The notes under the pieces were generated by a model, which was not told where the DNA came from, made no database searches, and saw nothing but the letters and a program-made list of their open reading frames with translations. Positions 1-64,000 of a DNA stretch of 64,000 nucleotides are shown one piece after another. The stretch lies in the sequence record MH791411.1, one strand, 5' to 3'. Source of the DNA: Escherichia phage Ecwhy_1. The position numbers and the translations under genes were made by a program. How positions within the stretch are numbered: position 1 is the stretch's first letter; each line of letters opens with the position of its first letter.

Positions 1-495
1 TTCTGAATCTATTTTACTATACAAATCGAACATGTCAAGTAGATATTGATATGTATATGACTCCGATGACACACATGATTCTTGAAATAGACGTTCTTCC
101 ATATCATTTACTACTTCATCATTTGCGTCTCGAATCACACCATCTTTGTATGTGTAGTAAATCTCATCCCATTCATCTGATAAGCGGAATAGTAAAGGTT
201 TACCATTAAACATCTCAAGGTCATATGCATTGACTTCACTCAATAACATATCATCAGGATCAGGTGTGAAATCGAATTGAGCGAGTGAAGAACCATCATA
301 ATCCTTAAGGAATACACCAATAGCATTCAATTTAACTTCGCCATAATTGCCATTCTTGAACTTTACACGAATATTAATATCAATGTTTTGAACAGTATCA
401 TCATCTTGGAATTGATAATCAATTTTATACTTTTCCCAAAGTTTTTTAATATCTTTAAAGTACTTAATTTTACTTTCTATTTCTTTAAAGTTCAT
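1..495 (-). CDS. Fam-A paralog, partial (3' end beyond window)
   Basis: ATG at 495-493 on minus strand, open to position 1; contains EERLFQES core. Confidence 0.5.
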   Translation of the reverse strand, partial: MNFKEIESKIKYFKDIKKLWEKYKIDYQFQDDDTVQNIDINIRVKFKNGNYGEVKLNAIGVFLKDYDGSSLAQFDFTPDPDDMLLSEVNAYDLEMFNGKPLLFRLSDEWDEIYYTYKDGVIRDANDEVVNDMEERLFQESCVSSESYTYQYLLDMFDLYSKIDSE

Positions 496-1087
496 CTGGA
501 ACCGCCATCTCTTGTATGTTCTTGCATTTTATCATTGCACAATTAGTATGTAAAATGATAGCGTACTTGTGTAATGATTTAATTTTATAACACTCATTAA
601 GTACTGAAATGATGCCCCATAACTCTTCTACATCAATAGTGATAGGTTCACTAGTACTAAGTTGCATTAGTGCTGCTTCCACATCATCTTTGTTATTGAT
701 TTTGAACTGCATACCACGTTTCAGTATTTTGGTTTTTGGGTTATACTCTGCCATTACATCACCTTCAGGGTAACCCTCGTGTAATAATAATGTAGTCTCA
801 TAATCTCCACAATTGAAATTAATTTCATCATAGTCAGGAACACAAATCATTCCTTCACCATATTGATTATCTACTGATTCGATTGTTAAAATACGCTGAT
901 GTTCATTACTCAGGATAATAGAATCATGCCAGTACTGCGTAGTGAATTTACTACGTTTCTTTTGACAGCACATACTTGACATGGGACCATACTTTTTATA
1001 TAGGGACTTCTTGAATGCTATCGCATCAGGAGCCACCTTAATAACTTCTCGAATTAGGTCAATAGCTTCTTGATAACTTTTTCTCAT
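485..1087 (-). CDS. hypothetical protein, divergent Fam-A
   Basis: track ORF 485..1123 trimmed to internal ATG overlapping upstream stop (ATGA); C-terminal LMQLSTSEP resembles Fam-A core. Confidence 0.5.
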   Translation of the reverse strand: MRKSYQEAIDLIREVIKVAPDAIAFKKSLYKKYGPMSSMCCQKKRSKFTTQYWHDSIILSNEHQRILTIESVDNQYGEGMICVPDYDEINFNCGDYETTLLLHEGYPEGDVMAEYNPKTKILKRGMQFKINNKDDVEAALMQLSTSEPITIDVEELWGIISVLNECYKIKSLHKYAIILHTNCAMIKCKNIQEMAVPDEL

Positions 1088-1635
1088 TTGTCGTACCCAT
1101 ATAAAATATGATCTAGTGTGCATTGTACTTCTTCATGGAAGAACAGTGGGTAAATTTGTATCAATTTTTCTTTAAGTTCAAGTGAATGGCATAATTCTAA
1201 TGCTTTGATACAATCTTCATATTGAACTAAGCTATGTATTGTACTTAACTGGAAATGTTGTTCTTCAGAGTAAGCTAAATCATATACCAAATTATCATCT
1301 AAAAGGTTTGATTTCTTTGAAGGATCAAGTACTGTGTTGCTATGACCTACCCAGAAAAAAGCATTGGTGTTCATATTATTACAACCCCAACCTGCCCCCA
1401 TTTTCTGGTGAATAGCAAAGACACAACTATCATAGAGATTAATACCAAGACGTTCTTCGTTGACATAAATCGTAACACCATCGATTGTCATGGTTATTTG
1501 GAAACGCATTGAACCTTCACTTCGTGAACGTGCACAGAAGCCAAGATAACGGTTAATAATTGTATTGATTTTATCTGCCCATCCTTCCACATCTTTGGAT
1601 GCACATAATTTAAAAAGATCATGACTTTGATTCAT
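1084..1635 (-). CDS. Fam-A paralog
   Basis: core EEQHFQLSTIH; tightly coupled to neighbours. Confidence 0.6.
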   Translation of the reverse strand: MNQSHDLFKLCASKDVEGWADKINTIINRYLGFCARSRSEGSMRFQITMTIDGVTIYVNEERLGINLYDSCVFAIHQKMGAGWGCNNMNTNAFFWVGHSNTVLDPSKKSNLLDDNLVYDLAYSEEQHFQLSTIHSLVQYEDCIKALELCHSLELKEKLIQIYPLFFHEEVQCTLDHILYGYDK

Positions 1636-1646
1636 GTAGTTCTCCG

Positions 1647-2228
1647 TTAATCAAGCATAAGTGGCATCATCGCCCATATCTTTTTCATAATCATATCTTC
1701 AGTAAAAACAAACGTTTTAGGTGCAGTATATGATATTGACAACCCAAATGGAAGTACGATTGCATCATCAATTATATTATGAATATCAAACCATGTTTTT
1801 ACACAATCATATGGTGGAAGTTCATGTATTGTACTTAACTGAAAGTATTGTTCTTCACCAAATGTACTGCAATCAATATCACAAATTTTAGTGAATTGAT
1901 GATTCCATTTAGATATAATACTGTTTTTATTATTGAACATATTAGTTCTATGCATGAAACCATTTCTGCTAATATGATTTGATATTGCGTTTTCTTCAAT
2001 ATCATTGCTTATTTTAAAATTCATGTCAAAGTTGTAGTGCGAACTCGACGATTCTTTGAATTTTAAATGAAAATAACGATTGTTATTAATTTCCATTTCA
2101 ATACAAAACACATCCGAATCAAAACGATTAAACTTGTAATCGTTGTCTTCAGGTAGAGTCTGTAGTTTTTTCATAACACCAAGCATAGGGTGCACTAAGC
2201 TTCTAATAAAATCATTAGTTATTTTCAT
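1647..2228 (-). CDS. Fam-A paralog
   Basis: core EEQYFQLSTIH. Confidence 0.6.
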   Translation of the reverse strand: MKITNDFIRSLVHPMLGVMKKLQTLPEDNDYKFNRFDSDVFCIEMEINNNRYFHLKFKESSSSHYNFDMNFKISNDIEENAISNHISRNGFMHRTNMFNNKNSIISKWNHQFTKICDIDCSTFGEEQYFQLSTIHELPPYDCVKTWFDIHNIIDDAIVLPFGLSISYTAPKTFVFTEDMIMKKIWAMMPLMLD

Positions 2229-2721
2229 AGTATTCCTTTAGAACTTTAAATGATTCAACAATACAATCTTGTGTGTAATTAGAACTATATACAATTGCAT
2301 TTGATTTGATTGACCACAGATATGACATAAAGGTTATAACACTACTACATGAACTTAATGTATTGTTTTGGAATTCATTTTCTTCAATGTTATCAGTACT
2401 GGTATTGATGAATTGGATAGTATCTTGTTTCTGATTAGACATTGAAACTAAAGTACAATCAGTATAAGGAGTGTACAAAAACGTCTCATTACTAATTGAA
2501 CTATCATTAGTATATGATGGTTTGGTAATATAAATCAAACGCATGATATCACGCTCAATACCCGATTTACGACTTTCCACTAAAGAAATCATATCTATAT
2601 TTTTCATATGATCAACATTGACATGGAACTTTTTGTTTAGAATTACATCTTTTGGGGAATTTTTATATGAAGATAAGATCTCATACATCTCAACTAATTC
2701 TCGTGCATTTAATAAACTCAT
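2215..2721 (-). CDS. hypothetical protein, divergent Fam-A
   Basis: EENEFQNN motif; start uncertain. Confidence 0.45.
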   Translation of the reverse strand: MSLLNARELVEMYEILSSYKNSPKDVILNKKFHVNVDHMKNIDMISLVESRKSGIERDIMRLIYITKPSYTNDSSISNETFLYTPYTDCTLVSMSNQKQDTIQFINTSTDNIEENEFQNNTLSSCSSVITFMSYLWSIKSNAIVYSSNYTQDCIVESFKVLKEYYENN

Positions 2722-3146
2722 GTTTTGTCTCTTAATGAAAGAATATCCTTAGTATAAACTGAAACTGAAATATGATTATATTTCATCATTAATTTATACA
2801 CATAAGAAGCTAGTACTAAATCGTAAATTAATTTAGTATCATACAGTACTCCGTATTGTAAAGCAAGTGAATCAATATCATCTTTACTTTCAATATCCAG
2901 AAATGTGCCGAAATATGTAGTACCGTAGAGATGAAAATTGGAATTAATGCAATCAATGCATTCATTGTCCAACAGAGTAGATGATGATGCCCTCGGTGAA
3001 TCCCAAATAGTCACTGCGTGTATGCCCTCAACGAACAAATCTATCCATATTTTGTGTCGTTGTCTTTTTTTTGTTTTATAATTTTCTGGATTTGAAAGTG
3101 TAGTTTCAATTATATCCCATATGTATAAGCATTCATCTCTTGTCAT
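2718..3146 (-). CDS. hypothetical protein
   Basis: long ORF in co-oriented gene train; no clear family motif. Confidence 0.4.
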   Translation of the reverse strand: MTRDECLYIWDIIETTLSNPENYKTKKRQRHKIWIDLFVEGIHAVTIWDSPRASSSTLLDNECIDCINSNFHLYGTTYFGTFLDIESKDDIDSLALQYGVLYDTKLIYDLVLASYVYKLMMKYNHISVSVYTKDILSLRDKT

Positions 3147-3724
3147 TATAGCACCTTATCCATTGCTGCATTTAATGCTTTTAAACGATCAACATTCAAA
3201 GTATTGAAGATGTACGTTCCTAAAATGTGGAAATCGAACTGGTACTTTTTGTATGTGTGATAAATTAAACTACAAAAAATAACAGTACTAAGAACCTCTT
3301 CAGGTATAACGGTGCTCATCTGAAACAGTTCTTCATCAACTGTACTTGATTCTGGATTGATAGCTTTTAACTCATACTCTTTATCACCGAATAGTACTTT
3401 AATATTATATAAAACACCAACAGTACTAATATGAAATGGATGGTGTGAAAAACTTCCATCATCATTAATTTGGATATCGGATCTAATCTCGCACTCTTCA
3501 TTACTTTTACTATTATTTTTTACAATACAAATATTCCTGGCACCAGAAATAGTAAGAATACCGTGATCGTAATATTCTTTGGACATACATTTAGATGAAA
3601 ATGACACATCACGAATGAGGTAATGTTTGTTAATTTCTTTGGCACTACCAACAATGTGTAGCATCTTTGTACTGATATCATATAGCTGTTGGTGTCGGGC
3701 TGTCATATAACTATAAGCGTTCAT
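3146..3724 (-). CDS. Fam-A paralog
   Basis: core EELFQMSTV. Confidence 0.55.
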   Translation of the reverse strand: MNAYSYMTARHQQLYDISTKMLHIVGSAKEINKHYLIRDVSFSSKCMSKEYYDHGILTISGARNICIVKNNSKSNEECEIRSDIQINDDGSFSHHPFHISTVGVLYNIKVLFGDKEYELKAINPESSTVDEELFQMSTVIPEEVLSTVIFCSLIYHTYKKYQFDFHILGTYIFNTLNVDRLKALNAAMDKVL

Positions 3725-4295
3725 ATGTATCCTTGATGTTTTTGATTGCCGTGTGTAGCTCTTTTAATGTATCGGATTCACAGTTAATGAACTTACTATA
3801 CATTACCAATTCACCAGTGTCAATAGCTTTTGCAGTTTCATAGCAAAGCATCATGTACTCAAACTCCTTGAAGTTGTCAAGTACTGATCTCTGGAAAATG
3901 TATGCTTCACGAATGTCTTCACTTTGATCTAGTTCTGGTGGAATTTCCAAATATGTATCATTCTCTACGTCATCAAAATTAGATTCAACAATTCGATTAA
4001 TATCTTCGTGTAAAGCATTGACAAATATCATGTTTGGAGTAATGGAACCAATTCGCTCACTATGCCTTGATGTACGGATATACATTGCCATAGTATCCCA
4101 TGAACCTTTTTTTGTCGTTCCATAATCGTAAACTTTATAAGACTCCAGTACTACTGAACCAAAACGATATGGTGATTTGCATTCAACTTTAAGACGATAA
4201 TTTCCAATAGGCTCATGTTCAGTAATGTTGTGCTTTTCAGATAGTTCTGCAATGTCATGCATCAATTTCATAATTTGAATGTGTTCAGCTTGCAT
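3711..4295 (-). CDS. Fam-A paralog
   Basis: core EAYIFQRSVL. Confidence 0.55.
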   Translation of the reverse strand: MQAEHIQIMKLMHDIAELSEKHNITEHEPIGNYRLKVECKSPYRFGSVVLESYKVYDYGTTKKGSWDTMAMYIRTSRHSERIGSITPNMIFVNALHEDINRIVESNFDDVENDTYLEIPPELDQSEDIREAYIFQRSVLDNFKEFEYMMLCYETAKAIDTGELVMYSKFINCESDTLKELHTAIKNIKDTYERL

Positions 4296-4858
4296 TATAA
4301 GTCCTCTAATTTAACAGGTACATGTTCATTGATGAACGTCTTAAGAGCCAGTACTAGATCTTCTAATTCTTCTGTACTGAATTTTAATATAGTTTTAAAG
4401 ATTATCAATTCATTTCTTTCTATAATCTTTGGAATTTCATATGCTAACATAAGATTGCGAACAGTACCAGCGTTGTGTATGAGGTTCGCATTGAATAAAA
4501 GTACATCGTACTCGTCTTTTTTAATTTTATAATTGTACTCTTCAATTACTTCATGTGTGTATGTATTCTTATAAGCAATTTTATTTTTATGAAATTTATA
4601 ACCAACAGTAACACTATCATCATAAAATGTAGAACGATAATCTTGTTTTCTATCGCCGGACGAAATGATGTGTAATGCGGTGTATTTGTCCTCAACATCT
4701 AACTCAATGTTTGCATAACTGTTAACAGTTTCATTCTTTAGGACATTAATGTTATATTTCTCATTAACTTTAATGTACTGGCGTGCACCATTATCATCAA
4801 TGAACTTAAAACAATGCTTTATCAACAATGTGATTTCTTTAATTAATTCAGTGCTCAT
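4295..4858 (-). CDS. hypothetical protein, possible divergent Fam-A
   Basis: ORF preceded by TTTACA-N17-TATAAT promoter (4886-4914) and AGGAGA SD. Confidence 0.5.
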   Translation of the reverse strand: MSTELIKEITLLIKHCFKFIDDNGARQYIKVNEKYNINVLKNETVNSYANIELDVEDKYTALHIISSGDRKQDYRSTFYDDSVTVGYKFHKNKIAYKNTYTHEVIEEYNYKIKKDEYDVLLFNANLIHNAGTVRNLMLAYEIPKIIERNELIIFKTILKFSTEELEDLVLALKTFINEHVPVKLEDL

Positions 4859-4945
4859 ATCTTCTCCTGTACTCTGTTAAAAGCGATTATAACACACCTG
4901 AATGCTCATGTAAAGCACTAAACACAAAAAGACCCATAAGGGTCT

Positions 4946-5464
4946 TTATTTTGGTAAAACGCTGTCAATGTACGCTAGAGCCTCATCTCGGAGGTACGTT
5001 CCATCTATTGTTATGTAATAATTCTTAGGGATATCACTCCCAATCTTCTCGTAAATTTTCATACATGATATCACATCTTCATCACAAATGGTACTCAATT
5101 GAAACTGTACTTCATCAGTTAAAGGTACGATATCATGTTTAGATGGGGGGTTGGTATTTTCATTCAAAACAATATCAAACAAATTAGGAGTATTCTTTGA
5201 CGAAATGTAACGATGTTTACTACGAATTACCATTCTCGACAGAGAAATACTGGAACTCCATCTTTGGTCCACATCTTCGTATGTTAACGCAATTAACATT
5301 TCATAATAATCTTGGAATTTCATTGATGCATAATATGTTTTGTCCTCACCGTACATTCCAAATGATTTGAATTCAATGTCACCTACATTGTGTGTATCGC
5401 TATCACTATTCACGAATTTTAAAAGACTGTTGATTAGTCTGATTAGAATATCATCTTTATTCAT
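4946..5464 (-). CDS. Fam-A paralog
   Basis: core EVQFQLSTI; start trimmed to ATG 5464-5462 just after upstream stop; terminator hairpin directly downstream. Confidence 0.55.
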   Translation of the reverse strand: MNKDDILIRLINSLLKFVNSDSDTHNVGDIEFKSFGMYGEDKTYYASMKFQDYYEMLIALTYEDVDQRWSSSISLSRMVIRSKHRYISSKNTPNLFDIVLNENTNPPSKHDIVPLTDEVQFQLSTICDEDVISCMKIYEKIGSDIPKNYYITIDGTYLRDEALAYIDSVLPK

Positions 5465-6023
5465 TATCAGATAACTCCCTGTGCATGTTGTATAAATCTC
5501 TAAAGTCCTGATAGAAATCTTTTTCTTCAAGAATATCTTTTAAACTAGGAATCTCATCCATAATCTCATCGATATCAGTTTCAATAGTAAAACCTGATTT
5601 ATAATTTTGTAAGAGATAACTAAAAGCAACAAGATAAAGAATTTCATTTGGTTTATGAATTAACATGTGTTGGAACATAACTGATTCTAAATCAGATTCA
5701 GTACTAAGGTCAGCATAACATGTATCGTTGGTGTCAATTCGTACTGTACTTGAATTTGGATTCCATGTAAAGCAATGTGTTCCAACTGTTCCCAAACATC
5801 CTACTCTTGTACTATCATTTGTTCCCAAAAAGATATAAAAATACGTTTCATCTGTATAATCGTATTTTTGTACTTTACCTTTTTTAAGGCATAAATCATT
5901 ATCCTTTCGAAAAGTTTTAGATGATAGTGTATCAATGATGCACATTAATGTTTTTGCAAATGCAATACAATGACGTAATTCAAGTCTATGGAAATTATAA
6001 TTAGTAAAATTCATAAAATTCAT
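5457..6023 (-). CDS. hypothetical protein, divergent Fam-A
   Basis: motif ESVMFQHML; ATGA overlap with upstream gene. Confidence 0.5.
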   Translation of the reverse strand: MNFMNFTNYNFHRLELRHCIAFAKTLMCIIDTLSSKTFRKDNDLCLKKGKVQKYDYTDETYFYIFLGTNDSTRVGCLGTVGTHCFTWNPNSSTVRIDTNDTCYADLSTESDLESVMFQHMLIHKPNEILYLVAFSYLLQNYKSGFTIETDIDEIMDEIPSLKDILEEKDFYQDFRDLYNMHRELSDNE

Positions 6024-6562
6024 AATTGTACCTTCAATATTTTATCAGCAATTGATATAACCTTATCACTGAATACATTACCAATCTCAATTCTTATATA
6101 CATCGCAGGTGGAATCTTTCCCTGAAGTGCATAATATGTTTGTATACCTAAGTACTCATTATTTGATAATGAAAATTTGATTCTCTCCATATCTATGTCT
6201 GATGTTGGTAAATCTAGTAGTTCATGGTTGTAGTCAACATTTTCAGTGTATATCTGTTCGACGTAATTTGAATGATCACTACTAATGTAGATACTATCAT
6301 CACGAATAATTACTTTATAATCAGAAGGTTCAAACTTATCTTTAGGAGAAAAGAAGACATCATCTATCTTCTCTTCTCGGACACCGAATAACAATTTACC
6401 ATCGTACTTTACATCAAGCATACTACCTAGAATAGTAATTACACAATGATCATCAATATTATGACGTAAAGAACGAGTCTTGTATTTTGGGTTAATGAAA
6501 ATTTTCATTAATTTTATACAAATGTCGGCAATGCATTTTACATTATCATTTTCTATGTACAT
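6020..6562 (-). CDS. hypothetical protein
   Basis: ORF in coupled gene train; start uncertain. Confidence 0.45.
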   Translation of the reverse strand: MYIENDNVKCIADICIKLMKIFINPKYKTRSLRHNIDDHCVITILGSMLDVKYDGKLLFGVREEKIDDVFFSPKDKFEPSDYKVIIRDDSIYISSDHSNYVEQIYTENVDYNHELLDLPTSDIDMERIKFSLSNNEYLGIQTYYALQGKIPPAMYIRIEIGNVFSDKVISIADKILKVQL

Positions 6563-7040
6563 CGTAAATCCTCTTTAATTCTTTTACATTTTTAATGAAT
6601 ACTTTCATTGCAGAGATCTCAAAAGCTAATGATTTAAATTTGCAGTACTTTTTAAAGTACGACATAATGAATAGCATTTTGAGTTCTTTTTCTGTGTAAA
6701 TTAAACTATTTTGAAAGTAACTTTCTTCTGATAAATCATCAAGAAAAGGATATACAACTCCATTTGGAGTCAAGAACATGACACGTTCACTCCAAGATCT
6801 AAATGAAATGTAATCAGTCTTACCACATTCATATAAGGAGTTTATCATGCCATCAATCATTAAGGAGAACTCAATACTGTATCCTAATCGTTGACACTTG
6901 TATCTCTTATCTTCTTTCTTTGTAATTACAAAGTGACGACCCAATGCGTCTTTGTTATCGAAAATGAAATCAACTGTCTCTAAACACTCCTTAGCGAACT
7001 TCATAGTTTCTCTGTACTTTCGGTTCATTAGTCTCTCCAA
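6546..7040 (-). CDS. Fam-A paralog
   Basis: core EESYFQNSLIY. Confidence 0.6.
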   Translation of the reverse strand: MERLMNRKYRETMKFAKECLETVDFIFDNKDALGRHFVITKKEDKRYKCQRLGYSIEFSLMIDGMINSLYECGKTDYISFRSWSERVMFLTPNGVVYPFLDDLSEESYFQNSLIYTEKELKMLFIMSYFKKYCKFKSLAFEISAMKVFIKNVKELKRIYDVHRK

Positions 7041-7441
7041 ACTTTACCAGGGAAGTGTTTCTCGTAGAACTCATCATCACTTAACATATAATCAGGTGTT
7101 TCTACTTCTATGGGTTTGTAGAATGTTTCTGGAATGTGTGTAATTTTATTGGGTAGTACTTTATGTTCGCGTAAAACCTTCTGTATAGCTCCTAGACGTT
7201 GTAAATCAATACAGCCCGGCAGAACTAAGCTGTACTGAAATAGCTCATCAGGGGTCATTATAGATACATCCTTGGCTTGTTTGATTTTATTGTTGGCATC
7301 AATGAATATATCAAATCCAAGTACTGCATTATAGCTTACATATGTTGTTTTGTTTTTGTCAATAGCTGCACTTAAACTATATCCATATATTCCATGTTGG
7401 TCAACAATGCATCGTTGCATAATTTTAATCATTTCGAACAT
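7028..7441 (-). CDS. Fam-A paralog
   Basis: core DELFQYSLVL. Confidence 0.55.
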   Translation of the reverse strand: MFEMIKIMQRCIVDQHGIYGYSLSAAIDKNKTTYVSYNAVLGFDIFIDANNKIKQAKDVSIMTPDELFQYSLVLPGCIDLQRLGAIQKVLREHKVLPNKITHIPETFYKPIEVETPDYMLSDDEFYEKHFPGKVWRD

Positions 7442-7784
7442 AATTTACCTCGTATGTGTTATAATTCCACGTTTTAACACTATCCATTTGTATATCCTGA
7501 ACTTCATGGAAATATTTAAGTACCTTCTGGTATTCCATTAGTTCGTACACATCTTCAGTATTGACAGTGCTCTCCTGAAACAATTCCTCTTCTGATAAAG
7601 TACTATAATCAGGGATTTTTATTTCAGAATATATCTCATTCATATATGAATCATTTTGGTAAATCTGTAGATAAAACTGATTATATTCAGGGATATAGGT
7701 TACGAAATGGTTCTTGATGAATTCATATCTTGAAGCAAAGCAATCATTGCCATCCGTCATGTACTGAATTGTTGTATTATGCAT
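7425..7784 (-). CDS. Fam-A paralog
   Basis: core EEELFQESTV. Confidence 0.6.
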   Translation of the reverse strand: MHNTTIQYMTDGNDCFASRYEFIKNHFVTYIPEYNQFYLQIYQNDSYMNEIYSEIKIPDYSTLSEEELFQESTVNTEDVYELMEYQKVLKYFHEVQDIQMDSVKTWNYNTYEVNYVRND

Positions 7785-8259
7785 TCAAATAATCCACACA
7801 TTTATAGTATACTGCTAAATCTAAAAAGAATCGTTGTTTGTATTTGTAATGATGAAGTAGTGCACCATAAAGTAATATAGCATTAAGTACTTTTGCATCA
7901 TGAATACAAGACCCTTGGAAGTACATTTCTTCTGTCATGAAAACTAACTCATTGTACGGGATAAGCACTGAATCTCTAAATGTATCAATGTTAATCTTCA
8001 AATCGGACCCTTGGCAATATGAAATATATTCACCTCGGTAATGAAAGTCATTATCGTCAAAGTACTCAGCATATACTTGATTGTCCCTATTATTTTTAAA
8101 GGCAAGTCTTCCTTTGGTTGAACTGAATTGGTCATATTGGAACATTCCACCAAAAGGCATTCCACCGAAAGGTTGGGGACTTCTGAACTCCTTTGCAATG
8201 CGATGAATGTTAGATGCAAATTCTAAAACACCATCGTAATCATATTCTGTTGTAATCAT
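7777..8259 (-). CDS. Fam-A paralog
   Basis: core EEMYFQGSCI. Confidence 0.6.
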   Translation of the reverse strand: MITTEYDYDGVLEFASNIHRIAKEFRSPQPFGGMPFGGMFQYDQFSSTKGRLAFKNNRDNQVYAEYFDDNDFHYRGEYISYCQGSDLKINIDTFRDSVLIPYNELVFMTEEMYFQGSCIHDAKVLNAILLYGALLHHYKYKQRFFLDLAVYYKCVDYLNA

Positions 8260-8738
8260 AGACCATTTTTCTCCATGTACTCAATGATTTCATCTACGAA
8301 GTTTAAATCCATATAGAATCTATCATCTGCGTCATTGAGTTCATCTTTAAGTACTGTAAAAATTGTAGAACTAAACACGATTCTCTCATTGTACAAAGTA
8401 CTGTACTGGAAGAATTCTTCTTCTGATCTAACATTAAATGTGTCATATTCATATTCATCATCATTAAATCTAGGATGATAGTACTTAAAACTATCAGATG
8501 TATGGAAACAATATGAGATAAAATCCCCTGATGGTGCATCGTCAAGTACACGAATACCACAGAAATTCTCATCTGTAGTATGCAACAAATTGCTATTCAT
8601 TGACAAATAATTTTTGTACGCATAAAGTGTGCATCGTGGGAGAATTATATTCTCTTTAACTGTTACAAAGAACTTATGAAGTTTAATGATATTTTGTGCG
8701 ATTTTTTGTGCATTGCTAAATGATAGGTCTTTGGACAT
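8256..8738 (-). CDS. Fam-A paralog
   Basis: core EEEFFQYSTLY; own promoter TTGACA-N18-TGaTATAAT upstream. Confidence 0.6.
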   Translation of the reverse strand: MSKDLSFSNAQKIAQNIIKLHKFFVTVKENIILPRCTLYAYKNYLSMNSNLLHTTDENFCGIRVLDDAPSGDFISYCFHTSDSFKYYHPRFNDDEYEYDTFNVRSEEEFFQYSTLYNERIVFSSTIFTVLKDELNDADDRFYMDLNFVDEIIEYMEKNGL

Positions 8739-8771
8739 TGTGATATAACCCTTTACAATTAATATAAAGAG

Positions 8772-8801
8772 ATTATATCACAAAGATTTGGAGGGTGTCA
8801 A
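8772..8801 (-). promoter_or_regulatory. sigma70-type promoter with extended -10 (TTGACA ... TGaTATAAT)
   Basis: read on minus strand; 10-bp inverted repeat TGTGATATAA/TTATATCACA (8739-8782) spans -10 and leader. Confidence 0.5.
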
Positions 8802-9331
8802 GAGTTCTCACGAAGTTCTACCATTTCTTTCCATACTAAATGGTAATCTTCTAAGTCCAGATAGAAGTCTTCATTTAAGTGCTCATATAAGTACTTGTAC
8901 ATGAATAGTACACCTAAATTGTATTCAGTATTAAGTAATGATTGTTGGAAGTAGTTTTCTTCATTTAGTTCTATATCCATGAACTCAAATCTACCTAGAC
9001 CTTTTAATGTACGTATCTCAACATGTGAAGTATCTGTTTTACTGAAGCACATGAATCCACCTCTAAATTCGGGATCATATTCACATTCATACTGTCCACT
9101 GTTATTATAGAAATCTCTATTACCATCCTTATCTTTTGGCTTAACAACTGATACGTGAAGGTCGTCATCTTTGTACATTGTACGTTCTGGCGTTTTCACA
9201 CATTTTAACTTATTTTCTTTAATGTACTTGATAATATCAATTATATCTTGTGCAGTACTGATTGCTGCCTCGAACGTATCCAACTTAAGATGATTGTATT
9301 GTGTACCCTTGTTCTTTATTTTATCTAACAT
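8798..9331 (-). CDS. Fam-A paralog
   Basis: core EENYFQQSLL; track start is GTG at 9388, trimmed to ATG 9331-9329 with GAGG SD 8 nt after upstream stop. Confidence 0.55.
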   Translation of the reverse strand: MLDKIKNKGTQYNHLKLDTFEAAISTAQDIIDIIKYIKENKLKCVKTPERTMYKDDDLHVSVVKPKDKDGNRDFYNNSGQYECEYDPEFRGGFMCFSKTDTSHVEIRTLKGLGRFEFMDIELNEENYFQQSLLNTEYNLGVLFMYKYLYEHLNEDFYLDLEDYHLVWKEMVELRENS

Positions 9332-9338
9332 ACTAACC

Positions 9339-9677
9339 TCATAATTCATACATCTTTGATTTGAATTGCATTGGTCCACCAACTTCACATGGATAATTTT
9401 CCATAATACGATTCAAAAGTATCTGGTACTGTTGTAGTACTTCAATTTCCAAATGTATACTACTATCCAGTACTAATGACTCCTGGAACAATTCACCTGT
9501 ATCTAAACATGAAAAATCATTTATAGTTAGCATTGGCTTATCATTGGTACGCAATGTAAATGATTCCTCATTTCGGATTAATGTACAGAATTCATTATGT
9601 TTTCTGTTATAATCCATTTTAACCAATAATAACTTAGTGTGAGTTGCGTACATTATTTTTACTAATTCAGTCTTCAT
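9339..9677 (-). CDS. Fam-A paralog
   Basis: core GELFQESLVL. Confidence 0.6.
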   Translation of the reverse strand: MKTELVKIMYATHTKLLLVKMDYNRKHNEFCTLIRNEESFTLRTNDKPMLTINDFSCLDTGELFQESLVLDSSIHLEIEVLQQYQILLNRIMENYPCEVGGPMQFKSKMYEL

Positions 9678-10026
9678 AACGGAATAAAATTCTCCTGTAC
9701 TGCTCCGGCTTAGTACTCAATCTCTTCACCGGATAATTGTCGAAGATCCTTTTCATTTCTTTCTGGATTAAACAAAGAAAATCAAAATCACAATAGTATT
9801 TTTTATCCCATACTAAACTTTCTTGAAATAACTCATCTTCTTGCATTAGCGTAGTATCAATTGTATCTTCACGTGTATTTGAGTACGCTTCATGACATTG
9901 AAAACCATCTTCTGATAATTCTAATGTATATGCCGCCATTTCAAACATATCATCATTTGTCTTTAACGAAAGTAAACAACAAACGTATTTTTTCGTTGTG
10001 TAGTACGTAATACTAATGGTATTCAT
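9667..10026 (-). CDS. Fam-A paralog
   Basis: core EDELFQESLVW. Confidence 0.6.
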   Translation of the reverse strand: MNTISITYYTTKKYVCCLLSLKTNDDMFEMAAYTLELSEDGFQCHEAYSNTREDTIDTTLMQEDELFQESLVWDKKYYCDFDFLCLIQKEMKRIFDNYPVKRLSTKPEQYRRILFRYED

Positions 10027-10031
10027 GGCAT

Positions 10032-10634
10032 TTAAACCTCAGTATAAAGCTTACAATAGCTTTCATCGAAATCAAAAATACTTCTCAAGAACTGACAAAG
10101 GTCAGTAAAAATATTTACATTTGCTATATACACATTATCAAATTCTGTTCTTTCGAAGAATGTATGCATAGAATTTGTAATATATCTCATTGCAGATTCA
10201 CGCTGCATTGTTATATCATTTGTGAACATTGCATCTTCATCAGTACTGACTAATTCAATATCAAATGATTGCATATATGGGATACTCTTCCCTAGTGCAA
10301 AGCTATCACCGTATGATGCTTCAACTGCACCTTTAGAATACACCAATTGATATAAGTCCGAAATAGGGTTATAAAAAGTACGACATATTGATGAACATAA
10401 TTTATTATCTATCCAAAAGAAAACCCTATTTGTATTACCGTCAAATGCTATACGCAATCCATCACCATCTAACGATATATCACCATCGAGATTAAAAGAG
10501 AACTGAACTAATGCTTTTTCTAAGTCCATTCTTTTGTGATAAATGATTTCTTGCATATAGATAATATCATTTACTAATTTCTTAAAATACAAATGAACCT
10601 CAGTACTACAACATTTATTTGCATTTAATAACAT
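10032..10634 (-). CDS. hypothetical protein, degenerate Fam-A
   Basis: ORF in gene train; motif degenerate (DEDAMFTND). Confidence 0.45.
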   Translation of the reverse strand: MLLNANKCCSTEVHLYFKKLVNDIIYMQEIIYHKRMDLEKALVQFSFNLDGDISLDGDGLRIAFDGNTNRVFFWIDNKLCSSICRTFYNPISDLYQLVYSKGAVEASYGDSFALGKSIPYMQSFDIELVSTDEDAMFTNDITMQRESAMRYITNSMHTFFERTEFDNVYIANVNIFTDLCQFLRSIFDFDESYCKLYTEV

Positions 10635-11221
10635 AGTAGATCCTTATACATTGCATGTATTCTTACAATGTCTCTGTAATAACTCATATCTTCACGATTA
10701 TCATTAAAAACAGTAACACTGAATACAGCAGTACTAATTGAACTATCAACAATGTACTCTTTTAATTTATTATAAAGATATATGCACTTAGTAGATGTAT
10801 CATCCCACATAAGACTATTTTGAAAGATGTTTTCTTCTGTGTTAGGATATAAGTACTGCTCAATCTTGTACTCCAATGAACTATCACAGTTTTTATATAC
10901 AGAAATAGATGGGACATTCATATTGCACATAATACTAATAACATTATCATTGTATGTAGAAATTAAACTGGTACTGGATGCTACACTTTCATCATAATTC
11001 AGTACTGAAATTCTTGCATTATCTGTGCAGTACAGATGTTTCATTCCACCTCTCATAGCCATAGTAAGAAATTTATCAGTGAACCATATTCCTTTTGTTT
11101 TCAGTATAGTTTCATGCATAAGATAAGTTTCAATGAAGATTTTTACACGCTCAAATGCCAAGTCAAGTTCATTGTACATAACGGATATCCTTCTGTAAAG
11201 AATCAATATATTCTTTAACAA
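10625..11221 (-). CDS. Fam-A paralog
   Basis: core EENIFQNSLMW. Confidence 0.6.
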   Translation of the reverse strand: MLKNILILYRRISVMYNELDLAFERVKIFIETYLMHETILKTKGIWFTDKFLTMAMRGGMKHLYCTDNARISVLNYDESVASSTSLISTYNDNVISIMCNMNVPSISVYKNCDSSLEYKIEQYLYPNTEENIFQNSLMWDDTSTKCIYLYNKLKEYIVDSSISTAVFSVTVFNDNREDMSYYRDIVRIHAMYKDLLCY

Positions 11222-11360
11222 CTTGTTCCTGATACTGTGTGCCCAAATACATCAGTACTTTTAATTCTTTGAATTCAGTACTATATGAGTCAATTTGCAT
11301 CATTTTAGAAGAATATATATTGAATAGTTTAGCAATATCATCTTGGTCTATTATTTTCAT
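11169..11360 (-). CDS. Fam-B minigene (outlier copy)
   Basis: LGTQYQEQ core. Confidence 0.5.
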   Translation of the reverse strand: MKIIDQDDIAKLFNIYSSKMMQIDSYSTEFKELKVLMYLGTQYQEQVVKEYIDSLQKDIRYVQ

Positions 11361-11556
11361 ATATTCTCTTCTGGATTAGTTCCTGTAAGTGCTGAATATA
11401 ACCCTTCATTGCAACATCCTGTTTGTTAGAGCCAACGAAGAACAATAGCTTAAAGTCATGGTAATCCATTTTTGGTTTAGTAGTGAACCATATGTCCCAC
11501 ACTGCACTCACAGTTCTCATGTATTCAATTCGATTAAATGTTTTTGAATACTTCAT
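11338..11556 (-). CDS. Fam-B minigene (divergent outlier)
   Basis: VGSNKQDV core with conserved C-terminal helix pattern. Confidence 0.45.
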   Translation of the reverse strand: MKYSKTFNRIEYMRTVSAVWDIWFTTKPKMDYHDFKLLFFVGSNKQDVAMKGYIQHLQELIQKRIYENNRPR

Positions 11557-12070
11557 CGATGTTCATCGCCAATAAGTTAATATACAAATTACTGTTAAAT
11601 GCAATCTGCAATTCCATATAGAACTGAATGATAGCATAGTCAGGGTCAGTACACGATAGTTGAAAACACTGTTCGTCAAATGCATTGTAACTGTACTTAG
11701 GGATGTGAATTTCACGCTTCAAATCAGGTTGACCCCACTTCATCGCATACACACCAATGTTATTGTTCTTTTTCCTTTTCTTAAATGTTAATTGTTGAAT
11801 ATTTCCAGCGTTGTCTAGGAAAATAGTATTATTCGACACAGGTGCACCAATAGAAAACAATGATGTATCAATGACGTGTTTCTCACGTATCTCACACTTC
11901 TGGAATGCACCATTCCCTTGTAACAGTTTATGGAAATCGTACTTCTCATTAACAACAGTACTAGGATCAATTAATCCAGTACTGCATTTTTTCAGTACTG
12001 GTACGATAGTGCGAATCTTTTTTGATAAATCTTGTAATGCATCATAATCATTAATGTTAATTTTTCTCAA
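11534..12070 (-). CDS. Fam-A paralog
   Basis: core DEQCFQLSCT. Confidence 0.55.
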   Translation of the reverse strand: MRKININDYDALQDLSKKIRTIVPVLKKCSTGLIDPSTVVNEKYDFHKLLQGNGAFQKCEIREKHVIDTSLFSIGAPVSNNTIFLDNAGNIQQLTFKKRKKNNNIGVYAMKWGQPDLKREIHIPKYSYNAFDEQCFQLSCTDPDYAIIQFYMELQIAFNSNLYINLLAMNIDEVFKNI

Positions 12071-12513
12071 AAGGATGCCTCTTCTATAGTAACGAAATCA
12101 ACTAACCTATCAAGTTTTTCAGTGTCTAGATAAAATATATCCAGTACTGACTTCTGATATAGTACACTAAATGTACATAGATTGTCAAGTGTTCCTTCAT
12201 TATAAACAGTACTTCCCTGGAAGTACCCTTCTTCTGTACTCAGAGATAAAATATCAGAAATTTTAAAAGATTCTTCATTCTCATGACGCTCTATCGTAAC
12301 TTCATCATATTTTCTGTTCAATGAAATATAATCGTATGCTAATTCAATAGTACTACAGTTGTTGTTGCTAGTGTCAAATAAAGAATCAATTGTAATCTTC
12401 GTACCATTAGAAACTTCTCTGCGTTCATCATCTACGTATTCAGGATTTTCTTTGAAGAACTTAACAACTTTTAGAATATCATTTGCTTTCTTGATTGCAC
12501 TTTCATAACTCAT
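12067..12513 (-). CDS. Fam-A paralog (MSxxSA subfamily)
   Basis: core EEGYFQGSTVY. Confidence 0.65.
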   Translation of the reverse strand: MSYESAIKKANDILKVVKFFKENPEYVDDERREVSNGTKITIDSLFDTSNNNCSTIELAYDYISLNRKYDEVTIERHENEESFKISDILSLSTEEGYFQGSTVYNEGTLDNLCTFSVLYQKSVLDIFYLDTEKLDRLVDFVTIEEASF

Positions 12514-12952
12514 TTTTTCTGGACTCCATATATATCACCTGATTTAGTTCATATACATAATCTAAATCAATGAATATAGAATTATTAAAGTTCTCTTTCA
12601 GGAATGCATTAAAAACTACTAAAGCTCTTAACGCCCCATTTGGGTATATAGTACTGTACTGGAAGTAAGCATCTTCTGAATTTAAAAATAGTACTTCTTC
12701 TTCTGTGAATTCAAAATATTTGCCATCTTCCTCTATAGAATAGAAAGTTCCAGAATCCCATACGAAGTACTTGAATTCCAAATCATAATCATGGGACTCG
12801 TACTTATATTCATTACCTAATCCTAGTATATCTGTACCAACACTTATAGTACTAATATATGCCCCTTTATAGTCTAAGTACTTTACATTATTTTGAAAGA
12901 ACTTTACTATATTAACTAATTCTTCAGCGTGCTTAAGATCACTTTCGTACAT
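12503..12952 (-). CDS. Fam-A paralog
   Basis: core EDAYFQYSTIY. Confidence 0.65.
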   Translation of the reverse strand: MYESDLKHAEELVNIVKFFQNNVKYLDYKGAYISTISVGTDILGLGNEYKYESHDYDLEFKYFVWDSGTFYSIEEDGKYFEFTEEEVLFLNSEDAYFQYSTIYPNGALRALVVFNAFLKENFNNSIFIDLDYVYELNQVIYMESRKNEL

Positions 12953-13266
12953 TATATTTCAATCTCTATATATTTTTGGGTAATTAAGTAATCCCAGTAG
13001 TACTTCACTTGTTTTTGTATCTCAAGTAAAGCATAAAAATTAATTCTCTTATCCCATACAAGTGATTCCTGAAAAAGAAATGTTTCATGATCATCTCTGT
13101 AATCACATTCAAGGAAGTCAGGAATATAATCACAATCGTGAAGATATTCAATCATTAAAGATTCATTACATCTTCTAACGGCAAGGTGCTGGAAATTATC
13201 ATGATCGAAGAAATACATTAAACTAATTGTACCTGGAATGTACTGAATACTGTATAATAATTTCAT
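12952..13266 (-). CDS. Fam-A paralog
   Basis: core ETFLFQESLVW. Confidence 0.6.
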   Translation of the reverse strand: MKLLYSIQYIPGTISLMYFFDHDNFQHLAVRRCNESLMIEYLHDCDYIPDFLECDYRDDHETFLFQESLVWDKRINFYALLEIQKQVKYYWDYLITQKYIEIEI

Positions 13267-13706
13267 CGTTTACCCTTATGTGCTGCACGTACATATTCAT
13301 AATCCAAATAAAATCTTGTGCTATCAATACTTTTAAAGTACCACATAATAACTAAAGTATCTAGTACTTCATCATCATACAAAGTACTATTCTGAAAGTA
13401 ATACTCTTCACTATCCCACGGACCTTTCAGTACTTCAAAGTTCAATTTTAAAGGTCTGCTGCGATTATAAAAACGGATTTCACCACCATAAGCATAACTG
13501 ATAAATTCTGCATCTGGATTGTATTGTGAAAAATCTGCGGGACTTTTGGAATTCAGCCCAAGAATAACTGTAGTTGTGGTAAAATCACTATCCTTGTAGT
13601 AGTTACCATTCTCGGCTTTGTATACTTCTTCGAACTTCCCAGCCTTGATATCTTCAATATATACCTGTAGTTCTTTTGCTTTATCCAGAGCACTTTGTAA
13701 TGACAT
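13263..13706 (-). CDS. Fam-A paralog (MSLxSAL subfamily)
   Basis: GPWDSEEYYFQNSTLY ... WYFK; near-identical module in next four genes. Confidence 0.7.
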   Translation of the reverse strand: MSLQSALDKAKELQVYIEDIKAGKFEEVYKAENGNYYKDSDFTTTTVILGLNSKSPADFSQYNPDAEFISYAYGGEIRFYNRSRPLKLNFEVLKGPWDSEEYYFQNSTLYDDEVLDTLVIMWYFKSIDSTRFYLDYEYVRAAHKGKR

Positions 13707-14172
13707 TATCTTCCCCTACAGTATTCTCTACGTATTCATAATCGAAATAGAAACTATCAGAACCAATACTTTTAAAGTACCACATAATTACAATAACATC
13801 TAATTCTTCTTCATTGTACACAGTACTGTTCTGGAAGTAATATTCTTCACTATCCCACGGACCTTCCAGTACTGAATACGGAATGATTGTGTCATAATCA
13901 TCGTAATCAGGACTGTAAATTATAATATCTTCATCTCTACAATAACTAATGTACTGATTGTACATATGATATTCACAGTCATCAGTATCACCCGTATCAG
14001 TGTGTAGTACTAACGTTTCTGCACATATCTCTGACTCATCATAATCGTCGCGGTCTTTTACAAAAAATTCAGTATCAGATGTTTTATACACACCAGGCAC
14101 TGAACCTTCTTGTACCATAATCATGTACTCATGAATCTTCTTTGCTTCTTTCAATGCACTTTCTAATGACAT
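13681..14172 (-). CDS. Fam-A paralog (MSLxSAL subfamily)
   Basis: GPWDSEEYYFQNSTVY ... WYFK. Confidence 0.7.
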   Translation of the reverse strand: MSLESALKEAKKIHEYMIMVQEGSVPGVYKTSDTEFFVKDRDDYDESEICAETLVLHTDTGDTDDCEYHMYNQYISYCRDEDIIIYSPDYDDYDTIIPYSVLEGPWDSEEYYFQNSTVYNEEELDVIVIMWYFKSIGSDSFYFDYEYVENTVGEDNVITKCSG

Positions 14173-14174
14173 TA

Positions 14175-14615
14175 CTAATCCCCTGTACTTAAATATTCAC
14201 ATGCTCCCCAGTCAAGGAAGAAGGGTTCAAAATTCAATTCCTTAAAGTACCACAAAACAACCAAGGAATCAAGCATTTCTTGGTTAAAAATAAGACTCTG
14301 TTGGAAGTAATACTCTTCAGTACCCCACGGCCCATCAAGTACCCCGAAGTCAACAGGTGTATTTGATGTGTCAAAAGTAATCTTAGTACCTGGAATATAT
14401 ACAAAAAAACTAGTATATTGACTACATGAAGAGTACTGTATAGTATTGTCTTTATCATGGCCCATAAGTAAAATATCATCAGAGTATGTCTTTATACCTG
14501 ATAGATAATACTCATTACCAAATGCACTTACTTTATCACCATAGAAACCACTTTTTATGTTATCGTGGAAGTGATGTATTTTGTGTGCCAGTTTAAGTGC
14601 ACTTGCTAAACTCAT
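14175..14615 (-). CDS. Fam-A paralog (MSLxSAL subfamily)
   Basis: GPWGTEEYYFQQSLIF ... WYFK. Confidence 0.7.
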   Translation of the reverse strand: MSLASALKLAHKIHHFHDNIKSGFYGDKVSAFGNEYYLSGIKTYSDDILLMGHDKDNTIQYSSCSQYTSFFVYIPGTKITFDTSNTPVDFGVLDGPWGTEEYYFQQSLIFNQEMLDSLVVLWYFKELNFEPFFLDWGACEYLSTGD

Positions 14616-15082
14616 ATATCCTCTTTAATAACTCGTAGTAGATCCAAGTCCAAATAGAAGCTAGGACAATCTGTATTATTAAAGTACCACAGAATGACAA
14701 GCTTGTCAAGCACATATTCCTCGTAGATAGTATTCTGCTGGAAGTAGAACTCTTCACTTCCCCAGTCATTATCCAGTACTGAATACGGAAGATGTTTCTC
14801 TGCTGCACCAGTTATAATGTCAGTATATTGTATTAAAATATCAGCATCACGACAGAAGTACATGTAATTATCTTCCAGATTAACATCACACCCAGTGAGT
14901 GTTGTTTCAGAAGAATCTAAGTTTTCTTCGTACATGTGAATGTACTCACTACTGTCATCGTATATCATTCGACAATAAGCTTTACCTTCCTTGAATAGAT
15001 ACCCATTGAGTTGATTGAGTACTATTTCCTTTTTACATAAATCAATTAACTTAGCAATTTCTAATGCTCTTTCTAAACTCAT
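14612..15082 (-). CDS. Fam-A paralog (MSLxSAL subfamily)
   Basis: DWGSEEFYFQQNTIY ... WYF. Confidence 0.7.
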   Translation of the reverse strand: MSLERALEIAKLIDLCKKEIVLNQLNGYLFKEGKAYCRMIYDDSSEYIHMYEENLDSSETTLTGCDVNLEDNYMYFCRDADILIQYTDIITGAAEKHLPYSVLDNDWGSEEFYFQQNTIYEEYVLDKLVILWYFNNTDCPSFYLDLDLLRVIKEDI

Positions 15083-15083
15083 T

Positions 15084-15575
15084 TTAACCCCTGTTAATAC
15101 CGTTATCTACAGTTTTCTTTACGTATTTGTAATCGAAATAGAAGTTCCCAGAACCAATACTTTTAAAGTACCACATAATTATAATAACATCAAGTACTTC
15201 ATCATCGTAAACAGTACTTTGTTGGAAGTAATACTCTTCACTATCCCACGGACCTTCCAGTACTTCACTCGGAATTATAATGTCATCGGAATCGCTATCA
15301 GTACTGTAGATGGTATCTGTATCATTAATATAGACCATGTACTCATTATGCATATTAATGAAGCATTCATAATCATTAGGGTCGGTATCCAGTACACACG
15401 TTTCTGTATCCAGTACGCACGTTTCTGTATCTGAGTCGTCATTATTAAGGAGGTTATCCGGTACATAATATTGAGTACTTGTGTCTTTGAAAACACCGTA
15501 AACTGAACCTTCTTTTGCCATATTCATGTACTCATGAATCTTCTTTGCTTTTTCCAATGAACTCTGTAATGTCAT
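15084..15575 (-). CDS. Fam-A paralog (MSLxSAL subfamily)
   Basis: GPWDSEEYYFQQSTVY ... WYFK. Confidence 0.7.
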   Translation of the reverse strand: MTLQSSLEKAKKIHEYMNMAKEGSVYGVFKDTSTQYYVPDNLLNNDDSDTETCVLDTETCVLDTDPNDYECFINMHNEYMVYINDTDTIYSTDSDSDDIIIPSEVLEGPWDSEEYYFQQSTVYDDEVLDVIIIMWYFKSIGSGNFYFDYKYVKKTVDNGINRG

Positions 15576-15584
15576 TTTATAATC

Positions 15585-15944
15585 TCATATATTGAAATAA
15601 TAATTACTTGTTGTTGGTGTAGATGTATCAAAGGTGTTTTCTTTAACATATCTCTTCATTTCATTTTGTATAAAAATCATATCTTCTATTGTACATGAGT
15701 ACTTATTCTTGTCAAACACCAAAGAAGCTTGAAATAGTTCAACATCATCCAGTACTGTATAATCTGTAATACTTTCAGAGTTATAGTCGAAGTCATCATG
15801 CAATACATCAATGAAATTAAAACACAAATCCGAGTACTGAATATATAAACTCAACTCATGTTCCGAGTCACCCTTGACAAGATTACAGCACAAATCCCAC
15901 CCCGTTCTGGACTTGCAAACGTACATCGAATAATCAAATGTCAT
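15585..15944 (-). CDS. Fam-A paralog (DYTVLD-ELFQ subfamily)
   Basis: DYTVLDDVELFQASLVFDK. Confidence 0.65.
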   Translation of the reverse strand: MTFDYSMYVCKSRTGWDLCCNLVKGDSEHELSLYIQYSDLCFNFIDVLHDDFDYNSESITDYTVLDDVELFQASLVFDKNKYSCTIEDMIFIQNEMKRYVKENTFDTSTPTTSNYYFNI

Positions 15945-16300
15945 TCTGGAATTCCTATATTGAATTTGTATTCTTGATTAATACTGACATTGCCTTTATT
16001 CAAAGCAGCATACTCTTTCATTTCATTTTGTATTGCAATAACTTCTTCAAATGTACACAAGTACTTCTTATCAAATACTAATGACTCCTGAAATAGTTCA
16101 GCCTCATCAAGTACTGTATAATCCGGCATATCCTGATGCGGATACTGTAATGAATTGTAATCAATGAATGTAAATTTACCCTGAGTGAAATGAATATACT
16201 CATTTGCACTGTGCATTAAATCACCTTTGTTTAAATTACAAAAGTACTGAAAACTGTTCTTAAAAGAATGTACTGATATTACAAAATCAAATTCCATCAC
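15941..16300 (-). CDS. Fam-A paralog (DYTVLD-ELFQ subfamily)
   Basis: DYTVLDEAELFQESLVFDKKY. Confidence 0.65.
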   Translation of the reverse strand: MMEFDFVISVHSFKNSFQYFCNLNKGDLMHSANEYIHFTQGKFTFIDYNSLQYPHQDMPDYTVLDEAELFQESLVFDKKYLCTFEEVIAIQNEMKEYAALNKGNVSINQEYKFNIGIPE

Positions 16301-16710
16301 TCTTCCCCTAGATTGAAATGATTACAAAAATCAACTTCACCAGTACTGCACCAGATATCTATACATTCCCTGTGAATACATTTAATTCTACGCTGTAATT
16401 CAATCATCTCTTCTAATGTACAGATGTACTTCTTATCAAATACTAATGCCTCCTGAAACAGTGCAGCATCATCAAGTACTGTATAGTCCAACATCTCGGT
16501 TGCTTTACCCCTAAACCCAGTATTAAAATCCATCAAATAAAAGTCAGCATTTTCGTATTTTATAAGCTTGTCCCTTGTGTAGTTTAAATCACCCTTGTAT
16601 AAGTTAGAGTGCGTAACTAACTCACCAGTGTACATCCATGTCCTTGCACAAAATTCATTATATTTTATTTCCATCTTAATCTCTACTATAATTAATAAGG
16701 TAAACTCCAA
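16297..16710 (-). CDS. Fam-A paralog (DYTVLD-ELFQ subfamily)
   Basis: DYTVLDDAALFQEALVFDKKY. Confidence 0.65.
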   Translation of the reverse strand: MEFTLLIIVEIKMEIKYNEFCARTWMYTGELVTHSNLYKGDLNYTRDKLIKYENADFYLMDFNTGFRGKATEMLDYTVLDDAALFQEALVFDKKYICTLEEMIELQRRIKCIHRECIDIWCSTGEVDFCNHFNLGEE

Positions 16711-16868
16711 TATAAGGAGAACGTTCGCGGCGGGGTATTTTTTGTTTCAGGAAACATGAACTGTACTCTGAAAACACATTTTAAAACTTTATATTAAACA
16801 TATACCTTAACATGTTTTTCAGCGAAAATTTTTTTGACCCCCCAGCGGCCTGTGAAAATGAAACGTCT

Positions 16869-17084
16869 CTATTTATTCAGCCTAGAAAGCTTGATTTCTT
16901 CAATCCTTTTCATCGCACAAAGCCTTCGACTCGTCTTCTCGTATATATTCAATACTCGTTGTACTGCATCATCTGCAACTGCAATCTGAACCAAATATGT
17001 ATCCTTCAAAATCGAATCCATCATGTATTCAAAACCTTTCACACTATAACAATATACCACTTCCGGCTCTTCAAACGTAATCAT
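16869..17084 (-). CDS. hypothetical protein
   Basis: co-oriented ORF overlapping next gene start; preferred over plus-strand ORF 16812..17117. Confidence 0.4.
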   Translation of the reverse strand: MITFEEPEVVYCYSVKGFEYMMDSILKDTYLVQIAVADDAVQRVLNIYEKTSRRLCAMKRIEEIKLSRLNK

Positions 17085-17274
17085 AACTCCAATCCCCTAT
17101 TCCATCTAACCTTCTAAGATATCTTGCGTAAATTATTTCGAAATATCTGTGCAACGAAATTACGGATTGCTCATAATCATCATTCCTGTACATTGTGCAT
17201 GTAAGAAAATCATTTAAACCGTAATCTAAACTGCACTTGAACTTCTCCTTTGCAACATCTCTAAAATTATCCAT
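17071..17274 (-). CDS. hypothetical protein
   Basis: co-oriented ORF, ATG start. Confidence 0.4.
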   Translation of the reverse strand: MDNFRDVAKEKFKCSLDYGLNDFLTCTMYRNDDYEQSVISLHRYFEIIYARYLRRLDGIGDWSYDYV

Positions 17275-17428
17275 AATATGTCCTCTGCACAGCGTAGGTG
17301 TACTGTGAACTCAGCACCGTTAATAGGTAATCTATGTTGTAAGCACGATTTCCTCGTTGACTAGCACGACTAGAATAAAGAATATTATCCACATATGTAT
17401 CGAACTGTTCTTCAAATAACTCTTTCAT
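17267..17428 (-). CDS. hypothetical small protein (53 aa)
   Basis: hand-translated ATG..TAA ORF not in track (<60 aa); overlaps downstream start by 8 nt. Confidence 0.3.
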   Translation of the reverse strand: MKELFEEQFDTYVDNILYSSRASQRGNRAYNIDYLLTVLSSQYTYAVQRTYYG

Positions 17429-17437
17429 CAGCACCCT

Positions 17438-18064
17438 TTAGCACCCTTTAACAACTTTTGAAATGTAATCTTCTAATGCACCAATGTTCTTTGTATTCGT
17501 TCGAACTAAAAGATAACTTAAATTCTCGAACTCCTGAACATAATGCTTAACAGCGTACATGCATCGTAATTCAAAATCTGTATGAACCGTTTTGTACTGA
17601 AATAACATCTCTTCTGAAGCCTCTAAAAGCTCTGTAGCTTGTTCTGTACTGAACTTAAAGGGATTCTGTACTCCTGAACTAAAACACTTTTGTTCGTTCG
17701 TCTGGACACCCTGTGATAGATATAATCCTGTACTACCATCTTGTGTTGATATCGAATTGAAACCATTACTTGCAACCATTAAATCTGAACTCAATACAAA
17801 TAATAATTTATCTTCCTTATGAATTAATAAATCTGACTTCAGGGATTTTATTCCTGTACTGGTTATATCACCTATACTAAGATTGTCACTGAACTTCTCA
17901 GCGTTGTTCGCAATGCTCTGGACAAGATTTTTTAATCTCTTAATGGCACTTCTGTCTTTTTCTAATGTATCTAATAAACTCATTGAACTCATTGTACTTT
18001 CCTTACATATTTGTACCGAACAAAACGGAACTTTGAATGCCATTAATCGACACTTCATGTACAT
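17438..18064 (-). CDS. Fam-A paralog
   Basis: core EEMLFQYKTV; start uncertain. Confidence 0.55.
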   Translation of the reverse strand: MYMKCRLMAFKVPFCSVQICKESTMSSMSLLDTLEKDRSAIKRLKNLVQSIANNAEKFSDNLSIGDITSTGIKSLKSDLLIHKEDKLLFVLSSDLMVASNGFNSISTQDGSTGLYLSQGVQTNEQKCFSSGVQNPFKFSTEQATELLEASEEMLFQYKTVHTDFELRCMYAVKHYVQEFENLSYLLVRTNTKNIGALEDYISKVVKGC

Positions 18065-18347
18065 ATATATTTTGTCTGAATACCTGAAGCAATTGAACTA
18101 AACTCTGTTGCATAATAATATGCATCGCTAAATTATCAAAGGCCGTTTCGTGTTGGAATCGTGCAGCTTCATCTTCTATGAAATTCGGAACTTGGACTGG
18201 ATTCTCAAAATTTGTCCTTGTACTGAACTGTACATCATTGTCCTGTACCTTAATACCATATGAATTATCATTGTTATCAACTACATCAAATTCAATTAAA
18301 CTACCATCTTTACTGACGTTTACTATATAAACTGAAAATCTACTCAT
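18003..18347 (-). CDS. hypothetical protein, divergent Fam-A
   Basis: DEAARFQHE motif. Confidence 0.5.
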   Translation of the reverse strand: MSRFSVYIVNVSKDGSLIEFDVVDNNDNSYGIKVQDNDVQFSTRTNFENPVQVPNFIEDEAARFQHETAFDNLAMHIIMQQSLVQLLQVFRQNIYVHEVSINGIQSSVLFGTNM

Positions 18348-18982
18348 AATCCTATTTCCTTTAAATCTTCCAAAAATGTTTCATAATCACTTAAGGAAAA
18401 AAAGATATCCGTATCGATGTTCGCATCTAATACATTATACAAATTCTGCATCTGTAACACATCAGGAGCATCAATCAATGATTGCTGGAAATATGCAGCT
18501 TCATCTTCTAAAATATCCCTGAATGTTCTCTCTCGTACTCTGTGGTGTACTGAATTGAATATTGATTTCTCATCCTTAAGCATTGGTAGGTATCGAATGT
18601 ACATGTGTTCTCTTAGCTCAGGACTGATGGAACCCCTGAACTGTAACACGTATTCGAAGCACATAGCAACATCCTGAAGGTAATTGGCACTGTAATTATT
18701 GCTGTAAACAATCTTATGACTTCTGAACTCATCATCATTTCTGAACCAATTGTCACCTACTTTGGTGTACTTATGACTAAGCAATCCACCCTCTAACGCT
18801 TTGATGATCTTCAAAATGTTGTGTGCAAATGCATATGATGTATTGTACTTGGCCTGATACATGTGTGCCTCAACCTTATCTTGTGTTAAAATATTCACTG
18901 AAATGATTATAACACAAAAGCACCACGATGTTAAGCACTCTGTTGTCAAAATCATCTTGTGATGTAGGATGCAATGACGCAT
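18344..18982 (-). CDS. Fam-A paralog
   Basis: core DEAAYFQQSLI; true start may be internal (about 18862). Confidence 0.55.
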   Translation of the reverse strand: MRHCILHHKMILTTECLTSWCFCVIIISVNILTQDKVEAHMYQAKYNTSYAFAHNILKIIKALEGGLLSHKYTKVGDNWFRNDDEFRSHKIVYSNNYSANYLQDVAMCFEYVLQFRGSISPELREHMYIRYLPMLKDEKSIFNSVHHRVRERTFRDILEDEAAYFQQSLIDAPDVLQMQNLYNVLDANIDTDIFFSLSDYETFLEDLKEIGL

Positions 18983-19070
18983 TGATGTTAAAATTCACTA
19001 TATCATTGTGGAATTGGTATGTGAACAAATCAAACTTCGTATGCCTTTGTTTGATATCATAGGCGGTCAT
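18876..19070 (-). CDS. hypothetical small protein
   Basis: 64-aa ORF between two Fam-A genes; real only if 18344..18982 starts at internal Met. Confidence 0.3.
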   Translation of the reverse strand: MTAYDIKQRHTKFDLFTYQFHNDIVNFNINASLHPTSQDDFDNRVLNIVVLLCYNHFSEYFNTR

Positions 19071-19071
19071 A

Positions 19072-19680
19072 TTATATATTCAACCCTTTAACAATGGAAA
19101 TAAATTCTTTGTAAACATTTTCAGGTAAAGCTCTACTACCATAAAGAACACTAAATTCAGGTAACATATCCGAAATCTCTTTCGCTAAATTTATTTCATC
19201 CCTGAACATTTGCACAGGCATGATATCCTGTACCAATGATAACTGAAAGAAAAATGATTCAATATCTTCATGCACCTCTGAATTTAAATAAATCTCTTCT
19301 GGAAACTGGGCTGTACTGTAATAATAAAATACGTCAATTCTTTTTTCATTATTTTGTACAAGAGGTAAATTTCTTTCGTCTCTCTTATTAATATTTGTTT
19401 TCCATGACTCAATGTTATTCGGAACCCAAAACTCATAAGGTGTCTTCTCTCCTGAAATATTATCCAGCTTCAATCCATAATATTCACTTTCGCCGTACTT
19501 TTGCTTCAAAACAATACCTGTACTACTAATGTTTACAATGTACGTATCAACAATCCCTTCTGTGGTAAAAGGAATATTTAACTCTGAACCTTCAGGGTAC
19601 TTAGCATTGAATGCATCTAATGCTTTACTTAGCACTGGAATTGCACTTGCACTGTACTTCATTAATTGGTCTATGTTCAT
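19072..19680 (-). CDS. Fam-A paralog
   Basis: core ESFFFQLSLV. Confidence 0.55.
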   Translation of the reverse strand: MNIDQLMKYSASAIPVLSKALDAFNAKYPEGSELNIPFTTEGIVDTYIVNISSTGIVLKQKYGESEYYGLKLDNISGEKTPYEFWVPNNIESWKTNINKRDERNLPLVQNNEKRIDVFYYYSTAQFPEEIYLNSEVHEDIESFFFQLSLVQDIMPVQMFRDEINLAKEISDMLPEFSVLYGSRALPENVYKEFISIVKGLNI

Positions 19681-20321
19681 TTTAATTCCCCTGTAATCAC
19701 TGCATTTACTGCACTTGATGCAAATAAACTGATATTTGAACGATACATATCGTACACTGTACTTTCTTTCTTGTGCACAATGAAATCATAAAGATCAACA
19801 AATGCAGGAATAATAATCTTGAATGATTTATTTGGGTACGTCCCAAAATCAACTGTACTCAATTTTGCAACGAGCATAACAACAAAGATTTCTTCTGGAC
19901 TATACACTGTACTGTACTGAAAATAATCCTCTGCACTCATGGCACTCATTGCATTTATATCTTGTGTTTGTAATGTAATATTAAGACAATCAAAAATATA
20001 ATAAAACTCTGATTTGTTTTGTATTTTGTATTTGTCAATTGGGGTATCTCTCATGAACCATAAACGATCTTGTCCATAAAAAGGAATGATTGAATTTGGG
20101 GAAGCCAGAAATACTTCTTCTCTATCAATATCCTTTAACTCAATTTGCATACCGGATGAATTGGCAATAATTAATTCATTAAAAATATAATGAACCTTGT
20201 GTACAATCTCTTGTACTGAATTGAAATCATCTGGTATTTTAAAATTTTCCATAGGTATCTCCTTAAAATGATTACACATTGTACCATGCATTTGTACTCG
20301 TGTCAAACAAAAAAAGCCCAT
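19677..20321 (-). CDS. Fam-A paralog
   Basis: core AEDYFQYSTVY. Confidence 0.6.
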   Translation of the reverse strand: MGFFCLTRVQMHGTMCNHFKEIPMENFKIPDDFNSVQEIVHKVHYIFNELIIANSSGMQIELKDIDREEVFLASPNSIIPFYGQDRLWFMRDTPIDKYKIQNKSEFYYIFDCLNITLQTQDINAMSAMSAEDYFQYSTVYSPEEIFVVMLVAKLSTVDFGTYPNKSFKIIIPAFVDLYDFIVHKKESTVYDMYRSNISLFASSAVNAVITGELK

Positions 20322-20324
20322 ATC

Positions 20325-20822
20325 TTACGATACAGGCATGTTTATTTGAATTTCATTGTACAAATCATCAATATATAGACATGAAAACGATAAACTTTCT
20401 TTAACTATATTGTTGTGATAAAGCATTTTAAATGCAATATAGAAAAATAAATCAATATCATCATGTACTAAATTCTGCTGGAACCACCACTCTTCTGTTA
20501 AATCTTGTGCATTAAAATCATCAGGAACTACAATTGACGACATATCAGCATCTTCTTTGTACTCAAACCACATGTCGTCATTTGGATAACGTTCATGCTT
20601 CTCTGGGTAACAATTGCTGGGATTAAATGCTAAAATATAAAATGCCGTCGCAGAATGTTCTTTATTATAAAATGAATTATTCCACACCTGATACCTTTCA
20701 CCAACATCAAACTCTTTTGATACTGATGTTATTGCACATAATGTACGATATATTGTTTCTATTTTGTGAACAAATTTAAAGGCTGCATCTAAACTGAACT
20801 CTAAATCAGACATGCGGTGCAT
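20325..20822 (-). CDS. Fam-A paralog
   Basis: core EEWWFQQNLV. Confidence 0.55.
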   Translation of the reverse strand: MHRMSDLEFSLDAAFKFVHKIETIYRTLCAITSVSKEFDVGERYQVWNNSFYNKEHSATAFYILAFNPSNCYPEKHERYPNDDMWFEYKEDADMSSIVVPDDFNAQDLTEEWWFQQNLVHDDIDLFFYIAFKMLYHNNIVKESLSFSCLYIDDLYNEIQINMPVS

Positions 20823-21142
20823 AAAATTACCTCAACTAAAATAAGAACGGTATTGAATTCGATGCAACCTTTGATACCTTGATTGTACATGTACTTTGCT
20901 ACTACATATTTCTGTACTAAATTATAATTATTAAATTCCTCAAAATTGTAATTTAGAATGAAATTTGTACTCAAAAATAACTTATGCATCTCTAATGCAC
21001 TCTGATAATATTTGTACAACTCTCTGATATCAATACTTTGTAAATCACTTTGTTCATATCTATGATAAGGAATGGCTTCAATTTCAATACTATAAAACCA
21101 TTCTCTTAACTTCTTAATATCAAATGTATTATTCAGCTTCAT
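20801..21142 (-). CDS. hypothetical protein
   Basis: ORF in gene train, no family motif. Confidence 0.4.
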   Translation of the reverse strand: MKLNNTFDIKKLREWFYSIEIEAIPYHRYEQSDLQSIDIRELYKYYQSALEMHKLFLSTNFILNYNFEEFNNYNLVQKYVVAKYMYNQGIKGCIEFNTVLILVEVILCTACLI

Positions 21143-21698
21143 AACTCAATACCTCCATTAAGCACTCATAAACACCATCAATCGCATAAGCACAAAAACT
21201 GAAATTAATTTTGTTATTCTTGTGTAATGGACTATTGTATACTGTACTCAACATAACACTATAAAACAAAGAACGTTCATGTGTAAATAATGATTCCTGA
21301 AAAAATGCTTCCTCTGATTTAATTTTATTATATTCAATCGATTGATCATTAGAATAAAATGAATCTTGATTTGAATTGTACCATGTGTAATCCAAATCAT
21401 TCTTTGATATAACTGGTGTTGGATTAAACTGTAAAAGACTAATAACACTACGGGCATTTGGGGTATCAGGTGTATTGAATCGTTTGTCAAAATAACTTGT
21501 GCACGCAATATGTGAATCAAAATCAGATGGTTTAAACCCCATGAATGCGTTAATGATTCTTGTATATGGTTTTTTATTATGTGCTGCTTTCTGTACATTA
21601 TATAAGGCTGCAACAATACAAGCTAACTTTTGTCCCATTAGGATTGCATTAGCGTAGGTGTACTGAATTTCATTGCTGGTACGGTACTTCGAGATCAT
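21129..21698 (-). CDS. Fam-A paralog
   Basis: core EEAFFQESLF. Confidence 0.6.
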   Translation of the reverse strand: MISKYRTSNEIQYTYANAILMGQKLACIVAALYNVQKAAHNKKPYTRIINAFMGFKPSDFDSHIACTSYFDKRFNTPDTPNARSVISLLQFNPTPVISKNDLDYTWYNSNQDSFYSNDQSIEYNKIKSEEAFFQESLFTHERSLFYSVMLSTVYNSPLHKNNKINFSFCAYAIDGVYECLMEVLSYEAE

Positions 21699-22020
21699 GG
21701 AACAGCCTCACTTTGCCTAACTCGTCATTGGATATTAATTCGTTAACAGCTTTCTGTATATTCTTTAATAATAGCACATCAAATCCTTTTGTGTCAAGCA
21801 CACATTGCATTTGGAAGAATTCTTCTTCTGATAATGTATTAAAATCCACAAAATTGTCTAATATTACGTCATTATCCAAATGTGCCATGTACCATGTATT
21901 TCTTTCGGAGCGTTTGATAAAATTCCATCCATCTGGATAATCGGGTTCTAATTCTACATATATCCCTGATAATGTATAAAGCATTTTATACTTCATAACT
22001 ATTGTACTCATTGCTTTCAC
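21670..22020 (-). CDS. Fam-A paralog
   Basis: core EEEFFQMQCV; close paralog of next gene. Confidence 0.65.
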   Translation of the reverse strand: MKAMSTIVMKYKMLYTLSGIYVELEPDYPDGWNFIKRSERNTWYMAHLDNDVILDNFVDFNTLSEEEFFQMQCVLDTKGFDVLLLKNIQKAVNELISNDELGKVRLFHDLEVPYQQ

Positions 22021-22328
22021 TGTACGTCGATGTCATAATACGCTCCTACCTCATAATCTTTCTTGCTTTGGAATTCATTAACGGCTTTCTGTATATTTCT
22101 TAATGTTACCATGTCATGTCCGTACATGTCAACCACCAATTGCATTTGGAAAAATTCTTCTTCAGATAATGTATTAAAATCTATAAAATAATCCGTAACA
22201 ACCTGTGCGTCTAAATTTGCCATGTACCATTGATTGGTATCGACCTCTTTAACCAAATTCCATGCATCTGAATCGGATTCTAATTCTACATATATTAATG
22301 TTAATGTATACAGCATTTTATACTTCAT
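22017..22328 (-). CDS. Fam-A paralog
   Basis: core EEEFFQMQLV. Confidence 0.65.
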   Translation of the reverse strand: MKYKMLYTLTLIYVELESDSDAWNLVKEVDTNQWYMANLDAQVVTDYFIDFNTLSEEEFFQMQLVVDMYGHDMVTLRNIQKAVNEFQSKKDYEVGAYYDIDVQ

Positions 22329-22878
22329 AACTATATCCTTGCATTAAAAGATCATAAGCAATATCAACTAATTCTAAACGAATGAAAAATTTTAAATTAT
22401 CTTTCAATGGATTCAAATGCATTGTACTAAACAACATAAGATACTTCATTTGATTTGTATTGTATATTAGGGATGTCTGAAATACTTCTGCTTCATTGTA
22501 AGGATCAATGAATTTTATACCTTCTTCACTATAATCCGTTTTGGAATTCTGATATATAAAATAATCATCACCATAATTGTACCACAAATAACCTTCAAAA
22601 CTGGAATCAAATTCTGAATTTTCATTTCGCATTAAAGGTGATACTGAAATTGGATTTGAACCAACTGTTGCACAAACCTCAATGAAAGCATCTTCATTTC
22701 CCTTAACTTCTTCTTTGATTTTATCATTGTACTGTCCTGCAAAACCAGCTTTTACTTCCAAATATAAACTACTCCCAACTTTATTAATTCTTAAAAGGGA
22801 ACTCTGTACTGTATTCGCATTGTCCAGCACTAACGATATTGTGCAAATCTTATGTACCAATAACTCAATATCATTCAT
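22318..22878 (-). CDS. Fam-A paralog
   Basis: core EAEVFQTSLIY. Confidence 0.55.
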   Translation of the reverse strand: MNDIELLVHKICTISLVLDNANTVQSSLLRINKVGSSLYLEVKAGFAGQYNDKIKEEVKGNEDAFIEVCATVGSNPISVSPLMRNENSEFDSSFEGYLWYNYGDDYFIYQNSKTDYSEEGIKFIDPYNEAEVFQTSLIYNTNQMKYLMLFSTMHLNPLKDNLKFFIRLELVDIAYDLLMQGYSYEV

Positions 22879-22889
22879 ATTGGTATTCC

Positions 22890-23072
22890 TTAATTTGGTG
22901 GATTTGGATGTAATAACTGATCTATATAATTTAAATGTTCTATTGTAACTAATGAAAGATAATAATTGTAATTATCTATACCACCCTTTAAATGTATATT
23001 GTAATACATCTTGATACTTACTAATAAAGAATCATTTAAATCATTTATTGCTTTTGTATTAACGGTTTTCAT
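22890..23072 (-). CDS. hypothetical small protein
   Basis: 60-aa co-oriented ORF. Confidence 0.3.
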   Translation of the reverse strand: MKTVNTKAINDLNDSLLVSIKMYYNIHLKGGIDNYNYYLSLVTIEHLNYIDQLLHPNPPN

Positions 23073-23211
23073 TAATGTTCTTCTCTTAAAAAACGCTTAA
23101 TGGCACAATCTAAATAAAAATCATAATACATCATATCTCTATTCTTAACCCATACACAATAATCTGCATTAATATTTCTTAATAATATATTCATATTATA
23201 ATCTTCACACC

Positions 23212-23622
23212 CTAATCGTGCCATTTAATAGGATACTCCGTTCCATTTATTGTATAAGATATAATCCATCCGTAATGAATAGGATGATTTTTGTCTGAAA
23301 CAGGAATAAAATATAAAGATGTACTGGGGTTATAACTGAATAAATCGTTGTTACCAATTGTAAAATGTGATAACTCAATCTTCCTTGTACCTGTACTTGG
23401 ACGAAGAACATTCTTAACACCGAAGACTGTACCTTGATATTTCTCGGAAAATTCAAACAATGCATCTGCAATTAAATCACGAAACTCCGCATGTATGGTT
23501 TCAAAAAAATCTATATTACACGATGTTTTAATATCCTTGAACTCCTTATATAAAGAGCTTCTTGTATTCAAAAGAAATATTACTTTTTTAAGATCCTGAA
23601 CTATTTCTGGATTCATATTCAT
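23212..23622 (-). CDS. hypothetical protein
   Basis: 136-aa ORF, no family motif. Confidence 0.45.
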   Translation of the reverse strand: MNMNPEIVQDLKKVIFLLNTRSSLYKEFKDIKTSCNIDFFETIHAEFRDLIADALFEFSEKYQGTVFGVKNVLRPSTGTRKIELSHFTIGNNDLFSYNPSTSLYFIPVSDKNHPIHYGWIISYTINGTEYPIKWHD

Positions 23623-23872
23623 TTATCTCATTCTGTAACTTAAGCATCAAAATTTGCATATTAATTTTTTGTACAAGATGATTGAGAAATTTCTGTACTG
23701 TATCTTCTTGTTCTTTTGTACCAAGATAAAATAACATATTAAATTCAGATAATCTCAGAGCGAAATCTTCCTCTCCCCCTCGTAAACAAAAATCCCTGTA
23801 CTTTGAAGCATACAAATAAGCATCTATCTTTTTATACCTTTGGGTCTGCATTGTATCTCCTTTTTCATGCAC
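23588..23872 (-). CDS. Fam-B minigene (outlier)
   Basis: LGTKEQED core. Confidence 0.45.
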   Translation of the reverse strand: MHEKGDTMQTQRYKKIDAYLYASKYRDFCLRGGEEDFALRLSEFNMLFYLGTKEQEDTVQKFLNHLVQKINMQILMLKLQNEINEYESRNSSGS

Positions 23873-24036
23873 CTTATTAGATTATCAACGTATTGATCCT
23901 GTACTATTGTCCCTAGATAAAATGATACTTCGAACTCTGATAATTTTATATTGAAAGGATCTACATATACATCTTTAATAAACTCTTTGTACTTCAACAT
24001 ATATGCATTAGGTATATTCTTATATATCGATTTCAA
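23824..24036 (-). CDS. Fam-B minigene (outlier)
   Basis: LGTIVQDQ core. Confidence 0.45.
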   Translation of the reverse strand: MKSIYKNIPNAYMLKYKEFIKDVYVDPFNIKLSEFEVSFYLGTIVQDQYVDNLIRCMKKEIQCRPKGIKR

Positions 24037-24331
24037 TGATCCTCCCTGACATACCTTGTATTAGCTTATCATACATATCGAGCATCACTTTTTGAATACT
24101 AATTAATACTGGCATCGTGCAAATATCAATGTCGTATATTAAGCTGTACTGGAATAATTCCTCTTCCTGCATGTGTACTAAATTAGGTAAAAGATAATTG
24201 TCTGCCTCTTCATCCTGGTACTTGAAATGCATAACACCATCCTTTTTGTACAAAAGAATGTCAATATCACCTAACTCTTCTGCATAACCAAAAATACATA
24301 TACTCGATGTTTTTGCTATATTAAATTTCAT
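24020..24331 (-). CDS. Fam-A paralog
   Basis: core EEELFQYSLIY. Confidence 0.6.
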   Translation of the reverse strand: MKFNIAKTSSICIFGYAEELGDIDILLYKKDGVMHFKYQDEEADNYLLPNLVHMQEEELFQYSLIYDIDICTMPVLISIQKVMLDMYDKLIQGMSGRIIEIDI

Positions 24332-24340
24332 ATTCTTCTC

Positions 24341-24691
24341 TTATATGTAGAATTCACATACGCGTTGAACAAAATTCTTTGGAAGATGACAATGTGCAAT
24401 CATCTGCTTTTGTACTTCCTTCATGTCTTCGAATGTAAATCCTAAAGAATCATCATGTACTAACAAGTACTGAAACTCTTCTTCTTCAGAGATAGAACAT
24501 AAATTCGGTACTGAAATTGTTTTTGCTTTTCTTGCACCCAATTTCCAATGAAAAGAATTATTGCATTTTCTGTACTCAAATATCTTCAACCCAGAACCTG
24601 TATTAAAATCAGCTACTACAATGTAACATGAATTCTTACGTACAATACAATTGAACTTACGCATTATCTCCACCTCTCTCCGTCTGTACAA
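24341..24691 (-). CDS. Fam-A paralog
   Basis: core EEEEFQYLLV; likely starts at MRKFN (about 24664). Confidence 0.55.
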   Translation of the reverse strand: MYRRREVEIMRKFNCIVRKNSCYIVVADFNTGSGLKIFEYRKCNNSFHWKLGARKAKTISVPNLCSISEEEEFQYLLVHDDSLGFTFEDMKEVQKQMIAHCHLPKNFVQRVCEFYI

Positions 24692-24909
24692 GAGTACTGG
24701 TACGTTGTCGTTAGGGTAGGGACCATGTTGGTAATGGGCATATTATTAACAATAACGGTAACAGGCATAAGTATCGTCTCTACTCTACTCTGTCCTGTCC
24801 TTGTGCAATTCATCTTTTGCATTTCATCGGACTCCATGAAATACAATACAAATGGTGCAATCCCAAGAACAATACACAAGACGATAAGGAAATTTAAAAA
24901 ATTCAACAT
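24664..24909 (-). CDS. small membrane protein (N-terminal TM helix)
   Basis: hydrophobic MLNFLNFLIVLCIVLGIAPFVLYF; TTGACA-N17-TATAGT promoter upstream; stop overlaps downstream ATG. Confidence 0.45.
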   Translation of the reverse strand: MLNFLNFLIVLCIVLGIAPFVLYFMESDEMQKMNCTRTGQSRVETILMPVTVIVNNMPITNMVPTLTTTYQYSCTDGERWR

Positions 24910-24970
24910 AATTTTCTACCCTAATGATTAACGTACAGGTACTATATCAGTAATGAAAAGTACTGTCAAG

Positions 24971-25345
24971 CTAGTATTGCACTGTTCTAATGAAAGTACC
25001 TTTACTCATGGATTTAAGCTTATGAACCTCTTCCTGTATACCCTTGATTAACCCTAAAGGTATAGGTACATCATGTACTAAGCTGTACTGAAAGTATTCT
25101 TCTTCAGATAAAGTACTAACATCTGGAATACCAATTTTAGTTATATAATCTTGATGTGTTGACCAATAAATTATATCTTCAGTACTATTGTACTCCCCAT
25201 ATACTGAACAATATTGATGAATATCTTTCATGTATCCTTGAGCAATAAAGAACTTATCTACTGCATTACCAGCATTAATAGAATTCACTTCGATTGTCAC
25301 AGTACTTGAGCTTGTTTTTCCTTTACTATGCATATTAATCCCCAA
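24971..25345 (-). CDS. Fam-A paralog
   Basis: core EEEYFQYSLV. Confidence 0.6.
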   Translation of the reverse strand: MGINMHSKGKTSSSTVTIEVNSINAGNAVDKFFIAQGYMKDIHQYCSVYGEYNSTEDIIYWSTHQDYITKIGIPDVSTLSEEEYFQYSLVHDVPIPLGLIKGIQEEVHKLKSMSKGTFIRTVQY

Positions 25346-25521
25346 ATTAGATATCGAACACTATCAGCTTGATAGTTAGTTCCTACTGTGTGTTTTAATA
25401 TTAACTCATCTTTCAGTACTGAACATTCTGCATTAGATATAGGAAGAGAATTAATTCTTTGAATTTCTGGTCGCAAAATACCGCGAAGCTTGCGGTAATC
25501 TTCGTATGATAATATTTTCAT
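25297..25521 (-). CDS. Fam-B minigene
   Basis: VGTNYQAD core. Confidence 0.5.
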   Translation of the reverse strand: MKILSYEDYRKLRGILRPEIQRINSLPISNAECSVLKDELILKHTVGTNYQADSVRYLIWGLICIVKEKQAQVL

Positions 25522-25524
25522 TGT

Positions 25525-25866
25525 TTAGTACTCAACGATGTGTTCTTCATAACCATTAAACTCCGGTTTAGTTTCTTTCATTAGGACTACCATTTTATGT
25601 ACTAATGGCATAGGAAATTCTAAATCCCATACTAATGATTCTTGAAAGTATTCTTCTTCAGATAAAGTACTTAAATCTTTAATATCAACGTGCTTGTATA
25701 TTTTATTTTCGTAATTAAGAAATGATATATATAAATCATTAACATCAGAATCATAAGTAATTGTGAATGGCTTACCCTTGTAGTCCATTACATCTTTACA
25801 TAGACTGCATTTGATATATGTATGTTCTTCTGAACTGTATACATTGAGTTGTATATTAGTTTTCAT
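25525..25866 (-). CDS. Fam-A paralog
   Basis: core EEEYFQESLVW. Confidence 0.6.
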   Translation of the reverse strand: MKTNIQLNVYSSEEHTYIKCSLCKDVMDYKGKPFTITYDSDVNDLYISFLNYENKIYKHVDIKDLSTLSEEEYFQESLVWDLEFPMPLVHKMVVLMKETKPEFNGYEEHIVEY

Positions 25867-26140
25867 ATTTCTCTTTATTAGCTTGTTTAGATTGTGTGGT
25901 TTTATAGTGAATTAAATCTATTAATGTAATCAAGTACAACGTCAAATAGTACTCTTGTTGATCTGTACCTAATGATACAAAGAACTTGTGCTCATAGATT
26001 AAAACCTGTTTCTCATAACAAGAACACTTAATCCTATGTATAGGTTTCAGTAAATGTGAGTACTTATTAAATCTCATACCCATTTCTATTTCAGATAGTA
26101 CTTTCATATTAAACATGTACTCCATTAGCTGTAGCATCAC
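25856..26140 (-). CDS. Fam-B minigene
   Basis: array member, LGTDQQEY. Confidence 0.5.
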   Translation of the reverse strand: MMLQLMEYMFNMKVLSEIEMGMRFNKYSHLLKPIHRIKCSCYEKQVLIYEHKFFVSLGTDQQEYYLTLYLITLIDLIHYKTTQSKQANKEKYEN

Positions 26141-26330
26141 GTAAAGCTCTCAAATACTTCTGTACTGCTTGCTCTTGATGATCTGTACCTAAAAGTATAT
26201 ACATCCATAATTCACTGTAATGTACATCTTGTGTATAAGGGTTGTTGTAACTTTTTGATAATATAGCATCAAATTCAGATGCATGAACCCTTGCGAACTT
26301 AAGCATATCTTGTTGTGTTATGATTCTCAT
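26109..26330 (-). CDS. Fam-B minigene
   Basis: array member, LGTDHQEQ. Confidence 0.55.
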   Translation of the reverse strand: MRIITQQDMLKFARVHASEFDAILSKSYNNPYTQDVHYSELWMYILLGTDHQEQAVQKYLRALRDATANGVHV

Positions 26331-26542
26331 ATCTTTTCCTGTACTATCTGCATAAGAATCTCTATGTGTGAATTAACAGTTCTCTCTTGATGCTGTGTTC
26401 CTAAGAGTGTCAGTACTATCATATCTGAACGCAAAAGATTTTTTTCAAGTTCACTTATATCAGTTCTTGAATCAAGTGCCATATATTTGTGATTATTCTT
26501 CCTGAATAGTGCCAAGTACTCTTGATTTGATATTTCCTTCAT
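26327..26542 (-). CDS. Fam-B minigene
   Basis: array member, LGTQHQER. Confidence 0.55.
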   Translation of the reverse strand: MKEISNQEYLALFRKNNHKYMALDSRTDISELEKNLLRSDMIVLTLLGTQHQERTVNSHIEILMQIVQEKI

Positions 26543-26778
26543 AGTTTATCCCTGATGCCATTTAAAAGTGCTCTAATATGCTCCTGTACGAATTTGTACT
26601 GACTGTCTGTTCCTAGAGTGAGTAGTAATCTTAAATCTGAACTTTTGATATGATATTCTAAATCATTATTTGATTCTTGCATCAGTTTCTTAAAGGATGA
26701 GAAGTTTGCAGCCATTAGTTCAATGTATTCTGCTGTTCCTAGGGGTTTGTGTATTGGCTGTTTGTGCTGTCTGTGCAT
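26539..26778 (-). CDS. Fam-B minigene
   Basis: array member, LGTDSQYK. Confidence 0.55.
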   Translation of the reverse strand: MHRQHKQPIHKPLGTAEYIELMAANFSSFKKLMQESNNDLEYHIKSSDLRLLLTLGTDSQYKFVQEHIRALLNGIRDKL

Positions 26779-26990
26779 TTTAATTTTATTACCCTTTTGA
26801 GTGTATTAATGTAATTATACACATTGGCTTCTTGATAGTTTGTTCCTAGAGTAGCTTGAACGTAGATTTCATTTAACTTAATAATTTTATCAGTATCTGG
26901 AAGTTTTGATGTGTTAATGGCAAATAACTTCGAAAACAGTCCATTTATGATTGTTAGGTATTCTTCGTCGGTAATGATTCGCATTTGCAT
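26739..26990 (-). CDS. Fam-B minigene
   Basis: array member, LGTNYQEA; start likely internal. Confidence 0.55.
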   Translation of the reverse strand: MQMRIITDEEYLTIINGLFSKLFAINTSKLPDTDKIIKLNEIYVQATLGTNYQEANVYNYINTLKRVIKLKCTDSTNSQYTNP

Positions 26991-27196
26991 TGGATAAACC
27001 TTTTTAGTTCTTTGATGTAATCATTAATATTACATTCTTGATAGTTAGTCCCTAGGGTAGAATTAACATAGATTTCACTCATTAGAATATTTTTTTCTTC
27101 ATCAGGTAAATCTGTGGTCTTTGCTATATACAATTTTAGAATTAAACTACTTAATAGTTCGTGGTATTCACTTGGTGAAAGGATTTTCATTTGCAT
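26954..27196 (-). CDS. Fam-B minigene
   Basis: array member, LGTNYQEC. Confidence 0.55.
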   Translation of the reverse strand: MQMKILSPSEYHELLSSLILKLYIAKTTDLPDEEKNILMSEIYVNSTLGTNYQECNINDYIKELKRFIQCKCESLPTKNT

Positions 27197-27402
27197 GTTC
27201 TCAGTACAGATTCTTTAAGTTCATCGATGTAGTCCTCAACGAATTGCTCTTGGAAGTTAGTTCCAACATATAAAAGAACTCTTAAATCTGCTCTAAGTAA
27301 CTCTTTTTCATCCTCATCTATATCAGACAATGTTATGTTTAAGAATTTACTTGTATTAAAGATTAACAATTCTGTTTGTTCACTGTGGCTTAAAATTTTC
27401 AT
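27187..27402 (-). CDS. Fam-B minigene
   Basis: array member, VGTNFQEQ. Confidence 0.55.
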   Translation of the reverse strand: MKILSHSEQTELLIFNTSKFLNITLSDIDEDEKELLRADLRVLLYVGTNFQEQFVEDYIDELKESVLRTCK

Positions 27403-27610
27403 AATCTCTTTTTGCTTTCCTCGACAGTAGGTACAAATACGATTCTTCGTATTGTGCTTGGAAGTTTGTGTTTAAGAGTCGAAACAACTTCTGTTCTGCT
27501 AGAACGAGTTGCTTATCTTCATAACAACGGTAGCGTATCAACTTTTTGTATTCGATGTTGATTACATCCATTACTATAAGCCCATGTTCATCATCTGTCA
27601 AGTGCTTCAT
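27380..27610 (-). CDS. Fam-B minigene
   Basis: array member, LNTNFQAQ. Confidence 0.5.
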   Translation of the reverse strand: MKHLTDDEHGLIVMDVINIEYKKLIRYRCYEDKQLVLAEQKLFRLLNTNFQAQYEESYLYLLSRKAKRDYENFKPQ

Positions 27611-27848
27611 GCTTTTTTCTTTTCCTGATGTGTTTAGTTAAAAGGTATATTAGTTTTCTGATGTATTCTTCTTGATAGTTTGTTCCTAGGAGTGCCAGAA
27701 GTTTTGCTTCAACTAAAGCTAATTGACGTTCTTCAAATGTGTGTTCCAGTATGTACTTTGGGTTTGATTTTTTAGATATTGCACTATTAGTTTTCATTAC
27801 AATCTTATGATATTCATTAACTGTTAGGATTTTTAAATTCTTGAGCAT
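27591..27848 (-). CDS. Fam-B minigene
   Basis: array member, LGTNYQEE. Confidence 0.55.
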   Translation of the reverse strand: MLKNLKILTVNEYHKIVMKTNSAISKKSNPKYILEHTFEERQLALVEAKLLALLGTNYQEEYIRKLIYLLTKHIRKRKKHEALDR

Positions 27849-28074
27849 GTACCTTTTCCTTTATAGAGAATTTAAGATATCGAAGCATACTTTCAATGTA
27901 ATACTCTTGTCTGTCAGTGCCAAGAAAGTACATGAGTTGAATGTATAAAACTTCTGCACTCCTTTCGGCATGTGACTTGTTTGTGTCGTTTGGAAGTTGA
28001 TTTGTAAGTTTTCTGGATTTAATTAGTCGTTCTTTTAACTCATCGTCTGTTAAGTATTTCATTTCATTTTGCAT
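27817..28074 (-). CDS. Fam-B minigene
   Basis: array member, LGTDRQEY. Confidence 0.55.
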   Translation of the reverse strand: MQNEMKYLTDDELKERLIKSRKLTNQLPNDTNKSHAERSAEVLYIQLMYFLGTDRQEYYIESMLRYLKFSIKEKVHAQEFKNPNS

Positions 28075-28294
28075 TTACTTTTTCCTTAATACTCATTACA
28101 AGATGTTCAATCATATTTTGAACCATAAATTCTTGTTTATCAGTTCCAAGAACGTATGGTAGCTTCTGAAACAATACATTCGCAGACATTTCATATATTG
28201 ATTGATTTGGAACGAACTTAAGAGTAATGTTATTGGCTTTTAACATCTTCTCTTGAAATTCTTCATTCGTTAAGTATATCATTTCACTTTGCAT
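28064..28294 (-). CDS. Fam-B minigene
   Basis: array member, LGTDKQEF. Confidence 0.55.
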   Translation of the reverse strand: MQSEMIYLTNEEFQEKMLKANNITLKFVPNQSIYEMSANVLFQKLPYVLGTDKQEFMVQNMIEHLVMSIKEKVNAK

Positions 28295-28520
28295 TTACTT
28301 TTTCCATAATAGTAATTTTGAGATATTTAATTATACGTTCAATGTGATACTCTTGCCTATCAGTTCCAAGAATGTATGGTAATCTTTGGAATAAAACTTC
28401 TGCACTCCTTTCCGCTGGGGTTTGGTTTGGGTTGTGTGGAAGATATTTTGTAAGTTTTTTGGATTTATCTAGTCTTTCTGTTAACTCATCATGTGTTAAG
28501 TATATCATTTCATTTTGCAT
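28284..28520 (-). CDS. Fam-B minigene
   Basis: array member, LGTDRQEY. Confidence 0.55.
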   Translation of the reverse strand: MQNEMIYLTHDELTERLDKSKKLTKYLPHNPNQTPAERSAEVLFQRLPYILGTDRQEYHIERIIKYLKITIMEKVNAK

Positions 28521-28756
28521 TTAATGTTCCTTACGTAAATTGTCTGGATTAAACAATCAATCCAAGTTTGAATATATTGGTTTTGATACTGTGTGCCTAA
28601 GAGACTCTGCATTTTAAACTCTGCTTCAAGTTCATATCTCTTTTCTATAGAAAAGCTCAAATGACCATATTCTTTATCGTATCTTCTCAGTGCTTCCCCA
28701 ATTCTATCAAATCTTTCTGCTAATCTGATGTTATTCACAATATTCATCGCATTCAT
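28505..28756 (-). CDS. Fam-B minigene
   Basis: array member, LGTQYQNQ. Confidence 0.55.
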   Translation of the reverse strand: MNAMNIVNNIRLAERFDRIGEALRRYDKEYGHLSFSIEKRYELEAEFKMQSLLGTQYQNQYIQTWIDCLIQTIYVRNIKCKMK

Positions 28757-29031
28757 CGATCAGTACACCTCAGTGGTTGGGTCATTTGATGAAAGTACAG
28801 CTTACCTCTGATTTCCAGTAGTAACTCAGCAATTAAGCGATTTACTTCTGGCTCTTGATAGTTTGTTCCTAAGAATACACCCATCTTTAACTCACGCATC
28901 ATAATCATTTTCTTACTGTGTTGAATTTCTGGGTTGTGATAGATTGTATTACGTTTGTGCGTAATTTTTGTCATACGCTCGGTATATTCATCTTTACTTA
29001 AATTGATCATTTGCATGTTCATCAACCTCAC
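28753..29031 (-). CDS. Fam-B minigene
   Basis: array member, LGTNYQEP. Confidence 0.55.
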   Translation of the reverse strand: MRLMNMQMINLSKDEYTERMTKITHKRNTIYHNPEIQHSKKMIMMRELKMGVFLGTNYQEPEVNRLIAELLLEIRGKLYFHQMTQPLRCTDR

Positions 29032-29242
29032 ATTTATTTTCGATACAAATCATGAGTTCTCTAAGATAGTTTTTTACCTTACCTGCCTGATAGTTCGTCC
29101 CCAGGAAGTTGCATAACTCTGCTTCTATCATTTTGATTCTTCTGTTATCAGGTTTCAATTTTTTGTTATTGAAGATTTGAATCCTTATATCCCTTGATGC
29201 ATTTAAACGTTTTTGATATTCATGGAAAGATAAATTAATCAT
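28994..29242 (-). CDS. Fam-B minigene
   Basis: array member, LGTNYQAG. Confidence 0.55.
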   Translation of the reverse strand: MINLSFHEYQKRLNASRDIRIQIFNNKKLKPDNRRIKMIEAELCNFLGTNYQAGKVKNYLRELMICIENKCEVDEHANDQFK

Positions 29243-29457
29243 TTACTTTGTATCTCTCTCTTGAGGGCATCAATTAACAACAGTACAGCATTCTCTTGAT
29301 AGTTTGTTCCTAAGACTGAAAGCATCTTAATCTCATTTACTACGATCAACTTCTTTGAGCGTTCAATAATGTTACTATTATAAACGGCGTTACGTGCTGG
29401 ATAAGTTTTTGCAAGACGTTCATAATATTCATCTTTACTTAAATTAATCATTTGCAT
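29239..29457 (-). CDS. Fam-B minigene
   Basis: array member, LGTNYQEN. Confidence 0.55.
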   Translation of the reverse strand: MQMINLSKDEYYERLAKTYPARNAVYNSNIIERSKKLIVVNEIKMLSVLGTNYQENAVLLLIDALKREIQSK

Positions 29458-29666
29458 TTACTTTTGACCTCCTTGACTAATGCATCAACCCACATGTCTA
29501 TATACATTTGTTGATAGTTTGTCCCTATGAGTGCCCCTGCATAGAGTTCAGCTATCAATGCATGTTTTAGGTTGGCAGGGATGCTCTTATCAGATTGAAT
29601 CTTTACTCTTCTGTTGGCACATGTTTTCAGGAGTCTGATGTATTCAAAGCCTTGTAATTTTCTCAT
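29448..29666 (-). CDS. Fam-B minigene
   Basis: array member, IGTNYQQM. Confidence 0.55.
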   Translation of the reverse strand: MRKLQGFEYIRLLKTCANRRVKIQSDKSIPANLKHALIAELYAGALIGTNYQQMYIDMWVDALVKEVKSKCK

Positions 29667-29878
29667 TCTTTTGATATCACCTTGTTACGTAAGGCACTTA
29701 ACAATACGTCAGTGTAGATGTTTTGATAGTTTGTTCCTACGAATACACCCAACTTCATTTCAGCTATTATAACACATTTGTCCTCTTGTGCAATAGACTT
29801 GTCTAAAGAAATACTAACAACTTTCCTTCTTATAGCTTGTAACCTCCAATGATACTGAAACTCATTTAGGGTTATCAT
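29663..29878 (-). CDS. Fam-B minigene
   Basis: array member, VGTNYQNI. Confidence 0.55.
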   Translation of the reverse strand: MITLNEFQYHWRLQAIRRKVVSISLDKSIAQEDKCVIIAEMKLGVFVGTNYQNIYTDVLLSALRNKVISKE

Positions 29879-30113
29879 TCTCTCGCCTCCATATCTCGGT
29901 TCTAATGTGTTGACATTGTGCTTCGATGAACATATCTATTGATTTGGCAATTGCTTTTTTATCAGTGCCTGTCATCAGTACAAGCATCTCGGCCTCACAG
30001 TGAAGTAAACGCATGATATCATAGGGTAATATTCCAGATACCGTGTCATAGTGTTTCTGTGCCAGTGTCTGTAATAGTTTACAATACATTTTGTGATTTA
30101 GTCTTTGTCGCAT
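29862..30113 (-). CDS. Fam-B minigene (divergent)
   Basis: array member, TGTDKKAI. Confidence 0.45.
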   Translation of the reverse strand: MRQRLNHKMYCKLLQTLAQKHYDTVSGILPYDIMRLLHCEAEMLVLMTGTDKKAIAKSIDMFIEAQCQHIRTEIWRRENDNPK

Positions 30114-30370
30114 TGTCTATTCCATTCTTTTTTGGCCTTGATGGTTTTATATTGGATTTGGTTTCTTAATGCTGATAAGTATCGTTGAATGAACAGATCT
30201 TGATAGTTTGTTCCAATGAATTTCATAAGATAAAGTTCACCGTTGATAACATCCACTTCAGGTGCACCATATAAGGCATTGTTTTTTCTAAGGGCATGGA
30301 TTAAAGAGAATAGGGCAGTTTGATACTCAACTCCTGATAAAGTCTTCATGTTTTGTGAGCCAATAATCAT
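30098..30370 (-). CDS. Fam-B minigene
   Basis: array member, IGTNYQDL. Confidence 0.55.
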   Translation of the reverse strand: MIIGSQNMKTLSGVEYQTALFSLIHALRKNNALYGAPEVDVINGELYLMKFIGTNYQDLFIQRYLSALRNQIQYKTIKAKKEWNRQCDKD

Positions 30371-30590
30371 CTAGTTTATCCTGTATAACATTCATTAATT
30401 GTTCGACATATTCTGTGCAAAACTTATCTTGATATTGAGTCCCCATAAAGTACAGCAACCATAGCTCATTAACTTTAGCTCGCATTTGGTTCCATGTAAG
30501 GCTGGGGTCATCGTAGACTATCCTTGCTATAGGGGTTAGTTTACGGACTATAGTTTCATATTCATCTAGTGTTAAGTGTTTCATTTGCAT
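30327..30590 (-). CDS. Fam-B minigene
   Basis: array member, MGTQYQDK. Confidence 0.55.
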   Translation of the reverse strand: MQMKHLTLDEYETIVRKLTPIARIVYDDPSLTWNQMRAKVNELWLLYFMGTQYQDKFCTEYVEQLMNVIQDKLDDYWLTKHEDFIRS

Positions 30591-30799
30591 TTGTCCCTTA
30601 TTAAATCAGTGAGGGCAACTATGTGTGCAACAACATACTCTTCCTGAAAGTTCGTCCCCAGTACAGCCATCATGCGTATATCGGTGGTGTTTATTCTGTG
30701 TTCCCTTACACATAAACCTTCTGTGTGAGGAAGTGTAAAATATTTGTTTATTGCAGCAACGATAATTTTATTCTTCTCGTAATTACTTAAATGTTTCAT
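30581..30799 (-). CDS. Fam-B minigene
   Basis: array member, LGTNFQEE. Confidence 0.55.
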   Translation of the reverse strand: MKHLSNYEKNKIIVAAINKYFTLPHTEGLCVREHRINTTDIRMMAVLGTNFQEEYVVAHIVALTDLIRDKCK

Positions 30800-31008
30800 A
30801 GTTTGCTCTTAATGTATTTCTGGAGTGCAATTATATACTCATTCAAGAAGTGCTCCTGATAATCTGTGCCGAGGAATGCACCCAATAGTATATCATTTTC
30901 CAATACTAATGCTAAGTTTAAATCATCAGTCTCTTCATATACTATGAGAATTTCAAGTTGTCTGGCAGCGACGCGTTCGGTATATAGATTTGAGTTAATG
31001 CTATTCAT
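30796..31008 (-). CDS. Fam-B minigene
   Basis: array member, LGTDYQEH; near-duplicate of next gene. Confidence 0.6.
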   Translation of the reverse strand: MNSINSNLYTERVAARQLEILIVYEETDDLNLALVLENDILLGAFLGTDYQEHFLNEYIIALQKYIKSKL

Positions 31009-31217
31009 AGTTTACTCTTAATGTAATTCTGGAGTGCAATTAAGTATTCCCCTACATAATACACCTGAAAGTCTGTATCCAAAAATGCACCCATAAGTAA
31101 ATCTTTTTCTAATACCCTTGATAAGTTAAGGTCTGCATTTGAATTGTATATAATTAAGATTTTATTCTGGACAGAAACAAAACGTATCTTATATTCTTCT
31201 GGTGTTAAAAAAATCAT
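31005..31217 (-). CDS. Fam-B minigene
   Basis: array member, LDTDFQVY. Confidence 0.55.
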   Translation of the reverse strand: MIFLTPEEYKIRFVSVQNKILIIYNSNADLNLSRVLEKDLLMGAFLDTDFQVYYVGEYLIALQNYIKSKL

Positions 31218-31423
31218 AGTTTACTCTTAATATCTTCTATTAAAAAATGAATCCAATCATCAACATACTCTTCCTGATGGTTTGTGTTCAGTACAGCCAA
31301 CATGCGGATCTCTGCTCTTGCAACTTGGATTTCAGTTTTAGAAAGGTCTTTGCTGATATCAAACATTAAGTCCATGTATTTCAAGATAAGACCGAATGAT
31401 TGGGTTCGTGTTATAGTTTTCAT
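31214..31423 (-). CDS. Fam-B minigene
   Basis: array member, LNTNHQEE. Confidence 0.55.
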   Translation of the reverse strand: MKTITRTQSFGLILKYMDLMFDISKDLSKTEIQVARAEIRMLAVLNTNHQEEYVDDWIHFLIEDIKSKL

Positions 31424-31620
31424 TGTTTCCTCGTGGACAATATTTCATTTTTCAATGCATCCATATATTGAATCACCCATCTTCCCTGATAGCTTGTACC
31501 CAATGTAATCAAAAGGTATAACTCAATTCGTTCTAAGTTTGTGTCTGTGTTATAAATCTTTACCATGTTTTTACGTAACAGTTCTTGATAATCTTCTTTA
31601 TTTAAAATACGCATTTTCAT
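31420..31620 (-). CDS. Fam-B minigene
   Basis: array member, LGTSYQGR. Confidence 0.55.
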   Translation of the reverse strand: MKMRILNKEDYQELLRKNMVKIYNTDTNLERIELYLLITLGTSYQGRWVIQYMDALKNEILSTRKQ

Positions 31621-31814
31621 AGTCTACCTTTTATGTCCCTTCGTAATTCTTGTAAGTATAGTTCGATATACTTTTCTTGATAGTTAGTTCCTATGAAAAG
31701 TTTCATAACCAATTCACGCTTATATGCAATACCACGGATATGTGACATATGTAAGATATATGCCATGTTGGATATGAGTGTGTGGTTGTGCTCTTCTTGA
31801 GTTAAAATACGCAT
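31617..31814 (-). CDS. Fam-B minigene (first of array)
   Basis: IGTNYQEK; TTGACT ... TATTAT promoter about 31840-31875 upstream. Confidence 0.55.
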   Translation of the reverse strand: MRILTQEEHNHTLISNMAYILHMSHIRGIAYKRELVMKLFIGTNYQEKYIELYLQELRRDIKGRL

Positions 31815-32063
31815 AGGGACTCCATTAAAAATAATATCAATCCAATAATATACGATTCATATAAAAAGTCAATAACATTTTATAAGTAATACCCCTTTAT
31901 CGAAGTCGCTAAGGTTACCCGCCCTTTAGCCCCCTACGCATTTTGCCATAGTCCAATCCCTTTTTATTCATAAAAGTCAAGGGATTACCTATGCATTTTT
32001 TTAACGCTGAAGTTTAAAAATGCCTTGACTTTTTTATGATTCAGTACTAAATCCTTTTACGCA

Positions 32064-32273
32064 TTAATCCTTCGTTACGCTTACGATTATCTGTGTATCC
32101 CCATAGTCCTGCCATACTTCCACGCCAGCCGTCGCCTTGGTTAGTCGTGCTGTCATCTGCTTAATGGTCTTAGGCTTTAGTGGAACCTGTTGCAGTACTG
32201 TACGCATAGCACTATCGACGTTATCATGTACGCCTGCAATAGTGCCTAGAACGCTATATACTGTATAGATCAT
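32064..32273 (-). CDS. hypothetical small protein
   Basis: 69-aa ORF at start of cassette region. Confidence 0.4.
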   Translation of the reverse strand: MIYTVYSVLGTIAGVHDNVDSAMRTVLQQVPLKPKTIKQMTARLTKATAGVEVWQDYGDTQIIVSVTKD

Positions 32274-32341
32274 GTGTATGTACTCCTGATATAGTTAAGG
32301 CCGCTAGAGAGCGGCCTATGATGTTTGATGATGTGTAACGC

Positions 32342-32743
32342 TTACAGTCCTAAGATAGTGCGTGCTTCGTTACGTTCCGTACACAGCTGCATGATGTGAG
32401 CAAGTAAGTCCTTGCTAATGTATCCGGTGTTCATAGCTTCACGAATAGATACATCATAAGCACCGAACCCAGTGCGAACGATACGCACATCATTCAGGTT
32501 AGTATTATAGATACCGCCGAGATCAACGGCTTCGAATACTACATCAACAGAATATTCATTGTTGCCATCGTGGAAGTTTTCCAGTGCAATAGTATTGGAA
32601 ACCGCCCAACGTTTGCAGTTTCCAATGATGCGGCACTGTTCCGGTTGGATAGTGCCATTACTTACAGCGTACTCCAGTGCATCTTTACCAAAAGTCCGAG
32701 CCAGTACTAAAACGTCAGCGAAGGAAGTGATTGAGAAGGTCAT
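32342..32743 (-). CDS. hypothetical protein
   Basis: track ORF trimmed to ATG after TAAGGAG SD; N-terminal extension MYNVLHREGE is translated promoter/hairpin. Confidence 0.5.
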   Translation of the reverse strand: MTFSITSFADVLVLARTFGKDALEYAVSNGTIQPEQCRIIGNCKRWAVSNTIALENFHDGNNEYSVDVVFEAVDLGGIYNTNLNDVRIVRTGFGAYDVSIREAMNTGYISKDLLAHIMQLCTERNEARTILGL

Positions 32744-32828
32744 GATAAAACTCCTTAATTTAGGAGGGAGAACCATTTCCCCCTCTCTATGTAAAACATT
32801 ATACATGAATCTAAGTACTATGCAAGTA

Positions 32829-33164
32829 CTATTTCATTTTAATACCTGGATTCAGGTAGCGGTGAGATCCATATTCTGGATCGGTTTCGGTCCAGTACTG
32901 TAAATCTATAGTACCTTTAGCGTTAATCTTATCTACCAGCTTATTCATCTTAGCGTATACTACATCAGCATCGATGCGTTTAAAGCCAGTGGCTTTAGTG
33001 AAGTAGTAGTGATTTGCTTCACTATCATTCAGGATGTACCGAGAACCGTCAGCCGTTTGTGCGACAATGAATGAGAATGATACTTTACGATCAAGGCCGT
33101 CGCAGTATACAGATGAATCATTGGTACGGATGAAAGCTTTAACGATAGCGATTGAAGTAGTCAT
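32829..33164 (-). CDS. hypothetical protein
   Basis: 111-aa ORF with promoter cassette upstream. Confidence 0.5.
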   Translation of the reverse strand: MTTSIAIVKAFIRTNDSSVYCDGLDRKVSFSFIVAQTADGSRYILNDSEANHYYFTKATGFKRIDADVVYAKMNKLVDKINAKGTIDLQYWTETDPEYGSHRYLNPGIKMK

Positions 33165-33409
33165 TTTGAATCTCCTAACTTTGTGGGCCGTCGCACCATT
33201 GCCGCCCTACGAGATACATTATTGCAGTACTGATATACTTTGTCAATACTTTTTTATTAATAGTTTTAGTTCCACCAGCAGATAGTTACTCACCGTTATT
33301 AACTATATATTTTGGATACACTTATGCACCCTGTGGGCTAGTTTTTGTCTATGCGTATATAATAGCAAAGGGACTGACCTGAGTCAATCCCTTTTTTTAT
33401 TCTTTTTTG

Positions 33410-33610
33410 TTAGATGATTCTCCAATCATCAACGATCATGGTAAGATACCGAACCAGTGATTCGAGTGATTCGTGTTCTCGATAGTCTGACGCACCGCCA
33501 GCGGTACAAGTACAGCCGATTAAGCCGTTTTGCAATTCCTTAATCTGTACATCGATAAGGTTGGCTTTAGCTTCTTTCAGTACTTCAACCAGGGCGATAG
33601 CGATAGACAT
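33410..33610 (-). CDS. hypothetical small protein
   Basis: 66-aa ORF, cassette upstream. Confidence 0.45.
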   Translation of the reverse strand: MSIAIALVEVLKEAKANLIDVQIKELQNGLIGCTCTAGGASDYREHESLESLVRYLTMIVDDWRII

Positions 33611-33700
33611 AATGTTTTACTCCAAACTATTGGCGGGAGAACTATTCCCCCGCTCTATGTAAAACATTATACATTACTGGTTAGTACTGTCAAATAGTTT

Positions 33701-33958
33701 TTATGAAATATCTTCGATGTAGTCGGCCCATTTCATTTTTTCAGTACTGTCAATGGCTACCGGATTATTTGGATCAAACCATTCACCATTACCGCAATAC
33801 ATACCAACGGCTACGGTTTTATAGCCATCCTGGGCCGTACACCACGACATTGCACGATAGATATGGCCTTTAACTGGTTGTAGTACTGGTAACGTTTTAT
33901 GGTCTTCTACGTAGGCCATCGCTTGATGATTTACCCGATATTGTGTGAACTGTTCCAT
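33701..33958 (-). CDS. hypothetical protein
   Basis: 85-aa ORF, cassette upstream. Confidence 0.45.
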   Translation of the reverse strand: MEQFTQYRVNHQAMAYVEDHKTLPVLQPVKGHIYRAMSWCTAQDGYKTVAVGMYCGNGEWFDPNNPVAIDSTEKMKWADYIEDIS

Positions 33959-34034
33959 TATGTTTCCCCTTGTAGTTAGTAAAGTTATTACATCAGTACT
34001 ATCAAGCTATGTCAATAGTACTGAAATAAAACTT

Positions 34035-34259
34035 TTAGATTAGATTATTGAGGCCGTCAATGGTAGACTCACTTTCTTCTTTCTCCCATTGTCGGTAGTA
34101 CTTCCATGCTTCATGATAGGTGGCGATTAGTTCATCTTTTTGATCCTGGTTACATGCCAGTACTGAATCACGGTGAGCGGTGTTATAGATAGAATCGAAT
34201 GATTTCTTCTCTTCTGCCAGGTTAGCTACTTCCCGCATCAGTTCATCAAAGTTAGCCAT
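34035..34259 (-). CDS. hypothetical small protein
   Basis: 74-aa ORF; AAAGGAG SD 7 nt before ATG; promoter plus hairpin upstream. Confidence 0.5.
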   Translation of the reverse strand: MANFDELMREVANLAEEKKSFDSIYNTAHRDSVLACNQDQKDELIATYHEAWKYYRQWEKEESESTIDGLNNLI

Positions 34260-34326
34260 TTTATTACTCCTTTTAGTGGGGGAGGATATCTCCCCCTATG
34301 CAAAACATTATACTTTGTTTTAGTTA

Positions 34327-34590
34327 TTATGCAAGTACTTTTTTCATATAAACATTAAATTCTACACCGCCGTAACCTTCCACGATGATATGTTTTGCGT
34401 TATCACGTTTGCACATAGTGAAACCATCGTTTACGTGTTTTGCATTTTCCAGGGCGACATCACCGATAGCGGCACATACGGCACTAATAACAGTATTCCG
34501 CAAAGTACTGGTATCATTGGCGGTCATAGTAGTTTGCAGTACTACGTTGTCGTATACGTGTGCATTGATAGTGATTTCGATAGTGTTCAT
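34327..34590 (-). CDS. hypothetical protein
   Basis: trimmed to MNTIEITINAHV; track N-terminus MFYIERGKWF is translated leader. Confidence 0.45.
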   Translation of the reverse strand: MNTIEITINAHVYDNVVLQTTMTANDTSTLRNTVISAVCAAIGDVALENAKHVNDGFTMCKRDNAKHIIVEGYGGVEFNVYMKKVLA

Positions 34591-34677
34591 GGTGTATCTC
34601 CTGGACTTGAGGGGAAACCATTTCCCCCTCTCGATATAAAACATTATACGTTAATCTAACTACAATGCAAGTACTTT

Positions 34678-34869
34678 TTAAATTTTATTTCCGATATAGT
34701 CCGGCATGTTCTTTTCAGTCATACGCTTTGCTAATGTCTGCATATGGCTTATAGCGTTCAAGGTGTCTTCCTCCAGGGATGAATCGAGATAATCAGGATC
34801 ATTCTTCACCTTGCAATGATTATGATAGCGTAGTACTGCCAGTACTTTTTTAACTTCTTCTACTGTCAT
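34678..34869 (-). CDS. hypothetical small protein
   Basis: 63-aa ORF coupled to upstream gene. Confidence 0.4.
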   Translation of the reverse strand: MTVEEVKKVLAVLRYHNHCKVKNDPDYLDSSLEEDTLNAISHMQTLAKRMTEKNMPDYIGNKI

Positions 34870-35138
34870 AATAAGTACCCCACTTCGTTAGCTTTCAGGT
34901 TAGTATCAATCATCAGTGGATTTTTGTAGTTCACAAAACGAGTAGTTTTCTCGATAGCGAATCCCATATAATCCAGCTTACTAACAGTACATTCATTCTT
35001 AAAAACTTCTTTCGCTGCATCGATGGCTGATTGCATGGATAACCGACCATCTAAATTAATGTTTCCAAATGATCCACCAGCAGAAGTAGGATTACCGTTC
35101 ATATCTTTAATGATCATAGTAGCGGAGTAGCTGGACAT
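34866..35138 (-). CDS. hypothetical protein
   Basis: 90-aa ORF, cassette upstream. Confidence 0.45.
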   Translation of the reverse strand: MSSYSATMIIKDMNGNPTSAGGSFGNINLDGRLSMQSAIDAAKEVFKNECTVSKLDYMGFAIEKTTRFVNYKNPLMIDTNLKANEVGYLL

Positions 35139-35227
35139 AATTTTGTTTCCTTTTATTGGTGTGGGGAGAACTATTCTCCCCTTGATGTAAACTATTATAC
35201 AGTACTAAAATACTTTGTCAAATACTT

Positions 35228-35635
35228 TTATTCGCCCATATAGATTAGATTATCATCGCCTACATAGGGATCGCAAACGTTGATTTCTTCACAGTACTTC
35301 GTGAATACATCGCCATAGTGACCTAAACCACGATCCCAAAAACCAGTTCCGTGACCTTCGCGGGTAAGGAACAGATCATGACCAGCTTGCTCATAACCGT
35401 AATCAATAAACATACCGCGAACTACTTCCAGATCATTACCGTGTTTCTCAATGAAGCGAGAACATGCAATCACCGCCGCTTGACGTGCTTCATCAGATAA
35501 CTCATAATCTTCCAGGTAATCGCCGTTATCATTATGTACAGTACTGAATTGCATAGCTTCAATGTAAGCTACAACCATTGCAGCATGATTTTTATCGTTA
35601 GTGATGTTCCGAGCGAGATTAGTAGTAGTAGACAT
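35228..35635 (-). CDS. hypothetical protein
   Basis: 135-aa ORF; promoter (35688-35715), leader hairpin (35657-35675) and AAGGAA SD upstream. Confidence 0.55.
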   Translation of the reverse strand: MSTTTNLARNITNDKNHAAMVVAYIEAMQFSTVHNDNGDYLEDYELSDEARQAAVIACSRFIEKHGNDLEVVRGMFIDYGYEQAGHDLFLTREGHGTGFWDRGLGHYGDVFTKYCEEINVCDPYVGDDNLIYMGE

Positions 35636-35656
35636 GATTTTATTCCTTATTGTATT

Positions 35657-35675
35657 GGGGAGAACTATTCTCCCC
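35657..35675 (-). promoter_or_regulatory. 5' leader stem-loop GGGGAGAAtagTTCTCCCC (representative)
   Basis: perfect GC-rich palindrome between promoter and SD; same design upstream of most cassette genes. Confidence 0.6.
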
Positions 35676-35687
35676 TTGATGTAAACT

Positions 35688-35715
35688 ATTATACAGTACT
35701 GATATACTTTGTCAA
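35688..35715 (-). promoter_or_regulatory. sigma70-type promoter TTGACA-N16-TATAAT with CAGTACTG in spacer (representative)
   Basis: read on minus strand: TTGACAaagtatatcagtactgTATAAT. Confidence 0.65.
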
Positions 35716-35718
35716 TAC

Positions 35719-35940
35719 TTAATTACGTTTAAAATGATATGTGCCTTTATCATCCTGTACGCCCCATACTGATTTACCATCAACACCAGTGAAGCCGGAT
35801 TGTAATTCAATATGGAAACCATTATTATCAACTACAAAAACTTTTTTATTTTCATCCCGATAACATTGATATTCTGAATCAACATTAAAGGCCGCATCAT
35901 TCAGACGATTGGAAGCGTAAATGCAAGTCATTGTAGTCAT
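35719..35940 (-). CDS. hypothetical small protein
   Basis: trimmed to MTTMTCIYAS after leader. Confidence 0.4.
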   Translation of the reverse strand: MTTMTCIYASNRLNDAAFNVDSEYQCYRDENKKVFVVDNNGFHIELQSGFTGVDGKSVWGVQDDKGTYHFKRN

Positions 35941-36164
35941 GATTTTATTCCTTAATATACCAGGGAGAACCATTCCCCCTCTCGATATAAAACATTATAC
36001 TTGATTCTAAGTACAATGCAAGTACTTTTTTAAAAATAGTTTTCAGTACTGAATACTTATATAATAGATACACTTCCGCACCCTATGGGTCAGTGAGTTA
36101 TCTCTCAATGGATATATAATAGCAAAGGGACTGACCGGAGTCAATCCCTTTTTTTAATCTTTTT

Positions 36165-36749
36165 TTATCGTGTTACCTTACTTGCTGCCACATCACGCTT
36201 TTTATAGTACTGATTCCAGATATTGCTGGTTAAACCGTAATCAAGTACTTTAATAAGTCCATTACGATCCTGGCCGATATTCTGTTTTCTGATATCTCTT
36301 ATCGTTAGTGTTGATAATGTATCATCAACGTGTTGTAGTGCATCAGCAAAGCGGTGCTGGCGTTCGATTGCATTACGTTTAATATTGTACTTTAATTCAT
36401 TGCACGCGTTTACGTGCTTCACACTGCCTTTGCTTGCAGTACTCAACCGATCCATAACGATAAACATATTATCAGGATCGCATAAATGCATATGCACCTT
36501 TGCAAAGTACTGTTTCAATTGAGGGCGGTCATAGTCTAAAAAATTCCATACCTTACATTCAGTTTCATTTTGTTCTACACCCGCATCACAATTCGCGACC
36601 TTAATCACTAACCGATCATTTAAAGCGAAAACTATACGGGAAGAACCAGCACCGATGATCTCCAGGCCAGCTAACCGACAAGCTGAAAGGATCTCTTTGT
36701 TGGTTTCCATTTCTGACAGTGTACGGATGAATTTAGTATAATTACGCAT
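36165..36749 (-). CDS. protein-kinase-like protein (putative Ser/Thr kinase)
   Basis: G-loop IGAGSSRIVF, VIKV lysine, catalytic-loop-like IRDIRKQN, DFG-like LDYG; trimmed to ATG after AAGGAG SD. Confidence 0.55.
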   Translation of the reverse strand: MRNYTKFIRTLSEMETNKEILSACRLAGLEIIGAGSSRIVFALNDRLVIKVANCDAGVEQNETECKVWNFLDYDRPQLKQYFAKVHMHLCDPDNMFIVMDRLSTASKGSVKHVNACNELKYNIKRNAIERQHRFADALQHVDDTLSTLTIRDIRKQNIGQDRNGLIKVLDYGLTSNIWNQYYKKRDVAASKVTR

Positions 36750-36780
36750 TGCATGTTCTCCTTGAGTTAATGAAACTATA

Positions 36781-37023
36781 TTACAGTACTTTACTATCAA
36801 TGGCAACTACTTTTTTAACATTAACGGCGTGGATCACTTCCTTCGTGTTTTTAGTACTGAATACTTTCGCCGCTCCTTGTTCGACCGTGATACGATAGCG
36901 ACCATTAACATCAACCATATTAATAAAGTCCGGCGTGCTGAATGGTGTTGTTTTACATTTGAGTACTGTTAACAGTTCCACCAGCGATGTAGTTTCTTTG
37001 ATACGTTTTTCTAAAGTAATCAT
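36781..37023 (-). CDS. hypothetical protein
   Basis: trimmed to MITLEKRIKE; track N-terminus is translated leader. Confidence 0.45.
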   Translation of the reverse strand: MITLEKRIKETTSLVELLTVLKCKTTPFSTPDFINMVDVNGRYRITVEQGAAKVFSTKNTKEVIHAVNVKKVVAIDSKVL

Positions 37024-37080
37024 TTTGTTTCCCCCGTGTTGGTATGTACATATAGTACTAAAACATTTGAGTACTGTCAA

Positions 37081-37299
37081 TTAGATAATATTATATTTCT
37101 TAAAATAAAATGCGTCCTGTGTTGGTTGATACTCGATACCGTTACCGTTATTGACTTCAACTAATAAACCTTTGTCAATTAGTTTTTTAATAGTACGATA
37201 CCCTTGTTGAAAATTGGTAAAATGTGAATCATTACGAAAGGTATAACCGTGCTTAACTGCTTCATCAATAGTTTTCTTTTCGATTTTAGATAATTTCAT
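37081..37299 (-). CDS. hypothetical protein
   Basis: trimmed to MKLSKIEKK; same leader as previous gene. Confidence 0.45.
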   Translation of the reverse strand: MKLSKIEKKTIDEAVKHGYTFRNDSHFTNFQQGYRTIKKLIDKGLLVEVNNGNGIEYQPTQDAFYFKKYNII

Positions 37300-37352
37300 T
37301 TTGTTTCTCCCGTGTTGGTATGTGTACATAGTACTAAAACAATTGAGTACTG

Positions 37353-37607
37353 TCAACGTGATATTAGTTTTATTTTCTTATTGTATTGTTGATGCTCATA
37401 AAGGTTTATCTTTCCTGTGTTCTCGATTACTATCCTGTTGTTAGTGTCCACGTCGATTACACGCAGTTTCCCGTTGCTTAACTTCCTAGGTAATAGGTTA
37501 CCATTAATAAACTCATTAGCAAGCTGTACGGCCTTTGTGATGATTCTCTGAGGTGCTTTATAGTGTACCCGTAAGATGTTATCTTTATATAGTTGAACCT
37601 TAATCAT
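37353..37607 (-). CDS. hypothetical protein
   Basis: 84-aa ORF. Confidence 0.4.
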   Translation of the reverse strand: MIKVQLYKDNILRVHYKAPQRIITKAVQLANEFINGNLLPRKLSNGKLRVIDVDTNNRIVIENTGKINLYEHQQYNKKIKLISR

Positions 37608-37625
37608 TTTGTTTGTCCTATAAAA

Positions 37626-37648
37626 AAGGCGGGAACTGATCCCGCCGT
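37626..37648 (-). terminator. rho-independent terminator
   Basis: minus-strand hairpin GGCGGGAtcagtTCCCGCC followed by T-run. Confidence 0.6.
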
Positions 37649-37668
37649 GTTGTTAGTACTGCAAGTTA

Positions 37669-38073
37669 TTAGATAACCTGGCGGCGTTTACTGTATACTG
37701 TTACACGATTACCCTTACGATCATGTCGGATCTCTTTCTGGTTGCGAATCAGTTCACTTGGACGCTTAAGGTTTGCCAGGTGATCCGCGTGAGTCCATGC
37801 GGTGTGGTTTACCTGTACTTTGATATCAGAATCAGCGATAAACTCATCTTGTGCGTCAAGTATTGCCGCCAGCATATCCGCTCGTTTTAGTTCTGCTGCT
37901 GTCAGTACTGGCTCAGGTGAATTCACAATATCAGAGATTTCTTTGAACTGTACGGCCCAGCGTTGACCTTTCGTTGCATCTTTGCCCATGTCTTTAAATG
38001 CTGCTCCTTCCTCGCGTGCAACAATACGGGCAGCTTCACGGGTAGCGTAGAATTTAGTAATCATGGTATACAT
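37669..38073 (-). CDS. hypothetical protein (paralog of 51079..51342)
   Basis: shared KFYATREAARI ... FKDMG ... RWA ... DRKGNRVTVY; start may be M4. Confidence 0.55.
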   Translation of the reverse strand: MYTMITKFYATREAARIVAREEGAAFKDMGKDATKGQRWAVQFKEISDIVNSPEPVLTAAELKRADMLAAILDAQDEFIADSDIKVQVNHTAWTHADHLANLKRPSELIRNQKEIRHDRKGNRVTVYSKRRQVI

Positions 38074-38159
38074 CCTATTAGTTGAGTTAGTACTACAAGT
38101 TAGAGTCTATTATAAAGTACTATCTGGGCAATGTCAAATAGTACTTTAAATGGATTCTA

Positions 38160-38483
38160 TTACATGTCTTTCTTACGTTTTACATCGTGGTAGCGAACTG
38201 TTATTTCTTTGTTGATCTCTTCCTCGATGCGATGAATAACTTTTTCTTTCGGGTTGAAACCTATAACGGTTTCTTTAATGATCTCCAAGCCCGTGTATTC
38301 GCCTTGTGTACCGTAACCGTATGTAAAGGTTTCGTGTCCCAGGTCTTCCCAGCGGTCGCCAATTAACGCAGACACGTAGCAAGAGTGGTAAGTATTGCCG
38401 TGTGAATCAGTCCACCGATTAACGTTAATGTCAAAGGAGGTTACAATTTTCAATTCTACTTTCTGGGCAAGGATCATAGCCAT
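38160..38483 (-). CDS. hypothetical protein (paralog of 45003..45326)
   Basis: shared RWTDSxGNTYHSC ... FTYGY ... VKRKKD. Confidence 0.55.
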   Translation of the reverse strand: MAMILAQKVELKIVTSFDINVNRWTDSHGNTYHSCYVSALIGDRWEDLGHETFTYGYGTQGEYTGLEIIKETVIGFNPKEKVIHRIEEEINKEITVRYHDVKRKKDM

Positions 38484-38570
38484 TTTTATTTCTCTCTCTT
38501 TGTTAGGAGGGGAACCATTCCCCTCGCTTGATGTAAACTATTATACAGTACTAAGATACTTTGTCAATAC

Positions 38571-38753
38571 TTATTTTTTGGAAAGTTTACGCATTAATTC
38601 TACGCTTTCTTGTGAACGTTTTGCTACCTGGCAAGCTGTATGGGCAGTAAACATTTTTGTATAGTCTGACGCTTTGCCACCGAACCGAGCGGCACGTTCA
38701 CGGGCACTTGGAACTAATACTATTTCTTTATTACAGATAGTGCACTTAGCCAT
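38571..38753 (-). CDS. small Cys-rich protein (possible zinc ribbon)
   Basis: trimmed to MAKCTICNK; CxxC ... HTAC spacing. Confidence 0.4.
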   Translation of the reverse strand: MAKCTICNKEIVLVPSARERAARFGGKASDYTKMFTAHTACQVAKRSQESVELMRKLSKK

Positions 38754-38841
38754 TTTTATTTCTCTCTCTTTGTTAGGAGGGGAACCGTTTCCCCTCACTT
38801 GATGTAAACTATTATACAGTACTAAGATACTTTGTCAATAC

Positions 38842-39117
38842 TTAAGTATTGTAAATGTCGTGAATAGTGATAAAGTTTTTACGACCGTAAACATGTAAAT
38901 CAGTATCAATGTAGTGCTTATCAAGTACATCCTCGACGCTTAAAGACGTGTCGTGAATATCTTCATAAAATTGTGGATCAACAATCGTGCTTAAGTCATC
39001 TGGCGTTAACTTATCGTTAAGGCATTGAACCGCCTGGATATCTGCTTCACGTTTCCATTGTTCCAGATTAGTAGTCAGTACTTGCTCGATTTCGTTAGCT
39101 GTAAGTAAAGTCCGCAT
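38842..39117 (-). CDS. hypothetical protein
   Basis: 91-aa ORF preceded by duplicated tandem-promoter leader. Confidence 0.45.
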   Translation of the reverse strand: MRTLLTANEIEQVLTTNLEQWKREADIQAVQCLNDKLTPDDLSTIVDPQFYEDIHDTSLSVEDVLDKHYIDTDLHVYGRKNFITIHDIYNT

Positions 39118-39578
39118 TTTAATGTTTCCTTATCAGTGGTTGATGTAAGTATTATACTCGTTTACTTTCTATTGTCAAACTATTTTATCAGGGGAGTTTT
39201 TCGTATGTCTTACTCCTGGACTACTTAACGGGGTTACTTATTTCGTTCCCCGTCCTGATGTAAAACATTATACTTGATTCTAAGTACAATGCAAGTACTT
39301 TTTTAAAAATAGTTTTCAGTACTAGCCACCAGCAAACAATAGATACATTTATGCACCCTGTGGGCTAATTTGTTTCTATGCGTATATAATAGCAAAGGGA
39401 CTGACCGGAGTCAATCCCTTTTTCAAATATTTTTAAACTTCTTTCGGGTTGCGATATGTGATAGCGTTCGGGTACATTTGTTTAATGTTATTCCATGCCT
39501 GGTTAACATTATAACCACTTGATCGAATCAGTTGGTTATTACCGACACCTTGAAACACTACTTCAAATAAGAATTCTT

Positions 39579-39752
39579 TCATGCTTTCACCTCTCGATCT
39601 GCTTTGCCTTTACGCCAGGCCGTTGCTAATTGTTCGCGTTGCCATAAGTCGAGTGATACGTAAAGTTTTGCATTATCACCCTTCGGATATTCGCCAGTAG
39701 TACCAATCCGATAAAACAGATCTTTCAGTACTGTTAATTCTACCTGGACCAT
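39579..39752 (-). CDS. hypothetical small protein
   Basis: trimmed to MVQVELTVLK. Confidence 0.4.
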   Translation of the reverse strand: MVQVELTVLKDLFYRIGTTGEYPKGDNAKLYVSLDLWQREQLATAWRKGKADREVKA

Positions 39753-39839
39753 TATACTTTCCTCTTTGTTAGGAGGGGAACTATTCCCCTTCCGATATAA
39801 AACATTATACACTTTATTCAGTACTGTGCAAGTACTTTT

Positions 39840-40052
39840 TTAATCTTTCAGCCAATGATCCTGAATGAATTTTTCACCGGAACCTTGCTGCATTGATTGT
39901 AACAGACGTTCGCGATGAGCGGCGGCGAATTGCTCAGTACTATGCGTTACACCTGGTTGATATCTGGATTCACCATTTGGGGCGATGTATTGTACATCCC
40001 ACGGTTTTTCGTTAGTATCAGACCATTTACGAACGATTAGTTGACCTTGCAT
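39840..40052 (-). CDS. hypothetical small protein
   Basis: 70-aa ORF, cassette upstream. Confidence 0.45.
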   Translation of the reverse strand: MQGQLIVRKWSDTNEKPWDVQYIAPNGESRYQPGVTHSTEQFAAAHRERLLQSMQQGSGEKFIQDHWLKD

Positions 40053-40135
40053 TTTTCTTTCCTCTTAGTGGGGAGAATCATTTCTCCCCTTCATGTAAAC
40101 TATTATACAGTACTGGATTGCATTGTCAATAGTTT

Positions 40136-40459
40136 TTATTCACCTTGTTTGAATATAGTTTTCTCCATTGATTCCATGATTGCAACCAATACAGCATGGA
40201 TCTCACTTAACGCGGCATCACTAAAAGCATTAATGAATAGGCAATCATTCTCGCGAATATTTTTAATGTACTTATCAGCAGTGGTTGCGAATTCATTCAA
40301 CGGCAGATCAAATGCTTTATCCCATAATGGATGGCGTAACTGTAACAGTACTGGATTATCACGATCACCAGGGGAAAACGTACCAGTGATGAAACATACG
40401 CCCGGAATACTTTCGAACTGGCAACGGACTTCCTTTGTGATAGTAGTATGAATGTACAT
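40136..40459 (-). CDS. hypothetical protein
   Basis: 107-aa ORF. Confidence 0.45.
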   Translation of the reverse strand: MYIHTTITKEVRCQFESIPGVCFITGTFSPGDRDNPVLLQLRHPLWDKAFDLPLNEFATTADKYIKNIRENDCLFINAFSDAALSEIHAVLVAIMESMEKTIFKQGE

Positions 40460-40486
40460 TTATTGTTATCCTCTATTAAATTAATA

Positions 40487-40675
40487 TTACAGTTTATGAA
40501 TTAATTCTTTATCTAAGCGATAGCGTACATTATTAATGGTAACAGCATTATTTTTAATGCTACGCTGTACGGGTCCACCAGCAATAACAAACGTTGCTTT
40601 ATTGCCCCGAACAATGATAGCACTTCCAGGATTACCGAAATCATCTTGTACTAAAATACTTGATAAGTTTTCCAT
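40487..40675 (-). CDS. hypothetical small protein
   Basis: 62-aa ORF, cassette upstream. Confidence 0.4.
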   Translation of the reverse strand: MENLSSILVQDDFGNPGSAIIVRGNKATFVIAGGPVQRSIKNNAVTINNVRYRLDKELIHKL

Positions 40676-40753
40676 TTTTATTTCCTCTTAGTAGGGGAAG
40701 ATGTTTCCCCTTGATGCAAGTACTATAACAGTACTGAAAACTAAATGCAAGTA

Positions 40754-41110
40754 CTATGATAAAATCATGATAGGATATTCACTATCTATCAATACCTCGA
40801 ATCCGAAACCTTCGTACCATTCTTTAAGATTAAAGGCGTTATCTTCTCCCGTATCGCATTCTAAGATGATACAATCTGAATCATCGGCGGCATCAATAAA
40901 GGCATTCATTAATTCGTTACCTTCACCATTGCCCCGACTATCAGGATCAACATAAAGAGAATCAATAAACGCTACACGGTCATAATCAAGATCCGGTGCA
41001 ATGATTCCACGTTTAACAAACCAGTACTGCAATTGTGCTACTTTGCCCTGTACTTGATAGCCAGTGATCTCGCCATTGTCAGTAGTACGCGTGATATGTT
41101 GTATTCCCAT
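40754..41110 (-). CDS. GNAT-family N-acetyltransferase-like protein
   Basis: motif-A-like VDPDSRGNGEGNELM and motif-B-like WYEGFGFE; short (118 aa). Confidence 0.45.
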   Translation of the reverse strand: MGIQHITRTTDNGEITGYQVQGKVAQLQYWFVKRGIIAPDLDYDRVAFIDSLYVDPDSRGNGEGNELMNAFIDAADDSDCIILECDTGEDNAFNLKEWYEGFGFEVLIDSEYPIMILS

Positions 41111-41173
41111 GATTACTATCCTCAGTTAAGATATAAAACATTATACACTATCTTTCAGTACTGTCAATACTTT

Positions 41174-41431
41174 TTATCTCATAGATCTATGCCAACAATT
41201 ACGCGGATCTCTTTTAAAAGTACTATCATGATCCTCCTGGCAAGTAATACAATACATGCACCCTATAACGGCCTGGCGTCGATTCTCAGGGATTTTATCG
41301 CCGCAGTCGAGGCAATGTACAAGTGATTCTCTTTGTGCGTTAATTTGCTTTCTAGCGTGGTTAACGGCGGCCTGAATCACTGCATGAATCTCGTCTTGTT
41401 CGGCCCCGTCTTTCGCGTATCCTACTGCCAT
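41174..41431 (-). CDS. TraR/DksA-family C4 zinc-finger protein
   Basis: CLDCGDKIPENRRQAV ... CITCQ matches CxxC ... IP..RR ... CxxC signature. Confidence 0.6.
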   Translation of the reverse strand: MAVGYAKDGAEQDEIHAVIQAAVNHARKQINAQRESLVHCLDCGDKIPENRRQAVIGCMYCITCQEDHDSTFKRDPRNCWHRSMR

Positions 41432-41594
41432 TATTTTAACCTCATTATAAAAATACTATAGTACTGTAATGCTACAATAATACTACTAGTGTTTATCTTA
41501 TTCAAACCATATGATACTACATATCCACCAGCATTACCACGAATAGTAACGCCTTTGTACTGTCTATATAAATTCAACTGCGTATATTGCCTTT

Positions 41595-41665
41595 GATCAA
41601 GAATTGATCAGAATTATACGCCTTATGCTAAATTGATCCAGTACTTTTTTGATCATTTATTGATC
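41595..41665. repeat. cluster of five TTGATC(A) repeats (5 GATC sites in 71 bp)
   Basis: GATC at 41595, 41606, 41635, 41651, 41662; in long leader upstream of TraR-like gene. Confidence 0.5.
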
Positions 41666-41760
41666 GATATTATATAGTTACATTTGTGCACCCTATGGGT
41701 TAGTGACGTTCTCGTCTTGATGTAAGTATTATGCCAGTACTGGAGGATATTGTCAATAGA

Positions 41761-41964
41761 TTATTTTAATTTTTTTCTGTCATTGATTAATGCTTTCAGT
41801 ACTATACTAATAACTTGCAATGATTCATCAATGACAATGAAATTATTCTCTTTCATTAGATGATAGTTACCATTGATTGTATATTCTAACGAGTACTGTT
41901 TACGTTTAATTTTTGATAATGTTTCTATTTGTTTTTGTACTGATTTCATGCTAATCATTGTCAA
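41761..41964 (-). CDS. hypothetical small protein
   Basis: 67-aa ORF. Confidence 0.4.
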   Translation of the reverse strand: MTMISMKSVQKQIETLSKIKRKQYSLEYTINGNYHLMKENNFIVIDESLQVISIVLKALINDRKKLK

Positions 41965-42063
41965 ACGTCCTGTAACGCATTCTAACGAGATAAACGGTTT
42001 AGTACTGGCATTGTATAGGGTAAATGATTAAAGCCCACCAGCGTTAACCAGTGGGCTATAATA

Positions 42064-42207
42064 TTACATCTTGCGGATAATCTTAACAGTATCTTTCACC
42101 GATTTACCGTTTTGCTGACATTGCTCGATCATCGCGTATTGTTCTGCGGTCAGATCCTCGCCAGTTTTTGCCAGTACTGCGTCGATGAATGAATCCAGTG
42201 CGATCAT
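42064..42207 (-). CDS. hypothetical small protein (47 aa)
   Basis: hand-translated ATG..TAA ORF; GCCCAC/GTGGGC terminator hairpin directly downstream. Confidence 0.35.
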   Translation of the reverse strand: MIALDSFIDAVLAKTGEDLTAEQYAMIEQCQQNGKSVKDTVKIIRKM

Positions 42208-42297
42208 TTTATTTCTCTCTTAGGTTAAGTTAACTACTGTTTATAAAACTTATTATACAGTACTATCAATCTATGTCAATAGTACTGGTAATATATT

Positions 42298-42477
42298 TTA
42301 GCGGTAGTCGTCGTATGCTTTATTCACCTGGCGAATATAACTTTCAAAGGCTTCGTCTACCGTTTCATACTCCCGAACATAATCACCATATGAAACTACA
42401 TACATACCTTTTTGATCTTCAAACGTCATGATGATAGAATCCAGACCAACGATTTCAGTTTTTGCGATGATAGCCAT
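42298..42477 (-). CDS. hypothetical small protein (59 aa)
   Basis: hand-translated ATG..TAA ORF in cassette-like spacing. Confidence 0.35.
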   Translation of the reverse strand: MAIIAKTEIVGLDSIIMTFEDQKGMYVVSYGDYVREYETVDEAFESYIRQVNKAYDDYR

Positions 42478-42560
42478 TTTTTAATTCCTTAGTAGTGTAG
42501 TTGATAAAAGTTATTATGTCAGTACTATCAAACTATGTCAATAGTACTGTGATAATATTT

Positions 42561-42773
42561 TTAGTTAATGATAGTCAGTGTAAAATTGTAATCACCGCAG
42601 CGATATAGCACGTTATTCCCAAATGTCCCAACTAATCGCACATCACACAAAACGCCGGTTTTTTCTTTTACTTCCTTGATACTTGTAACTCCTGTAATAT
42701 CTTTATTAAAGTATTCATGATCTGAAAATAAAACTTGTTTTGCATTTTTTAATTTCGACCGGATATTAGCCAT
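42561..42773 (-). CDS. hypothetical small protein
   Basis: 70-aa ORF with hairpin leader. Confidence 0.45.
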   Translation of the reverse strand: MANIRSKLKNAKQVLFSDHEYFNKDITGVTSIKEVKEKTGVLCDVRLVGTFGNNVLYRCGDYNFTLTIIN

Positions 42774-42869
42774 TTTGTTTTCTCTCTCTGTTAGTGGGGA
42801 GAAGTTTTTCTCCCCTTGATGTAAACTATTATACAGTACTATAATCTATTGTCAAACTATTTTTTTATA

Positions 42870-43211
42870 TTATTCGAAATCTTCTGGACCGGACTGATAA
42901 TCATCTTCACCGTATGCACTTTCTAACCGCTCGCCAGTGTGATCATCAGTTAGTGAGTCATCCTCATAGTTCACGTCTACGCCAGTGATGTAAAACTGGC
43001 TATCGTCTGGATCATTGAAATTAATTTTCTGTATGTTTACAATAACTGTATTGATGCCCAGGACACCGCCATCAGCCGTTACAAAGTACTGATAGTTTTC
43101 GCAACCGCCTGAATTGAAACCGTAATTAATTTCGGCCCGACCATCATTTAAACGCAGTGCCTGGGCGATGATTTCGTTTTCAAAGTTAGATTGAGCAATT
43201 GAGATAGTCAT
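42870..43211 (-). CDS. hypothetical acidic protein
   Basis: trimmed to MTISIAQSNF; acidic C-terminus. Confidence 0.45.
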   Translation of the reverse strand: MTISIAQSNFENEIIAQALRLNDGRAEINYGFNSGGCENYQYFVTADGGVLGINTVIVNIQKINFNDPDDSQFYITGVDVNYEDDSLTDDHTGERLESAYGEDDYQSGPEDFE

Positions 43212-43420
43212 GATTTGTTTCCTTATTACCAGGGGAAACCGTTTCCCCCTCTCGATGTAAAACATTATACGCTTATTGAGATAGTTTGCAAGTACTTTCT
43301 ACAAATACTTTTAAAATAGTTTTCAGTACTCAATACTCATATAATAGATACACTTATGCACCCTGTGGGCTAGTGAGCTATCTCTCAATGAATATATAAT
43401 AGCAAAATGGCTGACCGGAG

Positions 43421-43576
43421 TCAACCACTTTTTTCATTTATTTTTAGCTTTTAGAATCGCCGCCTTTCGCGTCATGCCTTGCTTGATGTATTCTTGTACT
43501 TTCGCTTTACGTGCATTCGCTTTATTTGCTTTCGTAAATGCCGAACAACTTTTATAGTTTAAACCTGTTGGATTCA
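43421..43576 (-). CDS. small basic protein (about 51 aa)
   Basis: hand-translated; Lys/Arg-rich; directly follows TM-peptide ORF; coordinates +/-1. Confidence 0.3.
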
Positions 43577-43667
43577 TTTAAATCACCATAAAGAATAGAT
43601 AGGTTACTAACAACGCCGCGATCAATGCACCGACCAGGGCCGAACTATAGTAAGCTAATGTTTTCAT
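43577..43667 (-). CDS. small hydrophobic peptide (about 29 aa, single TM helix)
   Basis: MKTLAYYSSALVGALIAALLVTYLFFMVI; ATGA overlap with upstream stop; coordinates +/-1. Confidence 0.3.
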
Positions 43668-43816
43668 TTTTTAGCCTGAAAGTAATGTTTAATTTGAGCG
43701 GCGGTCAGTGCACAATTACGCAGGAAGTTTTCTGTATAACTGCGGCGAGTACTGAAAGAGAATTGACCTTTGCCGTTACCGATAGTAACATCAAACCGAG
43801 CGTTGTATTGTTTCAT
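43664..43816 (-). CDS. hypothetical small protein
   Basis: trimmed to MKQYNARFDV after hairpin leader. Confidence 0.4.
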   Translation of the reverse strand: MKQYNARFDVTIGNGKGQFSFSTRRSYTENFLRNCALTAAQIKHYFQAKK

Positions 43817-43897
43817 TTTGATTCTCCTGTTATTGGGGAGAATCATTTCTCCCCTTCATGTAAAACATTATACAGTACTAAAAACTAATTGCAAGTA

Positions 43898-44044
43898 CTA
43901 TTTTTTAGATTTACGCAAACTTTCTACCATCTCAGGAGTAAGGCCCGGCGGGTAGGAAACTACTTCATCAACGAAACGTAAAGGGAATACCCCAGCGAAA
44001 GGTGAACGTGCTTTCTTAGTATTACTCTTTTTTGATGCTTTCAT
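43898..44044 (-). CDS. small basic protein (47 aa)
   Basis: hand-translated ATG..TAG ORF with promoter and hairpin upstream. Confidence 0.35.
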   Translation of the reverse strand: MKASKKSNTKKARSPFAGVFPLRFVDEVVSYPPGLTPEMVESLRKSKK

Positions 44045-44113
44045 TTCATATTCCTTAATTAGTGGGGAGAATCATTTCTCCCCTTCATGTAAAACATTAT
44101 ACGCGTTTAAAAA

Positions 44114-44323
44114 CTAATTGCAAGTACTATTTGAAAGTAAATGCTCATACGCTGCATTAACTACGTTTTCAATAACCGACTGTACAGAAAGATCCCCCAC
44201 GTCCTGGCTATAGTAGAAATCGCTTACAGTGGTGTCATCGTATGCAAATACTTTACCAGGTACTGCATCAATCACATACATATTAACCTTTAAGATGTCG
44301 ATCTTATCCTGTACAGTAAGCAT
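44114..44323 (-). CDS. hypothetical small protein
   Basis: 69-aa ORF. Confidence 0.45.
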   Translation of the reverse strand: MLTVQDKIDILKVNMYVIDAVPGKVFAYDDTTVSDFYYSQDVGDLSVQSVIENVVNAAYEHLLSNSTCN

Positions 44324-44328
44324 ATTAA

Positions 44329-44601
44329 TTAACCTTTTAAGTACTGGCTTAAGTAGTCTTGTTGATCTTCGGTGATTGCAGCCATCTTCCCTAGTACTGG
44401 ATTAATGATATAATCCCCTGTAACGTCCTGTAACGCATTCTCAGGCGGTTTAACGGCTGGGGTAGCCATAGCCATCGCCTGGACTTGTTCGACGCTATAA
44501 CGCTCATATAGGCGGCATTCTTCCGGTGTTAACATAGCATCAATGCGTTTCATTGGTTTAATGATGCTTTCAACTTCATTCAGTACTTGATTAACGTTCA
44601 T
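44329..44601 (-). CDS. hypothetical protein
   Basis: 90-aa ORF. Confidence 0.45.
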   Translation of the reverse strand: MNVNQVLNEVESIIKPMKRIDAMLTPEECRLYERYSVEQVQAMAMATPAVKPPENALQDVTGDYIINPVLGKMAAITEDQQDYLSQYLKG

Positions 44602-44652
44602 GGTATAATCCCCAATATAAGCGGCCTGAATCGACCGCTAACGATGTTTTGA

Positions 44653-44922
44653 TTAATAGGTGTATGGTTGACGTTCAAACAATGATTGCACGTTGTACGC
44701 CCCACTAATGGGCTTTGCTGGTAAATCAATTTTATATTGCTCACGCTTAAAGATAATAAAACGGCAATTGTTTTTAACATCAAAATTGATTGAACGTTCC
44801 AGTAGTTTACCATCGTGCACAAATACAAGATAACCGCTCGCTACTTGTTTTGTAGTACTGGTTGCAACCATAGACCGCCGAACATGTGTACCTGCGTCGA
44901 TTAAAGTACTGATATTTTTCAT
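44653..44922 (-). CDS. hypothetical protein
   Basis: 89-aa ORF. Confidence 0.45.
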   Translation of the reverse strand: MKNISTLIDAGTHVRRSMVATSTTKQVASGYLVFVHDGKLLERSINFDVKNNCRFIIFKREQYKIDLPAKPISGAYNVQSLFERQPYTY

Positions 44923-45002
44923 TATACGTTCCTCTTAAGTTAATTTAATTTCTTTCCCCTATGCAGACACTATATCAAAGTATCTGCATAAAGTAAAGCT
45001 AA

Positions 45003-45326
45003 TTAAAGATCTTTTTTGCGTTTAACATTCTGTACAGTACAATGCAACGGGATATTAAGATCATTGCACAAACGAGTAAGGGAGGTTTCATCAGTATTAA
45101 GCCCGTCTACTGATTCCTTTAATAGATCTAACGCCGTTTGTTGATATGCATCTTCATAGCCATAAGTAAATGATTCAACCGCCAGATCATTCAAACCGTT
45201 ATCCAGTTCGACGCTTACATGACAAGAATGATAAGTATTGCCATATGAATCAGTCCAACGTTTACCGTCAACATTGATTGCACGGATTGCAGCCAGGGAA
45301 ACGGTGTTAATGATAGTTTTAGCCAT
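45003..45326 (-). CDS. hypothetical protein (paralog of 38160..38483)
   Basis: shared RWTDSYGNTYHSCHV ... FTYGY ... VKRKKD. Confidence 0.55.
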   Translation of the reverse strand: MAKTIINTVSLAAIRAINVDGKRWTDSYGNTYHSCHVSVELDNGLNDLAVESFTYGYEDAYQQTALDLLKESVDGLNTDETSLTRLCNDLNIPLHCTVQNVKRKKDL

Positions 45327-45415
45327 TTTTGTATTCCTTAAATTAATATGTTGTCTTGATAAAATCTATTATGCCAGTACTATCAAACTATGTCAATAGT
45401 ACTGTGATAATATTT

Positions 45416-45628
45416 TTACTTACTTTCTTTCGCTGCTTTGTGCGTTGCCACTGCCATAACCACATCAGCACGAACAAAGTTTTTAACCGTGTCGCTGTAA
45501 TAATTGATCGCTTCATCAATATCTGCGAACATCCGATACATACCGCACCACGATACTTTATAACCTGCTTTCACTTCTTCCAGCTTAACCAGTGATTTGT
45601 TAACTTTGATTTTAGTAATGATAGCCAT
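45416..45628 (-). CDS. hypothetical small protein
   Basis: 70-aa ORF. Confidence 0.45.
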   Translation of the reverse strand: MAIITKIKVNKSLVKLEEVKAGYKVSWCGMYRMFADIDEAINYYSDTVKNFVRADVVMAVATHKAAKESK

Positions 45629-45707
45629 TTTATTTTCCTCAGTTGTCTTGATAAAATCTATTATGCCAGTACTATCAAACTATGTCAATAGCACTGTGAT
45701 AATATTT

Positions 45708-45851
45708 TTACTTACTTTTTGCTTTCTTGATTGCTTCCACCTGGTCGGCCCATTCTTTACCCCATACTTGTAAATTATAATGGTACTGGCAAAGAGCAAC
45801 GCCCCGCTTTAAACCCGTAATAGATTTCTGACCACATTGACAAGTTTTCAT
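45708..45851 (-). CDS. small Cys/His-containing protein (47 aa)
   Basis: hand-translated ATG..TAA ORF; CQCG ... CQYH spacing; hairpin leader upstream. Confidence 0.35.
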   Translation of the reverse strand: MKTCQCGQKSITGLKRGVALCQYHYNLQVWGKEWADQVEAIKKAKSK

Positions 45852-45937
45852 TTTAGTTTCCTTGTAGTGGGGAGAACCATTTTCTCCCCTTGATGTAATG
45901 TATTATACTTTATTCGATTTACTTTGCAAGTACTTTT

Positions 45938-46165
45938 TTAATTTAATTCATCAAGGCAAAGGATACGCTCAACGCCCAAATCAGTTAAACTAATCGACGG
46001 CACTTGATAGGTTTCAATGTATGCTACACTTGCCCACTGACCGAACTCATTAACGGCCCAGGTATTCATTGCATTTTGCAATTCCGCACCTTCCTTGTTG
46101 GTAATGACTGCAACTACTTGTTCGTTGCCAGTAGTACCAGATACGCGAGTAATGATAATAGCCAT
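45938..46165 (-). CDS. hypothetical small protein
   Basis: trimmed to MAIIITRVSG. Confidence 0.4.
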   Translation of the reverse strand: MAIIITRVSGTTGNEQVVAVITNKEGAELQNAMNTWAVNEFGQWASVAYIETYQVPSISLTDLGVERILCLDELN

Positions 46166-46406
46166 TGTTTTGATTCCTTTGATTTGGAAGGAGAACCGTT
46201 TCCCCCTCTCGATGTAAAACATTATACGCTAATCTCTTAATCGTGCAAGTACTTTTTATTACTTTTTGCAAAATACTTTAAACGCTCTCAATCGCGTTCT
46301 TACAGCCTTAACGCCACCAGCTAGGGCAATGCATCAGATAATCAGTTTAATGCGTTAGAATCGTTTCTAGGCGGTGCTGGTGGCATGGTAAACGATAAAC
46401 ACAAAA

Positions 46407-46430
46407 AAGCCCACCGTTTAAGGTGGGCTA
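46407..46430 (-). terminator. rho-independent terminator
   Basis: GCCCACC ... GGTGGGC hairpin followed by T6 on minus strand. Confidence 0.65.
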
Positions 46431-46450
46431 GTGATTCAGTACTTTAATTG

Positions 46451-46933
46451 TTATGCTTCAACTTTGCGATGAGATTCGATCCATTCCTCGCGAGTCATAC
46501 CGCTGGCGTTAATCGCGTCCAGTACTACCGCAATGCAGTTACCACGCACCGGAATCAGATATTCTTCCCCGTTGTCCAGTACTACCGCTACGCGTTCCTG
46601 AATCCATTTTTTGGCTTTTACTTCTGGCTTGTCTTCCCCATACTTAACCGCCAGGGCTTTTTGTGCCATCTCTGTAACTACTTCCAGATCCAATCCAACT
46701 ACTGCCGCCTGAATACTTTCGATTGTTGCTTGTAGTTCTGCTTCACGGGCCGCCTTTGCCGCTTCAATTTCTGCCGCTTTATTTGCTTGTAGTTCTTTCG
46801 CAGTACTGTACGCGATGTTAAAATTATTGCGTACCGCTTTCATGGTATCGTTATCCAGTTCAGCCAGGATCTCAGCCGCGACGTTAGTTTCATTTGCTAC
46901 CAGTGCTTTGATGAATGATTTTACATTAGCCAT
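46451..46933 (-). CDS. hypothetical protein with Ala/Glu-rich helical segment
   Basis: trimmed to MANVKSFIK; terminator directly downstream. Confidence 0.5.
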   Translation of the reverse strand: MANVKSFIKALVANETNVAAEILAELDNDTMKAVRNNFNIAYSTAKELQANKAAEIEAAKAAREAELQATIESIQAAVVGLDLEVVTEMAQKALAVKYGEDKPEVKAKKWIQERVAVVLDNGEEYLIPVRGNCIAVVLDAINASGMTREEWIESHRKVEA

Positions 46934-47142
46934 TTTATAAATCCTCAATTAAAGTTTAGTTTACGTTTATTAGTGTATCAAAGTTTTCTCGACGTGTCCA
47001 GTTTTTCGTTCGACTTACTGGCGGTCTACTTAGTGCTCCCCGTCTTGATGTAATACATTCTACGCTTTTCTGCGGTAATGTCAACTACTTTCTTAAAACT
47101 ATTTTCAAAGTATCTCAGTACTACGATACTACAAAAACAAAA

Positions 47143-47160
47143 AAGCCCACCAGGTGGGCT
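47143..47160 (-). terminator. rho-independent terminator
   Basis: GCCCACC/GGTGGGC hairpin plus T-run on minus strand. Confidence 0.6.
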
Positions 47161-47166
47161 ATGTAC

Positions 47167-47397
47167 TTAATCAGTGAGTAAAATATTAAACACTTTACCA
47201 TTTAACGTTATTGGTGCACTGCTACCAGGCACAAGATCCGTTAGTATACCTGCAATCGCTTTATCATTGGCTACCTTTCCAGTGTCCAACAGTACTACAG
47301 TACTGATAAGATTAACGCTCGTTTCAATATCATAATGCACGGCGTTAAGTAGTTGTGTAGTACTGCTTTCGTTAAGTAAAACAATTCGCTTAGTCAT
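47167..47397 (-). CDS. hypothetical small protein
   Basis: 76-aa ORF with terminator downstream. Confidence 0.45.
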   Translation of the reverse strand: MTKRIVLLNESSTTQLLNAVHYDIETSVNLISTVVLLDTGKVANDKAIAGILTDLVPGSSAPITLNGKVFNILLTD

Positions 47398-47418
47398 GAT
47401 GTTACCCCGTAGTATCTA

Positions 47419-47718
47419 TCAACGGCAATTAATAACGCCGGTATGAGTTACTTTCTCGGTATCCATTACAGTGACCGAACCGCGTTTAGCACTGGCATCA
47501 TAATAAATTGTCGTGCTACCGTTTTCGTCTTCTTCATGGAACGGGCCGTTTTTAAATGCTTCCGGCTGGATCTCTAAATCCTTTAATACAATCTCGCCAG
47601 TTCTTTCATCGGTCATTGCAACAGTGCACTGAATGAATTTTTCACTACTTACATCTAATGACGCATTAACAGCGAAAGAGGAAACAGATAAAGCCAGGGC
47701 GATGATTGCAATTTTCAT
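47419..47718 (-). CDS. secreted/periplasmic small protein (signal peptide)
   Basis: N-terminus MKIAIIALALSVSSFAVNA: charged-hydrophobic-AxA pattern. Confidence 0.5.
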   Translation of the reverse strand: MKIAIIALALSVSSFAVNASLDVSSEKFIQCTVAMTDERTGEIVLKDLEIQPEAFKNGPFHEEDENGSTTIYYDASAKRGSVTVMDTEKVTHTGVINCR

Positions 47719-47802
47719 TTGATTATCCTTAGTTACCAGGGGAAACCGTTTCCCCTTGCGATGTAAAATATTATACAGTACTAAAAACTAATTGCAAGTA
47801 CT

Positions 47803-48039
47803 TTATGATTTTTTATAAAACATTTCAGCAGTGATATTTTTACCCGTTGGCTGTACTTTATCCAGAATTTTTTGATGCCCTGGTCGTCCAAAGGAATATG
47901 ATCCGTAAACAGTAAACCAGTAGTTACCCTCAGTGTTTACATGTACAGCACAATAAGGAACACCACGCGATTCATCACTAGTAAAGTGTGATACCGTTCC
48001 CGTTACATTCGCAGACGTTGATTTGATTTGTTCGACCAT
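47803..48039 (-). CDS. hypothetical small protein
   Basis: 78-aa ORF, cassette upstream. Confidence 0.45.
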   Translation of the reverse strand: MVEQIKSTSANVTGTVSHFTSDESRGVPYCAVHVNTEGNYWFTVYGSYSFGRPGHQKILDKVQPTGKNITAEMFYKKS

Positions 48040-48147
48040 TTTCTTATTCCTTAGTTACCAGGGGAACCGCTCCCCCTATGCAAAACATTATACGCGTTTA
48101 AAAACTAATTGCAAGTATTTTAATAAAAAGTATTTGAAAAATAGTTG

Positions 48148-48290
48148 TTGACAAGTGCATCCAGTACTGGCATAATTACTACATCAAGACGAAACAGTCA
48201 CTAACCCACCGGGTGCCGAGATCCGTCTATTAAATGATTCAGTACTGAAAAAGTAACGGGGAGTTATTATCTCCCCGTGTTGTTATTTTG
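48148..48290 (+). ncRNA. candidate small RNA / orphan plus-strand transcription unit
   Basis: TTGACA-N17-CATAAT promoter (48148-48176), no ORF, ends at bidirectional terminator hairpin CGGGGAGttattatCTCCCCG plus T-run. Confidence 0.3.
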
Positions 48291-48504
48291 TAAGGTATAA
48301 ACAGAAGTCGCCTTTATTTGCTACGCCGCCAGTGTAACGCGAGGAATAGTTAGAAACGTCCTGGACTTCTGCTATTACCAGGGTATCATCATTCAATTCG
48401 TCGCAGAAGCAAACGGCTGGATCTTGTACGCCGATTTTGTCGGCATGTTCCCGCATAGATTTAACCAGTGCTTCCAGTTGGGAAAGAGTAGTGATATTAG
48501 CCAT
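48283..48504 (-). CDS. hypothetical small protein
   Basis: trimmed to MANITTLSQL. Confidence 0.45.
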   Translation of the reverse strand: MANITTLSQLEALVKSMREHADKIGVQDPAVCFCDELNDDTLVIAEVQDVSNYSSRYTGGVANKGDFCLYLTK

Positions 48505-48588
48505 TTTATTTTCCTCATTACCAGGGAGAACCATTTCTCCCTTTGATGTAAACCATTATACAGTACTGAAAACTAATTGCAAGTACTT

Positions 48589-48777
48589 TTAATTAAATTC
48601 CATAAAATCATTTTCAACGTGCACAACAATCTGATTATTTTTAAAGGACGCAGAAAACTCTATACAATCATAAACCGCTTTTTCTGTTACCAGACTATGA
48701 GCACCAATCGGATTAATTGGGGATTGAATTGTTTCAATCTCGTTACCTTGTTCATTAACGATTAAAATATTAAACAT
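48589..48777 (-). CDS. hypothetical small protein
   Basis: 62-aa ORF, ATG verified. Confidence 0.45.
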   Translation of the reverse strand: MFNILIVNEQGNEIETIQSPINPIGAHSLVTEKAVYDCIEFSASFKNNQIVVHVENDFMEFN

Positions 48778-48816
48778 TGCCGTTACTCCTGGATAGTGTT
48801 AACTCGATATAAAGTA

Positions 48817-48999
48817 TTATACGCCTTTATTGCTTAGTGTCCAGTGATCACGCATCATACGCCCCGCACGATCCCAGCTAGTAGGCATGGGTATGCCTTG
48901 CAATTCGTTAGGGGAGATCTCGACCTCGATCCCTACATCAATAACAGTCATTCCAGCTTTCGCAGCTTGCTCGCGGATAACCTCAGATAATGTTGTCAT
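48817..48999 (-). CDS. hypothetical small protein
   Basis: 60-aa ORF. Confidence 0.4.
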   Translation of the reverse strand: MTTLSEVIREQAAKAGMTVIDVGIEVEISPNELQGIPMPTSWDRAGRMMRDHWTLSNKGV

Positions 49000-49073
49000 G
49001 ATTAAAGCTCCTGGATAGTGTTAACTCGATATAAAGTATTATACAGTACTGAAAACTAATTGCAAGTACTTTT

Positions 49074-49334
49074 TTAATATTGTTTGTCGTCGTCTTCCTC
49101 GATGAATTGACCGACGAAATGATCTACTTTCGCTTTGAGGCTTTTATAATCTTCTTCTACTTCCGTTAAACGTTCCTGGTAGTATTCCAATGCTTCAAGA
49201 TACGCCGCCTCAGCAGTTTTTGCACGCATAGCTAAATTCATTCCACGCGTTTCATCAAATAGCCAATAACCATCGGTGCACTGGCTAATAGATAATGACT
49301 TGCTTAGTACTGTATAGCTAATTACTTTACTCAT
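49074..49334 (-). CDS. hypothetical protein
   Basis: 86-aa ORF with terminator-like hairpin downstream. Confidence 0.45.
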   Translation of the reverse strand: MSKVISYTVLSKSLSISQCTDGYWLFDETRGMNLAMRAKTAEAAYLEALEYYQERLTEVEEDYKSLKAKVDHFVGQFIEEDDDKQY

Positions 49335-49391
49335 TAGATAACCCTCAGTAAAGGCGGGAACTATTACCCGCCATTATCTCAGTACTGAATA

Positions 49392-49631
49392 TTACATTCC
49401 AACCATTGCAGCACGGATCGCAGTAGTGCTATACTTAAAGCCGTCCGGCGTTGTAGTAGTACCGTTGGCTTTTAATCTGCGGTACATACATTCCGCAGCA
49501 ATATCTTTAGTTCTACTTTGTGCGATGCAACTTTGAGCAAGCCGATACAATGACTCACCGTTATTAATCCAAAGGCTTACATTCCAATGAGTTTTGTTTT
49601 TGTGTCCGTTGTAAGTTTTAGTACTAGCCAT
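49392..49631 (-). CDS. hypothetical protein (paralog of 51432..51671)
   Basis: shared GHKNKTHWNVSLWINN ... TPDGFKYSTTAIRAAMVGM. Confidence 0.55.
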   Translation of the reverse strand: MASTKTYNGHKNKTHWNVSLWINNGESLYRLAQSCIAQSRTKDIAAECMYRRLKANGTTTTPDGFKYSTTAIRAAMVGM

Positions 49632-49721
49632 TTTTAAATCCTCGTTTGAGCGGGGAACCACTCCCCGCCTCGATATAAAGTATTATACGCTTTTAAACTT
49701 AGTTTGCAAGTACTTTTTAAA

Positions 49722-50333
49722 TTAATATTCGATTGATTCCACTACGCCATCAATAACATTGAATTGATACTCGTTACCCTCAATCAGTGCCGTAATGTTT
49801 TCAGTAGTGAATTGATCCTCATATGCATTCTCTAAATCACGGTACAACTTGCGGGACAATTCACGAATAGTTTCAGTGAGTAGTTCCTCAAGCTCATTAA
49901 CTAACGTTTCTTGTTTTGCGGTTAAATCAGTGTAAGCCGATTCAATGTACCCGCTTACAGTATTCTCATGCGAGTAGTGGGAGTGCGAACGTTTTACACT
50001 CATCGCCAAATCATCTTCATTCAGCAAGTGACGGATTGAGCGATACTTAGTTAATGCTCTTACCTTGCGTAAAAACTTCACTGCGTCAACGTGGTCAGTA
50101 CTGATTGATGCACCGTCACCCTGGGACCAAAAACCACTGAATTGTATTTCAGCGTCATTAATGCCATATTCCGGTAGTACTGTTTCTTTATAGTATTCAA
50201 TTTCACTTTCAGAAAAATAATTGTCGTTTGAGTTTTTTTCACGTTCCCGAACCAGTTCGATAGCTGACGTTTGTTGTTCTGCGTTCAATTCAGAAAAAGC
50301 CATAACATAAGTAGTAGTAGTGATAGTTTTCAT
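49722..50333 (-). CDS. hypothetical protein
   Basis: 203-aa ORF; FSGFWSQGDGASI motif of unknown affiliation; tandem promoters upstream. Confidence 0.5.
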   Translation of the reverse strand: MKTITTTTYVMAFSELNAEQQTSAIELVREREKNSNDNYFSESEIEYYKETVLPEYGINDAEIQFSGFWSQGDGASISTDHVDAVKFLRKVRALTKYRSIRHLLNEDDLAMSVKRSHSHYSHENTVSGYIESAYTDLTAKQETLVNELEELLTETIRELSRKLYRDLENAYEDQFTTENITALIEGNEYQFNVIDGVVESIEY

Positions 50334-50557
50334 TTTGTAACCCTCATTCAGTAGTTGATGTAAGTATTATACGCTTTTAAAAACATTTGTCAAACTATTT
50401 TATCAGGGGAGTTTTTCGTGTGCCTTACTCCTGGGCTACTTAACGGGAAGTTACTTATTTCGTTCCCCGTCCTGATGTAAAACATTATACGCCTTTAAAC
50501 ATAGTTTGCAAGTACTTTTTAAAAATAGTTTTCAGTACTGAATAGTAAAAAAAAGTA

Positions 50558-50586
50558 TTGACAGCATTATCAAGTACTGGTATAAT
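50558..50586 (+). promoter_or_regulatory. orphan sigma70-type promoter TTGACA-N17-TATAAT
   Basis: plus strand, no ORF downstream; faces minus-strand promoter at 50702-50730. Confidence 0.5.
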
Positions 50587-50701
50587 ATACCCCATGACAA
50601 CAGCTAACCCACCGGGTGCACAATTGTAACTATACTAAACTAATTTTTCTATAGATACACTCCCGCACCCTATGGGCTACGGCTTATCTGCCAATGAATA
50701 C

Positions 50702-50730
50702 ATTATGCCAGTACTGACAAAATAAGTCAA
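50702..50730 (-). promoter_or_regulatory. sigma70-type promoter TTGACT-N17-CATAAT (convergent partner)
   Basis: read on minus strand; leader contains AGCCCATAGGGTGC. Confidence 0.5.
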
Positions 50731-50760
50731 TACCGGCAATTGTAAAGATTTGTAAACTGC

Positions 50761-50997
50761 TTATACTGCAATCGCGTCCAGGCTATAATAATAATAAGTG
50801 CCGTATTGGTGTACTTTATTACCTTTTATTTCAGTACTGAATGAATCCGAACGGTTTGCATATGATGTTAATTTAAAGTACTTTGATTTGCTGATACGTT
50901 GCCATACACCACAGATCCGCTGTAAGTAAGTAGTTTTATTCGTGGTAGTATCTTTTACGGTTTTAACTTCAGTCATATACATATTAGTCATTTTCAT
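50761..50997 (-). CDS. hypothetical small protein
   Basis: 78-aa ORF. Confidence 0.4.
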   Translation of the reverse strand: MKMTNMYMTEVKTVKDTTTNKTTYLQRICGVWQRISKSKYFKLTSYANRSDSFSTEIKGNKVHQYGTYYYYSLDAIAV

Positions 50998-51078
50998 TAC
51001 TCCAGGTTATAGGCGGGAAGAGTTCCCGCTCTCGATGTAAAACATTATACGCCATTAAACATAGTTTGCAAGTACTTT

Positions 51079-51342
51079 TTATTCAAGTACTGCAATCTTT
51101 TTAGTACGGTACACGGTCACGCGGTTGCCCTTTCGGTCGAGCTTTATTTCTACCACTCGACGCGATACACTATCGGGACTTTTTAAGGCCGCTAACCAGT
51201 ACTGTAATGATCTGGCGGTACTACGCTTTACAATGGCCCAACGTTTACCACGTTCCGATTGTACGCCCATATCTTTAAACGTTGCCCCGTCCTGGCGTGC
51301 GGCGATCCGAGCTTGTTCACGCGTCGCAAAATACTTAATTTT
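51079..51342 (-). CDS. hypothetical protein (paralog of 37669..38073)
   Basis: trimmed to MKIKYFATREQ; shared motifs with 37669..38073. Confidence 0.5.
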   Translation of the reverse strand, partial: KIKYFATREQARIAARQDGATFKDMGVQSERGKRWAIVKRSTARSLQYWLAALKSPDSVSRRVVEIKLDRKGNRVTVYRTKKIAVLE

Positions 51343-51431
51343 CATGCTGTTGCCCTTATCGTTGGTGTATGAATAAAACACTATTATAAAGTACTATCGC
51401 AAAAAAATGATAGTACTTTAAATAAATTCTA

Positions 51432-51671
51432 TTACATTCCAACCATCGCCGCACGGATCGCAGTAGTGCTATATTTGAATCCGTCCGGTGTTTTATCTTG
51501 TCCAGTCTGTTCTAAAAATAACATCATATGACGGGCCGCATCATTGCGATTAGTGCTATCGTTAATAAAGTCCTGGGCCAACCGATACAATCCCTCATCG
51601 TTATTAATCCAAAGGCTTACATTCCAATGAGTTTTGTTTTTGTGACCTAAGAACATTTTTGATTTAGCCAT
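51432..51671 (-). CDS. hypothetical protein (paralog of 49392..49631)
   Basis: trimmed to MAKSKMF; C-terminus identical to paralog. Confidence 0.55.
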   Translation of the reverse strand: MAKSKMFLGHKNKTHWNVSLWINNDEGLYRLAQDFINDSTNRNDAARHMMLFLEQTGQDKTPDGFKYSTTAIRAAMVGM

Positions 51672-51764
51672 TTTTTTAATCCTCTTATATAGTGGGGAAC
51701 TATTCCCCACCTGATGTAAAACATTATACGCCATTAAACATAGTTTGCAAGTACTTTATTAAAC

Positions 51765-52127
51765 TTATTTGTAAATTTTGCCACTGTCAGCCCATACCAG
51801 GAAACGAGGCATATTATCCCATGCATCTTGTTTTAAGTTTAAGCCGTGCAATTCCTCAGTTGTTGCCATCCCTGGTACTGGCTTACTACACACCGCGAAA
51901 TTTTCGCCCATATACTGATAAACCATCGTCAAATCATTTGAGATCATTATATGGATCATTGAATCCAGCATCAAAGTAGCGGCGTATTGTTCACGCTTAA
52001 GCGGCAACATTGCAATAAGTTCCCGATAAGCTGCAATGTGAATTTTTACAGTTTCAGCCGGAAGACCTTTCATCTCATCGCGGAAGTTTACCAGGTTAAG
52101 CATGATTTTATTGATTTGAGTCGCCAT
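51765..52127 (-). CDS. hypothetical protein
   Basis: trimmed to MATQINKIML. Confidence 0.45.
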   Translation of the reverse strand: MATQINKIMLNLVNFRDEMKGLPAETVKIHIAAYRELIAMLPLKREQYAATLMLDSMIHIMISNDLTMVYQYMGENFAVCSKPVPGMATTEELHGLNLKQDAWDNMPRFLVWADSGKIYK

Positions 52128-52490
52128 CGTTTTAATCTCTCTTAATGTGTAGCGGGAAGTGTTCCCGCTCTCGATGTAAAACATTATACGCTTTTATCAG
52201 TACGGTGCAAGTACTTTCTACAAATACTTTTAAAATAGTTTTCTTTCTATATAGGAGTACTATTATTCAGTACTGCAATCATCCAGGGGAACTATCTTTC
52301 TATATAGGAGTACTATTATTCAGTACTGAATCAATCCACTAAATCATCCCTATACCCCGTAAAACGTCCTCAGACGCATTCTAACGCATTAATACACATA
52401 AGCTATACATTTGCACCATTCCAATCATTCCAGGGCTTTACAGGCCGTTTAAACGCGTTAAATTATTTTCAATTATTTTGTTTTTAGGTA

Positions 52491-52518
52491 TTGACTTGAT
52501 CCTGAAAAAGCGTATAAT
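52491..52518 (+). promoter_or_regulatory. orphan sigma70-type promoter TTGACT-N16-TATAAT
   Basis: plus strand in ORF-poor region. Confidence 0.45.
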
Positions 52519-52716
52519 TACTACATAGACGCGAGAAAGCGGATACCCCAGGGGGTGGGAAGATCCGTCCAAAATTCAAGATATAAAAAAAGGATACACT
52601 CCCGCACCCTAGCAGGTAAACGCACTTTCTCAGTACTGAAATATAGTACCATAGTCCGGCCCAGGATAGCAAGCAAATTAATTAAAACTTTTTTGCTTCC
52701 AGGGTATTGCTTTATT

Positions 52717-52744
52717 TTTCCAGTACTGTATAATAGTTCCATCA
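52717..52744 (+). promoter_or_regulatory. orphan promoter (TTGCTT ... CAGTACTG-TATAAT)
   Basis: plus strand; leader contains AGCCCACCGGGTGC. Confidence 0.4.
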
Positions 52745-52956
52745 AGTCGAGAAAGACTCAAGCCCACCGGGTGCATAGTTACGCCCAAAATTCAGTACTG
52801 AAAAAATTTTTAAAAATATCCGGCCAGGCCGTTGACATTGCCCCCAGTTTATAAGATAATGATTCCAGATTCAGAAAAATCTAACACCAGATACTGCGGG
52901 GAAACTATCCCCACGCGGTAGGGGAACTATTGGAAAAAACAAAATAAAATTTTGAT

Positions 52957-53100
52957 TTAGCCGTCTATACTTCCAGACGTGTAACCATCTAGCCGTTTAG
53001 CCGTCCAAACGTCTAGCCATCCAGCCATCCAGAAATCTAGCCGTTTAGCCGTCTAGATGGATAGCCATCTTTACTTCCAGACTTCTGGAGGGCTAGACAT
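52957..53100. repeat. 8-bp periodic tandem repeat array (about 18 units, consensus TAGCCGTC)
   Basis: in-register 8-mers tagccgtc/tagccgtt/tagccatc/cagccatc ...; flanked by TACTTCCAGAC repeats and CCAGAcTTCTGG palindrome. Confidence 0.7.
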
Positions 53101-54166
53101 ATCTACGCCCAAAATCCATCCAGGGTAACTACGCCCAAAATCCGTCAGTACTATACCATAGATCTATCTTTTGAAAGGGAGTATTCAGTACTGCCATCAT
53201 AGCCCTCACTATGTTACCCTAGGAGGATGAAGACCATCATGTAGTACTGAATACTGTTAGAGGGAATCCACCAGCTTGTGCTGGTGGCATAATGCTTTAG
53301 ATTAAAATCAGTACTGACACCATTCTGTTAATATCAGTACTGTTATTACGATTTTCATATGAGGTTCAAAAAGATGTACCACCACAGGAGGAACTATCTT
53401 TTCTGTACTGTCTCACGACAGGAGGTAGAGTAAATGAATTGTTCGCAGCAACTCATCACCCTATGTAGAACATTATACAGTACTGAATCATAAAGTCAAT
53501 AACTTTCTTTCATCTTTCAGTACTGATATTCTTGAGAACTACCCGACTACAAACATCATTATATCCCACAAATCATAAACGTCCCAACGTAAATTTCAAC
53601 TTTCGAAGATCCAACTTTTATTTCATAGGTACTCCAAAATTTTTAGGATCGAGATTTAGGATGGAGTACTAACCAACTTTTTGCTGGAGCCTCAAGGGGT
53701 AATGGAATTTTACCCCGAAGGGTAAAGGGGTAATTGAAATTAAGGTGAAAGTAATAATTCAGTACTAATCATTGCGTGATTACTTTTGATTACATTTGAT
53801 GTAATTTGCAAAATGGAAAAGGAGCTTGGAAACTACAAAGTACGGCAGACTTCCTCTGCCTACTTAGTGGGATATCGCCACCTTCAGTACTGAATACTTT
53901 TAGGGCAGTACTGAATCCTTCCCTAGCATTCTTGAGTAATCTTGTCTATAATAATCAGTACTGAATCATATATAATCATTCTGTGATTCTACGGTGCTCA
54001 TATAAATGTTTATATATGATTACTTATGACTACATATGATTACGGGGTTTAGCCTGGGGAGAATCCTAGTGATCGCATTTGTCCAGGCTGAATTTTAACA
54101 ATTCTTCTAATTGTTAAAGCCTGTCCAATGCTTTCCCTGCGGAGCTTCCCCTGTCTATATGTTGAA

Positions 54167-54373
54167 TTACTTCCTATATATAAGCATTAACATATAGTAG
54201 TACTGATTATGCTGTACATTCTCTTTAATATTATAAGGGTCTATAGCAATCTCGGTACATCTGTTAAATGCATATCTATTAAATGCCAGTACTATTATAG
54301 ATCTAATCCATGCTTGGTCAGTCGGTGGTAGTTTACTTATATAGTACTCTTTATAGTTTTTTATGTTCTGCAT
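54167..54373 (-). CDS. Fam-C minigene
   Basis: KEYY N-terminus, LIYRK C-terminus. Confidence 0.5.
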   Translation of the reverse strand: MQNIKNYKEYYISKLPPTDQAWIRSIIVLAFNRYAFNRCTEIAIDPYNIKENVQHNQYYYMLMLIYRK

Positions 54374-54384
54374 AGTATACCTTA

Positions 54385-54576
54385 TTATTTCAAAGTACCA
54401 TATAGTACTCTTAATAGGAAGTAGTACGTATTAGAGATATCATTAGTAGTTAAAACAATCTTTGTACACATATTAAATTCGTATTGAGTCATTGCCAGGG
54501 GGATTAAATTGTTAACCCATGCTTGTTCGTTTTCTTTTAGTTTACTTATATAGAAATCTTTATGTTCTTTATTCAT
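54385..54576 (-). CDS. Fam-C minigene
   Basis: MNKEHKDFY ... LRVLYG. Confidence 0.5.
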   Translation of the reverse strand: MNKEHKDFYISKLKENEQAWVNNLIPLAMTQYEFNMCTKIVLTTNDISNTYYFLLRVLYGTLK

Positions 54577-54778
54577 ATAGGAATAGTATACCTATGATGC
54601 CGGAGTACATATTAGTACTGTTATTATTGTCGTTTGCGTTTAAAGTCATTTGAATACAATTATTGTAGCATACTCTGCCGAAATAAGTATCAGTACTTAA
54701 AGGTGCTGTAGTCCTTAGAAACATTTGTTCTGTGGGGCTGAGGTGTTTGGAGTAGAATTCTTTATGTTCTTTATTCAT
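54569..54778 (-). CDS. Fam-C minigene
   Basis: MNKEHKEFY; near-duplicate of 55152..55358. Confidence 0.55.
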   Translation of the reverse strand: MNKEHKEFYSKHLSPTEQMFLRTTAPLSTDTYFGRVCYNNCIQMTLNANDNNNSTNMYSGIIGILFLYE

Positions 54779-54783
54779 ATTAG

Positions 54784-54969
54784 TTAGTGTCTGTATATAA
54801 GTAATAGTAAGAATACGTACTGCACCTGTTCATCTTTAGTATTGAGTACTGTACGTATTGCGTCATGGAACAAGAATATAGTACTTGGGTCATTAGAATT
54901 TAAGGGGTTTACGGGGACGGCGTGTTTGTAGTTCCCTTTAACAAATTGTGTGTAGTATTCTCTATGCAT
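54784..54969 (-). CDS. Fam-C minigene
   Basis: MHREYY ... LLLIYRH. Confidence 0.5.
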   Translation of the reverse strand: MHREYYTQFVKGNYKHAVPVNPLNSNDPSTIFLFHDAIRTVLNTKDEQVQYVFLLLLIYRH

Positions 54970-54970
54970 A

Positions 54971-55159
54971 TCAGTACCTATATATTAGGGCGAGAATGTA
55001 GTACAGTTTATATGTATTATAATCTGGGTTGATAGCACATAGTGTGTGGTAGTGGAATTGTTTGGTATTTTTCTTATCCTTGATATCTATTGGGTTTAGT
55101 GGTATAAGCATTTGGGAGTTTAGTTCCAGATGGTTTAAGTAGAATTCTTTGTTATTCAT
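54971..55159 (-). CDS. Fam-C minigene
   Basis: MNNKEFY ... LALIYRY. Confidence 0.5.
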   Translation of the reverse strand: MNNKEFYLNHLELNSQMLIPLNPIDIKDKKNTKQFHYHTLCAINPDYNTYKLYYILALIYRY

Positions 55160-55358
55160 AGAAGAATATTAGTCCCATTACGCCTGAGTACTGAATATTT
55201 TTGTTATTGTTTTCTAAAGCTTCTAGAGTAATACGTATACAATTATTAAAGCAATCTCTGGCGTGTGGTGTATCTAAACTTAAAGGTGATACACTCCTTA
55301 GAAACATTTGTTCTGATGCACTGAGGTGTTTGGTGTAAAATTCTTTCTGTTCGTTCAT
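55152..55358 (-). CDS. Fam-C minigene
   Basis: MNEQKEFYTKHLSASEQMFLR. Confidence 0.55.
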   Translation of the reverse strand: MNEQKEFYTKHLSASEQMFLRSVSPLSLDTPHARDCFNNCIRITLEALENNNKNIQYSGVMGLIFFYE

Positions 55359-55368
55359 ATTGGCCTCT

Positions 55369-55557
55369 TTAGTACACGAAAGCTAGGTACAGGGTATGAT
55401 ACAGTACTCGATGATAGCTATCAAAATCTAGTATACATGCTTTAGTGCACATAGTAAAGTACACTTTATCGTTTTGAGCATTGATACCGCGAGGTTTATC
55501 TAATAGATTAGTACTGAGGTACATTGGGAAATATTTTGTGTAGTATTCTTTATGCAT
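55369..55557 (-). CDS. Fam-C minigene
   Basis: trimmed to MHKEYYTKYF. Confidence 0.45.
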   Translation of the reverse strand: MHKEYYTKYFPMYLSTNLLDKPRGINAQNDKVYFTMCTKACILDFDSYHRVLYHTLYLAFVY

Positions 55558-55558
55558 A

Positions 55559-55747
55559 TTAGTACCTGAATATAAGTAGGATAGTGTTATATAATTGGTC
55601 ATAGCTACTACTATTTTCTATACTGCGTTCTATGCAATTATTGAATCCCAGTACTGCCAAATCGTTATCCAGGGGGACTTTATATCTGGCGTAGTGTTCA
55701 AAAATACTGGGGAGAAATTGTGTGTAGTATTCTTTGTGGTTGTTCAT
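55559..55747 (-). CDS. Fam-C minigene
   Basis: MNNHKEYY ... LLIFRY. Confidence 0.5.
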   Translation of the reverse strand: MNNHKEYYTQFLPSIFEHYARYKVPLDNDLAVLGFNNCIERSIENSSSYDQLYNTILLIFRY

Positions 55748-55748
55748 A

Positions 55749-55940
55749 TTAGTACTTATATATTAGTAAAAGGATGTGATACAGTACTCTATTATAGTCC
55801 TCAATATCTATCGAGGATTTAGTGCACTTAATGAAATAGTCTTTTTCGTAGTCTTTTTCTATACTCAATTGTTTTGTTGGTACAAGGTGTTGGAGATACA
55901 TTGGGAGTTTCTCTATGTAGTATTCTTTGTGGTTATTCAT
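55749..55940 (-). CDS. Fam-C minigene
   Basis: MNNHKEYY ... LLLIYKY. Confidence 0.5.
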   Translation of the reverse strand: MNNHKEYYIEKLPMYLQHLVPTKQLSIEKDYEKDYFIKCTKSSIDIEDYNRVLYHILLLIYKY

Positions 55941-55948
55941 ATTATGTG

Positions 55949-56122
55949 TTATTTCGTGAAAACAAGGGTTAGTACTGCATAGTACAAGTCATACGTATCT
56001 TTAGGGTTAATAGCACCTTTAATACATTCTTTCATTACTTCATTATAGATAATTTTAGTACTGAATGTATTGGATGTTACTATATCGGAATTAAGGTACG
56101 AGAGGTAGAATTCTTTATACAT
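55949..56122 (-). CDS. Fam-C minigene
   Basis: trimmed to MYKEFYLSYL. Confidence 0.45.
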   Translation of the reverse strand: MYKEFYLSYLNSDIVTSNTFSTKIIYNEVMKECIKGAINPKDTYDLYYAVLTLVFTK

Positions 56123-56774
56123 AGTTTGTAATATACGTAATGAGGTGATGAAATTTCTTATCAGTACTGATAAGTTCCTGTACATGTTTTGTTAGTTTGT
56201 ACGCGTTTTTATAGAGTCCTGGATTATCGATTACAGTACTGTACATGAATTCTTCTTCCTCGGATAATTCTTTGTGTTCTAGTTCTTTGAGGAATTGCAG
56301 TACTGTATCAGTTTCGTTAGTACGTTGCTTTTGGAAGAAGTGCATGTTATCGTGTATTTTTTCTGAACCCATGCAGTACATATCGCCGATTTGGAATTGT
56401 GCAGTACTGATATCATGGGTGCTATTACAATTCCCGAAGAAGTATACATTCCCGAAAGATAGAATTATAGTGCACGGGATATTATCCATGTGTATATAGA
56501 TAGATGCATTCTTTAGTGCTTTTGTGCTGGTATTAGTACTCAATACTTTTAAATCAGTATTATAGATATTAATAAAAGCAAGAGCTATATTATTTTTCTT
56601 CAAGTACGATTTGAGGTTCTTAGATACGAGAACATTTCTGGATTTTTTCTTTTTATTTCGTTTCTTTAGTACATTTGGGTCGTAAGTATATACTGGTGTA
56701 AAAGATTCTGCTTGAATACTGTTGAGGTATTTAAAGTGCTTAAGGTATTGTTTACTGTGTGCATTAAGTTTCAT
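56115..56774 (-). CDS. Fam-A-like protein (outlying copy)
   Basis: core SEEEEFMYSTV near C-terminus. Confidence 0.5.
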   Translation of the reverse strand: MKLNAHSKQYLKHFKYLNSIQAESFTPVYTYDPNVLKKRNKKKKSRNVLVSKNLKSYLKKNNIALAFINIYNTDLKVLSTNTSTKALKNASIYIHMDNIPCTIILSFGNVYFFGNCNSTHDISTAQFQIGDMYCMGSEKIHDNMHFFQKQRTNETDTVLQFLKELEHKELSEEEEFMYSTVIDNPGLYKNAYKLTKHVQELISTDKKFHHLITYITNYV

Positions 56775-56785
56775 TTGGTTTTCCT

Positions 56786-56965
56786 TTATACAGATGCGAG
56801 AGCGAGGATTTCCCTGAAGGGATTATCTTTTGTTAGTGCGTGATGAATGCAGCTATTGAGATTAATATTTTTAGTACTGTTAGTTGCCAGGTTGTAGTAC
56901 TTCACGAAGGTGTCGTACATGAAACGGTCTTTAATGCTTATGTGTTCTATATAGTATTCTTGCAT
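56786..56965 (-). CDS. Fam-C minigene (59 aa)
   Basis: hand-translated MQEYYIEHI ... ILALASV; below track size cutoff. Confidence 0.4.
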   Translation of the reverse strand: MQEYYIEHISIKDRFMYDTFVKYYNLATNSTKNINLNSCIHHALTKDNPFREILALASV

Positions 56966-56973
56966 ATTATTCC

Positions 56974-57162
56974 TTACATAGAGATGAGTTTCAGTACATC
57001 AATATACATATAACGTTCAGATGACATTACACGGGTAGTGATAATCTCAATCGATATATTTTTAATTCCATGTGCAGATGATTGATGGTGCTGAATAAAT
57101 GAGTTGTGCATACTTTGTTCTATGTGGTTTAGTTTATTGAAGTAGTACTCAAAAGTGTTCAT
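56974..57162 (-). CDS. Fam-C minigene
   Basis: MNTFEYYFNKL ... VLKLISM. Confidence 0.5.
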   Translation of the reverse strand: MNTFEYYFNKLNHIEQSMHNSFIQHHQSSAHGIKNISIEIITTRVMSSERYMYIDVLKLISM

Positions 57163-57168
57163 GTCTAC

Positions 57169-57348
57169 CTTAGATTGAGATTAGTTTAAGTACTTCTCTG
57201 TACGTGTACTTTTCGTTTTGTGCTTCTACTGTACATGATAGTAGGTATCGTTTTTTATCTCTTTTGTTCCCGACTGTGTAGTACCTTTGGAATTTATTAT
57301 AGTTGTATCTATCTTTGTGCTGGAGGTTATAGATATAGAATTCTTGCA
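57169..57348 (-). CDS. Fam-C minigene (59 aa)
   Basis: hand-translated MQEFYIYNL ... YTYREVLKLISI; coordinates approximate. Confidence 0.4.
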
Positions 57349-57357
57349 TAGAGTACC

Positions 57358-57543
57358 TTATATTGCTATCAGTTTGAGTACTTCAATATATGTGCGGTAC
57401 TCTGCTTTAATTAAATTTGTACACACTGTAAGGGAATTTCTTTGTATAAGTTTATTGCCGCTTTTATACGCATTTCTCCACACATAGAGATGAGATCTTT
57501 CAGGCATAGATAGTTTATTTGTATAGTACTCAAATGTATTCAT
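57358..57543 (-). CDS. Fam-C minigene
   Basis: MNTFEYYTNKL ... VLKLIAI. Confidence 0.5.
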   Translation of the reverse strand: MNTFEYYTNKLSMPERSHLYVWRNAYKSGNKLIQRNSLTVCTNLIKAEYRTYIEVLKLIAI

Positions 57544-57551
57544 ATATTACC

Positions 57552-57734
57552 TCAAATAGAGATTAGTTTAAGTACTTCTCTGTATGTGTACTTTTCGTTT
57601 TGTGCATCTCTTGTGCTTGTATATAGGTATCCTCGACGATATTTGTTGCTCCCGTTCTTGTAGTTGAATTCGAACTTATTGTAGATGAATCTATCGCCAG
57701 GCTGTAATTTACTTAAGTACAATTCAATGCTCAT
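57552..57734 (-). CDS. Fam-C minigene
   Basis: trimmed to MSIELYLSKL; C-terminus YTYREVLKLISI. Confidence 0.5.
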   Translation of the reverse strand: MSIELYLSKLQPGDRFIYNKFEFNYKNGSNKYRRGYLYTSTRDAQNEKYTYREVLKLISI

Positions 57735-57744
57735 AGTATTCTCT

Positions 57745-57930
57745 TTACATATCAATAAGTTTCAGTACTGCTCTGTACGTGTACTTAGTTGTTAGTGCTT
57801 CTTTTATAGCAATACAGAAGTAATGTTGTTTGTCTCTTATACTACCGCGTTTGTAGTACCATACATTGGAGTTGTGGGTGTACTTGTCCCTGTCGGATAG
57901 ATTTAGGTAATAGTATAATATATGATTCAT
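57745..57930 (-). CDS. Fam-C minigene
   Basis: MNHILYYYLNL ... VLKLIDM. Confidence 0.5.
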   Translation of the reverse strand: MNHILYYYLNLSDRDKYTHNSNVWYYKRGSIRDKQHYFCIAIKEALTTKYTYRAVLKLIDM

Positions 57931-58139
57931 GGTAATGTAATTAGCCTTATTATGTTAAAGTACTCGGTCCCTGGTACACCTTGTAGAATATTATCAACTA
58001 CATTTTCTTGGTGCAGGATTAATACATTCGGTGCGGTTCTTTTAAGGTTTTTTAAAGTACTGTATTCTTGTTTAAGGATGAACTGTACATCTTTAGGGAG
58101 AATATCTAAGTAGTACTGGTGTATGTTCATAGTTTTCAT
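57927..58139 (-). CDS. Fam-C minigene
   Basis: QYYLDILP ... IIRLITLP. Confidence 0.5.
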   Translation of the reverse strand: MKTMNIHQYYLDILPKDVQFILKQEYSTLKNLKRTAPNVLILHQENVVDNILQGVPGTEYFNIIRLITLP

Positions 58140-58150
58140 ATAGTACTCTT

Positions 58151-58336
58151 TTAGAACTTAAAGATGAGGTTCATGATAGATAAGTACTTAGTTTCAGGAA
58201 ATTGATGTTCTATTGCATAACGTGTCTCCAGTCTGAAGTCAAATTTATAAAAGGGACTATTCATATCCATAGGTTCATTGGGAAATGAATCTCTGTATTG
58301 TTTGTGCAGCTTACTACAGTAGAATTCTTTATACAT
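58151..58336 (-). CDS. Fam-C minigene
   Basis: MYKEFYCSKL ... MNLIFKF. Confidence 0.5.
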   Translation of the reverse strand: MYKEFYCSKLHKQYRDSFPNEPMDMNSPFYKFDFRLETRYAIEHQFPETKYLSIMNLIFKF

Positions 58337-58337
58337 A

Positions 58338-58550
58338 TTAGTGCTCGATTAAAAGGGTTAGGATGTAATAGTATTGCATACTTTCTACCCCTTGTACAGC
58401 ATTTCTTATTTTATTATTCCTGTACGAGTTCAAGAGTTTAGGACAATGTTTGAAGTTTATATAATTATTTTGTGTATACAGTAGGCTTTCTCGTAGACCT
58501 TTTGTTGGTAGTGCATCGATGTAGTACTGTTCAATGTTCATAGTGTTCAT
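58338..58550 (-). CDS. Fam-C minigene
   Basis: EQYYIDALP ... LTLLIEH. Confidence 0.5.
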   Translation of the reverse strand: MNTMNIEQYYIDALPTKGLRESLLYTQNNYINFKHCPKLLNSYRNNKIRNAVQGVESMQYYYILTLLIEH

Positions 58551-58774
58551 AGAGCTACCAGTACTAAGATTTTTGATAATTGTTTGTTTCTATCCCCGCA
58601 GATGTTGTTGTGTAAAATGCTCACTACAAGGGTATCAAGTGCATTGTTCAGCATAAGGTTACATCCAGTACTGTTATATTTTTTTAGCTCAATTAGCCAC
58701 GAACAATCCGCGAGAAATTTCCCGTACTCTAGTTCATTTAGCGTATTAATGTAGTACTTAAGTGTAGTTGTCAT
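58547..58774 (-). CDS. Fam-C-like minigene (first of minus-strand block)
   Basis: LKYYINTL ... ILVLVAL; upstream region is divergent with plus-strand block. Confidence 0.45.
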   Translation of the reverse strand: MTTTLKYYINTLNELEYGKFLADCSWLIELKKYNSTGCNLMLNNALDTLVVSILHNNICGDRNKQLSKILVLVAL

Positions 58775-58845
58775 GTGTAGTTCTCCTTATATTCCTTCTA
58801 TAGTACACCAGTACTGAAAGGATGTCAAGGGTTTTGTTTATGGGG

Positions 58846-58853
58846 TATAAATA
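58846..58853 (+). promoter_or_regulatory. TATAAATA box (T4-late-promoter-like) upstream of first RCC1-like gene
   Basis: TATAAATA about 28 nt before ATG, followed by AAAGGAG SD; no -35 hexamer. Confidence 0.35.
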
Positions 58854-58880
58854 TGATATAATGAATAAAGGAGAAGAAAT

Positions 58881-60029
58881 ATGTTACCTTTTGTTAGAAT
58901 GTTTGATTATGGGAATGAAGCACCTACCAACTCTGGGCGTTTTAAAATATATTCCAGTGATTCTATGTATCTTCATGATACTTATACTGACAAGTTGTAT
59001 GCATCTTCTGCGACGAATTGGGGTACTGGTACAGGTGTAGCATCGAGTAAATTTATTCTTTGTGCGGAGAATGTTAAACGAGTTCTATTGGAAGATAACA
59101 GTAGTGATTGTCAATTGTATGAAGAGAAAGGTACTGGAAAAGTTTTTATCACTGGTAACACGAAGGCATTCACTGGTGTAACTGATAGAAAAACTTTGTG
59201 GACGGACTGTACTACGTGGATAACATCAAGTGGTATTAATGTTTCTGATATAAAATACATGAGTAGTTTTTATGATATGAAGGTGAATTTGATAACAAAC
59301 GATGGTACATTGTATTGTTGTGGAGCTAACAATATATCGAACATATCATCATTTGGTGATGGCACAAACATTAATTCTTTTAACACATTCAAAAGAGTAG
59401 ATACTATAACTTCGGTTAAAAAGGCAGTTGGTAACATTTATTTGCGAGAAGATAATACTTTATGGGGTTGTGGTTTTAACTATTACTACCAGTTGGGCAC
59501 GGGTAATCAAACTTCTATTACTGGGGTGACGATGATTTCTTCGGATGTTATAGATTTTAATGTAAGTTATCAGAGTACATTTTTTATCAAATCGGATAAT
59601 AATTTGTACGCTTGTGGTAAACAGTTCGGTGCACAATATGGGAACGAATTTGGTACAGGTGGTACTTCTACATCTACAGATATACAATATAAAACTCCCA
59701 CATTATTGAGTGCAGGTGTTTATAGTTTATATACTTGTGTTGGTAACATGGCATCACATATAGTTAAAGGTGATGAAGTACTTTATGCATCTGGAAGCAA
59801 CTCGTCTGGTCAATTAGGTGTTGGTAATAATAATAATCAGTACTCCTATACTCCTTCATATACTTCGTTTAATACCTCTTGTAATTTGGTACGCACCCCA
59901 TCTGGTTCACTTATACTTACTGATACTGGAAAATTATATTATTGTGGCCTTGCAATAGTAGTAATGGGTGGTATTTCTGGACAGAACGTTCTTAATTATA
60001 CAGAAGTCGATATGTCATTTTTGCAGTAA
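58881..60029 (+). CDS. RCC1-like repeat (beta-propeller) protein
   Basis: seven or so GxNxxGQLGxG-type repeats; N-terminus MLPFVRMFDYGN shared with downstream paralogs. Confidence 0.7.
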   Translation: MLPFVRMFDYGNEAPTNSGRFKIYSSDSMYLHDTYTDKLYASSATNWGTGTGVASSKFILCAENVKRVLLEDNSSDCQLYEEKGTGKVFITGNTKAFTGVTDRKTLWTDCTTWITSSGINVSDIKYMSSFYDMKVNLITNDGTLYCCGANNISNISSFGDGTNINSFNTFKRVDTITSVKKAVGNIYLREDNTLWGCGFNYYYQLGTGNQTSITGVTMISSDVIDFNVSYQSTFFIKSDNNLYACGKQFGAQYGNEFGTGGTSTSTDIQYKTPTLLSAGVYSLYTCVGNMASHIVKGDEVLYASGSNSSGQLGVGNNNNQYSYTPSYTSFNTSCNLVRTPSGSLILTDTGKLYYCGLAIVVMGGISGQNVLNYTEVDMSFLQ

Positions 60030-60037
60030 ATTAATAT

Positions 60038-60062
60038 GCCAGTACTTGATACTGGCTTTTTT
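60038..60062 (+). terminator. rho-independent terminator
   Basis: GCCAGTActtgaTACTGGC hairpin plus T6. Confidence 0.65.
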
Positions 60063-60096
60063 GATTAAATATAGTATAATGAATAAAGGAGGAAAT

Positions 60097-61206
60097 ATGT
60101 TACCTTTTGTAAGAATGGTTAAGTACGGGAATATTGCACCAGTACCGAAAAAAATAAAGAAAGTTATAGCAGGATATGATAATTTATATGTACTATATGG
60201 TGATGGTTCGCTATATGGTTGTGGAATCAATAACTATCAACAGTTAAATATTGATGGAACTGCTACACAAAATAATTGGGTACTAATTACCAATGGTGTT
60301 AGTAATGCATGGGCTGGTGGATACAATATTTTATATTTGAAAGAAGATAAATTTATAATGCACGGAACTAATGTCTCATTAGGTTTAGGAAATACTACAA
60401 TTCCATTAGGTGGAGTAGATGTAACTTCTTCATTCCCAGATATCTCTAATATTAAAATGATATCCATTGGTTTTGATTCAATGCACTATGTTAGTGCTGA
60501 TGGTACAACTGTATATGGAAGAGGTATGAACACAAATGGTTCTGTTGGTTCAGGTAGTACTTACTCACAGAGTACTTTCACTTCAGTACTGAATAATGGA
60601 ACTAATCAGGTTATTGATATATTTGGTAACGTTAATAATACAGTGCTTCTAACATCGAATGGTGAGCTTCGAGCATGTGGGACAAGTGCTTATGGTTCTA
60701 TAGGAAATGAAACTGGTAAGTGGACATCGTTTGGTTTAAAATTATCTGGCACTAAAATAATGGGTGGTAATGGGTATAGTACGCTTGCATATACAAATTC
60801 GGGAATGTACCACTCAGGGTGGCAGTTAAATGGGGAACTAGGAAATGGTTTAGATACTAACGTACAGGTATATCCATTTCAATTTAACTCTAAAACGATA
60901 GATAGCAAGATAGATAAAATTGCCAAATCATCATCTGGGTCATATGTTAACATGTACTCAACAACAGAAGGAAAGATATATACGACAGGTTCGTTTGGTA
61001 AAAACGGGTCAACTACTGCATTGAATTTGTTCACCAATACATTAACACTTATAAATTACAATCCAGATACCGCCTCGTTGTATACGTGCACAAACTTCAG
61101 TGTTGTGTATGATGGTAATGAAACTATTGCTGTAAGTGGTAGTCCTACATATGTACCAGGGGGCGTTGCCGCTAATAGATGGACTACAATTCCATTACCC
61201 AAGTAA
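60097..61206 (+). CDS. RCC1-like repeat protein
   Basis: track ORF 59968..61206 trimmed to ATG after AAAGGAGG SD; N-terminus MLPFVRMVKYGN. Confidence 0.7.
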   Translation: MLPFVRMVKYGNIAPVPKKIKKVIAGYDNLYVLYGDGSLYGCGINNYQQLNIDGTATQNNWVLITNGVSNAWAGGYNILYLKEDKFIMHGTNVSLGLGNTTIPLGGVDVTSSFPDISNIKMISIGFDSMHYVSADGTTVYGRGMNTNGSVGSGSTYSQSTFTSVLNNGTNQVIDIFGNVNNTVLLTSNGELRACGTSAYGSIGNETGKWTSFGLKLSGTKIMGGNGYSTLAYTNSGMYHSGWQLNGELGNGLDTNVQVYPFQFNSKTIDSKIDKIAKSSSGSYVNMYSTTEGKIYTTGSFGKNGSTTALNLFTNTLTLINYNPDTASLYTCTNFSVVYDGNETIAVSGSPTYVPGGVAANRWTTIPLPK

Positions 61207-61212
61207 TACTAT

Positions 61213-61245
61213 GCCAGTACTTGAGTACTGGCTTTTCTTTTTGAT
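61213..61245 (+). terminator. rho-independent terminator
   Basis: GCCAGTACttgaGTACTGGC hairpin plus T-run. Confidence 0.65.
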
Positions 61246-61277
61246 TAAATATAGTATAATGAATAAAGGAGGGAAAT

Positions 61278-62459
61278 ATGTTACCTTTTGTTAGAATGTT
61301 TGATTATGGGAACGTCGTTGAGCCACCTGTGGGTACACGTTATACCTGTAGTGACTATAGTGCGACTTATAGTTTAATAAAGGATGGTGTGTTATATGTA
61401 TCTGGGATGAATAACTATTATCAGTTAGGTAATAACACTAACGTAACACGTTACAACGAGTGGTTAAAAGTTCCAGAGACTGATAGTGTTAAGTTTTGTA
61501 GTACTGGTTATAGTCAGACAATGTATCTGACTAACAATGGTAGGATAATGATAGCAGGTGAAGATCCTACTTCCAGTGCGACGGCGGTAAGTGTAAAGGT
61601 TTGGACGGATATAACTTCTAGATTTAGTGCAGTTGATACTAAAAAGATTGTTTATATTTCAATAGAACGTTATGGTGTAATGATGATCATGGAAGATGGT
61701 TCAGTATGGGCGTGTGGTGTTGATAATACTGGTTGGAGTGGACAAGGGAGTAAGACTGTTGGTTTCTTTACTTTCAGACAAATATACACCGGAAGTGCAG
61801 GAAGTGCAGTTGCTTGTACTGCTGGTACTGGCACTTCGAGGATTCTATTAGTTGATGGTACAATATTGTCCTCTGGTACTAATACATATCATCAATGTAA
61901 TGCTAGTACTGATCTGGCTGTTCTAACATACACTGAATCATTCCCTGGGGTTGATCCTTCATTGATATATCAAGTCAAGATGTGTAATAACAACTGTATT
62001 ATATTCTTGAGTGATAAGAGATATTATGGTACTGGTTGGGGGAGTTTTGGTGCTTTGGGTGATGGTGATATTTCGGGTTCGAATAATAAATTCTATGCTG
62101 GTACATTGTCAGTTGCTCCTAAAAACATGCGTGCTTATATGTCGTATCTATGTAGTTCTGCTGGGGATTCTAGTATGTACATAGGCGATGATAATTTCAT
62201 ATACACCTGCGGTTATCGTGGGAGGAACTTAATAAATGCCACTACAGATATTGGGACGTTCACGAAATGCATTCAAAGTGCACAAGGATACAAGAATGGA
62301 CTTATATATAGTGGGAATTATTGTGCTGTAGTTTTTGATCCAGATTTGGGTTCAGGAATGACATATGCGGTTTCATCACCAAAAGTGAATGCACCAGCAC
62401 CACAGGCGAGTGTTCCAACATTGGGTATGAGTTCGTTACAAGCTATTATTTTACCATAA
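61278..62459 (+). CDS. RCC1-like repeat protein
   Basis: N-terminus MLPFVRMFDYGN; RCC1-type Gly-rich repeats; AAAGGAGGG SD. Confidence 0.7.
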   Translation: MLPFVRMFDYGNVVEPPVGTRYTCSDYSATYSLIKDGVLYVSGMNNYYQLGNNTNVTRYNEWLKVPETDSVKFCSTGYSQTMYLTNNGRIMIAGEDPTSSATAVSVKVWTDITSRFSAVDTKKIVYISIERYGVMMIMEDGSVWACGVDNTGWSGQGSKTVGFFTFRQIYTGSAGSAVACTAGTGTSRILLVDGTILSSGTNTYHQCNASTDLAVLTYTESFPGVDPSLIYQVKMCNNNCIIFLSDKRYYGTGWGSFGALGDGDISGSNNKFYAGTLSVAPKNMRAYMSYLCSSAGDSSMYIGDDNFIYTCGYRGRNLINATTDIGTFTKCIQSAQGYKNGLIYSGNYCAVVFDPDLGSGMTYAVSSPKVNAPAPQASVPTLGMSSLQAIILP

Positions 62460-62466
62460 CATTATA

Positions 62467-62500
62467 CCAGTACTGAAATACGTACTGGTATTTTTTTTGT
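62467..62500 (+). terminator. rho-independent terminator
   Basis: CCAGTACtgaaatacGTACTGG hairpin plus T8. Confidence 0.6.
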
Positions 62501-62535
62501 AAATACATTATAATTATTATATGGAGATTTTAGTT

Positions 62536-63729
62536 ATGTTACCTTTTGCAAGAATGGTTAAGTACGGGAATAAACTGCCTATTCCTGAACCAGTTGAGTT
62601 CACTGATGTTTTACAGCAACATTATACTAATGCTATGTATCTACATAAGCCCACGAATACACTATACGGTTATGGTGGTAATAACTTGAGCCAATTAGGT
62701 CTAGGGAATCAATCGGCAGTTTCAACTTTTACAGTACTGGCAACGCACTGTGCAGCCTTTTGGTTAGGCGTTCATGGATCATTGATGATTGACTTGGATA
62801 ATAGAATATATTTCACAGGGAATACAGTAGCATTCCCCGATTATGGAGATGCAACTCCAGTTAATGGTTATTTTAGAACATGGACTGATGTTACTGCCGC
62901 ATTTAACAAAATAAATATACACGCTAATTTAATCAAGAGTGTACATATAGGTGAAAGTACTAGAATATTACTACACGATGGAAGAGTCGTTGTTTGTGGT
63001 AAAAATGCAAATGCCGAATGTGGAACAGGTAACCAAAATCCCATTCCAGTACTAACAGTTGTTACTGGTATGGGTGAAGTTTCTCAATTGGCGTGTTCAT
63101 TACAGGGTACGCACTATCTCAAAACAAATAAAGAAGCATGGTTTTGTGGTAAGGATAACTTTGGTGAAAGTGGTGGTGGGACTAGCTCATACGTTTTTAC
63201 TAATAAATTAATACGAACCAACGTCGATTATATAAGTACTACTTATGATGTTACCTGGTGGTTTACTGCCGGTAGGGTGTACTGGAGTGGTAGAAACAAT
63301 TCTGGACAAGCTGGGAATGGTACTACTTCAACTACAAACCAATTAACTACAGTTCAGAATTCACAGGTTATAGTGAATATTAGTGATGGTTTCCTGTGTC
63401 CTAGTAATATGGGTAACTCAACAATTGGTGCACCTATGGCTCAATACCCATCATATGTCAGGAGTGCAGGCATCAATACATATGGTCAAGAAGGGACGGG
63501 AAATACAACAATAATTACTTCGTGGGGGGCGTTTTCTTTAAGTGCGATACAGGGTGGATATGACAATGTTCTTATGGCATCCAAAGACTGGTCCAGAACA
63601 ATAATTATAACTAAAGATTATAAATTATATGCATGTGGGGGCTTTAACGGTTCAGGTAGTAAATTACCGGATGGTACTTACTTAATTAAAACATTAACAT
63701 TAATGCCAACGCAGTTATGGCAACAATAG
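62536..63729 (+). CDS. RCC1-like repeat protein
   Basis: track ORF 62521..63729 trimmed to MLPFARMVKYGN; RCC1-type repeats. Confidence 0.65.
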   Translation: MLPFARMVKYGNKLPIPEPVEFTDVLQQHYTNAMYLHKPTNTLYGYGGNNLSQLGLGNQSAVSTFTVLATHCAAFWLGVHGSLMIDLDNRIYFTGNTVAFPDYGDATPVNGYFRTWTDVTAAFNKINIHANLIKSVHIGESTRILLHDGRVVVCGKNANAECGTGNQNPIPVLTVVTGMGEVSQLACSLQGTHYLKTNKEAWFCGKDNFGESGGGTSSYVFTNKLIRTNVDYISTTYDVTWWFTAGRVYWSGRNNSGQAGNGTTSTTNQLTTVQNSQVIVNISDGFLCPSNMGNSTIGAPMAQYPSYVRSAGINTYGQEGTGNTTIITSWGAFSLSAIQGGYDNVLMASKDWSRTIIITKDYKLYACGGFNGSGSKLPDGTYLIKTLTLMPTQLWQQ

Positions 63730-63737
63730 GAGGAATT

Positions 63738-64000
63738 ATGTTACCTTTTGTAAGACTATTTGATTATGGGAATATTACACCTGGTCCTAAAAATATAATA
63801 AAAGTTGGTGCTTCTACACAAGGTCAATTCGTATTGACTGATTCACATGAATTATATTACATAGGCAGAAATCAAGGTGGTGAATCTGGAAATGGTAATA
63901 AAAACACGGTATCTTCTTGGACATTAGTAAGTGCAGATGTTTCTAATTTTTTCACTGGAGGACGAACACTTGTTATTATTAAAAATGACAATACGATATG
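63738..64000 (+). CDS. RCC1-like repeat protein, partial (continues past window end)
   Basis: AGGAGG SD then ATG; N-terminus MLPFVRLFDYGN; coupled to previous gene. Confidence 0.6.
   Translation, partial: MLPFVRLFDYGNITPGPKNIIKVGASTQGQFVLTDSHELYYIGRNQGGESGNGNKNTVSSWTLVSADVSNFFTGGRTLVIIKNDNTI

What the first reader, a model, noticed from the sequence alone, without database searches (positions are those of the whole stretch)
33280..52800. Family of orphan and tandem promoters whose transcripts share a CCCAC(A/C)GGGUGC motif about 25 nt downstream
At least ten sites (minus strand about 33330, 36090, 39350, 41700, 43360, 50670; plus strand about 48205, 50610, 52548, 52765) combine a TTGAC(A/T)-N17-(T/C)ATAAT promoter with a leader containing (A/T)AGCCCACAGGGTGC or AACCCACCGGGTGC at a fixed distance, often preceded by ATCAAGACGAnAAC. 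Several plus-strand copies have no ORF downstream and run antisense to the gene train. The motif is a small imperfect palindrome, so it could be a regulator binding site positioned at +25 or a conserved RNA hairpin.
Basis: seen in the sequence. Interest (0 to 1): 0.65.

Follow-up and report, generated by a model that had tools for sequence, protein, structure and literature searches.

The report
Multicopy early small-RNA module in jumbo phage
The repeated motif is real: it is the core of a previously undescribed, deeply conserved structured RNA that host RNA polymerase would make from about eleven strong promoters in the 21-kb terminal repeat of RaK2/121Q-type jumbo phages, sometimes as a stand-alone ~100-nt RNA gene, and its function is still unknown.

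Summary
All ten reported sites exist, plus one degenerate copy. The 12-mer CCCAYMGGGTGC occurs 9 times at up to 1 mismatch, against 0.08 expected. Each copy lies 21-29 nt after an extended -10 sigma-70 promoter.

The window is an Asteriusvirus-like E. coli jumbo phage. All copies lie inside the region equivalent to its ~21-kb direct terminal repeat.

A covariance model finds 93 copies in RaK2-like phages of Escherichia, Klebsiella, Cronobacter and Erwinia and in related IMG/VR jumbo contigs, one with the length reported for Yersinia phage fHe-Yen9-04. Bacterial genomes give only chance-level hits, and Rfam has no match.

The RNA starts at a conserved CAU and has three parts:
- a 4-bp 5' hairpin with strong compensatory covariation and a purine-rich loop;
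- the invariant 12-mer;
- a G·U-rich second hairpin that can form only on the sense strand.

The 12-mer's own CCC/GGG mini-hairpin competes with that second hairpin.

About one third of copies point against or away from genes. Five of the six solo copies examined are complete promoter-element-terminator units with no ORF.

Best reading, at moderate confidence: an abundant pre-early small RNA that acts as an RNA ligand in trans. Put-like antitermination and 5' stabilisation remain rivals. No experimental data exist.

The parts
31995..53864 (.). Region equivalent to the ~21-kb direct terminal repeat (DTR) of phage fEgEco12. It holds the early gene train on the minus strand, and every copy of the element lies inside it.
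   Evidence: fEgEco12 bases 1-20910 align to window 31995-53864 at ~98% identity. The fEgEco12 DTR is 20,993 bp and was confirmed by restriction digests (PMC13070987). GC content is 38-41% here against 31-34% in the flanks.
33311..33394 (-). Copy 1. A class-A cassette: a terminator-like hairpin containing the -35 (33367-33394), a TATTAT -10, and the RNA element 33311-33354 (core 33326-33337).
36063..36151 (-). Copy 2, class-A cassette. RNA element 36063-36113, core 36078-36089.
39338..39421 (-). Copy 3, class-A cassette. RNA element 39338-39383, core 39353-39364.
41673..41756 (-). Copy 4. Class-B promoter (TTGACA-N7-CCAGTACTGG-CATAAT) at 41728-41756. RNA element 41673-41723, core 41688-41699. 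This copy is absent from the close relative G17.
43343..43431 (-). Copy 5, class-A cassette. RNA element 43343-43393, core 43358-43369.
48148..48290 (+). Copy 6. A stand-alone small-RNA gene: promoter 48148-48176, inferred start ~48183, element 48181-48231, CAGUACUG box 48240-48247, and a bidirectional intrinsic terminator at 48256-48278 followed by a U-rich tail. There is no ORF. It lies in the gap between two minus-strand genes.
50558..50634 (+). Copy 7. The antisense member of a convergent pair: promoter 50558-50586 (a 12/12 consensus match with TG), element 50589-50634 with a weakened HP1.
50650..50730 (-). Copy 8. The sense member of the convergent pair: promoter 50702-50730, element 50650-50699. 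The two core 5' ends are 68 nt apart.
52491..52573 (+). Copy 9. A diverged core (CCCAGGGGGTGG) with a compensating HP2 3' arm (CCGTCC). Promoter 52491-52518, element 52523-52573. It points towards the genome end.
52584..52660 (-). Copy 10, degenerate. It lacks the CCC. HP2 (AGGGTGCGGGAGTGTATCCT) is followed directly by T7, so it looks like an intrinsic terminator that would give a ~50-nt RNA. The promoter is weak (TTGCTA-18-TACTAT). It is convergent with copy 9 at 68-nt spacing.
   Evidence: not recovered by the covariance model at E<=1
52707..52789 (+). Copy 11. Promoter TTGCTT-16-TATAAT at 52707-52734 with CAGTACTG abutting the -10. Element 52739-52789. It is followed by a further plus-strand promoter (52832-52860) and points into the non-coding terminal region.

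Best explanation
The unit is an RNA, not a DNA site. Host sigma-70 RNA polymerase would start at the A of a conserved CAU, 7 nt after an extended -10 promoter. The first ~46 nt of the transcript fold into three parts. (1) HP1 is a 4-bp hairpin that starts 2-5 nt from the 5' end and carries a 6-8-nt purine-rich loop ending in AA. (2) A short linker leads into the invariant CCCAYAGGGUG. (3) HP2 pairs GGGUG with a variable 3' arm (YRYCY) across an 8-nt loop. The invariant segment can instead fold on itself (R-CCC-AYA-GGG-U). That fold has about the same stability as HP2, so the RNA is probably bistable. About eleven copies sit in the terminal repeat, which is present at both genome ends in virion DNA. 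They would make this one of the most abundant transcripts at the very start of infection. Stand-alone copies end at an intrinsic terminator ~30 nt after HP2 and would give ~100-nt RNAs. Copies oriented with the genes sit upstream of those genes' own promoters and would carry the module as the 5' end of read-through transcripts. My best inference is that the module works in trans as an RNA ligand. On this reading the invariant 12-mer, held between two hairpins, binds and titrates or recruits a partner (a protein, or less likely an RNA) that is conserved across Enterobacterales hosts or across this phage clade, as part of host takeover. HP1 would also protect the 5' end. Shown here: the copies, their promoter association, the covariation, the strand specificity, the clade-wide conservation, the restriction to the terminal repeat, and the terminators of orphan copies. 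Inferred only: that the promoters fire, the RNA ends, action in trans, and the partner.
For: Non-random and promoter-linked. Conservation: 45 copies in the window, RaK2, GAP32 and Erwinia phage Hallingskeid, and 48 more in IMG/VR jumbo-phage contigs, one of them 354,378 bp long, the length listed for Yersinia phage fHe-Yen9-04. HP1: all 4 pairs show changes on both sides, in 74 and 58 cells, with 0/500 shuffles reaching this and 87-90% of cells paired against 34-57% when the partner is slid. HP2: the five inner pairs are 84-100% paired. They vary only as G·U to G-C or U-A to U-G, on the 3' arm, while the 5' arm is invariant. G·U is the commonest pair at three positions, so the fold exists only on the sense strand. 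Alternative mini-hairpin: 98% paired, R-U closing pair, one or two CCU...AGG double changes; dG is -3.9 kcal/mol against -2.8±3.1 for HP2. Independent genes: five of the six solo orphan copies examined are promoter-element-terminator units with no ORF, namely window 48148-48290, RaK2 +13001 and +20069, Hallingskeid -5044 and GAP32 +11016. Roughly one third of all copies are antisense to, or point away from, the gene train. Sense copies are followed by one or two further near-consensus promoters before the start codon, so the genes do not need this promoter. All copies fall inside the terminal-repeat equivalent, with none in the other ~42 kb of the window. The element is phage-specific: 596 Gb of bacterial genomes gave 45 scattered single hits, none listed from Enterobacterales; my estimate of the chance expectation is about 140.
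Against: There is no transcript data for any phage of this group, so promoters, start sites and RNA ends are all inferred. Most sense copies have no terminator after HP2. A discrete small RNA from them would need processing, which I did not show. In convergent pairs the two transcripts would be complementary and could cancel each other. No partner has been identified: no complementary site exists elsewhere in the window or in the E. coli rRNA operon, and I could not search the host genome for targets. HP2 is supported only by one-sided changes. The alignments used for the pair counts were fitted to the model, which biases them towards the structure.
Confidence: 0.45

Rival explanations
1. A cis-acting RNA that modifies RNA polymerase, like HK022 put (or a nut/boxB-like site for a phage protein). 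The nascent two-hairpin RNA would stay bound to the polymerase that made it and make it resistant to pausing and termination across the early gene blocks.
For: The layout resembles putL: a two-hairpin RNA starting within a few nucleotides of the 5' end of an early transcript, highly conserved in sequence and transcribed by host polymerase (PMC9378689). The sense copies head multi-gene blocks that begin right after a terminator hairpin. The HP1 loops (GAGAAA, GCGAAA, AGAACAA) recall the purine-rich boxB loops; that comparison rests on my own knowledge.
Against: One third of copies are not in front of any gene. Several are followed within 30 nt by a strong terminator and then only by antisense sequence, an arrangement that would be pointless or harmful for an antiterminator. 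Two copies have HP2 followed directly by a U-tract, so they would terminate themselves. Few intrinsic terminators lie inside the blocks, so antitermination seems unnecessary. The hairpins are 4-6 bp, unlike the long bulged put stems with a triplex. No boxA lies near the elements.
Confidence: 0.15
2. A cis-acting 5' leader for mRNA fate. HP1 at the 5' end would block RppH and RNase E entry, and the rest would be a processing or protein-binding signal that stabilises or times the downstream early mRNAs.
For: HP1 begins 2-5 nt from the inferred 5' end in every copy. The genes' own promoters in this region also give transcripts that start CAUC and run straight into a strong hairpin, so 5' hairpins are a general habit of these early transcripts. 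HP2 is followed by A/U-rich sequence of the type RNase E cuts; that point rests on my own knowledge.
Against: It does not explain the invariant 12-mer kept across phage genera, the conserved HP1 loop, or the orphan copies that have nothing to stabilise. The genes also have closer promoters with their own 5' hairpins.
Confidence: 0.15
3. A transcription attenuator or RNA switch. The competing folds (CCC/GGG mini-hairpin against HP2) would be set by a ligand or protein and would decide whether transcription or processing continues.
For: The two folds are mutually exclusive and about equally stable. In window copy 10 and in GAP32 copy 6552 HP2 is followed by a U-tract, so it looks like a terminator.
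Against: Most copies have no U-tract after HP2. HP2 is weak, at a mean of -2.8 kcal/mol. No aptamer-sized conserved domain is present, and Rfam gave no match.
Confidence: 0.08
4. A DNA-level element. Either it is an operator for a regulator bound at about +20 of these promoters, or the repeats are simply homology for PeSL-type recombination and have no RNA function.
For: The core is invariant as DNA. The class-A copies fit the published description of promoter-terminator cassettes that mediate module shuffling in T4-type phages (PMC2839356, PMC4122927). Some alignment breakpoints between relatives fall at these promoters, for example window ~41761. One copy is missing in G17.
Against: The compensatory changes in HP1, and the G·U-only, strand-specific pairing of HP2, are not expected for a duplex-DNA site or for neutral recombination homology. 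The core is not a true palindrome.
Confidence: 0.07

Closest known systems
PeSL cassettes (promoter-early stem-loop) of T4-type phages (Arbiol et al. 2010, PMC2839356; Comeau et al. 2014, PMC4122927)
   Same: Both are dispersed, repeated intergenic cassettes in a region of small orphan early genes. Both have a near-consensus sigma-70 promoter. In the four class-A copies a terminator-like hairpin overlaps the -35. Copy number varies between close relatives.
   Different: PeSLs end in a Shine-Dalgarno sequence and the start codon of the next gene, and no conserved transcribed RNA has been described for them. Here the conserved, covarying part is the transcript itself. Other promoters lie between it and the gene, a third of copies have no gene at all, and class-B copies lack the stem-loop.
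HK022 put RNAs (putL, putR)
   Same: Both are RNA elements of two hairpins made by host polymerase at the very start of an early phage transcript, and both are strongly conserved in sequence.
   Different: Put RNAs are ~70 nt with long bulged stems and a triplex, occur twice per genome, and always head an operon. This element is ~46 nt with 4-6-bp stems, occurs about 11 times per terminal repeat, and is often orphan or self-terminated. No antitermination has been shown.
Lambda nut sites (boxA plus boxB) and lambda OOP RNA
   Same: HP1 is a short hairpin with a purine-rich loop, which recalls boxB. The orphan copies recall OOP, a short RNA made from its own promoter and convergent with the 3' end of a neighbouring gene.
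   Different: There is no boxA. The loop is 6-8 nt on a 4-bp stem of variable sequence. Overlap with the neighbouring gene is limited to the shared terminator.
Uncharacterised non-coding RNAs in the terminal repeats of other large phages (PA5oct ncRNA001/002, PMC7318152; phage K sncRNAs, PMC9241854)
   Same: These are early or constitutively transcribed non-coding RNAs encoded in long terminal repeats, and their function is unknown.
   Different: They are single-copy and longer, and no conserved fold has been reported for them. The covariance model finds no copy of this element in the PA5oct ncRNA001 region.
Host-takeover modules in terminal redundancies (SPO1, T5 pre-early region; from my own knowledge)
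   Same: Both are long terminal repeats packed with strong host-type promoters, small genes and terminators that are expressed first.
   Different: No multicopy structured RNA is known in those modules.

Membership tests
PeSL promoter-terminator cassette | Strong sigma-70-like early promoter | tested here: met
   Nine of eleven copies have a consensus-scan match, with a 16-17 bp spacer and mostly a TG-extended -10. This is a sequence match only, with no activity data.
PeSL promoter-terminator cassette | Stem-loop able to terminate, placed within or next to the promoter | tested here: inconclusive
   Present in the 4 class-A copies, as a hairpin containing the -35. Absent in the class-B copies.
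PeSL promoter-terminator cassette | The cassette ends in the Shine-Dalgarno sequence and start codon of the adjacent ORFan | tested here: not met
   A ~46-nt conserved RNA and one or two more promoters lie between the cassette and the gene, or there is no gene at all.
PeSL promoter-terminator cassette | Mediates recombination or mini-circle formation | not testable with these tools
   The only hints are a breakpoint at ~41761 and one copy missing in G17.
HK022 put antiterminator RNA | ~70-nt RNA with two long bulged stem-loops, stem I forming a triplex | tested here: not met
   The element is ~46 nt with stems of 4 and 5-6 bp. The put description is taken from PMC9378689.
HK022 put antiterminator RNA | Lies in an early transcript, co-directional with the operon it serves | tested here: inconclusive
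   About two thirds of copies head gene blocks. One third are orphan, antisense or point away from genes.
HK022 put antiterminator RNA | Suppresses termination and depends on the beta-prime zinc-binding domain | not testable with these tools
   This needs in vitro transcription or genetics.
Lambda-type nut site | boxA sequence (CGCUCUUA / GCUCUUUAACAA) next to the hairpin | tested here: not met
   boxA-like matches are at chance level and none lies next to an element.
Lambda-type nut site | boxB: a 5-bp stem with a GNRA-like pentaloop | tested here: inconclusive
   HP1 has a 4-bp stem and a 6-8-nt purine-rich loop (GAGAAA, GCGAAA, AGAACAA).
Any Rfam 15 family (including tRNA, riboswitches, ribozymes, known sRNAs) | Covariance-model match | tested here: not met
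   No hit at gathering thresholds in the whole window. At E<=10 on the orphan gene, all hits but one fall on the terminator region; the exception is a sub-threshold L20-leader match spanning the whole gene (13.1 bits against a gathering score of 58.7). ARAGORN found no tRNA.
Hfq-type base-pairing sRNA | Own promoter, no ORF, an A/U-rich stretch, and a Rho-independent terminator with a U tail | tested here: met
   Met for the orphan copies only: window 48148-48290, RaK2 +13001 and +20069, Hallingskeid -5044.
Hfq-type base-pairing sRNA | Hfq binding and a complementary target | not testable with these tools
   No target was found in the window or in the rRNA operon. The host genome could not be scanned.

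The most novel reading that the evidence does not exclude
The module is a new class of phage RNA effector. It would be a protein-independent small RNA, transcribed from about 20 strong promoters in the two terminal repeats within the first minutes of infection. It would act either by capturing a conserved host machine (RNA polymerase, Rho, an RNase, or an RNA-guided or RNA-sensing defence protein) as a decoy, or by riding on the polymerase like put. Its two competing hairpins would serve as the switch.
Probability: 0.25. Interest if true: 0.85.

Novelty: new variant of a known kind. Interest (0 to 1): 0.62.

Why it matters
RaK2/121Q-type jumbo phages are being developed for therapy, yet more than 80% of their genes, and all of their regulation, are uncharacterised. 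This element is the most conserved non-coding feature found here in their terminal repeats. It is kept nearly invariant in all five named phage groups examined, whose hosts include Escherichia, Klebsiella, Cronobacter and Erwinia, while the surrounding small genes turn over. A multicopy RNA with a structure under selection, made before any phage protein exists, is a strong candidate for a first-minute host-takeover or anti-defence function. It also gives a defined handle for experiments: an RNA of ~46 nt, an invariant 12-mer, and two testable helices. It further extends the 'promoter-terminator cassette' picture of phage genome plasticity by showing that such cassettes can carry an RNA product of their own.

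Tried and rejected
- Rfam at gathering thresholds on the whole window, and at E<=10 on the orphan gene. There is no family match to the element. Nearly all weak hits fall on the terminator region.
- tRNA and tmRNA scan: none found.
- RNAalifold on the plain MAFFT alignment found only the CCC/GGG mini-hairpin, because HP1 was out of register. I solved this by building a covariance model from 13 in-register copies.
- Single-sequence minimum-free-energy folds were inconsistent between copies.
- boxA next to the elements: chance level.
- Similarity or complementarity of the core to the E. coli rrnB operon: chance level.
- Complementary target sites in the window: none apart from the partner copy in convergent pairs.
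- Host homologue: the bacterial genome scan gave only scattered hits at or below my estimate of the chance level.
- PA5oct ncRNA001, from a relative with RNA-seq data: no copy of the element.
- Small ORF or leader peptide. A GTG inside HP2 opens a 42-codon frame at one copy, but the start is not conserved in other copies. Rejected.
- Sigma-dependent pause element (YAGGGT as a -10-like hexamer). The A is lost in the CCCACCGGGTGC copies. Rejected.
- CsrA, OmrA/B or RNase P RNA resemblance. These rest only on short similarities recalled from memory and were not tested. I do not rely on them.
- Literature: eight full-text searches, including one for the motif sequence itself, found no description of this element. 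Reading the genome papers for RaK2, fEgEco12 and phAPEC6 found none either.

Full report
**What the window is.** Window 40000-48000 matches E. coli jumbo phages of the 121Q/PBECO4/G17/fEgEco12 group (Asteriusvirus) at 91-98% identity. Bases 1-20910 of fEgEco12 align to window 31995-53864. That phage has an experimentally confirmed 20,993-bp direct terminal repeat (PMC13070987). The finding's interval (33280-52800) is therefore essentially the terminal repeat. It is a train of small minus-strand genes of unknown function, has higher GC content than its flanks, and ends in about 1.7 kb of non-coding DNA that holds the physical genome end.

- CCCAYMGGGTGC occurs 9 times at up to 1 mismatch, against 0.08 expected.
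- The tenth reported site (52547, CCCAGGGGGTGG) is a diverged copy.
- An eleventh, degenerate copy lies on the minus strand at about 52584-52647.
- Nine copies have a promoter match in the scan directly upstream. I read the promoters of the other two from the sequence.
- There are two promoter designs. In class A the -35 (TTGACT) sits inside a 12-bp terminator-like hairpin and the -10 is TATTAT. In class B the palindrome CAGTACTG fills the spacer and supplies the TG of an extended -10.
- A conserved CAU lies 6-7 nt after the -10. I take its A as the transcription start, but this is inferred. The 12-mer then begins at +16 to +23.

**The structure.** Aligning 43 copies from four phage genera showed an invariant 12-mer and, upstream of it, a short hairpin whose stem sequence differs from copy to copy. 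Examples are GACG/CGUC, GCCA/UGGC, ACCG/CGGU, GGAG/CUCC, CCUG/CAGG and GUCA/UGAC. I built a covariance model from 13 in-register copies. It recovered 45 copies in the window, RaK2, GAP32 and Erwinia phage Hallingskeid, and 48 more in IMG/VR jumbo-phage contigs.

| Helix | Support |
|---|---|
| HP1 (upstream hairpin) | All four pairs change on both sides (74 and 58 cells; 0/500 shuffles reach this). 87-90% of cells are paired, against 34-57% when the partner is slid. |
| HP2 (GGGUG with a 3' arm 8 nt downstream) | The five inner pairs are 84-100% paired. They vary only as G·U to G-C or U-A to U-G, always on the 3' arm. The nominal closing C-G pair is poorly kept. |
| CCC-AYA-GGG mini-hairpin | Nearly invariant (98% paired), with an R-U closing pair and one or two CCU...AGG double changes. 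|

G·U is the commonest pair at three HP2 positions. The helix therefore cannot form on the complementary strand. That argues for an RNA, or at least a single sense strand, and against a duplex-DNA operator.

The mini-hairpin excludes HP2. Its stability is about the same: -3.9 kcal/mol against -2.8±3.1. The module is probably bistable.

The HP1 loop is purine-rich and ends in AA. The HP2 loop keeps an A at its third position and usually a U at its sixth.

**Distribution.**
- The element is absent from the roughly 42 kb of the window outside the terminal-repeat equivalent. In RaK2 all copies fall in a ~17-kb span of a 40-kb locus.
- fEgEco12 has 10 copies in one repeat and G17 has 9, lacking the 41699 copy.
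- A pattern scan of 596 Gb of bacterial genomes returned 45 scattered single hits, none listed from Enterobacterales. My estimate of the chance expectation is about 140.
- A scan of IMG/VR returned mostly contigs of 345-378 kb, plus four shorter contigs of 6-109 kb. Two of the shorter ones also scored as full-length copies with the model.
- Rfam has no match and there is no tRNA.
- Eight full-text searches, one of them for the motif sequence, found no description of the element. Reading the genome papers of this phage group found none either.

**Context, which bears on mechanism.**
- About one third of copies point against the gene train or away from genes.
- Five of the six solo orphan copies I examined are complete transcription units with no ORF. 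Each has a promoter, the element, an A/U-rich stretch with an AGUACUG box, and a terminator hairpin ~30 nt after HP2. They are window 48148-48290, RaK2 +13001 and +20069, Hallingskeid -5044 and GAP32 +11016. Hallingskeid -12257 has the hairpin but no U-tract on its own strand.
- Two copies have HP2 followed directly by a U-tract (window 52591-52610 and GAP32 6552), which predicts ~50-nt RNAs.
- Copies oriented with the genes are the most upstream promoter of a tandem set. One or two further near-consensus promoters, each giving a transcript with its own 5' hairpin, lie between the element and the start codon.
- Few intrinsic terminators lie inside the gene blocks. The blocks mostly end at the class-A hairpin of the next cassette.
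- Convergent pairs of elements recur. The two core 5' ends are exactly 68 nt apart in two window pairs and three GAP32 pairs. I cannot explain this.

**Mechanism.** The steps from promoter to folded 5' module follow from the sequence and the covariation, but no expression data exist. Three points favour an RNA product that acts on its own:
- complete promoter-element-terminator genes exist;
- one third of copies have a gene-independent orientation;
- the promoter is redundant for the downstream genes.

With about 22 copies per packaged genome and strong promoters, the RNA would be abundant in the first minutes of infection. The 12-mer is invariant across phages of different Enterobacterales hosts. 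That points to a conserved partner, which I could not identify. I put 0.45 on this reading.

The rivals are:
- A put-like or nut-like modifier of the transcribing polymerase (0.15). The 5' position and two-hairpin layout fit. The orphan and self-terminated copies, the scarcity of internal terminators, the short stems and the absence of boxA do not.
- A cis-acting 5' stabiliser or processing signal (0.15).
- A bistable attenuator (0.08).
- A purely DNA-level operator or recombination homology (0.07).

**Comparison with known systems.** The class-A copies look like the PeSL promoter-terminator cassettes of T4-type phages. The defining junction to a Shine-Dalgarno sequence and start codon is missing, and PeSLs have no conserved RNA product. 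It is not a put RNA by structure, not a nut site (no boxA), and not in Rfam. The nearest parallels in kind are the uncharacterised non-coding RNAs reported in the terminal repeats of PA5oct and phage K, but the covariance model finds no copy in the PA5oct ncRNA001 region. I therefore file it as a new variant: a promoter cassette that carries a new structured RNA family. It could turn out to be a new class of phage RNA effector.

**Limits.**
- All promoters, start sites and RNA ends are predictions.
- The alignments used for the pair counts were fitted to the model.
- HP2 rests on one-sided changes and the mini-hairpin on almost none.
- Host targets could not be searched.

Noticed in passing
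whole window, e.g. 33225, 35694, 40108, 41735, 48162, 48240, 52721, 53186-53963: The 8-bp palindrome CAGTACTG occurs 69 times, against 0.6 expected. It lies both in genes and between them. In most early promoters it abuts the -10 (TTGACA-N8-CAGTACTG-TATAAT). It also lies 8-15 nt downstream of many RNA elements and is dense in the non-coding terminal region. It could be a site for a phage DNA-binding protein or a promoter element.
   Followed up: partly
33367-33394, 36124-36151, 39394-39421, 43404-43431 (minus strand): A terminator-like 12-bp hairpin (AAAGGGATTGAC-TCCG-GTCAGTCCCTTT) contains the -35 hexamer of the next promoter. Compensatory changes are visible in the 43404 copy and in RaK2. 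This is a promoter-terminator cassette of the PeSL type. G17's annotators called the hairpins terminators.
   Followed up: partly
39185-39260 and 50400-50477 (minus strand): A second repeated non-coding leader (CATCAGGACGGGGAACGAAATAAGTAAC...) lies between the second and third tandem promoters. There are two copies in the window, identical over the 28-nt stretch searched. It folds at -21.7 kcal/mol (z = -2.5). It may be another structured early RNA.
   Followed up: partly
52200-54100: This is a non-coding terminal region. It has a tandem duplicate of ~53 bp (52237-52335) and iteron-like TAGCCGT / CCAGCCAT repeats (52960-53090). The physical left end of fEgEco12 maps to about 53864, and cumulative GC skew reaches its minimum at 54 kb. 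Two plus-strand elements and a further promoter (52832-52860) fire into this region. It could be the origin or packaging region.
   Followed up: no
window 50608/50676 and 52547/52615; L003 933/1001, 17214/17282, 20043/20111: Convergent pairs of elements have their core 5' ends exactly 68 nt apart, leaving a 21-nt gap between the two second hairpins. This holds in both Asteriusvirus and GAP32. Read-through would create a long inverted-repeat hairpin, up to a 24-bp stem in GAP32 17214/17282, which is a possible RNase III substrate. The purpose is unknown.
   Followed up: partly
46408-46429 and 47144-47160 (minus strand): Two intrinsic terminators have stems AGCCCACC/GGTGGGCT, which repeat the AGCCCACC string of the element core. 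This is probably coincidence, but base-pairing competition was not excluded.
   Followed up: no
31995-53864 versus the flanks: GC content is 38-41% inside the terminal-repeat equivalent and 31-34% outside it.
   Followed up: no
35990-36010, 43240-43265 and similar sites (minus strand): Transcripts from the genes' own promoters also start CAUC and run straight into a G/C-rich hairpin (GAGAGGGGGAA...UUCCCCUGG) just before the Shine-Dalgarno sequence. A 5'-terminal hairpin seems to be a general feature of early mRNAs in this phage.
   Followed up: no

What the first reader, a model, noticed from the sequence alone, without database searches (positions are those of the whole stretch)
36041..36160. 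Four-copy cassette in which a hairpin embeds a -35 element on one strand and forms a terminator on the other
Copies at about 33280-33400, 36041-36160, 39300-39430 and 43300-43440 share TATATAATAGCAAAGGGACTGACCGGAGTCAATCCCTTTTTTT. On the plus strand this is a perfect stem plus T-run (a terminator for antisense or read-through transcription); on the minus strand the same stem contains TTGACT followed 17 nt later by TATTAT (a promoter). The element would stop transcription from one direction and start it in the other, acting as an insulator.
Basis: seen in the sequence. Interest (0 to 1): 0.5.

Follow-up and report, generated by a model that had tools for sequence, protein, structure and literature searches.

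The report
Terminator hairpin doubling as early promoter
In the terminal repeat of a jumbo E. coli phage, a hairpin that most likely ends one early gene's transcript also carries the -35 box of a promoter that restarts transcription in the same direction; that overlap design is already known, but the small structured RNA the promoter launches is conserved across the whole phage group and I found no description of it.

Summary
The repeat is real: three near-identical copies plus a diverged fourth. The window is an Asteriusvirus (121Q/G17/fEgEco12-like) jumbo coliphage, and all copies lie in its ~21-kb direct terminal repeat, among minus-strand early genes.

Its plus-strand terminator does not. 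The stem has a C.A mismatch on plus and a G.U wobble on minus. Across 26 homologous hairpins from related phages, all 48 non-Watson-Crick pairs are G.U on the gene strand, and most loops are UNCG-type there. Each hairpin starts 2-15 nt after a minus-strand stop codon.

Terminator and promoter are therefore co-directional. This matches "promoter-coupled terminators" (Fletcher et al. 2026) and T4 PeSL cassettes. GenBank G17 already annotates these hairpins as minus-strand terminators.

The new part is what the promoter launches. A ~52-nt module begins at the predicted start site. It has a covarying 5' hairpin, a sequence-invariant RCCC-loop-GGGU hairpin and a conserved tail. The window holds 11 copies on both strands, all inside the terminal repeat, and Rak2-like phages hold 81 distinct copies. 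Rfam, E. coli genomes and the searched literature have nothing like it. Its function is unknown.

In passing, the repeat is about 25-fold enriched in correctly oriented Chi sites.

The parts
36124..36151 (-). Copy 2 (the finding): 12-bp hairpin AAAGGGATTGAC-UCCG-GUCAGUCCCUUU. Predicted intrinsic terminator of the upstream ORF 36165-36806. The U-rich tail UUUGCUAUUAU runs into the -10.
   Evidence: RNAfold gives -19.5 kcal/mol on minus (z -6.2) against -13.2 on plus. The scan flags it as terminator-like on the minus strand only. The stop codon lies 13 nt upstream. The homologous G17 hairpin is annotated in GenBank as a minus-strand ARNold terminator.
36116..36158 (-). Copy 2 promoter P1: A-run (UP-like) at about 36149-36155 (extends a few bases upstream), -35 TTGACT 36144-36139 inside the 5' arm of the hairpin, 17-nt spacer, TG at 36124-36123, -10 TATTAT 36121-36116. 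The predicted start is the A at 36109, in a C-A-T context 7 nt after the -10.
   Evidence: The scan scores it 10 of 12 with TG. The same elements, with 17-18 nt spacing and CAT 7 nt after the -10, recur in about 20 distinct homologues from other genera. The start site is inferred, not mapped.
36062..36113 (-). Copy 2 transcribed module: H1 UGAG-AGAUAA-CUCA (36107-36094), linker CUG, H2 ACCC-AUA-GGGU (36090-36080), tail GCGGAAGUGUAUCUAUUA (36079-36062).
   Evidence: Best covariance-model hit in the window: 60.9 bits, E 6.5e-15. H1 covariation and H2 invariance are shown.
36042..36053 (.). Palindrome TTCAGTACTGAA between the module and the second promoter.
   Evidence: About 30 copies in the window at up to 1 mismatch, against 0.25 expected.
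35963..36021 (-). Second promoter P2 (-35 TTGCAT 36021-36016, 16-nt spacer, -10 TATAAT 35999-35994) and its 5'-UTR hairpin GGGGGAAUGGUUCUCCC (35979-35963). These are followed by the Shine-Dalgarno sequence and the ATG at 35940 of ORF 35719-35940.
   Evidence: Read from the sequence. Belongs to repeat families D1-D5. ORF.
33310..33401 (-). Copy 1: hairpin 33367-33394, -35 33387-33382, -10 33364-33359, and a short-form module (no H1 stem) 33359-33310. It follows the stop of ORF 33410-33610. A Chi site lies at 33272-33279.
39337..39428 (-). Copy 3: hairpin 39394-39421, -35 39414-39409, -10 39391-39386, and a short-form module 39383-39337. It follows the stop of ORF 39433-39582. A Chi site lies at 39326-39333.
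43342..43438 (-). Copy 4: hairpin 43404-43431 (AAAGUGGUUGAC-UCCG-GUCAGCCAUUUU, with compensatory changes and two G.U pairs), -35 43424-43419, -10 43401-43396, and module 43393-43342. It follows the stop of ORF 43434-43577.
41672..41756 (-). Fifth same-strand module copy. It is driven by an ordinary TTGACA-17-CATAAT promoter with no terminator hairpin.
48148..48295 (+). Plus-strand promoter, module (48181-48232) and hairpin GGGGAGUUAUUAUCUCCCC with a U-rich tail. Together they look like a free-standing ~100-nt RNA gene lying antisense between two minus-strand ORFs.
50589..50699 (.). Convergent pair of modules (plus 50589-50635, minus 50649-50699), each with its own promoter.
   Evidence: The minus-strand RNA folds at -53.4 kcal/mol (z -8.0) against -28.8 on plus.
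52523..52790 (.). Three more modules (plus 52523-52574, minus 52588-52646, plus 52739-52790) in the ~1.7-kb non-coding stretch at the left end of the terminal repeat.

Best explanation
Each of the four cassettes is a co-directional terminator-promoter composite sitting between two minus-strand early genes. All four lie in the direct terminal repeat (about window 32.9-53.9 kb) of an Asteriusvirus jumbo coliphage.

Proposed mechanism:
1. Host RNA polymerase coming from the upstream gene transcribes a 12-bp hairpin with an UNCG-type loop and a U-rich tail, and terminates there.
2. The same DNA supplies an A-tract (UP-like), the -35 hexamer TTGACT (in the 5' arm of the hairpin), a 17-nt spacer (the 3' arm plus the T-tract) and an extended -10 (TGcTATTAT).
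3. Sigma70 polymerase therefore re-initiates about 15 nt past the hairpin, at a conserved C-A(+1)-T.
4. The new transcript begins with a conserved ~52-nt module. H1 is a 5'-proximal hairpin with a variable but complementary stem and a purine-rich loop; it is missing in the short form. H2 is the sequence-invariant hairpin RCCC-loop-GGGU followed by GC. A conserved tail follows (consensus U-G/C-U/C-A/G-U-C-U/C-A-U-A).
5. In these four copies the transcript then crosses a second, ordinary early promoter and the next gene.

The cassette thus resets transcription between neighbouring units in the same direction and adds a structured RNA. I think this RNA most likely acts through its 5' ~55 nt as a binding site for a conserved protein partner, with H1 protecting the 5' end.

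Shown: the sequence anatomy, the strand of the hairpin, conservation of the promoter geometry, H1 covariation, and the distribution. Inferred: actual termination, the start site, and what the RNA does.
For: Identity and context:
- The window is 95-99% identical to Asteriusvirus genomes.
- The terminal repeat was mapped from fEgEco12 (20,993 bp, confirmed there by restriction digests), from vB_Ec-M-J (repeat 1-21525) and from the G17 genome start at window 31,912.

Strand of the hairpin:
- Minus-strand folds are 5-10 kcal/mol better than plus-strand folds.
- Terminator-like hits are on the minus strand only.
- 20 distinct homologous hairpins pair in 99.5% of cells on the gene strand and 82.7% on the opposite strand. 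Four pairs show compensatory double changes, in 15 cells against 2.8 in shuffles, 0/500.
- 48 wobble positions are of the gene-strand type and 0 of the antisense type.
- Loops are mostly UCCG, UUCG or UACG.
- Stop codons lie 2-15 nt upstream.
- G17's GenBank record annotates the hairpins as minus-strand terminators.

Promoter:
- The -35, 17-18 nt spacer, TG, -10 and CAT 7 nt after the -10 are kept in the homologous composites even where the stem sequence and the -10 hexamer (TATTAT or TATACT) differ.
- Module copies without a hairpin have canonical TTGACA/TATAAT promoters at the same distance.

Module:
- The covariance model finds 11 copies in the window, all within 33.3-52.8 kb, and 93 hits (81 distinct rows) in Rak2-like loci.
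- All 4 H1 pairs covary, in 108 double-change cells against 44.4 +/- 6.4, 0/500, and the slid controls collapse.
- The cassette is 70-80% identical in non-coding DNA across Escherichia, Klebsiella, Salmonella, Cronobacter, Pectobacterium, Serratia, Yersinia and Erwinia phages.

Architecture precedent:
- Same-strand terminators about 10 bp upstream of a start site, with the stem-loop DNA serving as the -35 and the T-tract abutting the -10.
- PeSL stem-loops overlapping the -35.
Against: - No transcript ends have been mapped for any Rak2-like phage in the literature I could search. Termination and initiation are therefore predictions.
- The U-tract on the gene strand (UUUGCUAUUAU) is interrupted, so termination may be partial.
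- The plus strand has a cleaner T7 run, so some bidirectional activity in copies 1-3 is possible.
- The H2 stem is invariant: only one compensatory case (ACCU...AGGU) in 81 distinct sequences. It could therefore be a DNA-level motif rather than an RNA hairpin.
- The initial copy set was collected with a pattern that fixes H2, which inflates its apparent invariance. The later covariance-model search relaxed this and found mainly loop variants plus two altered stems.
- The module's function rests on inference only.
Confidence: 0.7

Rival explanations
1. First reader's model. The hairpin is a plus-strand terminator that stops antisense or read-through transcription, while the minus strand of the same DNA carries a promoter. 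The element would be a two-direction insulator.
For: A perfect T5-T7 run follows the stem on plus. Copies 1-3 still fold at -13.2 kcal/mol on plus, z about -3.5. Bidirectional terminators with A- and T-tracts on either side are known.
Against: - The stem is mismatched on plus, and copy 4 folds no better than shuffles there (z -0.74).
- All 48 non-Watson-Crick positions in 26 homologues favour the gene strand.
- Most loops are UNCG-type on the gene strand only.
- The scan does not call the hairpins on plus.
- All flanking genes are on minus, and no conserved plus-strand promoter points into the hairpins.
- The A-run has a role as an UP-like element.
Confidence: 0.1
2. The cassette is a plus-strand small-RNA gene. 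A plus-strand -10 (TATAAT at 36060-36065) would drive a ~90-nt RNA ending at the plus-strand stem plus T-run.
For: TATAAT is present on plus in copies 2 and 4, about 90 nt upstream of the T-run.
Against: - There is no acceptable -35 (TAGTTT).
- The -10-like hexamer is absent in copies 1 and 3 and is not listed by the promoter scan.
- It is simply the complement of the module's A/U-rich tail.
- Wobble pairs in H1, in the H2 closing pair (40 of 81 are G.U) and in the terminator stem all favour the minus strand.
Confidence: 0.03
3. The cassettes are chiefly PeSL-like mobile regulatory cassettes. They would be dispersed promoter/terminator repeats maintained because they serve as homology for shuffling early ORFan genes, with gene expression a by-product. 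This is compatible with the best explanation as an additional role.
For: - Copies share 73-86% identity while the flanking genes are unrelated.
- The region is dense in small ORFans and promoter/stem-loop repeats.
- One window-versus-G17 indel (40736-41157) has both junctions inside promoter spacers at the AGTACTG motif. Another (41442-41760) removes exactly one promoter-plus-module unit.
- A ~190-bp P2 leader is shared at 86% between 39133-39323 and 50348-50539.
Against: - No indel found so far is bounded by two of the four hairpin cassettes themselves.
- One of three indels examined has no repeat at its junctions.
- Deep conservation of H2 and the tail, and covariation in H1 across genera, point to selection on the RNA or sequence itself rather than on mere homology.
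Confidence: 0.3
4. The module is a cis-acting element on the nascent RNA that modifies the polymerase that made it, like HK022 put, or like lambda nut or rrn boxB-boxA with host Nus factors. P1-initiated polymerases would then read through the downstream terminators.
For: - The position is fixed immediately after the start site, and the orientation is always tied to a promoter.
- Two hairpins are followed by a conserved single-stranded tail.
- 13 of 83 copies are followed within 18-51 nt by an intrinsic terminator, as in promoter-antiterminator-terminator arrangements.
- The gene array is punctuated by terminators.
Against: - 24 of 83 copies face a convergent partner, and several are antisense stand-alone units with nothing to read into.
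- Resemblance of the tail to boxA is weak and needs a gap (my own comparison from memory of the consensus).
- No Rfam antiterminator family matches.
Confidence: 0.15
5. The hairpin-promoter plus module units are decaying remnants of duplicated promoter-leader regions whose genes were deleted. They would have no function of their own.
For: The start of the module (CAUUGAGAG...) resembles the start of ordinary early leaders (ACAUCGAGAGGGG...).
Against: - 81 distinct copies keep H2 and the tail, with loop variants and only two altered stems, and keep H1 complementarity through 10 or more different stem sequences.
- Conservation spans eight host genera.
- The geometry relative to the promoter is fixed.
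Confidence: 0.04

Closest known systems
Promoter-coupled terminators (Fletcher, Forrest, Cooper, Adams, Kapanidis, Grainger; bioRxiv 10.64898/2026.08.19.745784)
   Same: A same-strand intrinsic terminator and promoter share DNA between tandem genes. The stem-loop DNA doubles as the -35, and the T-tract sits directly upstream of the -10. The start is a purine preceded by a pyrimidine, and the predicted termination site is about 10 nt upstream of it.
   Different: Those elements were defined by mapped RNA ends in bacterial chromosomes, whereas here everything is predicted. This is a repeated, sequence-conserved phage element whose promoter launches a conserved non-coding module rather than directly the next gene's mRNA.
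PeSL (promoter-early stem-loop) cassettes of T4-type phages (Arbiol et al. 2010, PMC2839356; Comeau et al. 2014, PMC4122927)
   Same: Repeated ~100-bp composites in hyperplastic early regions full of ORFans. They have an AT-rich upstream region, a sigma70 consensus promoter and a stem-loop that can overlap the -35. They are proposed to terminate upstream transcription and isolate cassettes, and G.U pairs occur in the stems.
   Different: A PeSL ends with the Shine-Dalgarno sequence and start codon of the next gene. Here the promoter is followed by a conserved structured RNA module and often by a second promoter, a terminator or a convergent twin. The phage lineage also differs (Rak2-like jumbo phages). 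Recombination and mini-circle activity were not shown.
Bidirectional intrinsic terminators
   Same: A GC-rich hairpin flanked by an A-tract on one side and a T-tract on the other.
   Different: Wobble asymmetry shows selection on one strand only, and there are no convergent genes.
Promoter-proximal antitermination RNAs (HK022 putL/putR; lambda nut boxA/boxB) and the lambda PR'-6S RNA-tR' unit. From my own knowledge, not tested.
   Same: Structured RNA with two hairpins encoded just downstream of early promoters, in some copies followed closely by a terminator.
   Different: No sequence or covariance-model similarity. There are 11 copies per repeat on both strands, many convergent. No evidence of read-through.
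Highly expressed ncRNA001 and ncRNA002 in the 39-kb terminal repeat of the jumbo Pseudomonas phage PA5oct (PMC7318152)
   Same: [quoted passage not shown] They make up 2-5% of phage reads from early infection.
   Different: They are 236-451 nt long, and the module model finds no homologue in the PA5oct repeat.

Membership tests
Promoter-coupled terminator (Fletcher et al. 2026) | Terminator and promoter lie on the same strand between tandem genes. | tested here: met
   The hairpin is selected on the gene strand. The promoter is on the same strand. Flanking ORFs are both on minus.
Promoter-coupled terminator (Fletcher et al. 2026) | Stem-loop DNA coincides with the -35, and the T-tract lies immediately upstream of the -10 hexamer. 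| tested here: met
   TTGACT lies in the 5' arm. CCCTTT-GC-TATTAT follows.
Promoter-coupled terminator (Fletcher et al. 2026) | Mapped RNA 3' end within 35 bp (mode about 10 bp) upstream of a mapped 5' end. | not testable with these tools
   Only predicted. The stem's GC core ends 18 nt before the predicted +1, which would put a typical release site about 10 nt upstream.
PeSL (T4-type phages) | [quoted passage not shown] | tested here: met
   TTGACT-17-TGcTATTAT with an A5-A7 run upstream.
PeSL (T4-type phages) | Stable stem-loop within or overlapping the promoter, able to terminate upstream transcription. | tested here: met
   Met at sequence level: a 12-bp stem at -17 to -19.5 kcal/mol, directly after stop codons. 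Termination activity itself was not measured.
PeSL (T4-type phages) | The 3' end of the motif carries the Shine-Dalgarno sequence and start codon of the downstream gene. | tested here: not met
   P1 is followed by the non-coding module and a second promoter. The ~20 ordinary P2-type units in the region (promoter, polyG/polyC hairpin, Shine-Dalgarno) do meet this feature.
PeSL (T4-type phages) | Copies act as recombination points for indels and mini-circles. | tested here: inconclusive
   Of three indels examined, one has both junctions in promoter spacers, one removes a promoter-plus-module unit, and one has no repeat at its junctions. None is bounded by two hairpin cassettes.
Structured RNA family (general criteria) | Base pairs maintained by compensatory substitutions. 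| tested here: met
   Met for H1: all 4 pairs covary, in 108 double-change cells against 44.4 +/- 6.4, 0/500, and the slid controls fall to 0.073 or less against 0.322. Also met for the terminator stem.
Structured RNA family (general criteria) | Covariation in the second hairpin (H2). | tested here: inconclusive
   The CCC/GGG stem is invariant in 79-81 of 81 rows, with a single C-G to U-A double change. The closing pair alternates A-U and G.U.
Any Rfam 15 family | Match to a curated covariance model. | tested here: not met
   No hit at the cassettes at E up to 1 over window 30-50 kb. None at E up to 10 on four module-bearing loci.
RNA anti-CRISPR (solitary CRISPR-repeat mimic) | Near-identity to a host CRISPR repeat, including its hairpin. 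| tested here: not met
   By my own ungapped comparison with the type I-F repeat recalled from memory, only 16 of 28 positions match, and the stem differs in length and register. No similarity was found in 5,426 E. coli genomes.

The most novel reading that the evidence does not exclude
The promoter hidden in the terminator hairpin is one of several ways of driving an RNA family I found described nowhere. The family is phage-specific and made early. It is a ~55-nt 5' module with a covarying hairpin, an invariant RCCC-loop-GGGUGC hairpin and a conserved tail. It is present in about 11 copies per terminal repeat and conserved across all Rak2-like jumbo phages of Enterobacterales. It would act either as a multi-copy decoy or sponge for a conserved host or phage protein, or as a cis-acting modifier of the transcribing polymerase, during the first minutes of infection.
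Probability: 0.45. Interest if true: 0.7.

Novelty: new variant of a known kind. Interest (0 to 1): 0.5.

Why it matters
The overlap of terminator and promoter is a clean, repeated and evolutionarily conserved natural example of promoter-terminator coupling. Compensatory mutations keep both functions on one strand. That makes it useful as a compact insulating part and as comparative support for a very recent claim about bacterial genome organisation.

More importantly, following the promoter downstream exposes a multi-copy structured RNA confined to the ~21-kb terminal repeats of a whole group of therapeutic-candidate jumbo phages (E. coli, Klebsiella, Salmonella, Cronobacter, Erwinia and Pectobacterium phages). 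The early programme of these phages is essentially unstudied. If the RNA is abundant early, it is a direct handle on host take-over by these phages.

The Chi-rich terminal repeats suggest how their linear ends cope with RecBCD.

Tried and rejected
- Rfam: no family at the cassettes or modules.
- Host origin or mimicry: a 21-base module pattern has no match in 185,579 bacterial and archaeal species genomes. BLAST of the module against 5,426 E. coli genomes finds nothing.
- PA5oct terminal-repeat ncRNAs: no homologue of the module.
- Coding potential: a GUG/AUG in the tail opens ORFs of 1-42 codons in the window copies. The putative start position is C in 23 of 81 distinct copies, and the frames end at different places, so this was rejected.
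- A third helix, or a pseudoknot between the H1 loop or the 5' end and the tail: a mutual-information scan over all column pairs finds covariation only within H1.
- Sense-versus-antisense folding energy of the module alone does not discriminate the strands. Strand assignment therefore rests on the promoter linkage and on the G.U pairs.
- RNAalifold on a plain MAFFT alignment found only H2, because H1 is out of register. A hand-registered subset and a covariance-model alignment were needed.
- CRISPR-repeat (type I-F) mimicry and boxA similarity: weak, judged chance. Both are my own comparisons with sequences recalled from memory.
- Literature: no transcript maps or small-RNA reports for Rak2-like phages in the searchable library. 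The CBB paper lists RpoD-like promoters with UP elements and 74 terminators, but not this element.
Full report
**1. What the window is**

Megablast of 35000-38000 finds 40 phage records, the best at 95-99% identity. Nearly all are jumbo coliphages of the genus Asteriusvirus: fEgEco12, G17, 121Q, PBECO4 and phAPEC6.

Three mappings place the direct terminal repeat (DTR) at about window 32.9-53.9 kb:
- fEgEco12's experimentally confirmed 20,993-bp DTR.
- The DTR annotated at 1-21525 in vB_Ec-M-J.
- The first base of G17, which equals window 31,912.

Genes in the DTR are small ORFs of unknown function on the minus strand. Many carry a near-consensus TTGACA-16/17-TATAAT promoter followed by a polyG/polyC 5'-UTR hairpin and a Shine-Dalgarno sequence.

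**2. The observation**

The 43-nt motif is exact at 36113-36155. It has 1 mismatch at 33356-33398 and 2 at 39383-39425, and none is expected by chance. The fourth copy, near 43398-43440, has 6 mismatches. It is still 86% identical to copy 2 over 137 nt and has compensatory changes in the stem.

TTGACT-17-TATTAT preceded by TG is present on the minus strand in all four copies.

The 'perfect stem' on the plus strand is not there. The position that is U.G on minus is C.A on plus, and copy 4 has more such positions. RNAfold gives -19.5, -18.5, -19.5 and -16.9 kcal/mol on minus. On plus it gives -13.2, -13.2, -13.2 and -6.4, and the last value is indistinguishable from shuffles.

**3. Which strand the hairpin serves**

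A distant BLAST shows the cassette in 67 records and 339 places. These cover Escherichia, Klebsiella, Salmonella, Cronobacter, Pectobacterium, Serratia, Yersinia and Erwinia jumbo phages, at 70-80% identity in non-coding DNA. Where termini were annotated, the hits are often under terminal-repeat features.

From IMG/VR loci I collected 26 hairpins whose 5' arm ends in TTGAC. They differ in stem sequence: GGGA/UCCC, GUGG/CCAU, GUAC/GUAC, GGGG/CCCC and AAGG/CCUU. All keep the same design: A-run, stem, tetraloop (mostly UCCG, UUCG or UACG), stem, U-run, then TG plus the -10.

- On an ungapped alignment of 20 distinct examples, 99.5% of 220 pair cells are standard pairs on the gene strand and 82.7% on the opposite strand. 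Four pairs show double compensatory changes, in 15 cells against 2.8 +/- 1.9 in shuffles, 0/500.
- Allowing only gene-strand wobble finds 26 hairpins with 48 G.U pairs. Allowing only antisense-type wobble finds just the one perfectly Watson-Crick hairpin, with 0 wobble.
- The four window hairpins begin 15, 13, 11 and 2 nt after the stop codons of minus-strand ORFs 33410-33610, 36165-36806, 39433-39582 and 43434-43577.
- The G17 GenBank record already annotates the homologous hairpins as minus-strand ARNold terminators.

The hairpin is therefore the terminator of the upstream, co-directional gene. The plus-strand T-run is the gene-strand A-run just upstream of the -35, where it fits the proximal UP-element consensus AAAAAARNR. 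I recall that consensus from Estrem et al.; the CBB genome paper also reports UP-like elements at these phages' RpoD-type promoters.

**4. The promoter**

In the homologous composites the -35 TTGAC(T/A) is followed by 17-18 nt, a TG, and a -10 that is TATTAT in some lineages and TATACT in others. A conserved C-A-T follows, with the A exactly 7 nt after the -10.

Module copies that lack the hairpin have ordinary TTGACA or TTGACT -17- (TG)CATAAT or TATAAT promoters at the same distance. This linkage is the main argument that P1 is a real promoter and that the conserved sequence downstream of it is transcribed.

**5. What the promoter launches**

The conserved part downstream of P1 is not specific to the four cassettes. 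A pattern search and then a covariance model find 11 copies in the window:
- Seven on minus: 33.3, 36.1, 39.4, 41.7, 43.4, 50.7 and 52.6 kb.
- Four on plus: 48.2, 50.6, 52.5 and 52.8 kb.

All are inside the DTR. None lies in the 43 kb of flanking sequence. Across the fetched Rak2-like loci the model finds 93 hits, 81 of them distinct.

Anatomy:
- +1 is the A of the conserved CAT.
- H1 is a 3-5-bp stem with at least 10 different sequences at the same position and a purine-rich 6-8-nt loop (AGAUAA, GCGAAA, GAGAAA or AGAACAA). About a quarter of copies, including cassette copies 1 and 3, are a short form that keeps only the A-rich stretch.
- A linker follows, usually CUA.
- H2 is RCCC-loop-GGGU followed by GC.
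- A purine-rich pentamer follows.
- The tail has the consensus U-G/C-U/C-A/G-U-C-U/C-A-U-A.

H1 covaries strongly. All four pairs have double changes, in 108 cells against 44.4 +/- 6.4 (0/500), and the covariation score is 0.322 against at most 0.073 for slid partners (on the seed alignment).

The H2 stem is invariant except for one C-G to U-A double change and one shortened stem. Its loop varies: ACA, AUA, AUU, ACC, UAGA, UCAA and GUAA. Its closing pair is A-U in 38 and G.U in 40 of 81 copies. No other covarying column pairs exist.

The initial copy set was gathered with a pattern that fixes H2, so its invariance was partly built in. The model search relaxed that and found mainly loop variants plus the two altered stems.

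**6. Contexts of the module**

Among 83 distinct copies:
- 22 are followed 20-60 nt later by a second sigma70-type promoter. The four cassettes are of this kind.
- 24 face a convergent twin 30-48 nt away.
- 13 are followed within 18-51 nt by an intrinsic terminator.
- 24 have none of these by my crude rules.

The plus-strand copy at 48181-48232 sits between two minus-strand ORFs and runs into a hairpin that also ends the gene 48283-48534. It looks like a free-standing ~100-nt RNA gene.

The convergent pair at 50.6 kb folds as one long hairpin in minus-strand RNA: -53.4 kcal/mol (z -8.0), against -28.8 on plus.

The only constant part is the promoter plus the first ~55 nt of RNA. I therefore infer that the function resides in the 5' portion of the transcript, or in the act of transcribing it, and not in a particular downstream gene.

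**7. Comparison with what is known**

The terminator/promoter overlap matches two described kinds.

- *Promoter-coupled terminators.* Fletcher et al. (bioRxiv 2026) map RNA ends in Acinetobacter and other bacteria. They find same-strand terminators whose 3' ends lie about 10 bp upstream of a start site. The stem-loop DNA serves as the -35, the T-tract abuts the -10, and the elements lie mainly between tandem genes. The geometry here is the same, but no ends are mapped.
- *PeSLs.* Arbiol et al. 2010 and Comeau et al. 2014 describe repeated promoter-early/stem-loop cassettes in hyperplastic regions of T4-type phages. In one subclass the stem-loop overlaps the -35. The cassettes are proposed to isolate gene units transcriptionally and to serve as recombination points.

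The cassette meets the promoter, AT-rich and stem-loop criteria for a PeSL. It fails the criterion that the motif ends in the next gene's ribosome-binding site. The neighbouring P2-type units fit PeSLs better.

Evidence for a recombination role is suggestive only. One G17-versus-window indel has both junctions inside promoter spacers, and another removes exactly one promoter-plus-module unit. No indel is bounded by two hairpin cassettes.

For the module I found no counterpart. There is no Rfam family, no match in bacterial genomes, no homologue in the PA5oct repeat where abundant ncRNAs were reported, and no paper in the searchable library.

**8. Mechanism and confidence**

I put 0.7 on the co-directional 'stop, then restart' reading of the hairpin/promoter.

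For the module I commit, with low confidence, to a protein-binding 5' RNA domain:
- H1 starts within 2-4 nt of the 5' end. From my own recollection of Belasco's work on 5'-terminal stem-loops and RNase E, that is how a 5' hairpin protects an RNA.
- H2 plus the tail are conserved in sequence, as expected for a specific partner.

The cis-acting antitermination alternative gets about 0.15. A plain neutral remnant is contradicted by the covariation and conservation.

**9. Verdict**

The overlap itself is a new, unusually well-conserved phage example of a known design. The RNA module it drives, and its restriction to the terminal repeats, is the part worth following up.

Noticed in passing
window 33272-53287 (12 sites; list): The E. 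coli Chi octamer GCTGGTGG occurs 12 times against 0.46 expected. Eleven sites lie inside the terminal repeat, nine of them on the minus strand. By the standard RecBCD rule (recalled from memory), the minus-strand sites are active for entry at the right physical end (about 32.9 kb; the nearest site is ~400 bp in). The plus-strand site at 53280-53287 is active for the left end (about 53,864; ~580 bp in). Two sites sit inside cassette copies 1 and 3. The module-bearing loci of RaK2, GAP32, CBB, 121Q, fHe-Yen9-04 and related contigs hold 87 Chi sites in 176 kb, against about 1.6 expected. The PA5oct repeat holds none. Chi clustering in P1's terminal redundancy and in Chi-rich lambdoid phages is a published precedent (PMC12315714).
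   Followed up: partly
window-wide, e.g. 36042-36053, 48238-48249, 50531-50542, 52791-52802: The palindrome TTCAGTACTGAA (core CAGTACTG/AGTACT) occurs about 30 times at up to 1 mismatch, against 0.25 expected. It lies in promoter spacers just upstream of the -10 (supplying the TG), abutting -35 boxes, and after modules. It could be an operator for an early-gene regulator, or a promoter-context element. One indel junction falls in it.
   Followed up: partly
window 32.7-47.8 kb (families D1-D5): About 20 ordinary early units share one layout: TTGACA/TTGCAA-16/17-TATAAT, the start context ACATCAAG, a hairpin GGGGAGAAnnnTTCTCCCC, then AAGGAAT and ATG. These fit the published PeSL description (polyG/polyC stem-loop, Shine-Dalgarno at the 3' end) better than the four-copy cassette does.
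   Followed up: partly
window 50582-50706 and 52523-52646; many related loci: Convergent pairs of promoter-plus-module units occur at fixed spacing (30, 41 or 48 nt). They make up 24 of 83 distinct copies. The 50.6-kb pair folds as a ~55-bp hairpin in minus-strand RNA (-53.4 kcal/mol) but much less well on plus (-28.8). The purpose is unknown; mutual termination, an RNase III substrate or an origin-like element are possibilities.
   Followed up: partly
window 52185-54166: A stretch of about 1.7-2 kb with no convincing ORF spans the left boundary of the terminal repeat (about 53,864). It holds three modules, several TTCAGTACTGAA palindromes and a back-to-back Chi pair (53268 minus, 53280 plus). 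GC skew changes sign near 54 kb, and GC content steps up at about 32 kb, which is the other boundary.
   Followed up: partly
window 41600-41680 (minus strand, downstream of the 41.7-kb module): Five copies of (T)GATCAA, each carrying a Dam GATC site, lie within about 80 nt around a promoter-like TATAAT. This whole unit (41442-41760) is absent from G17.
   Followed up: no
window 39133-39323 versus 50348-50539: A ~190-bp second-promoter-plus-leader segment is shared at about 86% identity between the unit downstream of cassette copy 3 and the unit downstream of the 50.7-kb module. The coding regions are unrelated, which suggests exchange of regulatory segments between units.
   Followed up: no
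window 36165-36806 (minus): The ORF terminated by the finding's hairpin is annotated in relatives as a serine/threonine protein kinase (fEgEco12, ph0011, Turkey phages). It is one of the few early genes in the repeat with a predicted function.
   Followed up: no

Follow-up and report, generated by a model that had tools for sequence, protein, structure and literature searches.

The gene described here lies within a 64,000-nucleotide stretch of Escherichia phage Ecwhy_1 DNA (MH791411.1), the whole of which is referred to below as the window; we call the gene product the mini-kinase. The original prediction, a compact phage-encoded protein-kinase-like gene, gave its coordinates exactly (Table 1), but the product is 194 aa long rather than 195, since the 195 codons include the TAA stop, and the coding strand is the minus strand, the plus-strand frame over the same interval containing many stops. 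The start codon is an ATG at positions 36749 to 36747, preceded by a Shine-Dalgarno sequence, and the same start methionine is found in the alignment of all 13 close homologs. Public records carry an identical 585-bp CDS annotation. Neither a second copy (paralog) of the gene nor any tRNA gene or Rfam match was found within the window.

The mini-kinase gene is one of a long series of small genes on the minus strand, and its immediate neighbors all encode small proteins of unknown function. Perfect TTGACA-N16-18-TATAAT promoters occur 13 times on the minus strand of the window versus once on the other, and 11 of these 13 minus-strand sigma-70 promoters fall between 33.7 and 42.9 kb; the consensus promoters are embedded in reiterated intergenic cassettes. 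The probable promoter nearest upstream of the mini-kinase precedes a gene for an 80-aa protein (36781 to 37023), leaving 31 nt between the end of that gene and the kinase ATG. Since no terminator-like site was found between that promoter and the ATG, we infer that the two genes are cotranscribed. A terminator-like hairpin beyond the stop codon overlaps the −35 element of the next promoter (36144 to 36116) and is one of three near-identical copies, the others lying at 33367 to 33394 and 39394 to 39421. Annotated direct terminal repeats contain the ortholog in vB_Ec-M-J and fENko-Kae01 (1 to 21,525 and 1 to 19,736, respectively), so the virion genomes of these two phages hold two copies near their ends. 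The clustering of promoters and the terminal-repeat position in relatives back the earlier placement of this gene in an early-type cassette, and they strongly suggest that it is transcribed early by the host RNA polymerase.

Table 1. Features of the mini-kinase locus, in window coordinates
Feature	Position	Strand	Basis or remark
Terminator-like 12-bp hairpin	36124..36151	-	Starts 14 nt past the stop codon
Mini-kinase CDS, 194 aa plus TAA	36165..36749	-	PHROG 4301 match; dN/dS 0.03-0.18
Short C-terminal tail, residues 173-194, helix 175-182	36168..36233	-	Sits where an activation segment would begin
L169-D170-Y-G172, DFG equivalent (Mg-binding Asp)	36234..36245	-	hhalign to PKA; invariant in 111/111
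Catalytic loop I150-R-D152-I-R154-K-Q-N157	36279..36302	-	hhalign to PKA and conservation
E64, putative alpha-C glutamate	36558..36560	-	Invariant in 111/111; inside model helix 55-73
V48-I-K50-V51, beta3 lysine (VAIK equivalent)	36597..36608	-	Position and invariance; model strand 47-52
Gly-rich ATP loop I32-G-A-G-S-S-R-I-V-F41 (beta1-beta2)	36627..36656	-	hhalign to PKA; model strands 30-34 and 38-42
Shine-Dalgarno AAGGAG	36758..36763	-	Direct sequence reading, 8 nt 5' of the ATG
Probable promoter TTGACA-17-TACTAT	37052..37080	-	Nearest upstream; in repeat cassette D7

Kinase motifs, conservation, and distribution

The four kinase motifs named in the original prediction are all present and in canonical order: a Gly-rich loop (I32-GAGSSRIVF-41), a lysine motif (V48-IKV-51), a catalytic loop (I150-RDIRKQN-157), and L169-DYG-172 in place of DFG. 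Two of them differ in detail from what was described. G33 and G35 of the Gly-rich loop are present and conserved, but the pattern is G-x-G-x-x-R, with an invariant Arg38 at the position of the third glycine. Similarly, the Asp-then-Asn pair of the catalytic loop, D152 and N157, matches that of PKA, but the second position varies: Asn fills it in 12 sequences of the 13-member alignment of close homologs, which includes the query, while across 111 relatives it is N, H, S, or Q.

Alignment of the family to PKA (1ATP chain E) with hhalign pairs G33 and G35 with G50 and G52, R38 with G55, D152 with D166, R154 with K168, N157 with N171, D170 with D184, and G172 with G186. K50 falls out of register in this alignment, and its assignment as the beta3 lysine comes from its position and invariance; in a profile alignment it pairs with K93, the invariant lysine of the "VIKV" motif in the T7 gp0.7 kinase (T7K). 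E64 is placed one residue off PKA E91 and forms part of a family signature, G57-x-x-Q60-N61-x-x-E64; we infer that it is the alpha-C glutamate that partners K50.

The positions expected to matter for catalysis are also those that vary least. G33, G35, K50, E64, D152, D170, and G172 are invariant in a 13-sequence alignment spanning 40 to 96% identity. Among 111 relatives reaching down to ~22% identity, R38, K50, G57, Q60, E64, D170, and G172 are invariant, while D152 is retained in 109, G159 in 110, G35 in 104, and S36 in 105. The family can be summarized by the signature G-x-G-S-S-R-x-V-[FY] ... V-[LI]-K-x-A-x-N-x-x-G-x-x-Q-N-x-x-E ... D-[LI]-x(4,5)-[NHS]-[WIL]-G ... L-D-Y-G. As the dN/dS values among Asteriusvirus orthologs indicate (Table 1), the gene is under strong purifying selection. 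Invariant catalytic positions together with low dN/dS are what an active enzyme shows, rather than a decaying pseudokinase.

No Pfam or NCBIfam model covering the family was found. The mini-kinase matches PHROG 4301 (E = 1.8e-41, 143 bits, residues 3 to 188 against profile positions 13 to 185 of 225), an entry whose function is given in PHROGs as unknown. A HMMER search through 1.84 billion cluster representatives identified 2,072 relatives with E ≤ 1e-3, 248 of them with E ≤ 1e-10, which puts family size, counted as clusters at 50% identity, at >2,000.

The window belongs to an Asteriusvirus-type jumbo coliphage resembling G17, PBECO4, and Sharanji. Over 3 kb around the gene, the sequence is 95 to 99% identical to Asteriusvirus-type jumbo coliphages with genomes of 348 to 386 kb, including fEgEco12, WPEC3, ph0011, G17, Sharanji, and PBECO4, and proteins 100% identical to the mini-kinase occur in phages ph0011, WPEC3, WPEC5, and BAU.Micro_ELP-22. 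A tblastn search found the mini-kinase in 59 phage records at identities from 100% down to 27%. Among the 40 matches listed (of 59), 39 are jumbo phages of 320 to 386 kb in the RaK2/PBECO4 supergroup; the sole exception is a 52-kb Klebsiella record, phiKp_21. Carriers in the supergroup are Asteriusvirus, RaK2/K64-1, SE_PL, fENko-Kae01, XbC2, Kaldavass, EJP2, CBB, and fHe-Yen9-04. A search for related loci with the narrow, close-homolog alignment returned one viral contig (phage 121Q-like) and zero bacterial genomes.

The kinase annotation itself is not new. In public records, the fEgEco12 protein is already labeled "serine/threonine-protein kinase PRP4"; ph0011 and PBECO4 have "protein kinase domain-containing protein" (UniProt), SE_PL and fENko-Kae01 have "putative protein kinase," and Turkey5 has "serine/threonine-protein kinase," while the majority of public records read hypothetical. 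We found no functional characterization of the family in the literature, and the fEgEco12 paper is silent on its own "PRP4 kinase" annotation. The mini-kinase is a member of an uncharacterized family of phage minimal kinases.

Evidence for a truncated kinase fold

Taken as a single sequence, the mini-kinase has Pkinase (PF00069) as its top Pfam match, below threshold (E = 0.004, 17 bits versus a gathering cutoff of 31.7) and spanning profile positions 26 to 152 of 263; just 6 of the 111 relatives matched Pkinase at E < 0.01. An NCBIfam scan with the mini-kinase gave no match, nor did the Pfam models for RIO and Bud32, and those for APH, choline kinase, and Kdo kinase gave none even at E ≤ 10. 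With PADLOC, the only resemblance was to PD-T4-6, and it was weak and of a generic kinase kind (E = 7e-4).

Searches against the PDB returned kinases throughout their best matches. A phmmer search produced 19 weak matches; each is a protein kinase, and the alignments center on RDIKxxN...DFG. With a 13-homolog profile, MKK4 and MKK7 were matched at E values between 1.5e-4 and 1e-3, over a stretch that runs from the Gly-rich loop past the DFG, and a 111-sequence profile matched MKK4 at E = 2.9e-5, with 509 sequences at E ≤ 1, of which the best 60 were all kinases. Furthermore, hhalign aligned the 111-sequence family to PKA with a probability of 85.7% and E = 5.5e-6, with the catalytic Asp, the Asn, and the DFG Asp in register. 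The profile search proposed with the original prediction therefore does find kinase-fold matches, and these matches and the PKA alignment support its protein-kinase-like reading.

An AF2 model was built from the 111 relatives (pLDDT 95.1, pTM 0.91); the 13 homologs alone gave a pLDDT of 49, and the 111-sequence alignment was used for the model. The model contains N-terminal helices at residues 4 to 12 and 17 to 26; strands at 30 to 34, 38 to 42, and 47 to 52; a long helix at 55 to 73 (helix C); a strand at 96 to 100; helices at 109 to 120 and 130 to 145; short strands at 158 to 160 and 166 to 168 beside the catalytic region; and a last helix at 175 to 182. In a structural check of the kind suggested with the original prediction, this confident model resembles known folds of the expected kind: Foldseek matches in the PDB are kinases, APH, and RIO. 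The model is far from every solved structure; the PDB kinases reach a TMq of at most 0.45, and the T7K-type kinases of Autographiviridae in BFVD (TMq 0.51 to 0.58, E of about 1e-6 to 1e-5) are a better structural match than any cellular PDB kinase. The ranking of folds does not tell a protein from a small-molecule substrate.

The features that place a protein in the PKL superfamily, namely, a bilobal fold, a beta3 Lys with a helix-C Glu, D-x4-N, and a DFG-type Asp, are present in the model and alignment, and the mini-kinase almost certainly has a PKL fold whose active site is intact. Its chain ends 22 residues past G172 and about 24 to 25 past D170, and the hhalign alignment ends at PKA 195, just short of the activation-loop residue Thr197. 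Since the mini-kinase ends at about PKA 195, it is without the activation loop, P+1 loop, APE motif, and helices F to I. In eukaryotic-type kinases, it is these missing elements that hold the peptide substrate and fix the hydrophobic spines in place.

Candidate functions

On balance, we think it probable that the mini-kinase is an immediate-early, catalytically competent minimal PKL phosphotransferase acting on host, and perhaps phage, proteins. Real phosphotransferase activity appears quite probable. That its substrates are proteins is an even call, and a role in host takeover or anti-defense, proposed by analogy, is possible but falls somewhat short of even. In such an enzyme, the Gly-rich loop G33-x-G35-S-S-R38 together with K50, D152, N157, and D170 would handle Mg-ATP, and the missing activation segment and open substrate face would leave it constitutively active once made. 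During the first minutes of infection, it would transfer the gamma-phosphate of Mg-ATP to hydroxyls of host, perhaps phage, proteins, in a mode modelled on the remodelling of host machinery and disarming of defenses by the similarly truncated T7K, and it would act beside, not instead of, the separate T7K-like kinase that this phage genus also carries. Protein is the most probable substrate because of the T7K analogy and because the profiles prefer protein kinases.

The genomic surroundings of the wider family raise the question of whether an active PKL phosphotransferase might instead act on a non-protein substrate, such as a small molecule or nucleotide in the manner of APH or choline kinases, a nucleotide immune signal, or RNA. 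Context was examined for 12 distinct members, every one of which lies in a phage or a large phage-like contig (9 phage-like metagenomic contigs of 7 to 287 kb and 3 jumbo genomes of the RaK2/Asteriusvirus supergroup). The phage-like metagenomic contigs of distant members (23 to 26% identity), 46 to 287 kb long, carry genes for a CCA-adding enzyme, HD, NUDIX, a release factor, or ART-PolyVal. A CCA-adding enzyme and HD occur at L007-L010, 3 kb away in one distant member, and RtcB, an RNA ligase, lies directly upstream of the kinase at L017. Other partners are a Metallophos phosphoesterase (L013/L014 and L015), ART-PolyVal arrays (L013 and L016), and an FGE-sulfatase (L011/L012 and L019); the two Metallophos neighbors could not be aligned together, and one has no PDB relative. 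Some family proteins contain two to four complete kinase modules per chain, as in P0021, an uninterrupted ORF with three modules, and in one 2,130-aa gene call, kinase modules are merged with domains of the GNAT, 2H phosphoesterase, and CCA-adding types. The RNA-repair flavor of some of these neighbors keeps the RNA-substrate hypothesis alive, and the mini-kinase is also without the peptide-binding elements of ePKs. However, the search for a conserved neighbor across nine distant contexts found lineage-specific partners and none that is universal, so genomic context does not fix the substrate, and since RNA-gene neighbors are not universal and huge phages are rich in tRNA genes, their proximity could be due to chance. 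Within the window, the uncharacterized small neighbors offer this alternative nothing. Against it also stand profiles whose top matches are protein Ser/Thr and Tyr kinases, the silence of the APH, choline-kinase, and Kdo-kinase models, the missing APH-type His at D-2, and the example of T7K, which is equally truncated and is a protein kinase (PMC13645617). We consider a non-protein substrate rather unlikely.

The same example invites a second alternative. T7K disarms many bacterial defense systems by mass phosphorylation, and depletion of Ser/Thr/Tyr in early phage proteins is reported as the footprint of a hyper-promiscuous kinase (PMC13645617). G17/Sharanji-type phages encode a diverged T7K homolog (PMC13645617; PMC11895373). 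In Sharanji, this homolog is gp144 (WNN14432.1), a separate gene outside the window, and the ortholog of the mini-kinase is gp063 (WNN14351.1), to which the Sharanji paper gives one sentence: "another protein kinase ... function is unknown" (PMC11895373). The mini-kinase could be a diverged T7K paralog whose hyper-promiscuous phosphorylation inactivates DNA-binding defenses, redundantly with the annotated T7K homolog. Both proteins have the same truncated layout, the mini-kinase ending about 25 residues past its DFG-like Asp, and a common N-lobe pattern; T7K-type models are the closest characterized viral structures; the mini-kinase family HMM gives the T7K-like protein of Sharanji a score of 13.8 bits; and hhalign of the family to an 11-sequence T7K alignment gives E = 4.8e-4, with register over the Gly-rich loop and Lys only. 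The probability of that last alignment is 32%, however, and falls to 2 to 5% against single sequences. BLASTP of the mini-kinase against T7K or gp144 was insignificant. Searched against PHROGs, the mini-kinase matched 4301 only and the T7K PHROGs not at all at E ≤ 1, while the positive controls, T7K and Sharanji gp144, matched PHROGs 2828, 15752, and 18305. On these BLASTP, hhalign, and PHROG results, and with DYG in the mini-kinase versus DPV in T7K, we reject membership in the T7K family. The missing C-terminal DNA-binding/shut-off domain and the residue composition also count against such a paralog: the putative early ORFs of the window contain 18.7% Ser/Thr/Tyr, with no depletion, in a crude test that used mechanical ORF calls and a window without a late-gene control. 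Altogether, these results make a T7K paralog improbable.

Kinase folds may also serve other chemistry, as in AMPylation by SelO and glutamylation by SidJ. Accordingly, one might picture the mini-kinase as a pseudokinase or ATP-binding scaffold, or as an enzyme of AMPylation or glutamylation type, acting by binding to a host target. The invariant Arg38 in place of the third Gly, the family-specific G57-x-x-Q60-N61 signature, a metal-binding Asn that is not kept family-wide, and the missing helix F, the spine anchor of active ePKs, would all suit such a protein. But all five canonical catalytic residues are present and conserved within the clade, which is not a pseudokinase pattern, and truncation does not by itself imply inactivity, since RIO, Bud32, and Ark1 are truncated PKL folds that are active. 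T7K is another active truncated PKL fold (PMC13645617), and we regard a noncatalytic or otherwise diverted mini-kinase as very improbable. Finally, a chance resemblance of motifs in an unrelated small phage protein, for which the subthreshold single-sequence Pfam score and the empty NCBIfam scan might be cited, has a negligible probability and is ruled out by the profile E-values, the confident kinase-fold model with its fold matches, the hhalign to PKA, and invariance at exactly the catalytic positions.

A minimal phosphotransferase acting on proteins thus remains our preferred reading, and nothing about it contradicts current understanding. Knowing what the enzyme phosphorylates would reveal whether phages in general use truncated "half-kinases" to take over their hosts, and also how a kinase core can work without helix F and an activation segment. 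Recent evidence that phage kinases can be broad anti-defense weapons (PMC13645617) somewhat raises the interest of the gene.

Comparison with known kinases

The ePKs (PF00069; MKK4/MKK7 and PKA) have the same motif order as the mini-kinase and are its best sequence-profile matches, and PKA "RDLKPEN...TDFG" pairs residue for residue with mini-kinase "RDIRKQN...LDYG". The mini-kinase covers about 58% of an ePK domain (the Pfam span given above; PKA 45 to 195). It differs in the spacing from the beta3 Lys to the alpha-C Glu, which is 19 residues in PKA versus 14 between K50 and E64; in having Arg, at a position variable family-wide, where Ser/Thr kinases have Lys at D+2; and in the replacement of the third Gly of the ePK GxGxxG loop by Arg38.

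Likeness to other compact or atypical kinases is lower. RIO1/RIO2, Bud32, and Ark1/ArkI have structural scores below those of ordinary protein kinases and APH. The archaeal Ark1/ArkI proteins (173 to 216 aa) 2'-phosphorylate tRNA; no similarity to them above that to generic kinases was found. OspG, NleH, and HopBF1, which are type III effector mini-kinases, were absent from the top 50 to 60 structural matches of the model. APH(2'') carries a His two residues before the catalytic Asp (H-x-D-x4-N) and a C-terminal helical substrate-binding subdomain, whereas the mini-kinase has I150-R-D152 with no His, is without that subdomain, and has no APH-family profile match.

The closest parallel is T7K. 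Both are early-region phage genes whose PKL fold is cut soon after the DFG-type Asp: about 30 residues of the T7K kinase domain follow its DFG-like D213-P-V (PMC13645617), some 20 follow the equivalent Asp in the 224-aa Sharanji gp144, and the mini-kinase is likewise truncated. In their N-lobes, the two share the pattern "AG[LF]xx[LI]GxG...S...V[IL]K[IV]". Conversely, DPV instead of DFG is the family-defining motif of T7K (PMC13645617), and D213-P214 is invariant in the T7K alignment, where the mini-kinase has D170-Y-G. T7K has a C-terminal DNA-binding/shut-off domain, which the mini-kinase does not, and its family corresponds to PHROG 2828/15752 and Pfam PF27024 rather than to PHROG 4301. The mini-kinase and T7K thus belong to one superfamily and have the same minimal layout, and their families may be distant sisters. 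A further, doubtful proposal is that the PHROG 4301 mini-kinases are an ancient sister of T7K, reduced to the catalytic half only and built of one module or of two to four in tandem, that would act on tRNA or other RNA, in the way of Ark1, or on nucleotide immune signals, or would form a second, broad, and mechanistically distinct anti-defense phosphorylation system expressed from the first-entering DNA. The Asteriusvirus/RaK2-type jumbo phages carry a second minimal kinase, unrelated in sequence to their T7K homolog, in the terminal-repeat and early-promoter region that probably acts first.

Modular architecture and gene neighborhoods of distant relatives

The mini-kinase, whose truncated protein-kinase-like fold ends shortly after LDYG, does not always occur as a single module. 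Two to four complete modules lie in tandem within single uninterrupted open reading frames in five distant family members (P0021, P0023, P0027, P0030, and P0032), each module carrying its own GxGSSR, VIKVA, QNxxE, D...WG, and LDYG motifs. The metagenomic contigs that encode these proteins are large (up to 185 kb) and phage-like. In another family member (P0119), GNAT, 2H phosphoesterase, and CCA-adding domains are combined with kinase modules in a single gene call of 2,130 aa.

The neighbors of distant family members differ from lineage to lineage. A Metallophos phosphoesterase adjoins them in two lineages, and these two neighbors could not be aligned when compared with each other. In another lineage, the RNA ligase RtcB is encoded directly upstream, and elsewhere a CCA-adding enzyme and an HD gene are found nearby.

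Orthologs in public records and terminal repeats

The database entry for the PBECO4 ortholog (UniProt L7TKF0) is shortened to 147 aa, although all 194 aa are encoded in the phage DNA, with 95% identity. The gene is unannotated in CMSTMSU (MH494197.1, 116446-117023); the match there has 79% identity and is split in two, perhaps by a frameshift or an error in sequencing. A further ortholog, P0005, is recorded at NCBI as "hypothetical protein QPL51_04540 [Escherichia coli]" on a 347-kb contig; this bacterial assembly thus seems to contain an entire jumbo-phage genome, and whole genomes of G17-like phages inside bacterial assemblies have been described (PMC13645617).

In vB_Ec-M-J and fENko-Kae01, the direct terminal repeats are annotated as about 20 kb long and include the ortholog, so that each virion genome has two copies of it. 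The mini-kinase gene likewise has two positions in several other Asteriusvirus records.

Promoters, repeat cassettes, and paralogous arrays

Perfect sigma-70 consensus promoters number 13 on the minus strand versus 1 on the plus strand across the whole window, and the minus-strand set at 33000-43000 is unusually dense. These promoters are housed in reiterated intergenic cassettes (repeat families D1 to D8), which also hold a 5′-UTR hairpin of the GGGGAGAAC...GTTCTCCCC type ahead of the ribosome-binding site. Translated, the cassettes give rise to the "FYIERG/GGEPFP" strings in spurious open reading frames. In addition, three near-identical composite elements each contain a 12-bp GC-containing hairpin with a TTGACT −35 box within its 5′ arm, followed by a TATTAT −10 box. 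A T-run comes next when the hairpin is read on the plus strand, so the element could be a fusion of a promoter with a bidirectional terminator.

Paralogous genes are also reiterated in the window. Besides a 25-gene array with one extra copy elsewhere, other families of small minus-strand genes have 11, 7, and 7 members. The Sharanji region corresponding to the four larger plus-strand paralogs includes a gene for an RCC1-repeat protein.

Coordinates of features in the window and in related loci (L handles, other phage genomes or phage-like metagenomic contigs)
Feature	Location	Strand	Detail
Gene neighborhoods of distant family members	L013:1128-1913; L014:232-1017; L015:3118-3972; L017:3475-4920; L007:9482-11190		
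Tandem mini-kinase modules (P0021)	L015:1051-3132		One ORF
Ortholog, vB_Ec-M-J	L021:16690-17274		Within annotated direct terminal repeat
Ortholog, fENko-Kae01	L022:16233-16823		Within annotated direct terminal repeat
Perfect sigma-70 promoters (examples)	33693; 35221; 35715; 38137; 38567; 38838; 39178; 40129; 41167; 42279; 42855	Minus	12/12 consensus
Composite hairpin-promoter element	33367-33394; 36124-36151; 39394-39421		Hairpin plus −35/−10 boxes
Tandem paralog array	26109-31814	Minus	25 genes, about 70-85 aa
Extra copy of array family	11169-11360		
Four paralogous genes	58881-63729	Plus	About 380-410 aa
Sharanji gp144 (WNN14432.1)	L006:44183-44857		Minimal kinase, 224 aa; outside window

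A second kinase in the genus

Sharanji gp144 matches PHROG 15752 (E value, 1e-97) and is a true relative of the T7 gp0.7 kinase. It is a second minimal kinase of the same phage genus. A homolog of the T7 kinase in this genus has been described (PMC11895373, PMC13645617). Since gp144 occurs alongside the mini-kinase in the same genus, these phages encode two truncated kinases, one related to the T7 enzyme, that are unrelated by sequence.
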